Program-made: the position numbers and the translations under genes
Assembly: GCF_947568905.1 (NCBI RefSeq)
Contig: NC_079172.1
Location: 64,976,001-65,040,000, forward strand
Origin: Ostrea edulis
Lineage: Eukaryota
Reading direction: 5' to 3'
Length of the DNA: 64,000 nt
Notes under the pieces: model-generated
Told to the model about the DNA's origin: nothing
Seen by the model: the letters and a program-made list of their open reading frames with translations, nothing else
Databases searched by the model: none
Shown: positions 1 to 64,000 of the stretch, piece after piece
Layout of the letters: each line of letters begins with the position of its first letter
Position numbering within the stretch: position 1 is the stretch's first letter

Positions 1-432
1 TATCATGGGCGTGAAGAGAAGGAAATTATCCAGTTTGAAAGTAAAGAGAAGCCTTTGTATTCAGTTGGTGGCAACTCAAAATACATTTGTGAGAACAGGA
101 ACTTTGATATCTGCGTGGCAGACAGAGATGCGTGCGCAGTGGTGGTGGTCAGTCAAGGTACGAAACTCAGGTTCCGGTATGAAGGAAATCCGTCAAGTTT
201 GCGCAAAACTGAATTCAAACCGAAAGGTATAGCCACCGACAGCCTGAGTAATATTCTTGTTTCAGATCTAGATAATGCTTGTGTCCACGTTGTTGATCAA
301 AACGGAAAGTTTCTTACATTTATAGACTGTCCACGTGTGCGGGCCTGGGGATTGTGCGTCGGTTTGGATAACTACCTGTATGTTGCAGATAATGCATCCG
401 GTGATGTTATAAAGATTCGGTATCTTCAATGA
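1..432 (+). CDS. TRIM-like NHL-repeat protein, copy 0 (3' end only, 5' truncated by window edge)
   Basis: Frame from base 1 reads YHGREEKEIIQFES...GIATDSLSNILVSD...WGLCVGLDNYLYVAD...KIRYLQ*, near-identical to the C-terminal NHL repeats of the complete paralogs. Confidence 0.9.
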   Translation, partial: YHGREEKEIIQFESKEKPLYSVGGNSKYICENRNFDICVADRDACAVVVVSQGTKLRFRYEGNPSSLRKTEFKPKGIATDSLSNILVSDLDNACVHVVDQNGKFLTFIDCPRVRAWGLCVGLDNYLYVADNASGDVIKIRYLQ

Positions 433-1571
433 GGATTTCATAGACCTTGACACAAATGGGAAAGACCAAAATAAAAAGATAGGAATGAAAAATAAAAACA
501 TGTCGTGGCTAAAAGTCGTTGTAATAAAGTACTTTCTACAGTTATATGATGAATTCTAAATACATGTTGTACGTGATTTAATATATATAATAGAAACTCC
601 GTAATATGACGTAATAAATGTTCGACTTCTCCTGGATGTTTGAAACGTCGATGAAATATTGTACGTTTTCGAATTCTTTTCTTGAATGAAGAGAGACTTC
701 AAATTGTTACTATTTTGTGGATTAGAATCGAACTGGCCAATTTGGGAATTCTTTCTATTCGGAAAAAGTCCTTGCAGAGACATGTTTTTCGAAAAGTTGA
801 ACGAATGCAGATTTGGCGTATTTCTGACGTTCAACGGTTGTACACAAGTACTCCAACGAGGTTTTTCCGCGAAAACGCATTGATAGAATTTAAATCATGA
901 TATTTCTATATATAGCATTGTCTGTGTATTTGTGGGGCCAACAAAGTGGTGATCACCGACATGAAAAGGTGAAGATAACGAACAGTGATCAATCTTGTAA
1001 CTTCTATAAAAAATACAGAATTAAGAGTTGGGGAAGCACGGATATCATTTTGATTTCTTAGCGGATTTTCAAAACAGTTAAACATATATACGTTAAAGCA
1101 TATTATATTATTGATAATAAGGAAACAAAAGATACTTCTAGAATCCAAAACCTAAGTGTGAGGATTGAAAGGAATATTATTTTAATGGGACTGATCCACG
1201 ATTTCCATCCCAATTTTCTTTGTTAATTTTAATGAACAAAATCTACTGTCTATTGTGTTTAAAAAGGTTTCACAAAAGTAAGGTTATACATTATCAAAGA
1301 GGCTCATTTTAGAGAATTTATTATTTGTTTTGTAAACAAAGATTGCGAAGTGTTATCACTTACGAAGTCTTTAAAAGAAATAGATATCGATCAAAGTTTA
1401 TTATATATATCACATTTAAGTACTCTAGGTAAATTGTGTCATGTAAAAGGTAAATTTGTGACTGTAAAATTAATTTGCTTTCAACTACAAAATTAGCATT
1501 TAATTAACTTTTAATATCGGGTACTTGAAGTGAGCACCAAACCACTAGGAAGTTGGCACGAACCAAACCAC

Positions 1572-1817
1572 TGACTCAAACTATCCGAGAGTAAATTGGT
1601 ACTCAAAGCATCCGTGAGTAATTGGGACTCAAAACATCCGTGAGTAAATGGGTCTCAAAGCATACGTGAATAAATGAAACTGAAATCATCCGTGAGTATA
1701 TGTGACTAAAAGCATCCTTGAGTAAATGGGATTCAAAACATCTGTGAGTAAAGAGACTCAAATCACCCGTGAGTAAAGGACACAAAGCATCCGTGAGTAA
1801 ATGGCACTCAAAGCATC
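1572..1817. repeat. 26-bp minisatellite (CCGTGAGTAAATGGGACTCAAAACAT-like)
   Basis: Degenerate tandem units read directly; homologous arrays lie downstream of copies A-E. Confidence 0.85.
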
Positions 1818-1998
1818 TTTAAATAAAGGGTTTTTACCACGATTTTTAATGTAATTAAAATCAGGAGTATAACCTTAATAAAGCACGTTTTTGCTTTTAT
1901 ATTGTTTCCTTACTCCCAATAATTGATACAAACATGCATTTTTTCTGCATATATTCAAAGATTCCGCTTTACAAATCTTCACTAATGAGCTACCTAGT

Positions 1999-2026
1999 CA
2001 CGTGGTACGTCATGACGTCATACGTG
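1999..2026. promoter_or_regulatory. Cluster of four ACGT cores including CACGTG (E-box) and TGACGTCA (CRE-like)
   Basis: Sequence CACGTGGTACGTCATGACGTCATACGTG; motif match only, no functional evidence. Identical copy at 19524-19551. Confidence 0.3.
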
Positions 2027-2599
2027 TCAATGTGCTGCAGCTCAGCTATGTATGTGTGTGTGAAAAGATTCTATTGGAAGTAATAAATTATACAGAATGG
2101 ATAAGTAATGTTCCGACATCGATGACATCCCGTTAATATTTAAGATTCCGCCATACATATTTTAAACCTGCTGCTGAGACAAATCTTAAAGAAATTCCAT
2201 CGGCAAACATTTATATTAGCCTAATACATGTGCGAACATCGACATTGACGTACTCGGACGGAGATCCCGCTCACAGAAAGGATGGAATTTTCAACTTTTG
2301 GTATATATCTGAATGACACATTTCGTTTGCAAACATTTTGACTGTGTTCCCTTGTAGATCATAATATAGTTTTAAAGCATTAGAGGTCTGTATATGTAGA
2401 GTGTAACATGAATTAGTCAATGATGATCTAATTAAAATCGGTTCTTCTCTAACCGCTACACTGGAGAAGGTAGACAAGATTTGTTTTTAATTAAATTGAT
2501 GCATTAACCTACAACGTGTCGACGGAAACAGCCGATTTACCGATATCGGTTTAATTTATAATTTTATTTTTCAAGGGGGGGGGGGCGGATTTTAAAATT

Positions 2600-2990
2600 A
2601 CCAATCTGATGAAAATCTATCATATAAGTAGCTGACTTCCTTATGTGTGATATCTGAAAAATCATGACATATCACGATACCCAATATCACTACTCGCCAT
2701 ACGTATCGTTGTAAGTTAGTTAAATATATAATATAAACACGGAGTTCCTTAAGGTATCCACACAGATCTTGAAATTTCATTGTACCGATAATCAAAATGT
2801 ATAAGTAGTTGATTTCCTTAAGAGCGATATCTGAAAATTCGTGGCGTATCAAAACACTATCTATCACTTCTTGCCATATGTATAGTAAATTCGTCAGATA
2901 TCTAATACAAACAGAAAGTTCTTTACGGTATTCACAGAAATGTTGAAATTTCAGGGTAACTCGAATCAAATTGTAAAAGTAATAGATATC
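2600..2990. repeat. Two diverged ~177-bp tandem units, probably from a repeat-bearing element
   Basis: GATATCTGAAAA recurs at 2649 and 2826 with homologous flanks; second copy of the block at ~20126-20515. Confidence 0.55.
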
Positions 2991-3224
2991 TCAAAATGGA
3001 TGGTATATCAAATGAATGAAGGTCTGAATTCAATCCGTAACATTTTTAAAGTAAACGCTCAGTGGAAAAAGTTTATTCGTATTTTGCATTGCAACGTTAT
3101 GTAATTGGGGTTAATTGAGCATGCAATTTATACGACTCCTCGTCCTCTTTAGATATAAATCTGATAGATAATAATTTTCAAACTCATTAACATTCATCTG
3201 GTAGCGAGCTATCAGTAATTATAA

Positions 3225-3682
3225 CTTTTATATTTTGTAGTAAATTGCTACGAGTAGCTAACTTTTCTTATTTTTAGTAGCTGGTCACTAGTAACTGGCT
3301 ACTAGTTTCTAACTTTTCTCTTTTTAAGTAGCCAGTTACTAGTATCTGGCTACTGGTAGCCAACGTTTCCTTTTTCAAGTAAACAGTTACTAGTAGCTGG
3401 CTACTAGTTGCTAACTTTTCCTGGTTCAAATATCTGGCTACTAGTAGCCAACTTTTTTCTTTTCAAGTAGCCAGTTACTAGTAGCTGGCTACTGGTAGCC
3501 AACGTTTCCCTTTTCAAGTAAACAGTTACTAGTAGCTGGCTACTAGTAGCCAACTTTTCTCTTTTTAAGTAACCAGTTACTAGTAGCCAACTTTTCTCTT
3601 TTTAAGTAACCAGTTACTAGTAGCTGGTTACTAGTAGCCAACTTTTCTCTTTTTAAGTAACCAGTTACTAGTAGCCAACTTT
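3225..3682. repeat. ~36-50-bp palindrome-rich minisatellite (TAGTAGCCAACTTTTCTCTTTTTAAGTAACCAGTTAC-like)
   Basis: Tandem units read directly; homolog at ~20745-21128. Confidence 0.8.
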
Positions 3683-3760
3683 ACCGATCTTGTTATCTAT
3701 ACTCTATCAACATTGTCTACAGTGTAGGATATGACACTTTTGAATTTCAATTCATTTTAA

Positions 3761-4313
3761 GGTCGATCGATCCTCATGTGACTTATCAATAATAATGGTT
3801 AAAAGTGCAAAAACTGTATTAATTTCCATTCAATATAGTTAAATTTAAACAATAACCATAGAAAATGTGTATGTTGCCACATTTTTAAAGATGTCAGACA
3901 TAAAAAAACCGGAAGTATATGTTAACATCAGAAAATCACACATTTTCGTTGTACAGAAGAATTAAAATCGATAAAATCTTGTTGAAATGACAAATTTTAA
4001 ATGTCAACAGTTTAAGAAAACTGTTAATTCATAAATATGTATAAATTAATTGTGGATATTAGGGAAATCATACATAATAGACATGCAGTAGGAGAAATAC
4101 CAGCATAGGAGTTATTGCCCTTGACAACATTTTTTTAAATTATAGATTATCTATAGAAAATATACACTTTTTCAATATCAATAGTTTACCAAATTTTTTT
4201 TATTTTATGTAGTAAATAAAATTCCTCTGAAGATAGATTTCTTTCATGCGCAAAGTTTAATTTGATAAAGATTTTTGCAAAAACCTATGACATCACACGA
4301 AGATCGATTAACC
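3761..4313. mobile_element. Non-autonomous Kolobok-like DNA transposon (553 bp)
   Basis: TTAA duplicated at 3757-3760 and 4314-4317; imperfect ~21-bp TIRs beginning GG (GGTCGATCGATCCTCATGTGA vs GGTTAATCGATCTTCGTGTGA); empty single-TTAA site in paralogous spacers such as 21204-21207. Family call rests on the TTAA TSD plus RR termini. Confidence 0.7.
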
Positions 4314-4555
4314 TTAAGGATGAATGCTACACCAGAGAAATTGGATATGGGTTTAAAGTGAATGATATGTACAACAATAATTTGAAATTGAAAACTTTCA
4401 AATTTATTTTCATTTAGTAAAAAAAATATGCAGTTTTATTAGAAAGCAACCTGAACTTTTTTTCCTTAAAAAACAAAACAAAACTCCTGCTGGACTTGAA
4501 TCCACGATCTGCAGTTCAGCTTCTGAGTTACTCAACTAGGAAATGACATTTTATC

Positions 4556-4660
4556 GATTGATTGATTCTACATGCATATTGTTTAACGACCTCCTCGAGA
4601 ATTTTGTACTCATATGGAGACGTCACCATTACCGATGAAGGGCTGCAACATTTAGGCATT
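4556..4660 (-). mobile_element. 5'-truncated SINE 3' fragment (also upstream of the other copies)
   Basis: GAGAATTTT...CTCATATGGAGACGTCACCATTACC..TGAAGGGCTGCAA matches the 3' part of the longer SINEs in this window, with an ATTG-repeat tail. Confidence 0.55.
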
Positions 4661-4721
4661 TGAAATGAATAGACAAGTATTGCTGATAGTTAAGCAATGA
4701 ATTATTTTTTGAAAGATGTAA

Positions 4722-4815
4722 TCTCATAACTGCAACGATGTGTGCATACAAATTAAATAACGCGCATTGAGAAAATTCACTAAATTTGTTTGCACACATC
4801 GTTGCAGTTATGATA
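4722..4815. other. ~33-bp inverted repeat / hairpin, present upstream of every complete gene start
   Basis: TCTCATAACTGCAACGATGTGTGCATACAAATT ... AATTTGTTTGCACACATCGTTGCAGTTATGATA; homologs near 15108, 21623, 32785, 42316, 52050 and 62014. Confidence 0.8.
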
Positions 4816-4912
4816 CTACCTCTTTAAGAAAGCATTGCCTTTATCATAATACCAACTTCTCTGCCATCGAATGAGGTGCACTTGTGTTGTTTGAAACGGA
4901 TTTTGTCTGTAA

Positions 4913-5115
4913 TAATAATAGTAGGGGTCTATATCATACCACCCCCTTAATGAAAGGTAAAGATAACGAAAAGTGATCAATCTCATAACTCACATAAACA
5001 ATACAAAATAGAGAGTTGGGCAAACACGGTTCCCTGGATATACCAGAGGTGGGATCAGGTAGGGTTATAATAATCTTTTTAGAAGGTGGTATGGTATAGA
5101 CCCCTACTATTATTA
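4913..5115. mobile_element. 31-bp inverted-repeat pair enclosing a minus-strand 3' fragment (4952-5060) of the Penelope-like element
   Basis: Arms TAATAATAGTAGGGGTCTATATCATACCACC (4913-4943) and GGTGGTATGGTATAGACCCCTACTATTATTA (5085-5115); the enclosed sequence is the reverse complement of the 3' end of 57762-58628. Repeated upstream of each gene. Confidence 0.7.
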
Positions 5116-5755
5116 ATTACAAAATAACCGGTTCCTGTCGGCCTAGATGCAGACGACATGATAGACAGTGTCCATACGCCTAACAGATTTACAGTGATTC
5201 GATCCTTGCATTTATCAACAAATATCCTTCAAAATTCTCTCATGCATTAAAGAATAAATGTAAATATTTATATTTTCATTCATGTTTTAAAAGGAAGTCA
5301 GCGATTAGGACGATGTAGAGTACCTCCTTAAATGCAATATACACCGATCGCTTTCTGATTTAAATCACGGGTCACATGCCTGGGATGATATGATATCTTT
5401 TATTGTCGAGGACGGCAGCCATTGTGATAGTTTAGGTAGGACTCTTGATTACGGTAGGGTATCGGCCCTATATACTATATAAGGAAATACAACAGGAGGG
5501 AATGATGATGCGTGCTTGTTACGATCTCTGACATAATCCATCGTGTAGAAAACACAACTTCTGAAATTTAGTTAATTTCAAATGCAATTTACAGCAATTG
5601 CGTCAAGATTTAAAGCATGGATTACCTGCCTTATCTTTTGCTGTTGTGGACGGCCGCCATTGTGAGAGATTAGGTGAGGACTCTAGATTATCATACTTAT
5701 AGAGTGTATAACAAATACAACACACGGAAATAATGATGCGTGTTTGTTTCTATCT

Positions 5756-5774
5756 CTGACGTAATTCATTTCAG
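5756..5774 (+). other. Putative 3' splice site (branch-like CTGAC, then TTTCAG) 15 nt upstream of the ATG
   Basis: CTGACGTAATTCATTTCAG|GAATCTAAAATAAAGATG; conserved before all seven visible start codons. Confidence 0.6.
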
Positions 5775-5789
5775 GAATCTAAAATAAAG

Positions 5790-7409
5790 ATGGACCCTCA
5801 CAACCGAGCCCAGGACGTCCTACACTGTGAATTATGTGAAGAGAATGTGGTACAGATGCACTGTGATACGTGTCTTGTCAAACTGTGTAAGACCTGTGTA
5901 GGAGATCACATCTCATCGGAGGAATGCGAGGATCCCAAAGTCGTTAGATTCCAGTCCAGGAAATCCGCCCCTGTGTATCCAACGTGTGCATTATATGATA
6001 ACAAGTGGTGTGAAATGCACTGCCAGCAGTGCACTGTACCAATCTGTTTCATTTGCGCAACATCTGAAAAACACGCCGGTCATCGATTTAAAAACATTGT
6101 AGACATTTTTGATGAAAAGAAGAGAGCGTTTGAAAAAAAGATAACAGATCTCCAAGAAAATATTCGAGTGAAACACGCGGATCAAGCTTCGAAAATGGAG
6201 AAGCGAATTGTGGATCTAGAAAAGGAATGCACGACACTTCTAGACACTGTGTCTAAACACGGAGAAGAAATGAAAAGAGAAATTGATCAAATTGTTAAGG
6301 AAGTGCAGTCCGAAATTGAGAGTATCAGGAAAAATCACGTGGAACTGTTGACGACAACAAGAACAGAAGTCCAGCAGAATTTGACCGAGATCGACAGGGA
6401 CGTGTCCTCATTAAAAGAAACACTAGACTCTAACGACATTAACAAAGTCTTCCACTTTACACCAAACAACAAGATTTACAAAAATCTATCAGACGATCCC
6501 GTGCTGACGATGCCGGTTTTCTCTACAAAGAGGATCGACTCTGTACAACTCCGTGAAATGTTTGGAACACTGTCCACCGCTATAGCAAAAGTCAGACTGA
6601 TGGAAACACCGCTAATGGTCCATAGAATAGCGACTGGTTATTCTCACCTTTATGGTGTTGCATTTCTAGACAGGATTGGGATATGGGCAACGGGAAATGG
6701 CGATCAAATAAAACTATTTGATATGAATGACAAGTCCACTAAGAAGTCAATCGACACCAAACTGTCAGGCGAAAAACTTGTATCAGTGACAAATCAAGGC
6801 CATCTTCTTTACGCGGAAAAGGGTGGCAGGACGATTCACATTGTTAAACGTGAACAGAGTGAAGAATTGATCAGTCTACATGGCTGGGGAGTTCGCGGCT
6901 TCTGCATCACTTCCGCTGACGATATTCTGGTCGTCATGACAAGTGTAAATAACGGAAGAGAAACTAGAGTTGTTCGATATCATGGGCGTGAAGAGAAGGA
7001 AATTATCCAGTTTGAAAGTAAAGAGAAGCCTTTGTATTCAGTTGGTGGCAACTCAAAATACATTAGTGAGAACAGGAACTTTGATATCTGTGTGGCAGAC
7101 AGAGATGCGTGCGCAGTGGTGGTCTTGAGTCAAGATAGGAAACTCAGGTTCTGGTATAAAGGAAATCCATCAAGTTTGCGCAAAACTGAATTCAAACCGA
7201 AAGGTATAACTACCGACAGCCTGAGTAATATTCTTGTTTCAGATCTAGATAATGCTTGTGTCCACGTTGTTGATCAAAACGGAAAGTTTCTTACATTTAT
7301 AGACTGTCCACGTGTGCAGCCCTGGGGACTGTGCGTCGGTTTGGATAACTACCTGTATGTTGCAGATAATTTATCCAGAGATGTTATAAAGATTCGGTTT
7401 CTTCAATAA
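5790..7409 (+). CDS. TRIM-like protein copy A (B-box1, B-box2, coiled coil, NHL repeats; no RING), 539 aa
   Basis: Uninterrupted ORF with CxxC..CxxC..CxxC..H B-box patterns, a heptad-rich helical segment, and NHL-type motifs (PKGITTDSLSNILVSD, PWGLCVGLDNYLYVAD). Confidence 0.92.
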   Translation: MDPHNRAQDVLHCELCEENVVQMHCDTCLVKLCKTCVGDHISSEECEDPKVVRFQSRKSAPVYPTCALYDNKWCEMHCQQCTVPICFICATSEKHAGHRFKNIVDIFDEKKRAFEKKITDLQENIRVKHADQASKMEKRIVDLEKECTTLLDTVSKHGEEMKREIDQIVKEVQSEIESIRKNHVELLTTTRTEVQQNLTEIDRDVSSLKETLDSNDINKVFHFTPNNKIYKNLSDDPVLTMPVFSTKRIDSVQLREMFGTLSTAIAKVRLMETPLMVHRIATGYSHLYGVAFLDRIGIWATGNGDQIKLFDMNDKSTKKSIDTKLSGEKLVSVTNQGHLLYAEKGGRTIHIVKREQSEELISLHGWGVRGFCITSADDILVVMTSVNNGRETRVVRYHGREEKEIIQFESKEKPLYSVGGNSKYISENRNFDICVADRDACAVVVLSQDRKLRFWYKGNPSSLRKTEFKPKGITTDSLSNILVSDLDNACVHVVDQNGKFLTFIDCPRVQPWGLCVGLDNYLYVADNLSRDVIKIRFLQ

Positions 7410-8572
7410 GGATTTCATAGACCTGGGATTCAATGCTTGACACAAATGGGAAAGACCAAAATAAAAAGATAGTAATGAAAAATAAAAACATGCCGTGCAT
7501 AAAAGTCGTTGTACAGATAATAAAGGACTTTCTACAGTTACATGAATATGATAAATTCTAAATGCATGTTGTACGTGATTTGATATAATAGAAAATCCGT
7601 AATATGACGTAATAAATGTCCGACTTCTCCTGAATGTTTGAAACGTCGATGAAGAATTGTACATTTTAGAATTATTTTCTTGAATGAAGAGAGAATTCGA
7701 ATTGTTACTTTTTTGTGGATTAAAGTCGAACTGGCCAATTGAGAATTCTTTCTAGTCGAAAAATGTCCTTGCAGAGACATGTTTCTCAAAAAGTTGATCG
7801 AATACATATTTGGCGTGTTCTTGACGTTGTACATAAGTAATCCAATGGTAACGAGCATTTTCCGCGAAAACGCATTGATAGAATCTAAATCATGCCATTT
7901 CTATATATAGCATTGTCTGTGTATTTGTGGGGCCAACAAAGTGGTGATCACCGACATAAAAAGGTGAAGATAACGAACAGTGATCAATATTGTAACTTCT
8001 ATAAAAAATACAGAATTAAGAGTTGGGGAAACACTGATATTATTTGGATTCTTTTGCGGATTTGCATTGCAAAACAGTTAAACATATATATACGTTAAAG
8101 CATATTATATTATTGATATTTAATAAGGGAAAAAACGATACCTCTAGAATCCAAAACCTAAGTGTGAGGATTGAACGAAATATTCTTTTAATGGGACAGA
8201 TCCACGATTTCCATCTCAATTTTGTTTCGTTTTTTTAATGACCAAAATCTACTGTCTAGTATGTTTAAAAGGTCTCACAAAAACAAGGTTAGACATTATC
8301 AAAGAGGCTCATTTGAGAGAGTTTATTATTTGTTTTGTAAACAAAGATTGCGAAATGTTATCGCTTACAAAGTTTTCAAAAGAAATGGATATTGATCGAA
8401 GTTTATTATATATATCACATTTAAGCACTCTTTAGGTAAATTGTGTCATGTAAAATGTAAATTTGTGACTGTGTAAAATTAATTTGCTTTCAACTACAAA
8501 ATTAGCATTTAATTCACTTCTAATATCGGGTACTTGGGGGAACGAACAAGCACCATCTATCATAAACGTCTT

Positions 8573-8574
<2 letters not shown>

Positions 8575-8628
<54 letters not shown>
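8575..8628. repeat. (AT)27 microsatellite
   Basis: Read directly; the homologous site is short near 25550 and 46601 and long at 36677. Confidence 0.95.
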
Positions 8629-8630
<2 letters not shown>

Positions 8631-8716
8631 CGGCGTGGGGATCGAGAAACGAATCTGGAACTTAAGGTTGCGAAGCGAGCGTCAAACCACTAGGAAGTTG
8701 GCACGAACCAAACCAC

Positions 8717-9148
8717 TGACTCAAACTATCCGAGAGTAAGTGGGACTTAAACCATCCGTGAGTAATTGGGACTCAAAGCATACGTGAATAAATGGGATTC
8801 AAAATATCCGTGAGTAATTGGCAAAACATCCGTGAGTAAATGGGACTCAAAGCATCCGTGAGTAAATGGGACTCAAAATATCCGTGAGTAATTGGGACTC
8901 AAAACATCCGTGAGTAAATGGGTCTCAAAGCATACGTGAATAAATGAAACTCAAATCATCTGTGAGTAAATATGACTTAAAACATCCTTGAGTAAATGGG
9001 ATTCAAAACAACTGTGAGTAAAGAGACTCAAAGCATACATGAATAAGTGAAATCAAATCATCCGTGAGTAAATACGACTCAAACCACTAGGAAGTTAGCA
9101 TGAACAAAACCACTGACTCAAATCACCCGTGAGTAAATGGCACTCAAA
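8717..9148. repeat. 26-bp minisatellite
   Basis: Tandem CCGTGAGTAAATGGGACTCAAAGCAT-like units. Confidence 0.85.
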
Positions 9149-9258
9149 GAAGGGACTCGAGGTAATCCAACTATGTTGTGATCATTCAAGAGGAGTTAAC
9201 TAACAAATGTCGTAAAACCGGGGTGTGGGGTTGGGGGTTGGGGTGTGTGTACGGGTGT

Positions 9259-9377
9259 TAGTCTCGCTCTCGCACGATTTCTCGGTAAGCCTCGATTTGA
9301 AATCACAAAATTAAAATAGGAACCATACCAGACTCTCGCTCGTGCAAAGTCGAAAGAGTCTGAGGAAAGCGAGACTA
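9259..9377. mobile_element. 119-bp MITE-like element with 10-bp terminal inverted repeats
   Basis: TAGTCTCGCT ... AGCGAGACTA with an internal hairpin CAGACTCT...AGAGTCTG; no empty site visible in the window. Confidence 0.45.
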
Positions 9378-9536
9378 GGCTGGTGTTTAGGTAATTCTCA
9401 TAGACCTCCGCACTCTCTACTATCAGCTCATACATCATGTGTCTAAGAGAGTAACGAACGACAACTCTACATGGAGATTGAGACCTCCGAACCAGAAAAG
9501 TCAGTACTTGCGGAACAGCTTATTACATTGATACAA

Positions 9537-11686
9537 CAGGCCCGTAGGAAGCAATTTCACTTGGGGGGGGGGGGGCACCACACCAAAGTAATTTACAACA
9601 AAAAAGTGATATCGACAAAACCATTAGTAAAAAGATAACTGCATAAATATGTGCAGGCATTGAGGTGTACGTCATGTACATAAATCTAATTATGTACATA
9701 GAATCTAATTAATTTCCCAGAAATCCTCTCAACTTTAATTTAAAGTTTTGTTTGTTTGTTTTTTTGGAGGGGGGGGGGGTGTTAAGGATTTTTTTTTTTT
9801 TTTTTTATATCTTGATCATTTTGTTATCAATCATTTCTGAGTCATAAGGTATTTAGTACTCGGTAAACTTTCCAAAAATCGCCAGTCTGTGTTCACTTTC
9901 ACTTACGAACTCCTCATTTATTTTTTCTGGATTCAGTTCATCAGTCTCATTTTTATGAACATGCAATAAAAGCAAATTGTTTATTCGTATTTGGCTCATT
10001 GTTGATCTCAGTGATGTTTTCAATCTTTTCAAGGCGCTGAATGAGCGCTCACTGGTAGCGTTAGTTGCAGGAAGTACCAAAATTAGTTTGAGAATTTTGA
10101 GGATCTCGGCAGACAGACTTTTTTCATTTGAATGTCTGAAAAATTCAACCACACTTGGTATATCTGGCGTTAAGTCTTTTGGCAAAACAGTCTTTAACAT
10201 CATAAGCTGGCAGTGAAGATCCTTTGGCTTCAAATCTGTATCATATAGGGTCGTGACAAAATTGAATTCTTCTTCAAACGTTTGACCTGTGCAAGCCTTA
10301 ATTACGAAGTTTTCAAGATTAACATAAACTTTGTAACCTGGTTGGTCAAATCTAGATTTTATGCCAGCTAAAAGCAGATCTAATGCCTCGTAGAAATCTT
10401 TCCTATACATATCTGCACACGATGAAAAAGTATGTGCTGCTGTCCCATCATCAAGTTTACGAGGAATTTTGCGTTTTCTAGGAAGAACAGGATCATCGAT
10501 GTTCATCTGTTTTGCTTTTTCAACAACTTCCTCGTAAAACTGAGTGAAGATTGTCTCATCTCGGAGACTTTGCAAAGCACTCATTTTTGATCATCACTCG
10601 CCGAGAGATTTGGAGCCTGCAGAGCCCTTGCCAAATTATCACTATAACGTAAAAGTTTTTCACTCAGTAAACATCCTAAGAAGAAATCAAACCTGCACAT
10701 ATAAACAGCCACTCCCCTAATTCTGTTTCTCATTTCTACCTCACGCACGTATTGGAGGCTTTCATCCCAAACATTTCTTAGAATTTCATAGTTTGACAAA
10801 ATGCTCAAAAATGTGCCGGCTTTTATTGTCCATCTTGTGGGACACAAAACCCTTATTCCCGCTATCATCCCCCTTCTTGGAGATTCTTTAATCAACTTTG
10901 TTATATCCTTTGCAATGTCCAGGGTGTCTCTAAGCAACTTACATCCCTTAATAGAATCACTGCAAGCTAGGTTAAGAGCATGACCATAACAGTGTATGTA
11001 AAGGGCTCTGGGTTCAAGTGCATGAATTTGTGTTGCAACACCTGTCTTTGAACCAGCCATAGAAGCAGCTAATGTCATAACACTGGCCTCGTACTTTGTT
11101 GATAGGCAGATCAAACCTCAAAAGGACATCTTTAATTGCTAGGGTTATTGAATTAGTCCCAATGTCAGAAAGACAGTACATCCCTAATAAATCTTCATGA
11201 GCGGTAAAAATTTTGATCAACCCATCGAATGCATAAAACAAGTTGCTCTTTGTTGGAAATATCTCGTGTTTCGTCTGCCATTATTGAAAAGAATTCAGAC
11301 GATTTGATGAAAGCAACAATTTGTCGCAAAACCTGCAACCCCATCACCTGCAAAATTTCATTTTGTATATCTGGAGCAACATACTTATTTGTCTTGCGTT
11401 GTAGCCATTCCTGAAGCTGGGGATCGCGTTTAGCCTCTAGCATGAGAAGATGATTAAAGTTTTTCTCGTCTTTGTCACCCCGAAGAGCAATTCCTTGTCG
11501 GGCAAGGAACTTCAAAATGTTTGTGATCTTAAGCAAATTCTCTCTGTTAGACTTCTTCTCGACTTCGTGCGTCTTTGAAAGACATTCTTCAACATCTTTA
11601 ACCTCCTCCTTTATCGTAAACCCTCTTTCCATTGCCTCTTTATGGCAATCACTTTTCTCGTGTGCGGCGAATTTTGTCAAAATTTG
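9537..11686 (-). mobile_element. Degenerate, 5'-truncated hAT transposon (ZMYM1-like / DUF4371 plus hAT dimerization domain transposase)
   Basis: Broken ORFs 9853-10584, 10581-11114, 11014-11241 and 11195-11761 carry FSIMADET, RGQCYD, HCYGHALNL, PTRW and PATNATSERSFSALKRLK. A CAGGCCCGTAGGAAG end at 9537 is exactly where spacer A departs from spacers C/D/E. Confidence 0.88.
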
Positions 11687-12265
11687 CCATAAGCACAAAG
11701 AAGGTTCTTTATTGCATATTCTTCTCATGTGACGATATAGCCGTACAAATTCCGGTGCCAAAGGGCAAAAGTGTTACAGGTCGGTATTACTGAGATGTTA
11801 TACTAAAAAAGCTGAAGAAATATTATCATAAACGACGCCCTGTGTCAGGATTTAGGCATGCTTGTCTACTTCATGATAATGCTCCATCACATATACATCT
11901 GAGCAATGTTTAAAGTAGGATCTGAGCAATGTTTGAAGTCGGAGAAGGTTATCATCTTGCCACACCCACCATACTCTCCAGATCTAGCCCCATGCGACTT
12001 TTTCCTTTTTCCAAAACTTAACAAGTTCTTATATGGTCGTCGTTACAAGTCCCGACAAGCCCTTGGCTCAGTCATCAGTCAGTGCCTCAGAGGTCTAGCT
12101 AAATCAACGTACCGTGACGCATCTCAGAAATGGATTCCGAGATTGAAATTATGTATTTCAAACCGCGGAGAATACTTTAAAGGGATGTATAGTGTTCATT
12201 TCACTATTTGAGTCGAATGCTTTTGAGATATAGTACAATACACATTACATATCGAACAGCCCTCG
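11687..12265 (+). mobile_element. Right half of the mariner element
   Basis: Matches the 3' half of 26464-27772, includes HPPYSPDLAPCDFFLF and the right TIR ending ...GAACAGCCCTCG followed by TA. Confidence 0.9.
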
Positions 12266-13460
12266 TAAAACTGAAAACAACAATAAAAATGCGTGTGTGT
12301 GTGTTTTTTTTTTTAAATTTCAGGGTGAAAAACTAAAATAAGCAGATTTAAAAGTTTTCAATATTGGGTAATATTTTTATTTTTTGGGACATATTACCGT
12401 ATTACAGAACTGAATCGTAAATTAAAAAGACATTCAAAATATTGTGTCTTTGTCCTCTGGATATATAATGAATTACATGTGTACTCTGATTTAATGTTTT
12501 TTTTTATTTGAACATATTTTATTGTATTGATATATATATGGATTAGTTACAAGTTCTAGCAACTTATTAAACCTCTCCCGTGGTAGATTTGCTGCTAATT
12601 TCGTAATCATACTGAAAAACATCTAAATAATTGGGAGTTAAACCATGTAAACCTTTGAAGACAAGAATGATAGTTCTACATACAAAATAGTCGGATGGAG
12701 GCATACCCCTAAGTTGCTGCATCATTTCTTTCGTAGGTATAGAAAAATTTCTATTAAAAATCCTTCTCGATGCTTGTTATTTGTAACGACTCTCCTTGTT
12801 TTTCACATTGCCTCAAACATTACAACAGTAGTAAAACGAAGAAATACGATTGTATTAAATTTTTCCTGTAATAATCATTTGGCATGAAGAAACGTAATCC
12901 AGACAGCACACCTACGCGTATCTTGCTTGAAAAACATTTTTTTTGGTTCTTATATTGTTGTTGTTTTTTGTTTCTTGGTTTGTTTTTTAAAACAATTTTC
13001 ATACTCCTGTTTATCATCGGCTTGGATGTTAGCGTTGGAGGAGCTTTGATATGGGAGGACACCGGAGTACCCGGGGCGAAAATCCACGTGGGCGACCACC
13101 ATACCCACTCTGGTCAAGGGCTTCAAAATGTGAGCAAGATATCGTAGATTTAGCTTCTTTCACGCCAATACTCCAGGTCCATGGTAGGGGGTTTGAATTT
13201 TAAGATCGAAAAATAACAAGGTGTTATTATTAGTATACAGACGTCATAACTTATTCACAGGAACATCGTCCAGTGGTGTGGTGATACATTATCGTTGGAT
13301 CAAAGGGTCACATTAAATCCGGGACCAATGTTATCTTAAAATGTTTAATCTACTGAGAAAAATCTACCGTGTTTTTATGAAAACCCCATTTTCTTGTTTT
13401 CTACAATGCAAGTTCTATAGAGAAAATATATTACAACATTTTGTGTCCTCTAGGAGATCG

Positions 13461-13798
13461 ATTGAATGTTTTCCGTCTCGTTGAGAATTTTTCACTAATA
13501 TTGAGACGTCACCAGCTGTATGTGAAGTACCACAAATTTAGACCTATGATTAGCGCTCAGGGCCTTAGCAGCAATGTTTCTTTTTCGTGCCAACGCCTGC
13601 CGTGATACGAGACCTCGGTTTTTAAGGACATATATGAAAGAACCGTGATTATCACTTATAAATGACGAGCGTTTAGGAAAGGAGCAATCACAACCCGTTT
13701 TAACATCGTTCGTTTGACCCGGCCATGCCATGAGCGGGGCTCGAACTCACGACCTCCCTGTTGCGAAGCAAACACTTTACCACTGAACTACCGCGACC
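13461..13798 (-). mobile_element. tRNA-derived SINE (bivalve MetaSINE-like)
   Basis: Minus strand begins GGTCGCGGTAGTTCAGTGG (A box) ... GAGTTCGAGCC (B box), then a body and short repeat tail. Family name is from recollection, unverified. Confidence 0.75.
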
Positions 13799-13826
13799 AG
13801 TGCCTGTAGGGGAAATATTGAAAATC

Positions 13827-14728
13827 TCAAAAGTGTCATATCCTACACTGCAGACAATGTTTCAAGATCATAGAAAATATACTAAAAGATTGTCAATATT
13901 TTACCAACTTGACATATATAACAATAAAGATTGTCAATCTTTCCCCTACATGACATAGATAACATTAAAGATTCTCAATCTTTCCCCTACATGACATAGA
14001 TAACATACTTAAAGATTGTCAATGTTTCCCCTACATGATATAGATAACATTAGAGATTGTCAATGTTTCCCCTACATGACATAGATAACACACTTAAAGA
14101 TTGTCAATGTTTCCCCTACATGACATTGATAATATTAAAGAATGTCAATGTTTCCCCTACATGACATAAATAACATTAAAGATTGTCAATATTTCCCCTA
14201 CATGACAGAGATAACATTAGAGATTGTCAATGTTTCCCCTACATGACATAGATATCATACTTAAAGATTGTCAATGTTTCCCCTACATGACATAGATATT
14301 ATTAAAGAATGTCAATATTTCTCCTACATGACAGAGATAACATTAGAGATTGTCAATGTTTCCCCTACATGACATAGATAATATTAAAGAATGTCAATAT
14401 TTACCTTACATGACATAGATATTATTAAAGATTGTCAATGTTTCCCCTACATTACATAGACAACATTAAAGATTGTCAATATTTCCCCTACATGATATAG
14501 ACAACATTAAAGATTGTCAATATTTCCCCTACATGACATAGATAACATTAGAGATTGTCAATATTTCCCCTACATGACATAGATAACATTAAAGATTGTC
14601 AATGTTTCCCCTACATGACATAGATAACATCCTTGAAGATTGTCCTGTGGAGGAAATATTGACAATCTTTAAGTATGTTATCTATACTCTATCAACATTG
14701 TCTACAGTGTAGAATATGACACTTTTGA
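13827..14728. repeat. 41-bp minisatellite bracketed by ~35-bp inverted arms (foldback-like)
   Basis: Unit TTCCCCTACATGACATAGATAACATTAAAGATTGTCAATGT; arms 13827-13861 and 14694-14728; one inverted unit at ~14647-14685. Confidence 0.85.
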
Positions 14729-16243
14729 AACTCTATTAATTTTAAGGAGGTATGCTAAACCAGAGAAATTTGATATTGATTTAAAGTGAATGATATGTAC
14801 AACAATAATTTGGAATTGAACACTTTCAAATTTACTTTTATTTAGTAATAAAATGCAGTTTTAGTAGAAAGCAATCTGAACTTCTTTTTTTTTTAAAAAA
14901 AAAAATAAAAAAAATGCCTGCTGGACCCGAATTCGCGATCTGCAGTTCAGCTACTGAGTTACTCAGCTAGAAAATATTGATTGATTGTACATGCATATGG
15001 AGACGTCACCATTACCCGCGAAGGGCTGCAAAATTTAGGCATTTGAAATGAATAGACAAGTATTGCTGATAGTTAAGCAATGAATTATTATTTTTTGAAA
15101 AATGGAATCTCATAACTGCAACAGTGTGTGCATACAAATTAAATAACGTGCATTGAGAATTTTTTTTGTTTGCATACACCGTTGCAGTTATGAGACTATC
15201 TCCTTAAAAATGCCTCTATCATAAGATCAACTTCTCTACCATCGAATGAGGTGCACTTGTGTTGATTGAGACAGGAATGGATAACAAAGCTTTGCTTTCA
15301 TTCTGCACACGTGCACCGAGCACAGGAACTAGTGATTTTGTCTGTAATAATAATAGTAGGGGTCTATATCATACCACCCCCTAATGAAAGGTAAAGATAA
15401 CGAAAAGTGATCAATCTCATAACTCACATAAACAATACAAAATAGAGAGTTGGGGTAACACGGACCCCTGGATATACCAGAGGTGGGATCAGGTAGGGTT
15501 ATAATAATCTTTTTAGAAGGTGGTATGGTATAGACCCCTACTATTATTACTAAATTACCGGTTCCTGTCGGCTAATTGCAGACGACATGATAGACATTGT
15601 TCATACGCCTAACAGATTTACAGTGATTCGATCCTTGCATTTATCAACAAATATCCTTCAAAATTCTCTCATGCATTTTATCATAGGATTAAAGAATAAA
15701 TGTAAATATTTATATTTTCATTCATGTTTTAAAACGAAGTCAGCGATTAGGACGATGTAGAGTACCCCCTTAAATGCAATATACACCGATCGCTTTCTGA
15801 TTTAAATCACGGGTCACATGCCTGGGATGATATGATATCTTTTATTGTCGAGGACGGCAGCCATTGTGATAGTTTAGGTAGGACTCTTGATTACGGTAGG
15901 GTATCGGCCCTATATACTATATAAGGAAATACAACAGGAGGGAATGATGATGCGTGCTTGTTACGATCTCTGACATAATCCATTGTGTAGAAAACACAAC
16001 TTCTGAAATTTAGTTAATTTCAAATGCAATTTACAGCAATTGCGTCAAGATTTAAAGCATGGATTACCTGCCTTGGATCATATGATATCTTTTGCTGTTG
16101 TGGACGGCCGCCATTGTGAGAGATTAGGTGAGGACTCTAGATTATCATACTTATAGAGTGTATAACAAATACAACACACGGAAATAATGATGCGTGTTTG
16201 TTTCTATCTCTGACGTAATTCATTTCAGGAATCTAAAGTAAAG

Positions 16244-17873
16244 ATGGACCCTCACAACCGAGCCCAAGACGTTCTACGCTGTGACTGATGTGAAGAGAAT
16301 GTTGTGCAGATGCACTGTGATACGTGTCTTGTCAAGCTGTGTAAGACCTGTGTAGGAGACCACATCTCATCTGAGGAATGCGAGGATCCCAAAGTCGTTA
16401 GATTCCAGTCCAGGAAATGCGTCCCTGTGTATCCAACGTGTGCATTACATGATAACAAGCGGTGTGAAATGCACTGCCAGCAGTGCACTGTACCTGTCTG
16501 TTTCATTTGCGCAACATCTGAAAAACACGCCGGTCATCGATTTAAAAACATTGTAGACATTTTTGATGAAAAGAAGAGAGAGTTTCAAAAAAAAGATAAA
16601 AGATATCCAAGAAAATATTCGAGTGAAACACGCGGATCAAGCTTCGAAAATGGAGAAGCGAATTGCGGATCTAGAAAAGGAAATCACAACACTTATAGAC
16701 ACTGTGTCTAAACACGGAGAACTGAAGAGAAAAATTGATCAAATTGTTAAGGAGGTGCAGTCCGAAATTGAGAGTATTAGGAAAAATCACGTGGAGCTGT
16801 TGATCACAACAAGAACAGAAGTCCAGCAGAATTTGACTGAGATCGACAGGGAAGTGTCCTCATTAAAAGAATTAACACTAGATTCTAACGACATCAATAA
16901 AGTCTTCCACTTTACACCAACCAACAAGATTTACAAAAATCTACCAGACGATCCCGTGCTGACGATGCCGGTTTTCTCTACAAAGAGGATCGACTCTGTA
17001 CAACTCCGTGAAATGTTTGGAACACTGTCCGACATTGTAACAAAACCCACCGCTATAGCAAAAGTCAGACTGATGGAAACACCGCTAATGGTCCATAGAA
17101 TAGCGACTGGTTATTCTCAACTTTATGGTGTTGCATTTCTAGACAGGATGGGAATATGGGCAATAGGAAATGCCCAACAAATAAAACTATTTCATGTGAA
17201 TGACAAGTCCACGAAGAAGTCAATCGACACCAAACTGTCAGGCAAAAAACTTATATTAGTGACAAATCAAGGCCATCTTCTTTACGCGGAAAAGGGTGGC
17301 AGGACGATTCACATTGTTAAACAAGAACAGAGTGAAGAATTGATCAGTTTACAAGGCTGGGGAGTTGTTGGTTTCTGTGTCACTGATGATCTGCTGGTCG
17401 TCATGAGAAGTGATGACAAAAGAGAAACTAGAGTTGTCCGATATCATGGACGTGAAGAGAAGGAAATTATCCAGTTTGAAAGTAAAGGGAAACCTTTCTA
17501 TTCAGTTGGTCCAAACCAAAAGTTGATTTGCGAGAACAGGAACTTTGATATCTGTGTGGCAGACAGAGATGCGTGCGCTGTGGTGGTCGTCAGTCAAGAT
17601 ACGAAATTCAGGTTCCGGTATGAAGGAAATCCGTCAAGTTTGCGCAAAACTGAATTCAAACCGAAAGGTATAGCCACCGACAGCCTGAGTAATATTCTTG
17701 TTTCAGATCTAGATAATGCTTGTGTCCACGTTGTTGATCAAAACGGAAAGTTTATTACAGTTTTAGACTGTCCACGTGTGCAGCCCTGGGGACTGTGCGT
17801 CGGTTTGGATAACTACCTGTATGTTGCAGATAATGCATCGGGTGATGTTATAAAGATTCGGTATCTTCAATGA
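16244..17873 (+). pseudogene. TRIM-like copy B, disrupted
   Basis: ATG at 16244; in-frame TGA at 16286-16288 (TTA in paralogs); A8 at 16587-16594 vs A7 in intact copies (+1 frameshift); otherwise collinear with the paralogs. Confidence 0.85.
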
Positions 17874-19020
17874 GGATTTCATAGACCTTGACACAAATGG
17901 GAAAGACCAAAATAAAAAAATAGGAATGAAAAATAAAAACATGTCGTGCCTAAAAGTCGTTGTAATAAAGTACTTTCTACAATTACATGTATATGATGAA
18001 TTCTAAATACATGTTGTACGTGATTTAATATATATAATAGAAACTCCGTAATATGACGTAATAAATGTTCGACTTCTCCTGGATGTTTGAAACGTCGATG
18101 AAATATTGTACGTTTTCGAATTCTTTTCTTGAATGAAGAGAGACTTCAAATTGTTACTATTTTGTGGATTAGAATCGAACTGGCCAATTTGGGAATTCTT
18201 TCTATTCGGAAAAAGTCCTTGCAGAGACATGTTTTTCGAAAAGTTGAACGAATGCAGATTTGGCGTATTTCTGACGTTCAACGGTTGTACACAAGTACTC
18301 CAACGAGGTTTTTCCGCGAAAACGCATTGATAGAATTTAAATCATGATATTTCTATATATAGCATTGTCTGTGTATTTGTGGGGCCAACAAAGTGGTGAT
18401 CACCAACATGAAAAGGGGAAGATAACGAACAGTGATCAATCTTGTAACTTCTATAAAAAATACAGAATTAAGAGTTGGGGAAGCACGGATATCATTTTGA
18501 TTTCTTAGCGGATTTTCAAAACAGTTAAACATATATACGTTAAAGCATATTATATTATTGATAATAAGGAAACAAAAGATACTTCTAGAATCCAAAACCT
18601 AAGTGTGAGGATTGAAAGGAATATTATTTTAATGGACTGATCCACGATTTCCATCCCAATTTTCTTTGTTAATTTTAATGAACAAAATCTACTGTCTATT
18701 GTGTTTAAAAAGGTTTCACAAAAGTAAGGTTATACATTATCAAAGAGTCTCATTTTAGAAAATTTATTATTTGTTTTGTAAACAAAGATTGCGAAGTGTT
18801 ATCACTTACGAAGTTTTTAAAAGAAATGGATATCGATCAAAGTTTATTATATATATCACATTTAAGTACTCTAGGTAAATTGTGTCATGTAAAAGGTAAA
18901 TTTGTGACTGTGTAAAATTAAGCTGCTTTCAACTAAAAAATTAACATTTAACTAACTTTTGATATCGGGTACTTGAAGTGAGCACCAATCCACTAGGAAG
19001 TTGGCACGAACCAAACCAGT

Positions 19021-19342
19021 TACGCAAACTATCCGAGAGTAAATTGGTACTCAAAGCATTCGTGGGTAATTGGGACTCAAAACATCCGTGAGTAAATGGG
19101 TCTCAAAGCATACGTGAATAAATGAAACTCAAATCATCCGTGAGTATATATGACTAAAAGCATCCTTGAGTAAATGGGATTCAAAACAACTGTGGGTAAA
19201 GAGACTCGAATCATACATGAATAAGTGAAATCAAATCATCCGTGAGTAAATACGACTCAAAACATCTGTGAGTAAAGAGACTCAAATCACCCGTGAGTAA
19301 AGGACACAAAGCATCCGTGAGTAAATGGCACTCAAAGCATCT
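19021..19342. repeat. 26-bp minisatellite
   Basis: Homolog of 1572-1817. Confidence 0.85.
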
Positions 19343-19523
19343 TTAAATAAAGGGTTTTTACCACGATTTTTAATGTAATTAAAATCAGGAGTATAACCTT
19401 AATAAAGCACGTTTTTGCTTTTATATTGTTTCATTACTCCCAATAATTGATACAAACATACATTTTATGTGCATATATTTTAAAGTTTCCGCTTTACAAA
19501 TCGTCACTAATGAGCTACCTAGT

Positions 19524-19551
19524 CACGTGGTACGTCATGACGTCATACGTG
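19524..19551. promoter_or_regulatory. ACGT-core cluster (E-box plus CRE-like), second copy
   Basis: Identical to 1999-2026; motif match only. Confidence 0.3.
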
Positions 19552-20125
19552 TCAATGTGCTGCAGCTCAGCTATGCATGTGTGTGTGAAAAGATTCTATT
19601 GAAAGTCATTAATTATACAGAATGGATAATTAATGTTCCGACATCGATGACATCCCGTTAGTATTTAAGATTCCGCCATACATATTTTAAACCTGCTGCT
19701 GAGACAAATCTTAAAGAAAATCCCTCCACAAACATTTATATTAGCCTAATACATGTGCGAACATCGACATTGACGGACTCGGACGGAGATCCCGCTCACA
19801 GAAAGGATGGAATTTTCAACTTTTGGTATATATCTGAATGACACATTTCGTTTGCAAACATTTTGACTGTGTTCCCTTGTAGATCATAATAGTTTTAAAG
19901 CATTAGATGTCTGTATATATGTAGACTGTAACATGCATTAGCCAATGATGATCTAATTAAAATCGGTTCTTCTCTAACTGTTACACTGGAGAAGGTAGAC
20001 AAGATTTGTTTTTAATTAAATTGATGCATTAACCTACAACATGTCGACGGAAACAGCCGATTTACCGATATCGGTTTAATTTATAATTTTATTTTTCAAA
20101 GGGGGGGGGTGCGGATTTTAAAATT

Positions 20126-20515
20126 ACCAATCTGATGAAAATCTATCATATAAGTAGCTGACTTCCTTAAGTGTGATATCTGAAAAATCATGACATATCA
20201 CGGTACCCAATATCACTACTCGCCATACGTATCGTTGTAAGTTAGTTAAATATATAATATAAACATGGAGTTCCTTAAGGTATCCACACAGATCTTGAAA
20301 TTTCATTGTACCGATAATCAAAATGTATAAGTAGTTGATTTCCTTAAGAGCGATATCTGAAAATTTGTGACGTATCAAAACACCCTCTATCACTTCTTGC
20401 CATATGTATGGTAAATTCGTCAGATATCTAATACAAACACAAAGTTCTTTACGGTATTCACAGAAATGTTGAAATTTTAGGATAACTCGAATCAAATTGT
20501 AAAAGTAGTAGATAT
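20126..20515. repeat. Two diverged ~177-bp tandem units, second copy
   Basis: Homolog of 2600-2990. Confidence 0.55.
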
Positions 20516-20744
20516 CTCAAAATGGATGGTATATCAAATGAATGAAGGTCTGAATTCAATCCGTATCATTTTTAAAGTAAACGCTCAGTGAAAAAAGTTT
20601 ATTCATATTTTGCATTGCAACGTTATGTAATTGGGGTTAATTGAGCATGCAATTTATACGACTCCTCGTCCTCTTTAGAAATAAATCTGATAGATAATAA
20701 TTTTCAAACTCATTAACATTCATCTGGTAGCTGGCTATCAGTTA

Positions 20745-21128
20745 TTATAACTTTTATACTTTGTAGTAGCTGGCTACGAGTACCTAACTTTTCTTATTTT
20801 TAGTAGCTGGCTACTAGTAACTGGCTACTAGTTGCTAACTTTTCCTGGTTCAAATATCTGGCTACTAGTAGCCAACTTTTCTCTTTTCAAGTAGCCAGTT
20901 ACTAGTAGCTGGCTACTGGTAGCCAACGTTTCCCTTTTCAAGTAAACAGTTACTAGTAGCTGGCTACTAGTAGCCAACTTTTCTCTTTTTAAATAACCAG
21001 TTACTAGTAGCCAACTTTTCTCTTTTTAAGTAACCAGTAACCAGTAGCCAACTTTTCTTTTTTTAAGTAACCAGTTACTAGTAGCCAACTTTTCTTTTTT
21101 TAAGTAACCAGTTACTAGTAGCCAACTT
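20745..21128. repeat. Palindrome-rich ~36-50-bp minisatellite, second copy
   Basis: Homolog of 3225-3682 with a different unit arrangement. Confidence 0.8.
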
Positions 21129-21504
21129 TACCGATCTTGTTATCTATACTATATCAACATTGTCTAGAGTGCAGGATATGACACTTTTGAAATTCAATTT
21201 ATTTTAAGGAGGAATGCTACACCAGACAAATTGTATATGGATTTAAAGTGAATGATATGTACAACAATAATTTGAATTTGAAAACTTTCAAATTTACTTT
21301 CATTTAGTAAAAAATTAAAATGCAGTTTTAGTAGAAAGCAACTTGAACTTTTTTCCCCTTAAAAAAAAACCAAAACAAAATTCCTGCTGGACTTGAATCC
21401 ACGATCTGCAGTTCAGCTTCTGAGTTACTCAGTTAGGAAATAATATTTTATTGATTGATTGATTCTACATGCATATTGTTTAACGACCCCCTCGAGAATT
21501 TTTT

Positions 21505-21546
<42 letters not shown>

Positions 21547-22408
21547 ATTTAGGCATTTGAAATGAATATAGACAAGTATTGCTGATAGTTAAGCAATGAA
21601 TTATTATTTTTTGAAAGATGTAATCTAATAACTGCAACGATGTGTGCATACAAATTAAATAACGCGCATTGAGTAAATTAAATTTGTTTGCACACATCGT
21701 TGCAGTTATGATACTACCTCTTTAAGAAAACACTGCCTTTATCATAATACCAACTTTTCTGCCATCGAATGAGGTGCACTTGTGTTGTTTGAGACGGGAA
21801 TGGATAATAAAGCTTTGCTTTCATTCTGCACACGTGCACCGAGCACAGGAACTAGTGATTTTGTCTGTAATAATAATAGTAGGGGTCTATATCATACCTC
21901 CTAATGAAAGGTAAAGATAACGAAAAGTGATCAATCTCATAACTCACATAAACAATACAAAATAGAGAGTTGGGCAAACACGGACCCCTGGATATACTAG
22001 AGGTTGGATCAGGTAGGGTTATAATAATCTTTTTAGAATGTGATATGGTATAGACCCCTACTATTATTACAAAATTACCGGTTCCTGTCGGCCTAGATGC
22101 TAATTGCAGACGACATGATAAACAGTGTTCATACGTCTAACAGATTTACAGTGATTCGATCCTTGCATTTATCAACAAATATCCTTCAAAATTCTCTCAT
22201 GCATTTTATCACAGGATTAAAGAATGGATTACCTGCTTTGGATCATATGCTATCTTTTGCTGTTGTGGACGGCCGTCATTGTGAGAGATTAGGTGAGGAC
22301 TCTAGATTATCATACTTATAGAGTGTATAGCAAATACAACACGCGGAAATAATGATGCGTGTTTGTTTCCATCTTTGACGTTATTCATTTCAGGAATCTA
22401 AAGTAAAG

Positions 22409-24043
22409 ATGGACCCTCGCAACCGATCCCAGGACGTCGTACGCTGTGAATTATGTGAAGAGAATGTGGTACAGATGCACTGTGATACGTGTCTTGTCAA
22501 ACTGTGTAAGACCTGTGTAGGAGACCACATCTCATCGGAGGAATGCGAGGATCCCAAAGTCGTTAGATTCCAGTCCAGGAAATCCGTCCCTGTGTATCCA
22601 ATGTGTGCATTACATGATAACAAGCGGTGTGAAATGCACTGCCAGCAGTGCACTGTACCAATCTGTTTCATTTGCGCAACATCTGAGAAACACGCCGGTC
22701 ATCGATTTAAAAACATTGTAGACATTTTTGATGAAAAGAAGAGAGAGTTTGAAAAAAAGATAAAGGATCTCCAAGAAAATATTCGAGTGAAACACGCGGT
22801 TCAAGCTTCGAAAATGGAGAAGCGAATTGCGGATCTAGAAAAGGAATTCACGACACTTCTAGACACTGTGTCTAAACACGGAGAAGAACTGAAGAGAAAA
22901 ATTGATCAAATTGTTATGGAGGTGCAGTCCGAAATTGAGAGTATTCGGAAAAATCACGTGGAGCTGTTGACGGCAACAAGAACAGAAGTCCAGCAGAATT
23001 TGACCGAGATCGACAGGGAAGTGTCCTCATTACAGGAAACACTAGATTCTAACGACATCAATAAAGTCTTCCACTTTACACCAAACAAGAAGATTTACAA
23101 AAATCTATCAGACGATCCTGTGCTGACGATGCCGGTTTTCTCTACAAAGAGGATTGACTTCGTACAACTCCGTGAAATGTTTGGAACACTGTCCAACATT
23201 GTAACCAAGCCCACCGCTATAGCAAAAGTCAGACTGATGGAAACACCGGTAATAGTCCATAGAATAGCGACTGGTTATTCTCAACTTTATGGTGTTGCAT
23301 TTCTAGACAGGATTGGGATATGGGCAACAGGAGATGCCCAACAAATAAAACTATTTGATGTGAATGACAAGTCCATAAAGAAGTCAATCGACACCAAACT
23401 GTCAGGCGATCAACTTATATCATTGACAACTCAAGGCCATCTTCTTTACGCGGAGAGGGATGACAAGACGATTTACATTGTTAAACGTGAACAGAGTGAA
23501 GAATTGATCAGTCTACAAGGCTGGGAAGTTGTTGGTTTCTGTGTCACTTCCGCTGACGATCTGCTGGTCGTCATGACAAGTGATGACAAAAGAGAAACTA
23601 GAGTTGTCCGATATCATGGACGTGTAGAGAAGGAAATTATCCAATTTGAAAGTAAAAGGAAACCTTTCTATTCAGTTGGTCCAAACCAAACGTTGATTTG
23701 CGAGAACAGGAACTTTGATATCTGTGTGGCAGACAGAGATGCGTGCGCAGTGGTGGTCGTGAGTCAAGATACGAAACTCAGGTTCCGGTATAAAGGAAAT
23801 CCACCAAGTTTGCGTTTAAATGAATTCAGACCGAAAGGCATAACCACCGACATCCTGTGTAATATCCTTGTTTCAGATATGTATAATGCTTGTGTCCACG
23901 TTGTTGATCAAAGCGGAAAGTTTCTTACATTTATAGACTGTCCACGTGTGGAGCCCTGGGGACTGTGTGTCGGTTTGGATAACTATCTGTATGTTGCAGA
24001 TACTGCATCTAGTGATGTTATAAAGATTCTGTTTCTTCAATAA
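22409..24043 (+). CDS. TRIM-like protein copy C, 544 aa
   Basis: Intact ORF with the same B-box/coiled-coil/NHL architecture. Confidence 0.92.
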   Translation: MDPRNRSQDVVRCELCEENVVQMHCDTCLVKLCKTCVGDHISSEECEDPKVVRFQSRKSVPVYPMCALHDNKRCEMHCQQCTVPICFICATSEKHAGHRFKNIVDIFDEKKREFEKKIKDLQENIRVKHAVQASKMEKRIADLEKEFTTLLDTVSKHGEELKRKIDQIVMEVQSEIESIRKNHVELLTATRTEVQQNLTEIDREVSSLQETLDSNDINKVFHFTPNKKIYKNLSDDPVLTMPVFSTKRIDFVQLREMFGTLSNIVTKPTAIAKVRLMETPVIVHRIATGYSQLYGVAFLDRIGIWATGDAQQIKLFDVNDKSIKKSIDTKLSGDQLISLTTQGHLLYAERDDKTIYIVKREQSEELISLQGWEVVGFCVTSADDLLVVMTSDDKRETRVVRYHGRVEKEIIQFESKRKPFYSVGPNQTLICENRNFDICVADRDACAVVVVSQDTKLRFRYKGNPPSLRLNEFRPKGITTDILCNILVSDMYNACVHVVDQSGKFLTFIDCPRVEPWGLCVGLDNYLYVADTASSDVIKILFLQ

Positions 24044-24389
24044 GGATTTCATAGACCGAAAAATCAATGCTTGACACAAATGTGGGAGACTAAAAATAAA
24101 AAGATAGGAATGAAAAATAGATGTAAAAACATGTCGTGCATAAAAGTCGTTGTAATAAGGTACTTTCTACAGTTATATGATGAATTCTAAATGCATATTG
24201 TACGTGATTTAATATAATAGAAAATCCGTAATATGACGTAATAAATGTTCGACTTCTCCTGGATGTTTGAAACGTCGATGAAAAATTGTACGTTTTCAAA
24301 TTATTTTCTTGAATGAAGAGAGACTTCAAATTGTTACTATTTTGTTGATTAAAATCGAACTGACCAATTGAGAATTCTTTCTAGTCGAA

Positions 24390-24829
24390 GAAAAATCATA
24401 ATTTATCCCCAAACCTCCTAAATACCCCCATATTTATGTCAAACAACTTGATATATAATCAAAGGGTTACATATGTTCACAAAATACTTTTTTTCCAAAT
24501 GTCAACGACATCTATATTGGATCTGAAAAGTTTCTCCAGTTTTCGGCTATTATTCTTACAAATTTTAGGCTTTTGCCCCAAAATGGGATAAGGTTTTCAT
24601 ACAAACAATCTGATTTATAGTTAAATGGTTACATACTTCCAGAAAATAATTGTTTTCAAAGGTCCACATTATCTATGCTTTTTGCCCCCAAACTCGTAAA
24701 CGCCCCCACGTAGAAATGTCAAACAACCTGATTTATAATCAAGAGACTATGTACTTTCAAAAAATACTTGTTTGCAAAAATCCCTAAGGGGGGGGGGGTC
24801 CCCATTAACTTTACTAGCCCATGGTCTAA
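24390..24829. mobile_element. ~440-bp repeat-bearing insertion replacing ~85 bp of 3' flank
   Basis: Absent after copies 0, A, B, D and F; present after C and E; holds three diverged internal repeats (CCCCAAA...AAACAA..TGAT.TATA...AAAATA); ends CCCATGGTCTAAT. Family unknown. Confidence 0.55.
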
Positions 24830-25653
24830 TAAGTAATCCAACGAAGATTTTCCGCGAAAACGCATTGATATAATTTAAATCATGATATTTCTATATATAT
24901 CATTGTCTGTGCATTTGTTGGGCCAAAGAAAGTGGTGATCACTGACATGAAAAGGTGAAGATAACGAACAGTGATCAATCTTGTAACTTCTATAAAAAAT
25001 ACAAAATTAAGAGTTGGGGAAGCAAGGATATTATTTGGATTCCTTTGCGGATTTGCTAAACAGTTAAACATATTTACGTTAAAGCATATTATATTATTGA
25101 TATTTAATAAGGAAACAAAACATACCTCTAGAATCCAAGACCTAAGTGTGAGGATTGAACGAAATATTCTTTTAATGGGACTGATCCACGATTTCCATCC
25201 CAATTTTCTTTTTTTACTTTTAATGACCAAAATCTACTGTCTAGAGTGTTTAAAAAGTTTCACAAAATTAAGGCTATACATTATCAAAGAGGCTCATTTG
25301 AGAGAGTTTATTATGTATTTTGTAAACAAAGATTGCGAAATGTTATCGCTTACGAGGTTTTCAAAAGAAATGGATATCGATCAAAGTTGATTATATATAT
25401 CACATTTAAGTGCTCTTTAGGTAAATTGTGTGAAAAAGGTAAATTTGTGACTGTGTAAAATTAAGCTGCTTTCAACAAAATTAGCATTTAATTCACTTCT
25501 GATATCGGGTACTCGGAGGGACGAACAGACACCATCTATTATAAATGTCATATATATATATATATTGCGGCGTGGGGATCGAGAAACAAATCTGGAACTT
25601 GAGGTTGCGAAGTGAGCGCCAAACCACTAGGAAGTTGGCACTAACCAAACCAC

Positions 25654-25921
25654 TGACTCAAACCATCCATGAGTAAATTGGACTCGAAGCATCGGTGAGT
25701 TATTGGTACTCAAAGCATCCGTGAGTAAATGAGACTCAAAATATCCGTGAGTAATTGGGACTCAAAACATACATGAGTAAATGGGTCTCAAAGCATACGT
25801 GAATAAATGAAACTCAAATCATCCGTGAGTAAATATTACTAAAAGCATCCTTGAGTAAATGGGATTCAAAACATCTGTGAGTAAAGAGACTCAAAGCATC
25901 CGTGAGTTAATGACACTCAAA
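25654..25921. repeat. 26-bp minisatellite
   Basis: Homologous tandem units. Confidence 0.85.
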
Positions 25922-26010
25922 GAAGGGACTCAAGGTTATCCAACTATGTGCTCATCCAAAAGGATTTTACTAACAAATTTCGTAAAACCGGGGGGGGGGA
26001 GTGCTGGTAT

Positions 26011-26129
26011 TAGTCTCGTTCTCGCACGATTTCTCGATTGGCCTCGATTTGAAATCACAAACTTAAAATATTAACCATACCAGACTCTCGCTCGTGCAAT
26101 CTCGCAAGAGTCTGAGAAGAGCGAGACTA
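26011..26129. mobile_element. 119-bp MITE-like element
   Basis: Homolog of 9259-9377. Confidence 0.45.
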
Positions 26130-26463
26130 GGCTGGTGTTTAAATAATTCTCATAGACCCCCACACTCTCTACTATCAGCTCATACATTCATGTCTTGTCT
26201 GGGAGAGTAACAAACGACAACTCTACATGGAGATAGAGACCTCCGTACCAGAAAAGTCAGTACTTGCGGGACAGCTTATTACATTGATACAAGTAGTCAA
26301 AGTGCATATATTTCAATATATGATGATGATAACAGTGTCCTTTACTTATAAAGACCTAGTTCACATGGTGGTTCTGATCAGATACATATAGTCAGCAGCA
26401 TTATGAAGATACAATAATCAGTATATGAAGTTATGTTACATACATACGCTATCTGCATACATA

Positions 26464-27772
26464 CGAGTACTGTTCGATATGTAATGTGTATTGTACCACA
26501 GCGCGATAACGCTTTGCACGGTTTCGTGGATGATGATACTCTTGAATGGCTCTATTCAATACCTTTCCAGCTGTATAAACACGAGCCTTCAGATCCATAT
26601 AGTTTTAAAGTTATAGTCATTTCAATAGAGCCAGTCGTTGACCACTGTTGTAAAAATGGTTGGAAAACGGGTTGAGAATATTGAAGAAATTAGAGCTTAT
26701 ATAAAAGTTCGCACAAAACTCGGTCACTCGGTAGTGCAGAGTTTTACTGAATACTGGGGGAAGTTTATGGGTCTGATAAGGTATCTTATGAGACAGTTTG
26801 TAAAAACATTCTGACTGGCACATATTCCGTCATAGATGCAGCAAAATCTGGCCGACCTGTGACTGTAACAGGCAGGGCAAATGTCTCAAAAGTCAGGGAA
26901 ATAATTGAAAGTGATGGCAGATACACGATTCGTGATATTGCCAAAACTGTTGGCATATCGCTATCGTGGGTGCATTTCATTTTGAAGCGTATTTTGAAAG
27001 TACGAAAGATTTCTGCCAGATGGATACAACATATATTGACAGATGACCAGAAACGGGTACGAGTACAAACCGCTAAGCAATTGCTCAAAATGTTTTCCAA
27101 ATTCAGTCAAAGACAATTTGCAAACATTGTTACTGGTGACAAAACATGGGTTCACTATTTCGAAGCAGTAAGAAAAATTGGAAACAAAATATGGCTTACT
27201 AAACACGGTAGAAGGCCTGTTGTTGCCATAGAACCATAAGCACAAAGAAGGTTCTTTATTGCATATTCTTCTCATGTGATGGTAAAGCTGTACAAATTCC
27301 GGTATCGAAGGGCAAAAGTGTTACAGGTCGGTATTACTGAGATGTTATACTAAAAAAAGCTGAAGAAATATTATCATAAACAACGCCCTGTGTCAGGATT
27401 TAGGCATGCTTGTCTACTTCATGATAATGCTCCATCACATACATCTGAGCTTGTGAAGCAATTTTTGAAGTCGGAGGTTATCGTCTTGCCACACCCACCA
27501 TACCCTCCAGATCTAGCCCCATGCGACTTTTTCCAAAACTTAAAAAGTTCTTATCTGGTCGTCGTTAAAAGTCCCGAAAAGCCCTTGGCTCAGCCATCAG
27601 TCAGTGACTCAGAGGTCTACCTAAATCAGCGTACCGTGAGGCATTTCAGAAATAGATTCCGAGATTGAAATTATGTATTTTAAACCGCGGAGAATGTAAT
27701 GTTCATTTCACCATTTGAGTCGAATGCTTTTGAGATATAGTACAATACACATTACATATCGAACAGCCCTCG
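26464..27772 (+). mobile_element. Full-length inactive Tc1/mariner element (DD34D type), ~1.31 kb
   Basis: TA on both flanks; ~33-bp TIRs CGAG(TA/GG)CTGTTCGATATGTAATGTGTATTGTAC; frameshifted transposase with HTH region, TGDKTW, HDNAPSH and APCD. Confidence 0.92.
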
Positions 27773-28973
27773 TAAAACTCAAAACAACAATACATGAGCA
27801 TGTGGTTTTTTTTTTTAAATTTCAGGGTAAAAAACTAAAATAAGCAGATTTAAAAGTTTCCAATATTGGGTGTTATGCTTAATTTTTTTGTGGACATATT
27901 ATTACAGAACTGAATCGTAAATTACAAAAATATTCAAAATATTGTGTCTTTGTCCTCTGGATATATAATGAATTACTCTGAATTAATGTTTTTTTGATTT
28001 GAACATATTTTATTGTATAGATATACATATGGATTAGTTACAAGTTCTAGCAACTTATTAAACCTCTCCCGTGGTAGATTTGCTGCTAATTTCGTAATCA
28101 TTCTGAAAAACATCTAAATAATTGGGAGTTAAACCATGTAAACTTTAAAGACAAGAATGATAGTTCTACATACAAAATAGTCGGATGGAGGCAGCCCCAT
28201 AAATTGCTGTATCATTTCTTTCGTAGGTGTAGAAAAATTTCTATTCAAAATCCTTCTAGCAGCTTGTTATTTGTAACGACCGTTCTTGTTTTTCACATTG
28301 CCTCAAACATTACGACAGTAGTAAAATGAAGAAAGACGATTGTGTTAAAAATTTTCAGTAATAATCATTTGACACGAATAAACGTAATCCAGACAGCACA
28401 CCTACGTGTATTTTGCTTGAAAAACATTCTTTTGGGGGGTGTTTGTTCTTATATTGTTTTTTTTGTTTGTTTCTTGATTTGTTTTTTAAAACAATTTTTA
28501 TGCTCCTCCTGTTTATCATCGGCTTGGATGTTAGCGTTGGGGGGGGGGGGGGAGGGGGGGCTTTGACATGGGAGGACACCGGAGTACCCGGGGCGAAAAT
28601 CCACGTGGGCGACTACCATACCCACTCTGGTCAAGGGCTTCAAAATGTGAGCAAGATATCGTAGATTTAGCTTCTTTCACGCCAATACTCGAGGTCCATG
28701 GTAGGGGGTTTGAATTTTAAGATCGAAAAATAACAAGGTGTTATTATTAGTATACAGACGTCATAACTTATTCACAGGAACATCGTCCAGTGGTGTGGTG
28801 ATACATTATTGTTGGATCAAAGGGTCACATCAAATCTGGGACCAAGGTTATCTTAAAATGTTCAGTCTACAGAGAAAAATCTACCGTGTTTTAATGAAAA
28901 CCACATTTTCTTGTCCTCTAGAATGTAAGTTCTATAGAGAAAATATATTACAACATTATGTGTCCTCTAGGGG

Positions 28974-29302
28974 ATTGATTGTTTTACGTCCCGTTGAAAA
29001 ATTTTCACTAATATTGAGACGTCACCAGCTATATGTGAAGTACTACAAATTTAGACCTATGCTTAGCGCTCATAGCTGTAGCAGTGAAGGTTCTGTATCG
29101 TGCCAACACCTGCCGTGATACGGGGCCTCAGGTTTTTAGGTCATATCCGAAAGATCCGTGATTCTCATTTATAAATGTCAAGCGTTTGACGAAGGAGTAA
29201 TAACTACTTGTCTTAACGTCTTATGTTTGACATAGCATGAGGGGGGCTCTAACTCACGACATCCCGGGTGCGAAGCGAACACTTTAATGAGCTACCACGA
29301 CC
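28974..29302 (-). mobile_element. tRNA-derived SINE
   Basis: Homologous position to 13461-13798, diverged A/B boxes. Confidence 0.7.
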
Positions 29303-29330
29303 AGTGCCTGTAGGGGAAATATTGACAATC

Positions 29331-30430
29331 TCAAAAGTGTCATATCCTACACTGCACACAATGTTTCAAGATCATAGATAACATAAATAAAGCTTGTCCA
29401 TGTTTCCCTTACATGACATAGATAACATTAAAGATTGTCCATGTCTCCCCTACATGACATAGATAACATTAAAGATTGTCCATGTCTCCCCTACATGACA
29501 TAGATAACAAACTTTAAAATTGTCAATGTTTACCCTACATGACATAGATGCAAAGTGAAGATAACGAACAGTGATCAATCTCATAATTCCTACAAGCAAT
29601 ACAAAATAGATAGTTACATCACATAGATAACATTAAAGATTGTCCATGTCTCCCCTACATGACATAGATAACATACTTAAAATTGTCAATGTTTCCCCTA
29701 CATGACATAGATAACATTAAAGATTGTAAATGTTTCCCCTACATGACATAAATAACATTAAAGATTGTCAATGTTTCCCCTACATGACATAGATAACATT
29801 AGAAATTGTCAATGTTTCCCCTACATGACATAGACAAGATTAGAAATTGTCCATGTTTCCCCTACATGACATAGATAACATTAAAGATTGTCAATGTTTA
29901 CCCTACATGACATAGATAACATTAAAGATTGTCAATGTTTACCCTACATGACATAGATAACATTAAAGAATGTCATTATTTCCTCTACATGACATAGATA
30001 ACATTAAAGATTGTCAATGTTTCCCCTAAATGACATAGATAACATTAGAGATTGTCAATGTTTCCCCTACATGACATAGATAACATTAAAGATTGTCATT
30101 ATTTCCTCTACATGACATAGATAACATTAAAGATTGTCAATGTTTCCCCTACATGACACATATAACATTAAAGATTGTCAATATTTCCCTTACATGATAT
30201 AGACAACATTAAAGATTGTCAATATTTCCCCTACATGACATAGATAACATTAGAGATTGTCAATATTTCCCCTACATGACATAGATAACATTAAAGATTG
30301 TCAATGTTTCCCCTACATGACATAGATAACATCCTTGAAGATTGTCCTGTGGAGGAAATATTGACAATCTTTAAGTATGTTATCTATACTCTATCAACAT
30401 TGTCTACAGTGCAGGATATGACACTTTTGA
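29331..30430. repeat. 41-bp minisatellite with inverted arms
   Basis: Homolog of 13827-14728, interrupted at 29550-29615. Confidence 0.85.
29550..29615 (-). mobile_element. 66-bp 3'-end fragment of the Penelope-like element inserted in the 41-bp array
   Basis: GCAAAGTGAAGATAACGAACAGTGATCAATCTCATAA...ATAGATAGTT is the reverse complement of the element 3' end; absent from the other arrays. Confidence 0.75.
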
Positions 30431-30775
30431 AACTCTATTCATTTTAAGGAGGAATGCTACACCAGAGGAATCTGATATGGTTTTAAAGTGAATGATATGT
30501 ACAACAATAATTTGAAATTGAAAACGTTCAAATTTACTTTATTTAATCGAAAATTGCAGTTTTAGTAGAAAGCAATCTGAACTTTTTTTCTTAAAAAAAA
30601 ACCAAACGCCTGCTGGACTCGAATCCACGATCTGCAGTTCAGCTGCTGAGTTACTCAGTTAGGAAATGATATTTATTGATTCTATATGCATATTGTTTAA
30701 TGACCCCCTGGAGAATGTTTAACTCATATGGAGGCGCCACCATTACCGGTGAAGGGCTGCAAAATTTAGACTTTT

Positions 30776-31496
30776 GAAATGAATAGACAAGCATTGCTGA
30801 TAGTTAAGCAATGAATAGAAATGAATAGACAAGCATTGCTGATAGTTAAGCAATGAATAGACAAGCATTGCTGATAGTTAAGCAATGAATAGACAAGCAT
30901 TGCTGATAGTTAAGCAATGAATAGACAAGCATTGCTGATAGTTAAGAAATGAATAGACAAGCATTGCTGATAGTTAAGAAATGAATAGACAAGCATTGCT
31001 GATAGTTAAGCAATGAATAGACAAGCATTGCTGATAGTTAAGAAATGAATAGACAAGCATTGCTGATAGTTAAGAAATGAATAGACAAGCATTGCTGATA
31101 GTTAAGAAATGAATAGACAAGCATTGCTGATAGTTAAGAAATGAATAGACAAGCATTGCTGATAGTTAAGAAATGAATAGACAAGCATTGCTGATAGTTA
31201 AGCAATGAATAGACAAGCATTGCTGATAGTTAAGAAATGAATCGACAAGCATTGCTGATAGTTAAGAAATGAATAGACAAGCATTGCTGATAGTTAAGAA
31301 ATGAATAGACAAGCATTGCTGATAGTTAAGAAATGAATAGACAAGCATTGCTGATAGTTAAGAAATGAATCGACAAGCATTGCTGATAGTTAAGAAATGA
31401 ATAGACAAGCATTGCTGATAGTTAAGCAATGAATAGACAAGCATTGCTGATAGTTAAGAAATGAATAGACAAGTATTGCTGATAGTTAAGCAATGA
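30776..31496. repeat. 32-bp VNTR (AATGAATAGACAAGCATTGCTGATAGTTAAG[C/A]), ~22 units
   Basis: Highly homogeneous tandem units read directly. Confidence 0.95.
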
Positions 31497-31506
31497 CTTA
31501 TTATTG

Positions 31507-32772
31507 TTAGCTCTTATTATTTTGAGCTTTTCTGATCACCCGTAATCCGGAGTCCGTCCGTCTGTAAACTTTTAACATTTTTGACTTCTTCTCACAAACC
31601 AGTGGGCCAATTTCAACTAATGTTAGCACAAAGTATTCTTAGGTAAAGGGAATTCTAAATTGTTAAAATAAAGAGCAAGGCACCTTGCAAGGGGAGATAA
31701 TCAAGAAAAGGTAAAAAAAGAGTAGGGTCATTAAAAAATCTTCTTCTCAAGAACCACTGGGCCAGAAAAGATGAAATATATAGATAAGCTTTATTAGGTA
31801 GTGCAGATTCAAGTTTGTTAAAATCATGGCCCCGGGGGTCGGATGCCACAAGGGGGATCAAAGTTTTAGATACAAATATATAGGGAAAATCTTTAAAAAT
31901 CTTCCTCTCAAGAACCACTAAGCCAGAAAAGCTGAGATTTATATGAAAACTTCCTGATATAATGCAAATTCAAGTTTGCTAAAATCATGGCCCCCGGGGG
32001 TAGGATGGGGCCAGAAGGGGGATCAAAGTTTTACATACAAAAATATTGGAAAAATATTTAAAAATCTTCTTCTCAAGAACCACTGATACAGAAAAGATGA
32101 GATTTATATGAAAGCTTTCTGATATAGTGCAAATTCAGGTGTGTTAAAATCATGGTCCCCGGGAGTCGGATGGGGCCACAATAGGGGATCAAAGTTTTAC
32201 ATACAAATATAAAGGGACAATCTTTAAAAATCTTCTCAAGAACCATTGAGCCAGAGAAGCTGATATTTACATGAAGGCTTCCTGATATAGTGCAGATTCA
32301 AGTCTGTTAAAAGCATGGCCTCCGGGGGTCGGATGGGGCCACAATAGGGGATCAAATTTTACAAACAAATATATAGGGACAATCTTTAAAAATCTTCTTC
32401 CCAAGAACCACTGAGATAGAAAAGCTGATATTTACATGAAAGCTTCCTAACATAGTGCAGAGTTAAGTTTGTTCAAATCATGGCCCCTTGGAGTAGGATG
32501 GGGCCACAATTGGGGATCAAAGTTTTACATACAAATATATAGGAAAAATCTTTAAAAATCTTCTTCTCACGAACCATTGGGCCAAAGAAGTTCATATTTA
32601 CATGAAAGCTTTCTGACATTGTGTAGATTCAAGTTTGCAAAAACCATGGCCTCAAGGGGTAGGTTTGGGTCCATAATAGGGACTATGGTTTTACATGCAA
32701 ATATATATGGAAAGTCCTCTGATATGAACCAAGGTGACTCAGGTGAGCGATGTGGCCAATGGGCCTCTTGTT
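31507..32772 (+). mobile_element. Non-autonomous Helentron-associated element (HINE) carrying about six ~165-bp satellite units
   Basis: 5' GAGCTTTTCTGATCAC..GTCCGTCCGTCTGTAAAC, tandem units containing AAGCTT, 3' CTCAGGTGAGCG plus GGCCAATGGGCC hairpin and CTTGTT; sits in a T-run with no TSD; empty site in five paralogous spacers. Confidence 0.8.
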
Positions 32773-33918
32773 TGAAAGATGTAATCTCATAACTGCAACG
32801 GTGTGTGCATACAAATTAAATAACGCGCATTGAGAAAATTAACTAAATTTGTTTGCATACACCGTTGCAGTTATGAGACTACCTCTTAAAAACCATTGCC
32901 TCTATCATAAGATCAACTTCTCTGCCATCGAATGAGGTGCAGTATGTTGTTTGAGACGGGAATGGATAACAAACATTTGTTTTCATTCTGCATGCGTGCA
33001 CCGAGCACAGGAACTGGTGATTTTGTCTGTAGTAATAATAATAGTAGAGGTCTATATCATACCGCCCCCTTAATGAAAGGTAAAGATAACGAAAAGTGAT
33101 CAATCTCATAACTCACATAGACAATACAAAATAGAGAGTTGGGCAAACACGGTTCCCTGAATATACCAGAGGTTGGATCAGGTAGGGTTATAATAATCAT
33201 TTTAGAAGGTGGTATGGTATAGACCCCTACTATTATTAATTACAAAATAACTGGTTCCTGTCGGCTAATTGCAGACGACATGATAGACATTGTTCATATG
33301 CCTTACATATTTACAGTGATTCGATCCTTGCATTTATCAACAAATATCCTTCAAAATTCTCTCATGCATTTTATTTCAGGATTAAAGAATAAATAAAAAT
33401 ATTTATATTTTCATTCATGTTTTAAAAGGAAGTAAGCGATTAGGACGACGTAGAGTACTCTACACCGATCGCTTTCTGATTTAAATCACGGGTCACATGC
33501 CTGGGATGATATGATATCGTTCATTGTCGAGGACGGCAGCCATAGTGATAGTGCAGGTGAGGACTCTTGATCAGTGTATTGGACCTATATAGTATACAAG
33601 GAAATACAACAGGAGGGAATGCTGATGCGCGCTTGTTACGATCTCTGACATAATCCATTGTGTAGAAAACACAACTTCTGAAATTCAGTTCATTTTATAT
33701 TCATTCTACACCAATCGCATTAAGATTTAAAGCACGGATTATCTGCCTTGGATCATATGATATCTTTTGTTGATGTGGACGGCCGCCATTGTGATAAATT
33801 AGGTGAGGACTCTAGATCATCATACTCAAAGAGTGTATAGCAAAGACAACACACGGAAGTAATAATACGTGTTTGTTTCGATCTCTGACGTAATTCATTT
33901 CAGGAATCTAAAGTAAAG

Positions 33919-35538
33919 ATGGACCCTCACAACCGAGCCCAGGACGTCCTACGCTGTGACTTATGTGAAGAGAATGTGGTGCAGATGCACTGTGATACGT
34001 GTCTTGTCAAGCTGTGTAAGACCTGTGTAGGAGACCACATCTCATCTGATGAACGCGAGGATCACAAAGTCGTTAGATTCCAGTTCAGGAAATGCATCCC
34101 TGTGTATCCAACGTGTGCATTACATGATAGTAAGCGGTGTGAAATGCACTGCCAGCAGTGCACGGTACCAATCTGTTTCATTTGCGCAACATCTGAGAAA
34201 CATGTTGGCCACAGGTTTAGAAACATTGTAGATATTTTTGATGAAAAGAAGAGAGAGTTTGAAAAAAAGATAAAAGATATCCAAGAAGATATTCGAGTGA
34301 AACACGCGGATCAAGCTTCGAAAATGGAGAAGCGAATTGCGGATCTAGAAAAGGAATGCACGGCACTTCTAGACACTGTGTCTAAACACGGAGAAGAACT
34401 GAAAAGAGAAATTGATCAAATTGTTAAGGAGGTGCAGTCCGAAATTGAGAGTATTAGGAAAAATCACGTGGAACTGTTGACGACAACAAGAACAGAAGTC
34501 CAGCAGAATTTGACCGAGATCGACAGGGAAGTGTCCTCATTAAAAGAAACACTAGACTCTAACGACATTAACAAAGTCTTCCACTTTACACCAAACAACA
34601 AGATTTACAAAAATCTATCAGACGATCCTGTGCTGACGATGCCGGTTTTCTCTACAAAGAGGATCGACTCTGTACAACTCCGTGAAATGTTTGGAACACT
34701 GTCCACCGCTATAGCAAAAGTCAGACTGATGGAAACACCGCTAATGGTCCATAGAATAACGACTGGTTATTCTGACCTTTATGGTGTTGCATTTCTAGAC
34801 AGGATTAGAATATGGGCAACAGGAGATGCCCAACAAATAAAATTATTTGATGTGAATGACAATTCCATAAAGAAGTCAATCGACACCAAACTGTCAGGCG
34901 AAAAACTTGTATCAGTGACAAATCAAGGCCATCTTCTTTACGCGGAAAAGGGTGACAGGACGATTTACATTGTTAAACGTGAACAGAGTGAAAAATTGAT
35001 CAGTCTATTTGGCTGGGGAGTTCACGGCTTCTGCATCACTTCCGCTGACGACCTTCTGGTCGTCATGAGAAGTGTAAATAACGGAAAAGAAACTAGAGTT
35101 GTCCGATATCATGGACGTGAAGAGAAGGAAATTATCCAGTTTGAAAGTAAAGGGAAGCCTTTGTATTCAGTTGGTAGCAACTCAAAATACATTTGTGAGA
35201 ACAGGAACTTTGATATCTGTGTGGCAGACAGAGATGCGTGCGCAGTGGTGGTCGTGAGTCAAGATACGAAACTCAGGTTCCGGTATAAAGGAAATCCATC
35301 AAGTTTGCGCAAAACTGAATTCAAACCGAAAGGTATAACTACCGACAACCTGAGTAATATTCTTGTTTCAGATCTAGATAATGCTTGTGTCCACATTGTT
35401 GATCAAAACGGAAAGTTTCTTACATTTATTGACTGTCCACGTGTGCAGCCCTGGGGATTGTGCGTCGGTTTGGATAACTACGTGTATGTTGCAGATAATT
35501 TATCCAGAGATGTTATAAAGATTCGGTTTCTTCAATAA
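33919..35538 (+). CDS. TRIM-like protein copy D, 539 aa
   Basis: Intact ORF; B-box1 retains the terminal His (GDH-x8-H). Confidence 0.92.
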   Translation: MDPHNRAQDVLRCDLCEENVVQMHCDTCLVKLCKTCVGDHISSDEREDHKVVRFQFRKCIPVYPTCALHDSKRCEMHCQQCTVPICFICATSEKHVGHRFRNIVDIFDEKKREFEKKIKDIQEDIRVKHADQASKMEKRIADLEKECTALLDTVSKHGEELKREIDQIVKEVQSEIESIRKNHVELLTTTRTEVQQNLTEIDREVSSLKETLDSNDINKVFHFTPNNKIYKNLSDDPVLTMPVFSTKRIDSVQLREMFGTLSTAIAKVRLMETPLMVHRITTGYSDLYGVAFLDRIRIWATGDAQQIKLFDVNDNSIKKSIDTKLSGEKLVSVTNQGHLLYAEKGDRTIYIVKREQSEKLISLFGWGVHGFCITSADDLLVVMRSVNNGKETRVVRYHGREEKEIIQFESKGKPLYSVGSNSKYICENRNFDICVADRDACAVVVVSQDTKLRFRYKGNPSSLRKTEFKPKGITTDNLSNILVSDLDNACVHIVDQNGKFLTFIDCPRVQPWGLCVGLDNYVYVADNLSRDVIKIRFLQ

Positions 35539-36673
35539 GGATTTCATAGACCTGGGATTCAATGCTTGACACAAATGGGAAAGACCAAAATAAAAAGATA
35601 GTAATGAAAAATAAAAACATGCCGTGCATAAAAGTCGTTGTGCAGATAATAAAGGACTTTCTACAGTTAGATGAATATGATAAATTCTAAATGCATGTTG
35701 TACGTGATTTGATATAACAGAAAATCCGTAATATGACGTAATAAATGTCCGACTTCTCCTGAATGTTTGAAACGTCGATGAAGAACTGTACGTTTTAGAA
35801 TTATTTTCTTGAATGAAGAGAGAATTCGAATTGTTATTATTTTGTGGATTAAAGTCGAACTGGCCAATTGAGAATTCTTTCTAGTCGAAAAATGTCCTTG
35901 CAGAGACATGTTTCTCAAAAAGTTGATCGAATACATATTTGGCGTGTTCTTGACGTTGTACATAAGTAATCCAATGGTAACGAGCATTTTCCGCGAGAAC
36001 GCATTGATAGAATTTAAATCATTCCATTTCTATATATAGCATTGTCTGTGTATTTGTGGGGCCAAAACAGTGGTGATCACCGACATGAAAAGGTGAAGAT
36101 AACGAACAGTGATCAATCTTGTAACTTCTATAAAAATACAAAATTAAGAGTTGGGGAAGCAAGGACATTTTTTGGATTCCTTTGCGGATTTGCTAAACAG
36201 TTAAACATATTTACGTTAAAGCATATTATATTATTGATATTTAATAAGGAAACAAAACATACCTCTAGAATCCAAAACCTAAGTGTGAGGATTGAACGAA
36301 ATATTCTTTTAATGGGACAGATCCACGATTTCCATCTCAATTTTCTTTTTTTACTTTTAATGACCAAAATCTACTGTCTAAGTTTCACAAAATTAAGGCT
36401 ATACATGATCAAAGAGGCTCATTTTAGAGAGTTTATTATTTATTTTGTGAACAAAGATTGCGAAATGTTATCGCTTACGAAGTTTTCTAAAGAAATGGAA
36501 ATCGATCAAAGTTTATTATATATATCACATTTAAGTGCTCTTTAGGTAAATTGTGTGAAAAAGGTAAATTTGTGACTGTGTCAAATTAAGCTGCTTTCAA
36601 CAAAATTAGCATTTAATTTACTTCTAATATCGGGTACTTGGAGGGACGAACAGACATAATCTATTATAAATGT

Positions 36674-36676
<3 letters not shown>

Positions 36677-36726
<50 letters not shown>
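36677..36726. repeat. (AT)25 microsatellite
   Basis: Read directly. Confidence 0.95.
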
Positions 36727-36728
<2 letters not shown>

Positions 36729-36811
36729 CGTGGGGATCGAGAAAGAAATCTGGAACTTGAGGTTGCGAAGTGAGCGCCAAACCACTAGGAAGTTGGCACT
36801 AACCAAACCAC

Positions 36812-37235
36812 TGACTTAAACAATCCATGAGTTAATTGGACTCGAAGCATCGGTGAGTAAGTCGGACTCAAAACATCCGTGAGTTATTGGTACTCAAAGC
36901 ATATCCGTGAGTAAATGGGACTCAAAATATCCTTGAGTACTTGGGACTCAAAACATACATGAGTAAATGGGTCTCAAAGCATACGTGAATAAATGAAACT
37001 CAAATCATCCGGGAGTAAATATTACTAAAAGCATCCTTGAGTAAATGGGATTCAAAACATCTGTGAGTAAAGAGACTCAAAGCATACATGAATAAATGAA
37101 ATGAAATCATCGGTGAGTAAATACGACTCAAAACATCCGTGAGAAAGGAGACTCAAATCACCCGTGAGTAAATGGCACTCAAAGCATCCGTGAGTAAATG
37201 ACACTCAAAACGTCTTTGAGTTAATGACACTCAAA
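36812..37235. repeat. 26-bp minisatellite
   Basis: Homologous tandem units. Confidence 0.85.
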
Positions 37236-37340
37236 GAAGGGACTCAAGGTTATCCAACTATGTGTTCATCCAAGAGGATTTAACTAACAAATTTCGTAAA
37301 ACCGGGGGGTGGGTGGGGGGGTGGGGAGGGGTGCTGGTGT

Positions 37341-37459
37341 TAGTCTCGTTTTCGCACGATTTCTCGGTTGGCCTCGATTTGAAATCACAAACTTGAAATA
37401 TTAACCATACCAGACTCTCGCTCGTGCAATGTCGCAAGAGTCTGAGAAGAGCGAGACTA
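37341..37459. mobile_element. 119-bp MITE-like element
   Basis: Homolog of 9259-9377. Confidence 0.45.
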
Positions 37460-37652
37460 GGCTGGTGTTTAAATAATTCTCATAGACCCCCACACTCTCT
37501 ACTATCAGCTCATACATTCATGTCTTGTCTGGGAGAGTAACGAACGACAACTCTACATGGAGATAGAGACCTCCGTACCAGAAAAGTCAGTACTTGCGGG
37601 ACAGCTTATTACATTGATACAAGTAGTCAAAGTGCATATATTTCAATATATG

Positions 37653-38095
37653 TTGATATATCTCAACTAATTCGATATGCAAGAGCTTGTTCTGGGTATA
37701 GTCAGTTTTTAAATCGAGGTAAGCTACTGACAAACAAGTTGATGGTACAGGGATTTCAACAGTCTCGACTGAAGTCAGCATTTCGCAAATTCTATGGTCG
37801 TTATAACGATCTAGTTCGTCAATACGACCTCGCATTGGGTCAAATGCTGTCTGACGTGTTTCATACCGATTGTTAAGCCGTTCTTGGCACACTAATTTTG
37901 ACTGCGGATAACTCCGTTTACCTGATCAGGATATGGGGCTCACGGCGGGTGTGACCGGTCAACAGGGGATGCTTACTCCTCCTAGACACCTGATCCCACC
38001 TCTGGTTGTCCAGGGGTCCGTGTTTGCCCAACTATCTATTTTGTATTGTTTGTAGGAGTTATGAGATTGATCACTGTTCGTTATCTTCACCTTGC
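37653..38095 (+). mobile_element. 5'-truncated Penelope-like retroelement (RT C-terminus plus 3' region)
   Basis: Encodes ISQLIRYARAC...FRKFYGRYNDLVRQ; empty site at ~26312 in spacer C (one fewer ATG, compatible with a 3-bp duplication). Confidence 0.75.
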
Positions 38096-38278
38096 ATGAT
38101 GATGCTAATAGTGTGCTTTACTTATAAAGGATAGCACAATTAGTTCAGCAGAAACATATAGGTCTCAGAACTAGTTCACATGGTGGTTCTGATCAGATAC
38201 ATATAGTCAGCAGCATTATGAAGATACAATAATCAGTATATGAAGTTATGTTACATACATGCGCTATCTGCATACATA

Positions 38279-39596
38279 CGAGGACTGTTCGATATGTAAT
38301 GTGTTTTGTACCACAGCGCGATAACGCTTTGCACGATTTCGTGGATGATGATACTCTTGAATGGCTCTATTCAATACCTTTCCAACTGTATAAACACGAG
38401 CCTTCAGCTCCATATAGTTTTAAATTTATAGTCATTTCAATAGAGCCAGTCGTTGACCACTGTTGTAAAAATGGTTGGAAAACGGGTTGAGAATATTGAA
38501 GAAATTAGAGCTTATATAAAAGTTCGCACGAAATCGGTCAGTCGGTAGTGCAGAGTTTTACTGAATACTGGGGGAAATTTATGGGTCTGATAAGGAATCT
38601 TATGAGACAGTTTGTAAAAACATTCTGACTGGCACATATTCTGTCAAAGATGTAGCAAAATCTGGCCGACCTGTGACTGTAACAGGCAGGGCAAATGTCT
38701 CAAAAGTCAGGGAAATAATTGAAAGTGATGGCAGATACACGATTCGTGATATTGCCAAAACTGTTGGCATATCGCTATCGTGGGTGCATTTCATTTTGAA
38801 GCGTATTTTGAAAGTACGAAAGATTTCTGCCAGATGGATACAACATATATTGACAGATGACCAGAAACGGGTACGAGTACAAACCGCTAAGCAATTGCTC
38901 AAAATGTTTTCCAAATTCAGTCAAAGACAATTTGCAAACATTGTTACTGGTGACAAAACATGGGTTCACTATTTCGAACTAGTAAGAAAAATTGGAAACA
39001 AAATATGGCTTACTAAACACGGTAGAAGACCTGTTGTTGCCAAAGAACCATAAGCACAAAGAAGGTTCTTTATTGCATATTCTTCTCATGTGATGGTAAA
39101 GCTGTACAAATTCCGGTATCGAAGGGCAAAAGTGTTACAGGTCGGTATTACTGAGATGTTATACTAAAAAAAGCTGAAGAAATATTATTATAAACAACTC
39201 CCTGTTTCAGGATTTAGGCATGCTTGTCTACTTCATGATAATGCTCCATCACATACATCTGAGCTTGTGAAGCAATTTTTGAAGTCGGAGAAGGTTACCG
39301 TCTTGCTACACCCACCATACTCTCCATATGTAGCCCCATGCGACTATTTCCTTTTTCCAAAACTTAAAAAGTTCTTAACTGGTCGTCGTCACAAGTCCCG
39401 ACAAGCCCTTGGCTCAGCCATCAGTCAGTGCCTCAGAGGTCTACCTGAATCAGCGTACCGTGAGGCATCTCAGAAATAGATTCCGAGATTGAAATTATGT
39501 ATTTCAAACCGCGGAGAATGTAATGTTCATTTCATCATTTGAGTCGAATGCTTTTGAGATATAGTACAATACACATTACATATCGAACAACCCTCG
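38279..39596 (+). mobile_element. Full-length inactive mariner (DD34D)
   Basis: TA flanks and TIRs; 34 residues between the D of HDNAPSH and the D of APCD; same frameshift at ...KEP* as the other copies. Confidence 0.92.
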
Positions 39597-40791
39597 TAAA
39601 ACTGAAAACAACAATAAATGAGCACGTGTGTGTTCTTTTTAAATCTCAGGGTGAAAAAGTAAAATAGCAGATTTAAAAGTTTCCAATATTGGATATTATG
39701 CTTAATTTTTGTGGACATATTATTACAGAACTGAATCGTAAATTACAAAAATATTCAAAATATTGTGTCTTTGTCCTCTGGATATAAAATGAATTACTCT
39801 GAATTAATGTTTTTTTGATTTGAACATATTTTATTGTATAGATATACATATGGATTAGTTACAAGTTCTAGCAACTTATTAAACCTCTCCCGTGGTAGAT
39901 TTGCTGCTAATTTCGTAATCATTCTGAAAAACATCTAAATAATTGGGAGTTAAACCATGTAAACCTTTGATGACAAGATTCATAGTTCTACATACAAAAT
40001 AGTCGGATGGAGGCAGCCCCTTAAGTTGCTGTATCATTTCTTTCGTAGGTGTAGAAAAATTTCTATTCATAATCCATGTAGCAGCTTGTTATTTGTAACG
40101 ACCGTTCTTATTTTTCACATTGCCTCAAACATTACGACAGTAGTAAAATGAAGAAAGACGATTGTGTTAAAATTTTTCCAGTAATAATCATTTGGCATGA
40201 ATAAACGTAATCCAGACGGCACACCTACGTGTATTTTGCTTGAAAAACATTCTTTTGGGGGATGTTTGTTCTTATATTGTTGTTGTTGTTTTGTTTCTTG
40301 ATTTGTTTTTAAAAACAATTTTTATACTCCTCCTGTTTATCATCGGCTTGGATATTAGCGTTGGGGGGGGGAGCTTTGACATGGGAGGACACCGGAGTAC
40401 CCGGGGCGAAAATCCACGTGGGCTGCTACGATACCCACTCTGGTCAAGGGCTTCAAAATGTGAGCAAGACATCGTAGATTTAGCTTCTTTCACGCCAATA
40501 CTCGAGGTCCATGGTAGGGGGTTTGAATTTTAAGATCGAAAAAATAACAAGGTGTTATTATTAGTATACAGACGTCATAACTTATTCACAGGAACATCGT
40601 CCAGTGGTGTGGTGATACATTATCGTTGGATCAAAGGGTCACATTAAATCCGGGACCAATGTTATCTTAAAATGTTTAATCTACTGAGAAAAATCTACCG
40701 TGTTTTAATGAAAACCCCATTTTCTTGTTCTCTAGAATGCAAGTTCTATAGAGAAAATATATTACAACATTTTGTGTCCTCTAGGAGATCG

Positions 40792-41129
40792 ATTGAATGT
40801 TTTCCGTCTCGTTGAGAATTTTTCACTAATATTGAGACATCACCAGCTGTATGTGAAGTACCACAAATTTAGACCTATGCTTAGCGCTCAGGGCCTTAGC
40901 AGTAATGTTTCTTTTTCGTGTCAACGCCTGCCGTGATACGAGACCTCGATTTTTAAGGACATATACGAAAGAACCGTGATTATCACTTATAAATGACGAG
41001 CGTTTAGGAAAGGAGCAATCACAACCCGTTATAACATCGTTCGTTTGACCCGGCCATGCCATGAGCGGGGCTCGAACTCACGACCTCCCTGTTGCGAAGC
41101 GAACACTTTACCACTGAACTACCGCGACC
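40792..41129 (-). mobile_element. tRNA-derived SINE
   Basis: Near-identical to 13461-13798. Confidence 0.75.
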
Positions 41130-41157
41130 AGTGCCTGTAGGGGAAATATTGAAAATC

Positions 41158-41942
41158 TCAAAAGTGTCATATCCTACACTGCAGACAATGTTTCAAGATC
41201 ATAGAAAATATACTAAAAGATTGTCAATATTTCCCCAACTTGACATATATAACATTAAAGATTGTCAATCTTTCCCCTACATGACATAGATAACATTAAA
41301 GATTCTCAATGTTTCCCCTACATGACATAGATAACATACTTAAAGATTGTCAATGTTTCTCCTACATGACATATATAGCATTAAAGATTGTCAATGTTTC
41401 CCCATCACGACATAGATAACATTAAAGAATGTCAATATTTCCCTTACATGACATAGATAACATTAGAGATTGTCAATGTTTCCCCTACATGACATAGATA
41501 TCATACTTAAAGATTGTCAATGTTTCTCCTACATGACATAGATAGCATACTAAACGATTCTCAGTCTTTCCCCTACATGACATAGATAATATTAAAGAAT
41601 GTCAATATTTCCCCTACATGACATAGATATTATTAAAGATTGTCAATGTTTCCCCTACATGACATAGACAACATTAAAGATTGTCAATGTTTCCCCTACA
41701 TCACAGAGATAACATACTTAAAGATTGTCAGTATTTCCCCTACATGACATAGATAACATTACAGATTGTCAATGTTTCCCCTACATGACATAGATAACAT
41801 TCTTGAAGATTGTCAATATTTCCCCTACATGACATAGATAACATTCTTGAAGATAGTCCTGTGGAGGATATATTGAGAGTCTTTAAGTAAGTTATCTATA
41901 CTCTAGCAACATTGTCTACAGTGCAGGATATGACACTTTTGA
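41158..41942. repeat. 41-bp minisatellite with inverted arms
   Basis: Homolog of 13827-14728. Confidence 0.85.
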
Positions 41943-43443
41943 AACTCTATTCATTTTAAGGAGGTATGCTACACCAGAGAAATTTGATAATGATTTAAAG
42001 TGAATATGTACAACAATAATTTGGAATTGAACACTTTCAAATTTACTTTTATTTAGTAATAAAATGCAGTTTTAATAGAAAGCAATCTGAACTTTTTTTT
42101 CTTCAAAAAACGCCTGCTGGACCCGAATTCGCGATCTGCAGTTCAGCTACTGAGTTACTCAGCTAGAAAATGATATTTTATTGATTGATTGATTGTACAT
42201 GCATATGGAGACGTCACCATTATCCGCGAAGGGCTGCAAAATTTAGGCATTTGAAATGAATAGACAAGTATTGCTGATAGTTAAGCAATGAATTATTATT
42301 TTTTGAAAGAAGTAATCTCATAACTGCAACAGTGTGTGCATACAAATTAAATAACGCGCATTGAGAAACTTTTTTTGCATACACCGTTGCAGTTATGAGA
42401 CTATCGTCTTAAAAAAAATGCCTCTATCATAAGATCAACTTCTCTACCATCGAATGAGGTGCACTTGTGTTATTTGAGACGGGAATGGATAACAAAGCTT
42501 TGCTTTCATTCTGCACACGTGCACCGAGCACAGCAACTAGTGATTTTGTCTGTAATAATAATAGTAGGGGTCTATATCATACCACCCCCTAATGAAAAGT
42601 AAAGATAACGAAAAGTGATCAATCTCATAACTCACAGAAACAATACAAAATAGAGAGTTGGGCAAACAAGGTTCCCTGAATATACCAGAGGTTGGATGAG
42701 GTAGGGTTATAATAATCTTTTTAGAAGGTGGTATGGTATAGACCCCTACTATTATTAATTACAAAATTACTGGTTGCTGTCGGCTAATTGCAGACGACAT
42801 GATAGACAGTGTTGATATGCCTTACAGATTTACAGTTATTCGATTCTTGCATTTATCAACAAATATCCTTCAAAATTCTCTCATGCATTTTATCACAGGA
42901 TTAAAGAATAAATGTAAATATTTATATTTTCATTCATGTTTTGAAAGGAAGTCAGCGATTAGGACGATGTAGAGTACCTCCTTAACTGCAATCTACACCA
43001 ATCGCTTTCTGATTTAAATCACTGGTCACATACCTGGGATGATATGATATCTTTTATAGTCGAGGACGGCAGCCATTGTGATAGTTTAGGTAGGACTATT
43101 GATTACGGTAGGGTATCGGCCCTATATACTATATAAGGAAATACAACAGGAGGGAATGATGATGCATGCTTGTTACGATCTCTGACATAATCCATTGTGT
43201 AGAAAACATAACTTCTGAAATTTAGTTCATTTCAAATGCAATTTACAGCAATTGCGTCAAGATTTAAAGCATGGATTACCTGCCTTATCTTTTGTTGTTG
43301 TGGATGGCCGCCATTGTGAGAGATTAGGTGAGGACTCTAGATTATGATACTCATAGAGTGTATAGCAAATACAACACACGGAAATAATGATGCGTGTTTG
43401 TTTCCATCTCTGACGTAATTCATTTCAGGAATCTAAAATAAAG

Positions 43444-45078
43444 ATGGACCCTCACAACCGAACCCAGGACGTCCTACACTGTGAATTATGTGAAGAGAAT
43501 GTGGTACAGATGCACTGTGATACGTGTCTTGTCAAGCTGTGTAAGACCTGTGTAGGAGACCACATCTCATCGGAGGAATGCGAGGATCCCAAAGTCGTTA
43601 GATTCCAGTCCAGGAAATCCGCCCCTGTGTATCCAACGTGTGCATTGCATGATAACAAGCGGTGTGAAATGCACTGCCAGCAGTGCACTGTACCAATCTG
43701 TTTCATTTGCGCAACATCTGAGAAACACGCCGGTCATAGATTTAAAAACATTGTAGACATTTTTGATGAAAAGAAGAGAGAGTTTGAAAAAAAGATAAAA
43801 GATCTCCAAGAAAATATTCGAGTGAAACGCGCGGATCAAGCTTCGAAAATGGAGAAGCGAATTGCGGATCTAGAAAAGGAATTCACGACACTTCTAGACA
43901 CTGTGTCTAAACACGGAGAAGAACTGAAGAGAAAAATTGATCAAATTGTTATGGAGGTGCAGTCCGAAATTGAGAGTATTAGGAAAAATCACGTGGAGCT
44001 GTTGACGGCAACAAGAACAGAAGTCCAGCAGAATTTGACCGAACTCGACAGGGAAGTGTCCTCATTAAAGGAAACACTAGATTCTAACGACATCAACAAA
44101 GTCTTCCATTTTACACCAAAGAACAAGATTTACAAAAATCTATCAGACGATCCCGTGCTGACGATGCCGGTTTTCTCTACAAAGAGGATCGACTCCGTAC
44201 AACTCCGTGAAATGTTTGGAACACTGTCCAACATTGTAACCAAACCCACCGCTATAGCAAAAGTCAGACTGATGGAAACACCGCTAATGGTCCATAGAAT
44301 AGCAACTGGTTATTCTCAACTTTATGGTGTTGCATTTCTAGACAGGATTGGGATATGGGCAACAGGAGATGCCCAACAAATAAAACTATTTGATGTGAAT
44401 GACAAGTCCATAAAGAAGTCAATCGACACCAAACTGTCAGGCGATCAACTTATATCAGTGACAACTCAAGGTCATCTTCTTTACGCGGAGAGGAAAGGCA
44501 AGACGATTTAAATTGTTAAACGTGAACAGAGTGAAGAATTGATCAGTCTACAAGGCTGGGGAGTTGTTGGTTTCTGTGTCATTTCCGTTGACGATCTGCT
44601 GGTCGTCATGACAAGTGATGACAAAAGAGAAACTAGAGTTGTCCGACATCATGGGCGTGAAGAGAAGGAAATTATCCAATTTGAAAGTAAAGGGAAACCT
44701 CTCTATTCAGTTGGTCCAAACCAAAAGTTCATTTGCGAGAACAGGAACTTTGATATCTGTGTGGCAGACAGAGATGCGTGCGCAGTAGTGATCGTGAGTC
44801 AAGATATGAAACTCAGGTTCCGGTATAAAGGAAATCCATCAAGTTTGCGTTTAAATGAATTCAGACCGAAAGGCATAACCACCGACATCCTGTGTAATAT
44901 CCTTGTTTCAGATATGTATAATGCTTGTGTCCACGTTGTTGATCAAAACGGAAAGTTTCTCACATTTATAAACTGTCCACGTGTGGAGCCCTGGGGACTG
45001 TGCGTCGGTTTGGATAACTATCTGTATGTTGCAGATACTGCATCTAGTAATGTTATAAAGATTCGGTTTCTTCAATAA
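43444..45078 (+). pseudogene. TRIM-like copy E with a single premature stop (355-aa truncated product or pseudogene)
   Basis: TAA at 44509-44511 where paralogs have TAC/CAC; the downstream frame stays open to the normal stop at 45078. Confidence 0.8.
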
Positions 45079-45424
45079 GGATTTCATAGACCTAGAAATC
45101 AATGCTTGACACAAATGGGAGAGACCAAAAATAAAAAGATAGGAACGAAAAATAGATGTAGAAACATGCCGTGCATAAAAGTCGTTGTAATAAAGTACTT
45201 TCTACAGTTATATGATGAATTCTAAATGCATGTTGTACGTGATTTAATATAATAGAAAATCCGTAATATGACGTAATAAATGTTCGACTTCTCCTGGATG
45301 TTTGAGACGTTGATGAAAAATTGTACGTTTTCGAATTATTTTCTTGAATGAAGAGATAATTCAAATTGTTACTATTTTGTGGATTAAAATCGAACTGGCC
45401 AATTGAGAATTCTTTCTAGTCGAA

Positions 45425-45857
45425 GAAAAATCATAATTTAGCCCCAAACCTCCTAAATGCCACAATATTTATGTTAAACAACTTGATATATAATCAAAGG
45501 GTTACATATGTTCACAAAATACTTTTTTCCAAATGTCAACGACATCTACATCGGATCTGAAAAGTTTCTCCAGTTTTCGGCTATTATTCTTACAAATTTT
45601 AGGCTTTTGCCCCTAAATTGGATAAGGTTTTCATACAAACAATCTGATTTATAGTTAAATGGTTACATACTTCCAGAAAATAATTGTTTTCAAAGGTCCA
45701 TATTATCTGTGCTTTTTGCCCCCAAACTCGTAAACGCCCCCACGTAGAAATGTCAAACAACCTGATTTATAATCAAGAGACTATGTACTTTTAAAAAATA
45801 CTTGTTTGCAAAATCCCTAGGGGGGTCCCCCATTACCTTTACTAGCCCATGGTCTAA
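45425..45857. mobile_element. ~430-bp repeat-bearing insertion, second copy
   Basis: Homolog of 24390-24829 with the same junctions. Confidence 0.55.
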
Positions 45858-46702
45858 TAAGTAATCCAACGAAGATTTTCCGCGAAAACGCATTGATATA
45901 ATTTAAATCATGCCATTTCTATCTATAGCATTGCCTGTGTATTTGTGGGGCCAAAAAGTGGTGATCACCGACATAAAAAGGTGATGATAACGAACAGTGA
46001 TCAATCTTATAACTTTTACAAAAATACAAAATTAAGAGTTGGGGAAGCAAGGATATTATTTGGATTCCTTTGCGGATTTGCTAAACAGTTAAACATATTT
46101 ACGTTAAAGCATATTATATTATTGATATTTAATAAGGAAACAAAACGAACTTCTAGAATCCAAAATCTAAGTGTGAGGATTGAGCGAAATATCTAAGTGT
46201 GAGGATTGAGCGAAGTATTCTTTTAATGGGACTGATCCACGATTTCCAACTCAATTTTCTTATTTTACTTTTAATGACCAAAATCTACTGTCTAGTGTGT
46301 TTAAAAAGTTTCACAAAATTAAGGCTATACATTATCAAAGAGGCTCATTTTAGAGAGTTTATTATTTATTTTGTAAACAAAGATTGCGAAATGTTATCGC
46401 TTACGAAGTTTTCAAAAGAAATGGAAATCGATCAAAGTTTATTATATATATCACATTTAAGTGCACTTTAGGTAAATTGTGTGAAAAAGGTAAATTTGTG
46501 ACTGTGTCAAATTAAGCTGCTTTCAACAAAATTAGCATTTAATTCACTTCTAATATCGGGTACTTGGAGGGACGAACAGACACCATCTATTATAAATGTC
46601 ATATATATATATATATTGCGGCGTGGGGATCGAGAAAGAAATCTGGAACTTGAGGTTGCGAAGTGAGCGCCAAACCACTAGGAAGTTGGCACTAACCAAA
46701 CC

Positions 46703-47128
46703 ACTGACTTAAACCATCCATGAGTAAATTGGACTCGAAGCATCGGTGAGTAAGTGGGACTCAAAGCATCCGTGAGTTATTGGTACTCAAAGCATATCCG
46801 TGAGTAAATGGGACTCAAAATATTCTTGAGTACTTGGGACTCAAAACATACATGAGTAAATGGGTCTCAAAGCATACGTGAATAAATGAAACTCAAATCA
46901 TCCGTGAGTAAATATTACTAAAAGCATCCTTGAGTAAATGGGATTCAAAACATCTGTGAGTAAAGAGACTCAAAGCATACATGAATAAATGAAATGAAAT
47001 CATCGGTGAGTAAATACGACTCAAAACATCCGTGAGAAAGGAGACTCAAATCACCCGTGAGTAAATGGCACTCAAAGCATCCGTGAGTAAATGGCACTCA
47101 AAACGTCTTTGAGTTAATGACACTCAAA
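46703..47128. repeat. 26-bp minisatellite
   Basis: Near-identical to 36812-37235. Confidence 0.85.
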
Positions 47129-47235
47129 GAAGGGACTCAAGGTTATCCAACTATGTGTTCATCCAAGAGGATTTAACTAACAAATTTCGTAAAACCGGGG
47201 GGGTGGGGGGGGGGGGGTGGGGGGGGTGCTGGTGT

Positions 47236-47354
47236 TAGTCTCGTTCTCGCACGATTTCTCGGTTGGCCTCGATTTGAAATCACAAACTTGAAATATTAAC
47301 CATACCAGACTCTCGCTCGTGCAATGTCGCAAGAGTCTGAGAAGAGCGAGACTA
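47236..47354. mobile_element. 119-bp MITE-like element
   Basis: Homolog of 9259-9377. Confidence 0.45.
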
Positions 47355-47547
47355 GGCTGGTGTTTAAATAATTCTCATAGACCCCCACACTCTCTACTAT
47401 CAGCTCATACATTCATGTCTTGTCTGGGAGAGTAACGAACGACAACTCTACATGGAGATAGAGACCTCCGTACCAGAAAAGTCAGTACTTGCGGGACAGC
47501 TTATTACATTGATACAAGTAGTCAAAGTGCATATATTTCAATATATG

Positions 47548-47991
47548 TTTATATATCTCAACTAATTCGATATGCAAGAGCTTGTTCTGGGTATAGTCAG
47601 TTTTTAAATCGAGGTAAGCTACTGACAAACAAGTTGATGGTACAGGGATTTCAACAGTCTCGACTGAAGTCAGCATTTCGCAAATTCTATGGTCGTTATA
47701 ACGATCTAGTTCGTCAATACAACCTCGCATTGGGTCAAATGCTGTCTGACGTGTTTCATACCGATTGTTAAGCCGTTCTTGGCACACTAATTTTGACTGC
47801 GGATAACTCCGTTTACCTGATCAGGATATGGGGCTCACGGCGGGTGTGACCGGTCAACAGGGGATGCTTACTCCTCCTAGGCACCTGATCCCACCTCTGG
47901 TGTGTCCAGGGGTCCGTGTTTGCCCAACTATCTATTTTGTATTGTTTGTAGGAGTTATGAGATTGATCACTGTTCGTTATCTTCACCTTGC
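47548..47991 (+). mobile_element. 5'-truncated Penelope-like retroelement
   Basis: Same insertion as 37653-38095, duplicated with the unit. Confidence 0.75.
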
Positions 47992-48174
47992 ATGATGATG
48001 ATAATAGTGTCCTTTACTTATAAAGGATAGCACAATTAGTTCAGCAGAAACATATAGGTCTCAGAACTAGTTCACATGGTGGTTCTGATCAGATACATAT
48101 AGTCAGCAGCATTATGAAGATACAATAATCAGTATATGAAGTTATGTTACATACATACGCTATCTGCATACATA

Positions 48175-49495
48175 CGAGGACTGTTCGATATGTAATGTGT
48201 TTTGTCCCACAGCGCGATATAACGCTTTGCACGATTTCCTGGATGATGATACTCTTGAATGGCTCTATTCAATACCTTTCCAAATGTATAAACACGAGCC
48301 TTCAGCTCCATATAGTTTTAAATTTATAGTCATTTCAATAGAGCCAGTCGTTGACCACTGTTGTAAAAATGGTTGGAAAACGGGTTGAGAATATTGAAGA
48401 AATTCGAGCTTATATAAAAGTTCGCACAAAACTCGGTCACTCGGTAGTGCAGAGTTTTACTGAATACTGGGGGAAATTTATGGGTCTGATAAGGAATCTT
48501 ATGAGACAGTTTGTAAAAACATTCTGACTGGCACATATTCCGTCAAAGATGCAGCAAAATCTGGCCGACCTGTGACTGTAACAGGCAGGGCAAATGTCTC
48601 AAAAGTCAGGGAAATAATTGAAAGTGATGGCAGATACACGATTCGTGATATTGCCAAAACTGTTGGCATATCGCTATCGTGGGTGCATTTCATTTTGAAG
48701 CGTATTTTGAAAGTACGAAAGATTTCTGCCAGATGGATACAACATATATTGACAGATGACCAGAAACGGGTACGAGTACAAACCGCTAAGCAATTGCTCA
48801 AAATGTTTTCCAAATTCAGTCAAAGACAATTTGCAAACATTGTTACTGGTGACAAAACATGGATTCACTATTTCGAACCAGTAAGAAAAATTGGAAACAA
48901 AATATGGCTTACTAAACACGGTAGAAGACCTGTTGTTGCCAAAGAACCATAAGCACAAAGAAGGTTCTTTATTGCATATTCTTCTCATGTGATGGTAAAG
49001 CTGTACAGATTCCGGTATCGAAGGGCAAAAGTGTTACAGGTCGGTATTACTGAGATGTTATACTAAAAAAAGCTGAAGAAATAGTATCATAAACAACGCC
49101 CTGTGTCAGGATTTAGTCATGCTTGTCTACTTCATGATAATGCTCCATCACATACATCTGAGCTTGTGAAGCAATTTTTGAAGTCGGAGAAGGTTACCGT
49201 CTTGCTACACCCACCATACTCTCCATATGTAGCCCCATGCGACTTTTTCCTTTTTCCAAAACTTAAAAAGTTCTTAACTGGTCGTCGTTACAAGTCCCGA
49301 CAAGCCCTTGGCTCAGCCATCAGTCAGTGCCTCAGAGGTCTACCTGAATCAGCGTACCGTGAGGCATCTCAGAAATAGATTCCGAGATTGAAATTATGTA
49401 TTTCAAACCGTGGAGAATGTAATGTTCATTTCACCATTTGAGTCGAATGCTTTTGAGATATAGTACAATACACATTACATATCGAACAACCCTCG
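48175..49495 (+). mobile_element. Full-length inactive mariner (DD34D)
   Basis: TA flanks, TIRs and frameshifted transposase ORFs 48572-48952 and 49103-49378. Confidence 0.92.
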
Positions 49496-50694
49496 TAAAA
49501 CTGAAAACAACAATAAATGAGCACGTGTGTGTTCTTTTTAAATCTCAGGGTGAAAAAGTAAAATAGCAGATTTAAAAGTTTCCAATATTGGATATTATGC
49601 TTAATTTTGTGGACATATTATTACAGAACTGAATCGTAAATTACAAAAATATTCAAAATATTGTGTCTTTGTCCTCTGGATATAAAATGAATTACTCTGA
49701 ATTAATGTTTTTTTGATTTGAACATATTTTATTGTATAGATATACATATGGATTAGTTACAAGTTCTAGCAACTTATTAAACCTCTCCCGTGGTAGATTT
49801 GCTGCTAATTTCGTAATCATTTTGAAAAACATCTAAATAATTGGGAGTTAAACCATGTAAACCTTTGAAGACAAGAATGATAGTTCTACATACAAAATAG
49901 CCGGATGGAGGCAGCCCCTTAAGTTGCTGTATCATTTCTTTCGTGTAGGTGTAGAAAAATTTCTATTCATAATCCATCTAGCAGCTTGTTATTTGTAACG
50001 ACCGTTCTTGTTTTTAACATTGCCTCAAACATTACGACAGTAGTAAAATGAAGAAAGACGATTGTGTTAAAAATTTTCAATAATAATCATTTGGCATGAA
50101 TAAACGTAATCCAGACGGCACACCTACGTGTATTTTGCTTGAAAAACATTCTTTTGGGGGGTGTTTGTTCTTATATTGTTGTTGTTGTTTTGTTTCTTGA
50201 TTTGTTTTTAAAAACAATTTTTATACTCCTCCTGTTTATCATCGGCTTGGATATTAGCGTTGGGGGGGGGGGGGGGGCTTTTACATGGGAGGACACCGGA
50301 GTACCCGGGGCGAAAATCCACGTGGGCTGCTACGATACCCACTCTGGTCAAGGGCTTCAAAATGTGAGCAAGATATCGTAGATTTAGCTTCTTTCACGCC
50401 AATACTCGAGGTCCATGGTAGGGGGTTTGAATTTTAAGATCGAAAAAATAACAAGGTGTTATTATTAGTATACAGACGTCATAACTTATTCACAGGAACA
50501 TCGTCCAGTGGTGTGGTGATACATTATCGTTGGATCAAAGGGTCACATTAAATCCGGGACCAATGTTACCTTAAAATGTTTAATCTACTGAGAAAAATCT
50601 ACCGTGTTTTAATGAAAACCCCATTTTCTTGTTCTCTAGAATGCAAGTTCTATAGAGAAAATATATTACAACATTTTGTGTCCTCTAGGAGATC

Positions 50695-51033
50695 GATTGA
50701 ATGTTTTCCGTCTCGTTGAGAATTTTTCACTAATATTGAGACGTCACCAGCTGTATGTGAAGTACCACAAATTTAGATCTATGCTTAGCGCTCAGAGCCT
50801 TAGCAGTAATGTTTCTTTTTCGTGCCAACGCATGCCGTGATACGAGACCTCGGTTTTTGAGGACATATACGAAAGAACCGTGATTATCACTTATAAATGA
50901 CGAGCGTTTAGGAAAGGAGCAATCACAACCCGTTTTAACATCGTTCGTTTGACCCGGCCATGCCATGAGCGGGGCTCGAACTCACGACCTCCCTGTTGCG
51001 AAGCGAACACTTTACCACTGAACTACCGCGACC
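50695..51033 (-). mobile_element. tRNA-derived SINE
   Basis: Near-identical to 40792-41129. Confidence 0.75.
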
Positions 51034-51061
51034 AGTGCCTGTAGGGGAAATATTGAAAATC

Positions 51062-51675
51062 TCAAAAGTGTCATATCCTACACTGCAGACAATGTTTCAA
51101 GATCATAGATAATATACTAAAAGATTGTCAATATTTCCCCAACTTGACATATATAACATTAAAGATTGTCAATCTTTCCCCTACATGAAATAGATAACAT
51201 TAAAGATTCTCAATTTTTCCCCTACATGACATAGATAACATACTTAAAGATTGTCAATGTTTCCCCTACATGACATATATAGCATTAAAGATTGTCAATA
51301 TTTCCCCTACACGACATAGATAACATTAAAGAATGTCAATATTTCCCTTACATGACATAGATAACATTAGAGATTGTCAATGTTTCCCCTACATGACATA
51401 GATAGCATACTAAACGATTCTCAATGTTTCCCCTACATGACATAGATAATATTAAAGAATATCAGTATTTCCCCTACATGACATAGATAACATTACAGAT
51501 TGTCAATTTTCCCCTACATGACATAGATAACATTCTTGAAGATTGTCAATATTTCCCCTACATGACATAGATAACATACTTGAAGATAGTCCTGTGGAGG
51601 AAATATTGAGAATCTTTAAGTATGTTATCTATACTCTAGCAACATTGTCTACAGTGCAGGATATGACACTTTTGA
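51062..51675. repeat. 41-bp minisatellite with inverted arms
   Basis: Shortest homolog of 13827-14728. Confidence 0.85.
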
Positions 51676-53191
51676 AACTCTATTCATTTTAAGGAGGTAT
51701 GCTACACCACAGAAATTTGTTATTGATTTAAAGTGAATGATATGTACAACAATAATTTGGAATTGAACACTTTCAAATTTACTTTTATTTAGTAATAAAA
51801 TGCAGTTTTAATAGAAAGCAATCTGAACTTTTTTTCTTCAAAAAACGCCTGCTGGACCCGAATTCGCGATCTGCAGTTCAGCTACTGAGTTACTCAGCTA
51901 GAAAATGATATTTTATTGATTGATTGATTGTACATGCATATGGAGACGTCACCATTATCCGCGAAGGGCTGCAAAATTTAGGCATTTGAAATGAATAGAC
52001 AAGTATTGCTGATAGTTAAGCAATGAATTATTATTTTTTGAAAGATGTAATCTCATAACTGCAACAGTGTGTGCATACAAATTAAATAACGCGCATTGAG
52101 AAACTTTTTTTGCATACACCGTTGCAGTTATGAGACTATCGTCTTAAAAAAAAATGCCTCTATCATAAGATCAACTTCTCTACCATCGAATGAGGTGCAC
52201 TTGTGTTGTTTGAGACGGGAATGGATAACAAAGCTTTGCTTTCATTCTGCACACGTGCACCGAGCACAGGAACTAGTGATTTTGTCTGTAATAATAATAG
52301 TAGGGGTCTATATCATACCACCCCCTAATGAAAGGTAAAGATAACGAAAAGTGATCAATCTCATAACTCATAGAAACAATACAAAATAGAGAGTTGGGCA
52401 AACAAGGTTCCCTGAATATACCAGAGGTTGGATCATGTAGGGTTATAATAATCTTTTTAGAAGGTGGTATGGTACAGACCCCTACTATTATTAATTACAA
52501 AATTACTGGTTCCTGTCGGCTAATTGCAGACAACATGATAGACAGTGTTCATATGCCTTACAGATTTACAGTTATTCGATCCTTGCATTTATCAACAAAT
52601 ATCCTTCAAAATTCTCTTATGCATTTTATCACAGGATTAAAGAATAAATGTAAATATTTATATTTTCATTCATGTTTTGAAAGGAAGTCAGCGATTAGGA
52701 CGATGTAGAGTACCTCCTTAACTGCAATCTACACCAATCGCTTTCTGATTTAAATCACGGGTCACATACCTGGGATGATATGATATCTTTTATAGTCGAG
52801 GACGGCAGCCATTGTGATAGTTTAGGTAGGACTATTGATTACGGTAGGGTATCGGCCCTATATACTATATAAGGAAATACAACAGGAGGGAATGATGATG
52901 CGTGCTTGTTACGATCTCTGACATAATCCATTGTGTAGAAAACATAACTTCTGAAATTTAGTTAATTTCAAATGCAATTTACAGCAATTGCGTCAAGATT
53001 TAAAACACGGGTTACCTGCCTTGGATCATAGGATATCTTTTCTTGATGTGAACGGCCGCCATTGTGAGAGATTAGGTGAGGACTCTAGATTATCATACTT
53101 ATAGAGTGTATAGCAAATACAGCACACGGAAATAATGATGCGTGTTTGTTTCGATCTCTGACGTAATTCATTTCAGACATCTAAAGTAAAG

Positions 53192-54814
53192 ATGGACCCT
53201 CACAACCGAGCCCAAGACGTCCTACGCTGTGAATTATGTGAAGAGAATGTGGTACAGATGCACTGTGATACGTGTCTTGTCAAGCTGTGTAAGACCTGTG
53301 TAGGAGACCACATCTCATCGGAGGAATGCGAGGATCCCAAAGTCGTTAGATTCCAGTCCAGGAAATCCGCCCCTGTGTATCCAACGTGTACATTACATGA
53401 TAACAAGCGGTGTGAAATGCACTGCCAGCAGTGCACTGTACCAATCTGTTTCATTTGCGCAACATCTGAAAAACACGCCGGTCATCGATTTAAAAACATT
53501 GTAGACATTTTTGATGATAAGAAGAGAGCGTTTGAAAAAAAGATAACAGATCTCCAAGAAAATATTCGAGTGAAACACGCGGATCAAGCTTCGAAAATGG
53601 AGAAGCGAATTGCGGATCTAGAAAAGGAATGCACGGCACTTCTAGACACTGTGTCTAAACACGGAGAAGAACTGAAAAGAGAAATTGATCAAATTGTTAA
53701 GGAGGTGCAGTCCGAAATTGAGAGTATTAGGAAAAATCACGTGGAACTGTTGACGACAACAAGAACAGAAGTCCAGCAGAATTTGACCGAGATCGACAGG
53801 GAAGTGTCCTCATTAAAAGAAACACTAGACTCTAACGACATTAACAAAGTCTTCCACTTCACACCAAACAACAAGATTTACAAAAGTCTATCAGACGATC
53901 CCGTGCTGACGATGCCGGTTTTCTCTACAAAGAGGATCGACTCTGTACAACTCCGTGAAATGTTTGGAACACTGTCCACCGCTATAGCAAAAGTCAGACT
54001 GATGGAAACACCGCTAATGGTCCATAGAATAGCGACTGGTTATTCTCAACTTTATGGTGTTGCATTTCTAGACAGGATTGGGATATGGGCAACGGGAAAT
54101 GGCGATCAAATAAAACTATTGGATGTGAATGACAAGTCCACTAAGAAGTCAATCGACACCAAACTGTCAGTCGAAAAACTTGTATCAGTGACAAATCAAG
54201 GCCATCTTCTTTACGCGGGAAAGGGTGGCAAGGCGATTCACATTGTTAAACGTGAACAGAATGAAGAATTGATCAGTCTACATGGCTGGGGAGTTCGCGG
54301 TTTCTGCATCACTTCTGCTGGCGATCTTCTGATCGTCATGACAAGTGTTAATGATTACGGAAGAGAAACTAGAGTTGTCCGATATCATGGACGTGAAGAG
54401 AAGGAAATTATCCAATTTGAAAGTAAAGGGAAACCTCTCTATTCAGTTGGTCCAAACCAAAAGTGCATTTGCGAGAACAGGAACTTTGATATCTGTGTGG
54501 CAGACAGAGATGCGTGCGCAGTGGTGGTTGTCAGTCAAGATACGAAATTCAGATTCAGGTATAAAGGAAATCCGTCAAGTTTGCGCAAAACTGAATTCAG
54601 ACCGAAAGGGATAACCACCGACATCCTGAGTAATATTCTTGTTTCAGATTTAGGTAATGCTTGTGTCCACGTTGTTGATCAAAACGGAAAGTTTCTTACA
54701 GTTATAAACTGTCCACGTGTGGATCCCCGGGGACTGTGCGTCGGTTTGGATAACTACCTGTATGTCGCAGATTATGCATCCGGTGATGTTATTAAGATTC
54801 GGTTTCTTCAATAA
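53192..54814 (+). CDS. TRIM-like protein copy F, 540 aa
   Basis: Intact ORF with the same architecture. Confidence 0.92.
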   Translation: MDPHNRAQDVLRCELCEENVVQMHCDTCLVKLCKTCVGDHISSEECEDPKVVRFQSRKSAPVYPTCTLHDNKRCEMHCQQCTVPICFICATSEKHAGHRFKNIVDIFDDKKRAFEKKITDLQENIRVKHADQASKMEKRIADLEKECTALLDTVSKHGEELKREIDQIVKEVQSEIESIRKNHVELLTTTRTEVQQNLTEIDREVSSLKETLDSNDINKVFHFTPNNKIYKSLSDDPVLTMPVFSTKRIDSVQLREMFGTLSTAIAKVRLMETPLMVHRIATGYSQLYGVAFLDRIGIWATGNGDQIKLLDVNDKSTKKSIDTKLSVEKLVSVTNQGHLLYAGKGGKAIHIVKREQNEELISLHGWGVRGFCITSAGDLLIVMTSVNDYGRETRVVRYHGREEKEIIQFESKGKPLYSVGPNQKCICENRNFDICVADRDACAVVVVSQDTKFRFRYKGNPSSLRKTEFRPKGITTDILSNILVSDLGNACVHVVDQNGKFLTVINCPRVDPRGLCVGLDNYLYVADYASGDVIKIRFLQ

Positions 54815-55509
54815 GGATTTCATAGACCTGGGATACAATACTTGACACAATGAAATGGGAGAGATCAAAATAAAAAGATAGGAATGAAAAATAAAAACAT
54901 GCCGTGCATAGAAATACACAAACACTTTCTACAGTTATATGATGAATTCTAAATGCCTGTTGTACGTGATTAGAAAATCCGTAATATGACGTAATAAATG
55001 TTTGACTTCTCCTGGATGATTGAAATGTCGATGATAAATTGTATATTTTCAAATTATTTTCTTGAATGAAGAGAGAATTCGAATTGTTACTATTTTGTGT
55101 CTTAAAATCGAACAGGCCAATTGAGAATTCTTTCTAGCCGAAAAATGTCCTTGCGGAGACATGTTTATCGAAAAGTGGATCGAATGTACTTTTGGCGTAT
55201 TTCTGACGTTGTACATAAGTAATCGAATCGTAAGGAGTTTTTTCTGCGAGAACGCATTGACAGAATTTTAAATCATGACATTTCTATATATAGCATTGTC
55301 TGTGTATTTGTGGGGCCAAACAAGTAGTGATCACCGACATGAAAAGGTGAAGATAACGAATAGTGATCAATCTTGTAACTTCTATAAAAATACAAAATTA
55401 AGAGTTGGGGAAGCAAGTACATTTTTTTGCGGATTTGCAAAACAGTTAACTATACGTTAAAGCATATTATGTTATTGACATATACATGTAATAAGGATAT
55501 AAAACATAC

Positions 55510-55771
55510 CATCCCCTGGGTTAGAATAGATTCTCAGTACCCCTTGCTTGTCGAAAGAGGCTAATATATGAGACGGTCCTTCGGATGAGACTGCTAAAAC
55601 GGAGGTCCCGTTTCACAGCAGGTGTGGCACGATAAAGACCCCCCCTTGCTCAAAGGCCGAAGTGCCGAGCATAGGCCTAAATTTTGCAGCTCTTCACCGT
55701 AAATTGTGATGTCTCCATAAGAGTGAAAAATTCTCGAGAGGGACGTTGAACAATATAAAATCAATCTATCA
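55510..55771 (+). mobile_element. 5'-truncated SINE unique to this spacer
   Basis: Inserted at AAAACATACC|TCTAGAATCC, which is contiguous in the other spacers; 3' half resembles the other SINEs; ends in a (T)CAA-type repeat tail. Confidence 0.7.
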
Positions 55772-56370
55772 AAAATAACTCTAGAATCCAAAAACTAAGT
55801 GTGAAGATTGAAAGAAATATTCTTTTAAAGGGACTGATCCACGATTTCCATGCCAATTTTGTTTAAAAGTATTCACAAAAACAAGGTTGTATAAATACAT
55901 TATCACAGAGGCTCATTTTAGAGAGTTTATTACTTTAATTTCACTTATTTTGTAAACAAAAGATTGCGATATTTGGGAAACCTACGTGGGCGACCACCAT
56001 ACCCACTCTGGCCCAGGACATCAAAATGTGAGCAAGATATCGTAGATTTAGCTTCTTTCACACCAATACTCCAGGTCCATGATATGGGGTTTGAATTTTA
56101 AGATCGAAAAATAACACTGTTATTATTAGTATACATGTACAGACGTCAAAACTTCTTTACAGAAACAAGTGCCTGTGGTCTCGTCTAGTGGTGTGGTGAT
56201 ACATTATTGTTGGATCAAAGGGTCACAGCAAATCTGGGACCAAGGTTATCTTAAAATGTTCAGTCTACAGAGAAAAATCTACCGTGTTTTAATGAAAACC
56301 CCATTTTCTTGTTCTCTAGAATGCAAGTTCTATAGAGAAAATATATTACAACATTTTGTGTCCTCTAAGG

Positions 56371-56711
56371 GATTGATTGTTTTACGTCCCGTTGAAAATA
56401 TTTCACTAATATTGAGACGTCACCAGCTGTATGTGAAGTACTACAAATTTAGACCTATGCTTAGCGCTCATTGCTGTAGCAGTGAAGGTTCTGTATCGTG
56501 CCAACACCTGCCGTGATACGGGGCCTCAGGTTTTTAGGTCATATCCGAAAGACCCGTGATTCTCATTTATAAATGTCAAGCGTTTGACGAAGGAGTAATA
56601 ACTACTTGTCTTAACGTCTTATGTTTGACATAGCATGAGGGGGGGGGGGGGGCTCTAACTCACGACATCCCGGGTGCAAAGCGAACACTTTAACAATGAG
56701 CTACCGCGACC
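56371..56711 (-). mobile_element. tRNA-derived SINE
   Basis: Closest to 28974-29302. Confidence 0.7.
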
Positions 56712-56734
56712 AGTGCCTGTAGGGGAAATATTGA

Positions 56735-58865
56735 CAAAAGTGTCATATCCTACACTGCACACAATGTTTCAAGATCATAGATAACATACTTGAAGATTGT
56801 CTATGTTTCCCCTAGATGACAAAGATAACATTAAAGATTGTCAATCTTTCCCTTACATAACATAGATAACATTAAAGATTGTCAATATTTCCCCTACATG
56901 ACATAGATAACATTAAAGATTGTCAATATTTCCCCTACATGACATAGATAACATACTTAAATATTGTCAATGTTTCCCCTACATGACATAGATAACATTA
57001 AAGATTTTCAATGTTTCCCCTACATGACATAGATAACATTAAAGATTGTCAATGTTTCCCCTACATGACATAGATAACATTAAAGATTGTCAATGTTTCC
57101 CCTACATGACATAAATAACATTAAAGATTGTCAATATTTCCCCTACATGACATAGATAACATTAAAGATTTTCAATGTTTCCCCTACATGACATAGATAA
57201 CATTAAAGATTGTCAATGTTTCCCCTACATGACATAGATAACATTAAAGATTGTCAATATTTCCCCTACATGACATAAATAACATTAAAGATTTTCAATA
57301 TTTCCCCTACATGACATAGATAACATTAAAAATTGTCAATGTTTCCCCTACATGGCATAGATAACATTAAAGATTGTCAATGTTTCCCCTACATGACAGA
57401 GATAACATTAAAGATTTTCAATGTTTCCCCTACATGACATAGATAACATTAAAGATTGTCAATGTTTCCCCTACATGACATAGATAACATTAAAGATTGT
57501 CAATGTTTCCCCTACATGACATAAATAACATTAAAGATTGTCAATATTTCCCCTACATGACATAGATAACATTAAAGATTTTCAATGTTTCCCCTACATG
57601 ACATAGATAACATTAAAGATTTTCAATGTTTCCCCTACATGACATAGATAACATTAAAGATTGTCAATGTTTCCCCTACATGACATAGATAACATTAAAG
57701 ATTGTCAATATTTCCCCTACATGACATAGATAACAAACTTAAAGATTGTCAATGTTTCCCCGTGGTCTTTGGTGATCAGGTTTTCCAACAGTCTGTTGGA
57801 ATTCCCATGGGCACGAATTGTGCTCCTTTGTTAGCTGACCTGTTTCTATATTCATATGAAGCAGAATTTATTCAAAAACTTCTACGCTAGAAGACAAAAT
57901 CTCTCGCTGTGGCCTTCAATTCGACATTTAGATATATCGATGACTTTTTGTCTATTACCAATAATAACTTCATTGATATGTCGATTTGATATATCCCTGT
58001 GAGCTCGAAATAAAGGACACCGCAGAGTCGTCCACTTCTGCTTCATACTTAGATATTTTATTGAAAGTAGACATTAACGGCAAACTGACAACTCAACTGT
58101 ATGACAAACGGGATGATTTCAGCTTCTTCACCGTCAATTTCCCATATTTATGTAGCAATATTCCATTGTCACCTGGATATGGTATTTATATATCTCAACT
58201 GATTCGATATGCAAGAGCTTGTTCTGCGTATAGTCAGTTTTTAAATCGAGGTAAGCTACTGAAAAACAAGTTGATGGTACAGGGGTTTCAACAGTCTCAA
58301 TTGAAGTCAGCATTTCGCAAGTTCTATGGTCGTTATAACGATCTAGTTCGTCAGTACAACCTCACATTGAGTCAAATGCTGTCTGACGTGTTTCATACCG
58401 ATTGTTAAGCCGTTCTTGGCACACTGATTTTGACTGCAGATAACTCCGTTTACCTGATCAGGATATAGGGCTGACTGCGGGTGTGACCGGTCAACAGGGG
58501 ATGCTTACTCCTCTTAGGCACCTGATCCCAACTCTGGTGTGTCCAGGGGTCCGTGTTTGCCCAACTATCTATTTTGTATTGTTTATAGGAGTTATGAGAT
58601 TGATCACTTTTCGTTATCTTCACCTTGCATGACATAGATAACATTAAAGATTGTCAATATTTTCCCTACATGACATAGATAACATTAAAGATTGTCCATG
58701 TTTCCCCTACATGACATAGATAACATTAAAGGTTGTCAATGTTTCCCCTACATGATATAGATAACATCCTTGAAGATAGTCCTGTGGAGGAAAGATTGAG
58801 AATCTTTAAGTATGTTATCTATACTCTATCAACATTGTCTACAGTGTAGGATATGACACTTTTGA
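56735..58865. repeat. 41-bp minisatellite with inverted arms, interrupted by a retroelement
   Basis: Long homogeneous array at ~56780-57761 resuming at 58629. Confidence 0.85.
57762..58628 (+). mobile_element. 5'-truncated Penelope-like retroelement with partial reverse transcriptase
   Basis: Encodes QQSVGIPMGTNCAPLLADLFL, FRYIDD, YLDILL, YDKRDDF and SQLIRYARAC, with an internal stop and a frameshift; the ORF ends after the RT thumb; ~220-bp 3' region. Confidence 0.85.
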
Positions 58866-59211
58866 AACTCAATTCATTTTAAGGAGGAATGCTACATCAG
58901 AGGAATCTGATATGGTTTTAAAGTGAATGATATGTACAACAATAATTTGGAATTGAAAACTTTCAAATTTACTATATTTAATCAAAAATTGCAGTTTTAG
59001 TAGAAAGCAATCTGAACTTTTTCTTCTTAAAAAAACAAAAAAACGCCTGCTGGACTCGAATCCACGATCTGCAGTTCAGCTGCTGAGTTACTCAGTTAGG
59101 AAATGATATTTATTGATTCTATATGCATATTGTTTAATGACCCTCTCGAGAATGTTTAACTCATAGGAGACGCCACCATTACCGGTGAAGGGCTGCAAAA
59201 TTTAGACATTT

Positions 59212-60673
59212 GAAATGAATAGACAAGCATTGCTGATAGTTAAGAAATGAATAGACAAGCATTGCTGATAGTTAAGCAATGAATAGAAATGAATAGACAA
59301 GCATTGCTGATAGTTAAGCAATGAATAGAAATGAATAGACAAGCATTGCTGATAGTTAAGAAATGAATAGACAAGCATTGCTGATAGTTAAGCAATGAAT
59401 AGACAAGCATTGCTGATAGTTAAGCAATGAATAGAAATGAATAGACAAGCATTGCTGATAGTTAAGCAATGAATAGAAATGAATAGACAAGCATTGCTGA
59501 TAGTTAAGAAATGAATAGACAAGCATTGCTGATAGTTAAGCAATGAATAGACAAGCATTGCTGATAGTTAAGAAATGAATAGACAAGCATTGCTGATAGT
59601 TAAGAAATGAATAGACAAGCATTGCTGATAGTTAAGAAATGAATAGACAAGCATTGCTGATAGTTAAGAAATGAATAGACAAGCATTGCTGATAGTTAAG
59701 CAATGAATAGAAATGAATAGACAAGCATTGCTGATAGTTAAGCAATGAATAGAAATGAATAGACAAGCATTGCTGATAGTTAAGCAATGAATAGAAATGA
59801 ATAGACAAGCATTGCTGATAGTTAAGCAATGAATAGAAATGAATAGACAAGCATTGCTGATAGTTAAGAAATGAATAGACAAGCATTGCTGATAGTTAAG
59901 AAATGAATAGACAAGCATTGCTGATAGTTAAGAAATGAATAGACAAGTATTGCTGATAGTTAAGAAATGAATAGACAAGTATTGCTGATAGTTAAGAAAT
60001 GAATAGACAAGCATTGCTGATAGTTAAGAAATGAATAGACAAGCATTGCTGATAGTTAAGAAATGAATAGACAAGTATTGCTGATAGTTAAGAAATGAAT
60101 AGACAAGCATTACTGATAGTTAAGAAATGAATAGACAAGCATTGCTGATAGTTAAGAAATGAATAGACAAGTATTGCTGATAGTTAAGAAATGAATAGAC
60201 AAGTATTGCTGATAGTTAAGAAATGAATAGACAAGCATTGCTGATAGTTAAGCAATGAATAGACAAGCATTGCTGATAGTTAAGAAATGAATAGACAAGC
60301 ATTGCTGATAGTTAAGAAATGAATAGACAAGCATTGCTGATAGTTAAGAAATGAATAGACAAGCATTGCTGATAGTTAAGAAATGAATAGACAAGCATTG
60401 CTGATAGTTAAGTGAATAGACAAGCATTGCTGATAGTTAAGCAATGAATAGACAAGCATTGCTGATAGTTAAGAAATGAATAGACAAGCATTGCTGATAG
60501 TTAAGCAATGAATAGACAAGCATTGCTGATAGTTAAGCAATGAATAGACAAGCATTGCTGATAGTTAAGCAATGAATAGACAAGCATTGCTGATAGTTAA
60601 GAAATGAATAGACAAGCATTGCTGATAGTTAAGCAATGAATAGACAAGCATTGCTGATAGTTAAGCAATGAAT
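59212..60673. repeat. 32-bp VNTR, ~44 units, some with a 9-bp internal duplication
   Basis: Read directly; homolog of 30776-31496. Confidence 0.95.
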
Positions 60674-60681
60674 TATCATTT

Positions 60682-62001
60682 TTAGCTCTTATTATTTTGA
60701 GCTTTTCTGATCACCCGTAGTCCGGAGTCCGTCCGTCTGTAAACTTTTAACATGAGCTTTTCTGATCACCCGTAGTCCGGAGTCCGTCCGTCTGTAAACT
60801 TTTAACATGTTTGACTTCTTCTCATAAACCACTGGGCCAATTTCAACCAATGTTGGCACAAAGTATCCTTAGGTAAAGGGAATTCTAAATTGTTAAAATA
60901 AAGGGCAAGGCCTTCCAAGGAGAGATAATCAAGAAAAGGTAAAAAAAAGAGTAGGGTCATCAAAAAATCGTCTTCTCAAGAACCACTGGGCCAGAAAAGA
61001 TGAAATATATAGATAAGCTTTATTAGGTAGTGCAGATTCAAGTTTGTTAAAATCATGGCCCCGGGGGTCGGATGCCACAAGGGGGATCAAAGTTTTAGAT
61101 ACAAATATATAGGGAAAATCTTTAAAAATCTTCCTCTCAAGAACCACTAAGCCAGAAAAGCTGAGATTTATATGAAAACTTCCTGATATAATGCAAATTC
61201 AAGTTTGCTAAAATCATGGCCCCCGGGGGTAGGATGGGGCCAGAAGGGGGATCAAAGTTTTACATACAAAAATATTGGAAAAATATTTAAAAATCTTCTT
61301 CTCAAGAACCACTGATACAGAAAAGATGAGATTTATATGAAAGCTTTCTGATATAGTGCAAATTCAGGTGTGTTAAAATCATGGTCCCCGGGAGTCGGAT
61401 GGGGCCACAATAGGGGATCAAAGTTTTACATACAAATATAAAGGGACAATCTTTAAAAATCTTCTCAAGAACCATTGAGCCAGAGAAGCTGATATTTACA
61501 TGAAGGCTTCCTGATATAGTGCAGATTCAAGTCTGTTAAAAGCATGGCCTCCGGGGGTCGGATGGGGCCACAATAGGGGATCAAATTTTACAAACAAATA
61601 TATAGGGACAATCTTTAAAAATCTTCTTCCCAAGAACCACTGAGGTAGAAAAGCTGATATTTACATGAAAGCTTCCTAACATAGTGCAGAGTTAAGTTTG
61701 TTCAAATCATGGCCCCTTGGAGTAGGATGGGGCCACAATTGGGGATCAAAGTTTTACATACAAATATATAGGAAAAATCTTTAAAAATCTTCTTCTCACG
61801 AACCATTGGGCCAAAGAAGTTCATATTTACATGAAAGCTTTCTGACATTGTGTAGATTCAAGTTTGCAAAAACCATGGCCTCAAGGGGTAGGTTTGGGTC
61901 CATAATAGGGACTATGGTTTTACATGCAAATATATATGGAAAGTCCTCTGATATGAACCAAGGTGACTCAGGTGAGCGATGTGGCCAATGGGCCTCTTGT
62001 T
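60682..62001 (+). mobile_element. HINE with ~165-bp satellite units, second copy
   Basis: Near-identical to 31507-32772, plus a 55-bp tandem duplication at 60699-60808. Confidence 0.8.
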
Positions 62002-63148
62002 TGAAAGATGTAATCTCATAACTGCAACGGTGTGTGCATACAAATTAAATAACGCGCATTGAGAAAATTAACTAAATTTGTTTGCATACACCGTTGCAGT
62101 TATGAGACTACCTCTTAAAAACCATTGCCTCTATCATAAGATCAACTTCTCTGCCATCGAATGAGGTGCAGTTGTGTTGTTTGAGACGGGAATGGATAAC
62201 AAACATTTGTTTTCATTCTGCATGCGTGCACCGAGCACAGGAACTGGTGATTTTGTCTGTAGTAATAATAATAGTAGAGGTCTATATCATACCGCCCCCT
62301 TAATGAAAGGTAAAGATAACGAAAAGTGATCAATCTCATAACTCACATAGACAATACAAAATAGAGAGTTGGGCAAACACGGTTCCCTGAATATACCAGA
62401 GGTTGGATCAGGTAGGGTTATAATAATCATTTTAGAAGGTGGTATGGTATAGACCCCTACTATTATTAATTACAAAATAACTGGTTCCTGTCGGCTAATT
62501 GCAGACGACATGATAGACATTGTTCATATGCCTTACATATTTACAGTGATTCGATCCTTGCATTTATCAACAAATATCCTTCAAAATTCTCTCATGCATT
62601 TTATTTCAGGATTAAAGAATAAATAAAAATATTTATATTTTCATTCATGTTTTAAAAGGAAGTAAGCGATTAGGACGACGTAGAGTACTCTACACCGATC
62701 GCTTTCTGATTTAAATCACGGGTCACATGCCTGGGATGATATGATATCGTTCATTGTCGAGGACGGCAGCCATAGTGATAGTGCAGGTGAGGACTCTTGA
62801 TCAGTGTATTGGACCTATATACTATACAAGGAAATACAACAGGAGGGAATGCTGATGCGCGCTTGTTACGATCTCTGACATAATCCATTGTGTAGAAAAC
62901 ACAACTTCTGAAATTCAGTTCATTTTATATTCATTCTACACCAATCGCGTTAAGATTTAAAGCACGGATTATCTGCCTTGGATCATATGATATCTTTTGT
63001 TGATGTGGACGGCCGCCATTGTGATAGATTAGGTGAGGACTCTAGATCATCATACTCAAAGAGTGTATAGCAAAGACAACACACGGAAGTAATAATACGT
63101 GTTTGTTTCGATCTCTGACGTAATTCATTTCAGGAATCTAAAGTAAAG

Positions 63149-64000
63149 ATGGACCCTCACAACCGAGCCCAGGACGTCCTACGCTGTGACTTATGTGAAG
63201 AGAATGTGGTGCAGATGCACTGTGATACGTGTCTTGTCAAGCTGTGTAAGACCTGTGTAGGAGACCACATCTCATCTGATGAACGCGAGGATCACAAAGT
63301 CGTTAGATTCCAGTTCAGGAAATGCATCCCTGTGTATCCAACGTGTGCATTACATGATAGCAAGCGGTGTGAAATGCACTGCCAGCAGTGCACGGTACCA
63401 ATCTGTTTCATTTGCGCAACATCTGAGAAACATGTTGGCCACAGGTTTAGAAAAATTGTAGATATTTTTGATGAAAAGAAGAGAGAGTTTGAAAAAAAGA
63501 TAAAAGATATCCAAGAAAATATTCGAGTGAAACACGCGGATCAAGCTTCGAAAATGGAGAAGCGAATTGCGGATATAGAAAAGGAATTCACGATACTTCT
63601 AGACACTGTGTCTAAACACGGAGAAGAACTGAAAAGAGAAATTGATCAAATTGTTAAGGAGATGCAGTCCGAAATTAAGAGTATCAGGAAAAATCACATG
63701 GAACTGTTGACCACAAGAAAAACAGAAGTCCAGCAGAATTTGACCGAGATCGACAAGGAAGTGTCCTCATTAAAAGAAAGACTAGACTCTAACGACATTA
63801 ACAAAGTCTTCCATTTTACACCAAACAACAAGATTTACAAAAGTCTATCAGACGATCCCGTGCTGACGATGCCGGTTTTCTCTACAAAGAGGATTGACTC
63901 CGTACAACTCCGTGAAATGTTTGGAACACTTTCCGACATCGTAACAAAACCCACCGCTATAACAAAAGTCAGACTGATGGAAACACCGCTAATGGTCCAT
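63149..64000 (+). CDS. TRIM-like protein copy G (5' part, runs off the window)
   Basis: ATG at 63149, MDPHNRAQDVLRCDLC...; the frame ends in register at ...PLMVH at the window edge; missing from the ORF track because no stop is reached. Confidence 0.88.
   Translation, partial: MDPHNRAQDVLRCDLCEENVVQMHCDTCLVKLCKTCVGDHISSDEREDHKVVRFQFRKCIPVYPTCALHDSKRCEMHCQQCTVPICFICATSEKHVGHRFRKIVDIFDEKKREFEKKIKDIQENIRVKHADQASKMEKRIADIEKEFTILLDTVSKHGEELKREIDQIVKEMQSEIKSIRKNHMELLTTRKTEVQQNLTEIDKEVSSLKERLDSNDINKVFHFTPNNKIYKSLSDDPVLTMPVFSTKRIDSVQLREMFGTLSDIVTKPTAITKVRLMETPLMVH

What the first reader, a model, noticed from the sequence alone, without database searches (positions are those of the whole stretch)
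1..64000. Tandem array of at least 8 RING-less TRIM-NHL genes with variation concentrated in short propeller segments
Seen: B-box and coiled-coil regions are nearly invariant, while radical substitutions cluster at recurring short NHL positions: GNGDQ/GNAQQ/GDAQQ; GEKLVSV/GKKLILV/GDQLISL; EKGGR/ERDDK/ERKGK/GKGGK; LHGWGVR/LQGWEVV/LFGWGVH; SVNNG/SDDK/SVNDYG; GGNSKY/GPNQKL/GPNQTL/GSNSKY/GPNQKF/GPNQKC; DLDN/DMYN/DLGN; VQPW/VEPW/VRAW/VDPR; DNLSR/DNASG/DTASS/DYASG. Established: NHL propellers of Brat and LIN-41/TRIM71 bind RNA on one face, and TRIM-like families are expanded in bivalves. Inference: this is a birth-and-death receptor array diversifying its ligand surface, possibly an innate-immune or nucleic-acid recognition repertoire.
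Basis: partly seen in the sequence, partly recalled or inferred. Interest (0 to 1): 0.72.

Follow-up and report, generated by a model that had tools for sequence, protein, structure and literature searches.

The report
Oyster TRIM-like NHL gene array
An oyster chromosome carries eight tandem copies (six intact, two broken) of a RING-less B-box/coiled-coil/NHL-propeller gene that differ most in the loops on the propeller's ligand-binding face; this is a typical oyster gene-family expansion, with modest evidence of adaptive diversification and no expression or ligand data.

Summary
The cluster holds exactly eight close copies (86-100% protein identity), all on the + strand and 6-11.5 kb apart. 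It runs from 1.2 kb before the window to 0.8 kb after it. Six ORFs are intact and two are broken.

Each copy encodes two B-boxes, a long coiled coil and a six-bladed NHL propeller closest to TRIM2/TRIM3. There is no RING. The next relatives in the genome are only about 40% identical, and that family has over 1,400 candidate hits.

Replacement change there is about 2.4 times that in strands or bottom loops, while silent change is equal. Class-wise omega is 1.3 for top loops, against 0.66, 0.64 and 0.44 elsewhere.

The B-box and coiled coil are not "nearly invariant": 19-25% of their residues vary.

The copies are mosaics, so naive site tests are inflated (LRT 40.6). After segmenting, a modest signal remains (LRT 8-9, p about 0.01-0.02).

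Nonsense changes are far too few for dead genes. Expression, ligand and any immune role are untested.

The scan reported the same pattern for another array in this genome.

The parts
1..432 (+). c1: last 143 codons plus the stop codon of copy 1. The full intact 545-aa ORF starts 1.2 kb before the window (L004:1501-3135).
4899..5789 (+). Upstream block shared by the units (about 5% mean pairwise divergence). An acceptor-like pyrimidine tract ending in CAG lies 18 nt before the ATG, so a 5'UTR intron is likely.
5790..7409 (+). c2: intact 539-aa ORF. B-box 1 is at residues 13-51, B-box 2 at 64-103, the coiled coil at 103-214, and the NHL propeller at 270-539 (nt 6597-7406). It carries H69Y at a B-box 2 position held by His in nearly all relatives.
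16244..17873 (+). c3ps: pseudogene with a stop at codon 15 and a 1-nt insertion at nt 343. It also has three in-frame indels.
22409..24043 (+). c4: intact 544-aa ORF.
33919..35538 (+). c5: intact 539-aa ORF. Its 5' flank and N-terminal half are 98% identical to c8 up to the start of the NHL-coding part.
43444..45078 (+). c6ps: a single in-frame TAA after 355 codons; otherwise full length.
53192..54814 (+). c7: intact 540-aa ORF.
63149..64000 (+). c8: first 284 codons. The intact 546-aa ORF continues 0.8 kb past the window (L006:1501-3138).
13885..14630 (.). 41-bp minisatellite that recurs in the spacers (also 29373-30332, 41216-41845, 51120-51577, 56776-57761). It is a possible substrate for unequal crossing-over.

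Best explanation
This is a young tandem cluster inside the very large oyster family of RING-less, Brat-type "incomplete TRIM" proteins (B-box 1, B-box 2, coiled coil, NHL propeller). No close ortholog turned up in other oysters. Each gene has a single coding exon.

Shown:
- The cluster grew by whole-unit tandem duplication.
- Recombination or gene conversion keeps reshuffling it, so each copy carries its own combination of nine loop patches.
- Selection has kept most ORFs open and has constrained the B-boxes, coiled coil, linker, strands and bottom loops.
- The top-face loops (b-c and d-a) change at or above the neutral rate.

Inferred:
- The proteins dimerise through the coiled coil.
- They use the NHL top face to bind a variable ligand, which could be protein or RNA.
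- Lacking a RING, they act as adaptors or sequestering factors, or they work together with RING-bearing relatives.
- The array is therefore a diversifying recognition repertoire, comparable to fish finTRIMs. An immune role is plausible from the oyster literature but is not shown for these genes.
For: - Array size and domains.
- Units are about 90% identical through their spacers.
- Mosaic structure: parsimony length falls from 399 to 373, 359 and 347 with 1, 2 and 4 breakpoints. Shuffled site orders give 394.5, 390 and 382.
- ORF maintenance: about 17 nonsense changes are expected at the neutral rate and 2 are seen (P about 8e-6). Six of seven CDS indels are in frame, against 5 of 17 in the flanks.
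- Constraint on the scaffold: omega is 0.44 for the N-terminal half, 0.66 for strands and 0.64 for bottom loops.
- Top loops: omega is 1.30, higher than strands (p=2e-4) and bottom loops (p=0.003).
- Diversity at codon positions 1+2 in top loops is 0.129, against 0.074 at fourfold sites (p=0.005) and 0.060 in the flanks (p=5e-5).
- Site models with segment-specific trees:
  - M1a/M2a gives LRT 8.9 (p=0.012).
  - M8a/M8 gives p=0.002.
  - The six intact copies alone give LRT 17.8.
  - About 2-4% of sites have omega of about 5-6.
- Best candidate sites are 286, 369, 420, 424 and 510 (also 389 and 412). All are in top loops or at the start of strand a.
- Independent data: in 19 paralogues at about 40% identity, top-loop entropy is 1.12 bits against 0.53 for strands and bottom loops (p=2e-4 and 0.008).
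- The definition of the top surface, and its RNA-binding role in Brat, come from PMC4015489.
- TRIM2/3-like transcripts track disease tolerance in C. virginica (PMC9892467).
Against: - Top-loop omega is not significantly above 1 (p=0.14). NG86 gives about 1.0.
- No single site reaches posterior 0.95 with all eight copies.
- The naive site test is strongly inflated by recombination (LRT 40.6 with one tree). Residual micro-conversion or multi-nucleotide changes (CGC/GTT, GGC/CCA) could explain the remaining LRT of 8-9.
- About 58% of codons fall in the omega=1 class.
- Two copies are dead, and c2 has lost a B-box 2 His.
- There is no expression evidence. The only RNA-labelled runs hold 5-9% of the sampled words, read laying failed, and each protein is on record only on the genome contig.
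- The face assignment rests on AF2 topology (pLDDT about 85 in the propeller), not on coordinates.
Confidence: 0.55

Rival explanations
1. Relaxed constraint only. The copies are young, redundant duplicates drifting toward loss. Surface loops simply tolerate change, and nothing is being adaptively diversified.
For: - Overall omega is 0.46-0.65, and about 58% of codons fall in a neutral class.
- Top-loop omega is not significantly above 1.
- Two of eight copies are pseudogenes, and c2 carries H69Y.
- No expression evidence was obtained.
Against: - There is a strong deficit of nonsense and frameshift changes.
- Bottom loops are equally exposed but change 2.4 times less at replacement positions.
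- Top-loop replacement positions exceed fourfold and flank diversity.
- M2a and M8 remain significant after segmentation.
Confidence: 0.33
2. Housekeeping or developmental post-transcriptional regulators of the Brat, TRIM2/3 or LIN-41 type. The copies are dosage duplicates that bind one conserved RNA or protein partner.
For: - The domain order is the same as Brat, including the missing RING (PMC4015489).
- The closest structures are the TRIM2/TRIM3 NHL domains.
- The top loops are mildly net positive (+1 to +5) and the bottom loops negative.
Against: - A conserved partner predicts a conserved top face. Here the top face is the most variable part.
- No ortholog above 43% identity was found in other oysters.
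- The family has more than 1,400 candidate loci in this genome.
Confidence: 0.07
3. Assembly artefact: uncollapsed haplotypes or a mis-expanded repeat rather than a real eight-gene array.
For: DNA runs of the same species hold only 0.35-0.73 of the sampled words of unit 2.
Against: - The copies differ by 5-13% and have different spacers: a hAT insertion only in unit 2, different satellite lengths, and unit lengths of 6.2-11.5 kb.
- The order is a head-to-tail series on one chromosome-scale contig.
Confidence: 0.03

Closest known systems
Fish finTRIM genes (PMC2657112)
   Same: A large lineage-specific TRIM expansion in tandem clusters. Variation and positive selection are focused on the loops of the C-terminal ligand-binding domain.
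   Different: finTRIMs have a RING and a B30.2/SPRY domain, and they have expression and induction data. The oyster genes lack a RING, use an NHL propeller, and have only a modest selection signal.
Drosophila Brat, an "incomplete TRIM"-NHL protein (PMC4015489; PDB 1q7f, 4zlr)
   Same: Same architecture without a RING: B-boxes, coiled coil and a six-bladed NHL domain. The functional face is the top surface made by the b-c and d-a loops. Charge polarity is the same (top positive, bottom negative).
   Different: Brat is a single-copy, conserved developmental regulator with a conserved RNA-binding face. NHL identity is only about 15%, and Brat has no tandem expansion.
Vertebrate TRIM2/TRIM3 NHL domains (PDB 7qrv, 7b96, 7qrw)
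   Same: Closest solved structures (phmmer E 1e-16; Foldseek TM 0.78).
   Different: TRIM2/3 have a RING and a filamin domain, are single-copy and are neuronal. Their NHL ligand mode is itself unclear (PMC5908797).
Oyster and bivalve TRIM-like / B-box expansions (PMC8382680, PMC9892467; RefSeq "TRIM2/3/55/71-like" models)
   Same: Same family, same start motif and same length of about 560 aa. These genes are expanded in bivalves and are often reported as responsive in disease studies.
   Different: This cluster sits on a long branch (43% identity or less to any database protein). Face-specific variation has not, as far as my searches show, been described for these genes.

Membership tests
TRIM (RBCC) family | N-terminal RING finger | tested here: not met
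   There is no Pfam RING hit and no RING pattern in any frame of the window. Homologues start at the same Met. An acceptor-like site 18 nt before the ATG leaves room only for a non-coding upstream exon, but no transcript data were available.
TRIM (RBCC) family | One or two B-box zinc fingers | tested here: met
   PF00643 matches two stretches (E 1e-10 to 3e-6). The Cys/His ligands are invariant in the 25-member alignment.
TRIM (RBCC) family | Coiled coil after the B-boxes | tested here: met
   AF2 predicts a continuous helix over residues 103-214. There are weak sequence matches to the TRIM5 and TRIM72 B-box/coiled-coil regions.
TRIM-NHL subgroup (Brat-type incomplete TRIM) | C-terminal six-bladed NHL propeller | tested here: met
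   phmmer matches the TRIM2/3 NHL domains at 1e-16. The AF2 model has 24 strands, and Foldseek gives TM 0.78 to 7b96/7qrv.
RNA-binding NHL domains (Brat, LIN-41) | Electropositive top surface and conserved RNA-contact residues | tested here: inconclusive
   Top loops carry a net charge of +1 to +5 and bottom loops -2 to -4. No coordinates or contact mapping were available. TRIM2/3-type NHLs show no conservation of either known RNA surface (PMC5908797).
Birth-and-death multigene array | Tandem duplicates together with pseudogenes | tested here: met
   Eight head-to-tail units, two of them pseudogenes.
Diversifying (positively selected) receptor repertoire | dN/dS above 1 on ligand-face sites, robust to recombination | tested here: inconclusive
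   Class omega is 1.30 (p=0.14 against 1). The M2a LRT is 7.9-9.2 after segmentation and 17.8 for the intact copies. Top-loop diversity exceeds fourfold diversity (p=0.005).
Innate-immune effector or sensor | Expression in immune tissues or induction by a pathogen | not tested
RNA runs hold only 5-9% of the sampled words.

The most novel reading that the evidence does not exclude
The array is one module of a family of more than a thousand cytosolic recognition proteins in oysters. In this reading, specificity is generated combinatorially: gene conversion shuffles a small set of alternative top-face loop cassettes among RING-less NHL propellers. That would make it an invertebrate NHL-based counterpart of finTRIM/TRIM5-type restriction factors, acting by sequestration or through RING-bearing partners.
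Probability: 0.25. Interest if true: 0.65.

Novelty: new member of a known kind. Interest (0 to 1): 0.42.

Why it matters
Oysters lack adaptive immunity and carry huge expansions of TRIM-like genes that keep appearing in disease-resistance transcriptomes. What these proteins recognise is unknown.

Here the variable positions all lie on the NHL top face. The scaffold and the reading frames are under constraint. Loop variants are reshuffled between copies. Together these points give a concrete, testable picture of a recognition repertoire and name the residues to mutate.

The work also shows a method caveat: about three quarters of the naive positive-selection signal in such arrays comes from recombination.

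Tried and rejected
- **Read laying.** So there is no transcript start, splice or expression evidence.
- **Run search.** It found only small word shares in RNA-labelled runs, which is not interpretable.
- **NG86 dN/dS.** It understates omega here because kappa is about 3.3. I replaced it with ML codon models of my own, with branch lengths fixed from M0. These are not PAML or HyPhy.
- **Single-tree site test.** Rejected as inflated (LRT 40.6).
- **Clustering along the sequence.** Lag-1 autocorrelation of replacement change was not significant (p=0.09). The clustering is structural, by face, rather than linear.
- **Radical substitutions.** Top-loop differences change charge more often (48% against 30-33%) but are not more radical by BLOSUM62 than bottom-loop ones.
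The 18 nt before the ATG here are nearly invariant but are not a canonical GAAANNGAAA site. They are no better conserved than the surrounding 200 nt.
- **Literature searches.** None found a description of NHL-face selection in bivalve TRIM-like genes.
- **No model coordinates.** The tools gave no coordinates for the AF2 model, so faces were assigned by strand topology using the definition in PMC4015489.
Full report
**What is there**

tblastn and blastn with the 539-aa ORF at 5790-7409 find nine hits on the + strand. These are seven full-length copies, plus one copy cut at each window end.

The whole-genome search places the window at G000:C9:64976001-65040000. It shows exactly eight close loci between C9:64974795 and 65040786. 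The two end copies were completed from L004 and L006, and both are intact.

- Gene starts are 6.2-11.5 kb apart.
- Six ORFs are intact (539-546 aa).
- c3ps (16244-17873) has a stop at codon 15 and a 1-nt insertion in an A-run.
- c6ps (43444-45078) has one in-frame TAA.
- The next best loci in the genome are only 38-41% identical, and the first look counted 1,428 candidates.
- The best proteins in the public collection are Saccostrea, Ostrea, Magallana and Crassostrea models at 43% identity or less. They are named TRIM2/3/55/71-like or uncharacterized.

So this is an oyster. Earlier notes of this scan call it a flat oyster. The cluster is a young burst on a long branch of a very large family.

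**Domains**

- Pfam finds two B-box stretches, plus weak NHL and propeller hits.
- phmmer against PDB matches the TRIM3 and TRIM2 NHL domains at about 1e-16.
- An AF2 model built on 25 family members gives B-box folds and one long helix over residues 103-214. It also gives 24 strands over residues 270-538, with pLDDT of about 85 there.
- Foldseek ranks the TRIM2/TRIM3 NHL domains first (TM 0.78), followed by Thin, LIN-41, Brat and Mei-P26.
- No RING pattern exists in any frame of the window. RefSeq homologues from four oyster genera begin with the same N-terminal motif.

The architecture is therefore that of Brat, which the literature calls an "incomplete" TRIM because it lacks the RING (PMC4015489).

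All eight copies have a pyrimidine tract ending in CAG 18 nt before the ATG. Distant paralogues have an equivalent site 16-33 nt before theirs. I read the genes as having a single coding exon and probably a 5'UTR intron. This is inference, because I had no transcripts.

**Where the variation lies**

I assigned the 24 strands to blades using three cues:
- the NHL motif, in which the small-residue "P.G.." strand is strand a;
- the long inter-blade connections;
- the 3+1 closure of the ring.

PMC4015489 states that the b-c and d-a loops form the top surface by definition, and that this is Brat's RNA-binding platform.

| Structural class | Nonsyn. differences per codon | Syn. differences per codon | ML omega |
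|---|---|---|---|
| Top loops | 0.296 | 0.086 | 1.30 |
| Strands | 0.122 | 0.088 | 0.66 |
| Bottom loops | 0.124 | 0.037 | 0.64 |
| N-terminal half | 0.04-0.09 | 0.05-0.08 | 0.44 |

- Top loops exceed strands (permutation p=5e-5) and bottom loops (p=0.002) in replacement change.
- In the fixed-sites ML codon model, top differs from strands (p=2e-4) and from bottom loops (p=0.003). It does not differ from 1 (p=0.14).
- Diversity at codon positions 1+2 in top loops (0.129) exceeds fourfold sites (0.074, p=0.005) and 1.2 kb of aligned flanks (0.060, p=5e-5).
- An independent set of 19 paralogues at about 40% identity shows the same asymmetry: entropy of 1.12 bits in top loops against 0.53 in both strands and bottom loops.

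19-25% of those residues vary.

**Recombination and site tests**

Nearest neighbours change along the gene. For example, c5 and c8 are 98% identical over 3.2 kb up to the start of the NHL-coding part and then diverge.

An exhaustive-parsimony breakpoint search lowers tree length from 399 to 373, 359 and 347 with 1, 2 and 4 breakpoints. Shuffled site orders give 394.5, 390 and 382.

Site models with one tree give an M1a/M2a LRT of 40.6. With segment-specific trees the results are:

| Breakpoints | LRT |
|---|---|
| 2 | 12.6 |
| 4 | 8.9 (p=0.012) |
| 7 | 9.2 |
| 10 | 7.9 (p=0.019) |

- M8a against M8 gives p=0.002.
- The six intact copies alone give LRT 17.8.
- About 2-4% of codons get omega of about 5-6.
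- The best sites are 369, 286, 424, 510, 420, 389 and 412, in or next to top loops. Sites 147 and 149 in the coiled coil also score.
- None reaches posterior 0.95 with all eight copies.
- Several of these sites involve two or three changes within one codon, a known source of false positives.

I rate the evidence for positive selection as modest.

**Are the genes alive?**

- At the neutral rate implied by the trees, about 17 nonsense changes are expected and 2 are seen (P about 8e-6). Halving the expectation still gives about 0.01.
- Six of seven coding indels are multiples of three, against 5 of 17 in the flanks.
- The N-terminal half, linker and strands have significantly fewer replacement changes than neutrality predicts.

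So the ORFs have been translated and selected for most of their history. Direct expression evidence is missing:
- The run search found only 5-9% of sampled words in RNA-labelled runs.
- Each protein is on record only on the genome contig.

**Mechanism**

Shown:
- tandem duplication of whole units;
- recombination or gene conversion that gives each copy a unique combination of loop variants;
- a constrained scaffold;
- a fast-changing top face.

Inferred:
- dimerisation through the coiled coil;
- ligand binding on the NHL top face;
- no intrinsic E3 ligase activity, so adaptor, sequestering or partner-dependent action.

The immune reading rests on literature for related oyster TRIM-like genes (PMC9892467, PMC8382680) and on analogy with finTRIMs (PMC2657112), not on data for this array. 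The main rival is relaxed constraint on redundant duplicates. What argues against it is the contrast between top and bottom loops, together with the excess over neutral proxies.

**Relation to earlier notes of this scan**

Note s1-279263 reports the same pattern for a seven-gene, RING-bearing array elsewhere in this genome. I reached the same reading independently on this array.

Note s1-301806 reports an IRF-type site just before the ATG of another array. Here the 18 nt before the ATG are almost invariant, but they are not a canonical site and are no better conserved than their surroundings.

**Verdict**

It is a member of a known, expanded oyster family. Face-specific variation is clear, adaptive diversification is plausible but only modestly supported, and function is untested.

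Noticed in passing
window 9853-11761 (-): A decayed hAT-type transposase split into three ORFs (hAT dimerisation domain and DUF4371 hits). It is present only in the spacer after c2 and appears to be inserted into the mariner-like element seen in other spacers.
   Followed up: partly
window 26859-27239, 38673-39053, 48572-48952 (+): The same 126-aa ORF with a winged-helix hit (mariner-like N-terminus) recurs in three spacers, so it was duplicated along with the units.
   Followed up: partly
window 13885-14630, 29373-30332, 41216-41845, 51120-51577, 56776-57761; 30817-31496 and 59212-60673; 31734-32713 and 60963-61942; 19026-19341, 25655-25922, 36823-37236, 46706-47129: Four minisatellite families (41, 32, 165 and 26 bp) recur at matching places in the spacers with different copy numbers. 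They are likely substrates for unequal crossing-over.
   Followed up: partly
window 31523-34752 vs 60753-64000; 36695-41674 vs 46585-51577: Two blocks of about 98% identity lie inside an array that is otherwise about 90% identical. The first block ends at codon 278 of c5/c8, at the start of the NHL domain, so a recent exchange has its breakpoint at the domain boundary.
   Followed up: partly
c5 (34054-34065) and c8 vs the other copies, residues 46-49: A coupled change at the end of B-box 1. Six copies have Cys46 with Pro49. c5 and c8 have Arg46 with His49, and His is the family consensus at that position. This looks like a swap of the last zinc ligand.
   Followed up: no
c2, residues 69 and 73 (window 5994-6008): c2 alone has Tyr in place of the near-invariant B-box 2 His69, and Trp in place of Arg73. 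This "intact" copy may have a weakened zinc site.
   Followed up: no
window 5752-5789 and the same place before each copy: A CRE-like octamer (TGACGTAA) lies 31-38 nt before the ATG, just upstream of the acceptor-like site. It is invariant except for one base in c4.
   Followed up: no
They were left out of all later searches.
   Followed up: no
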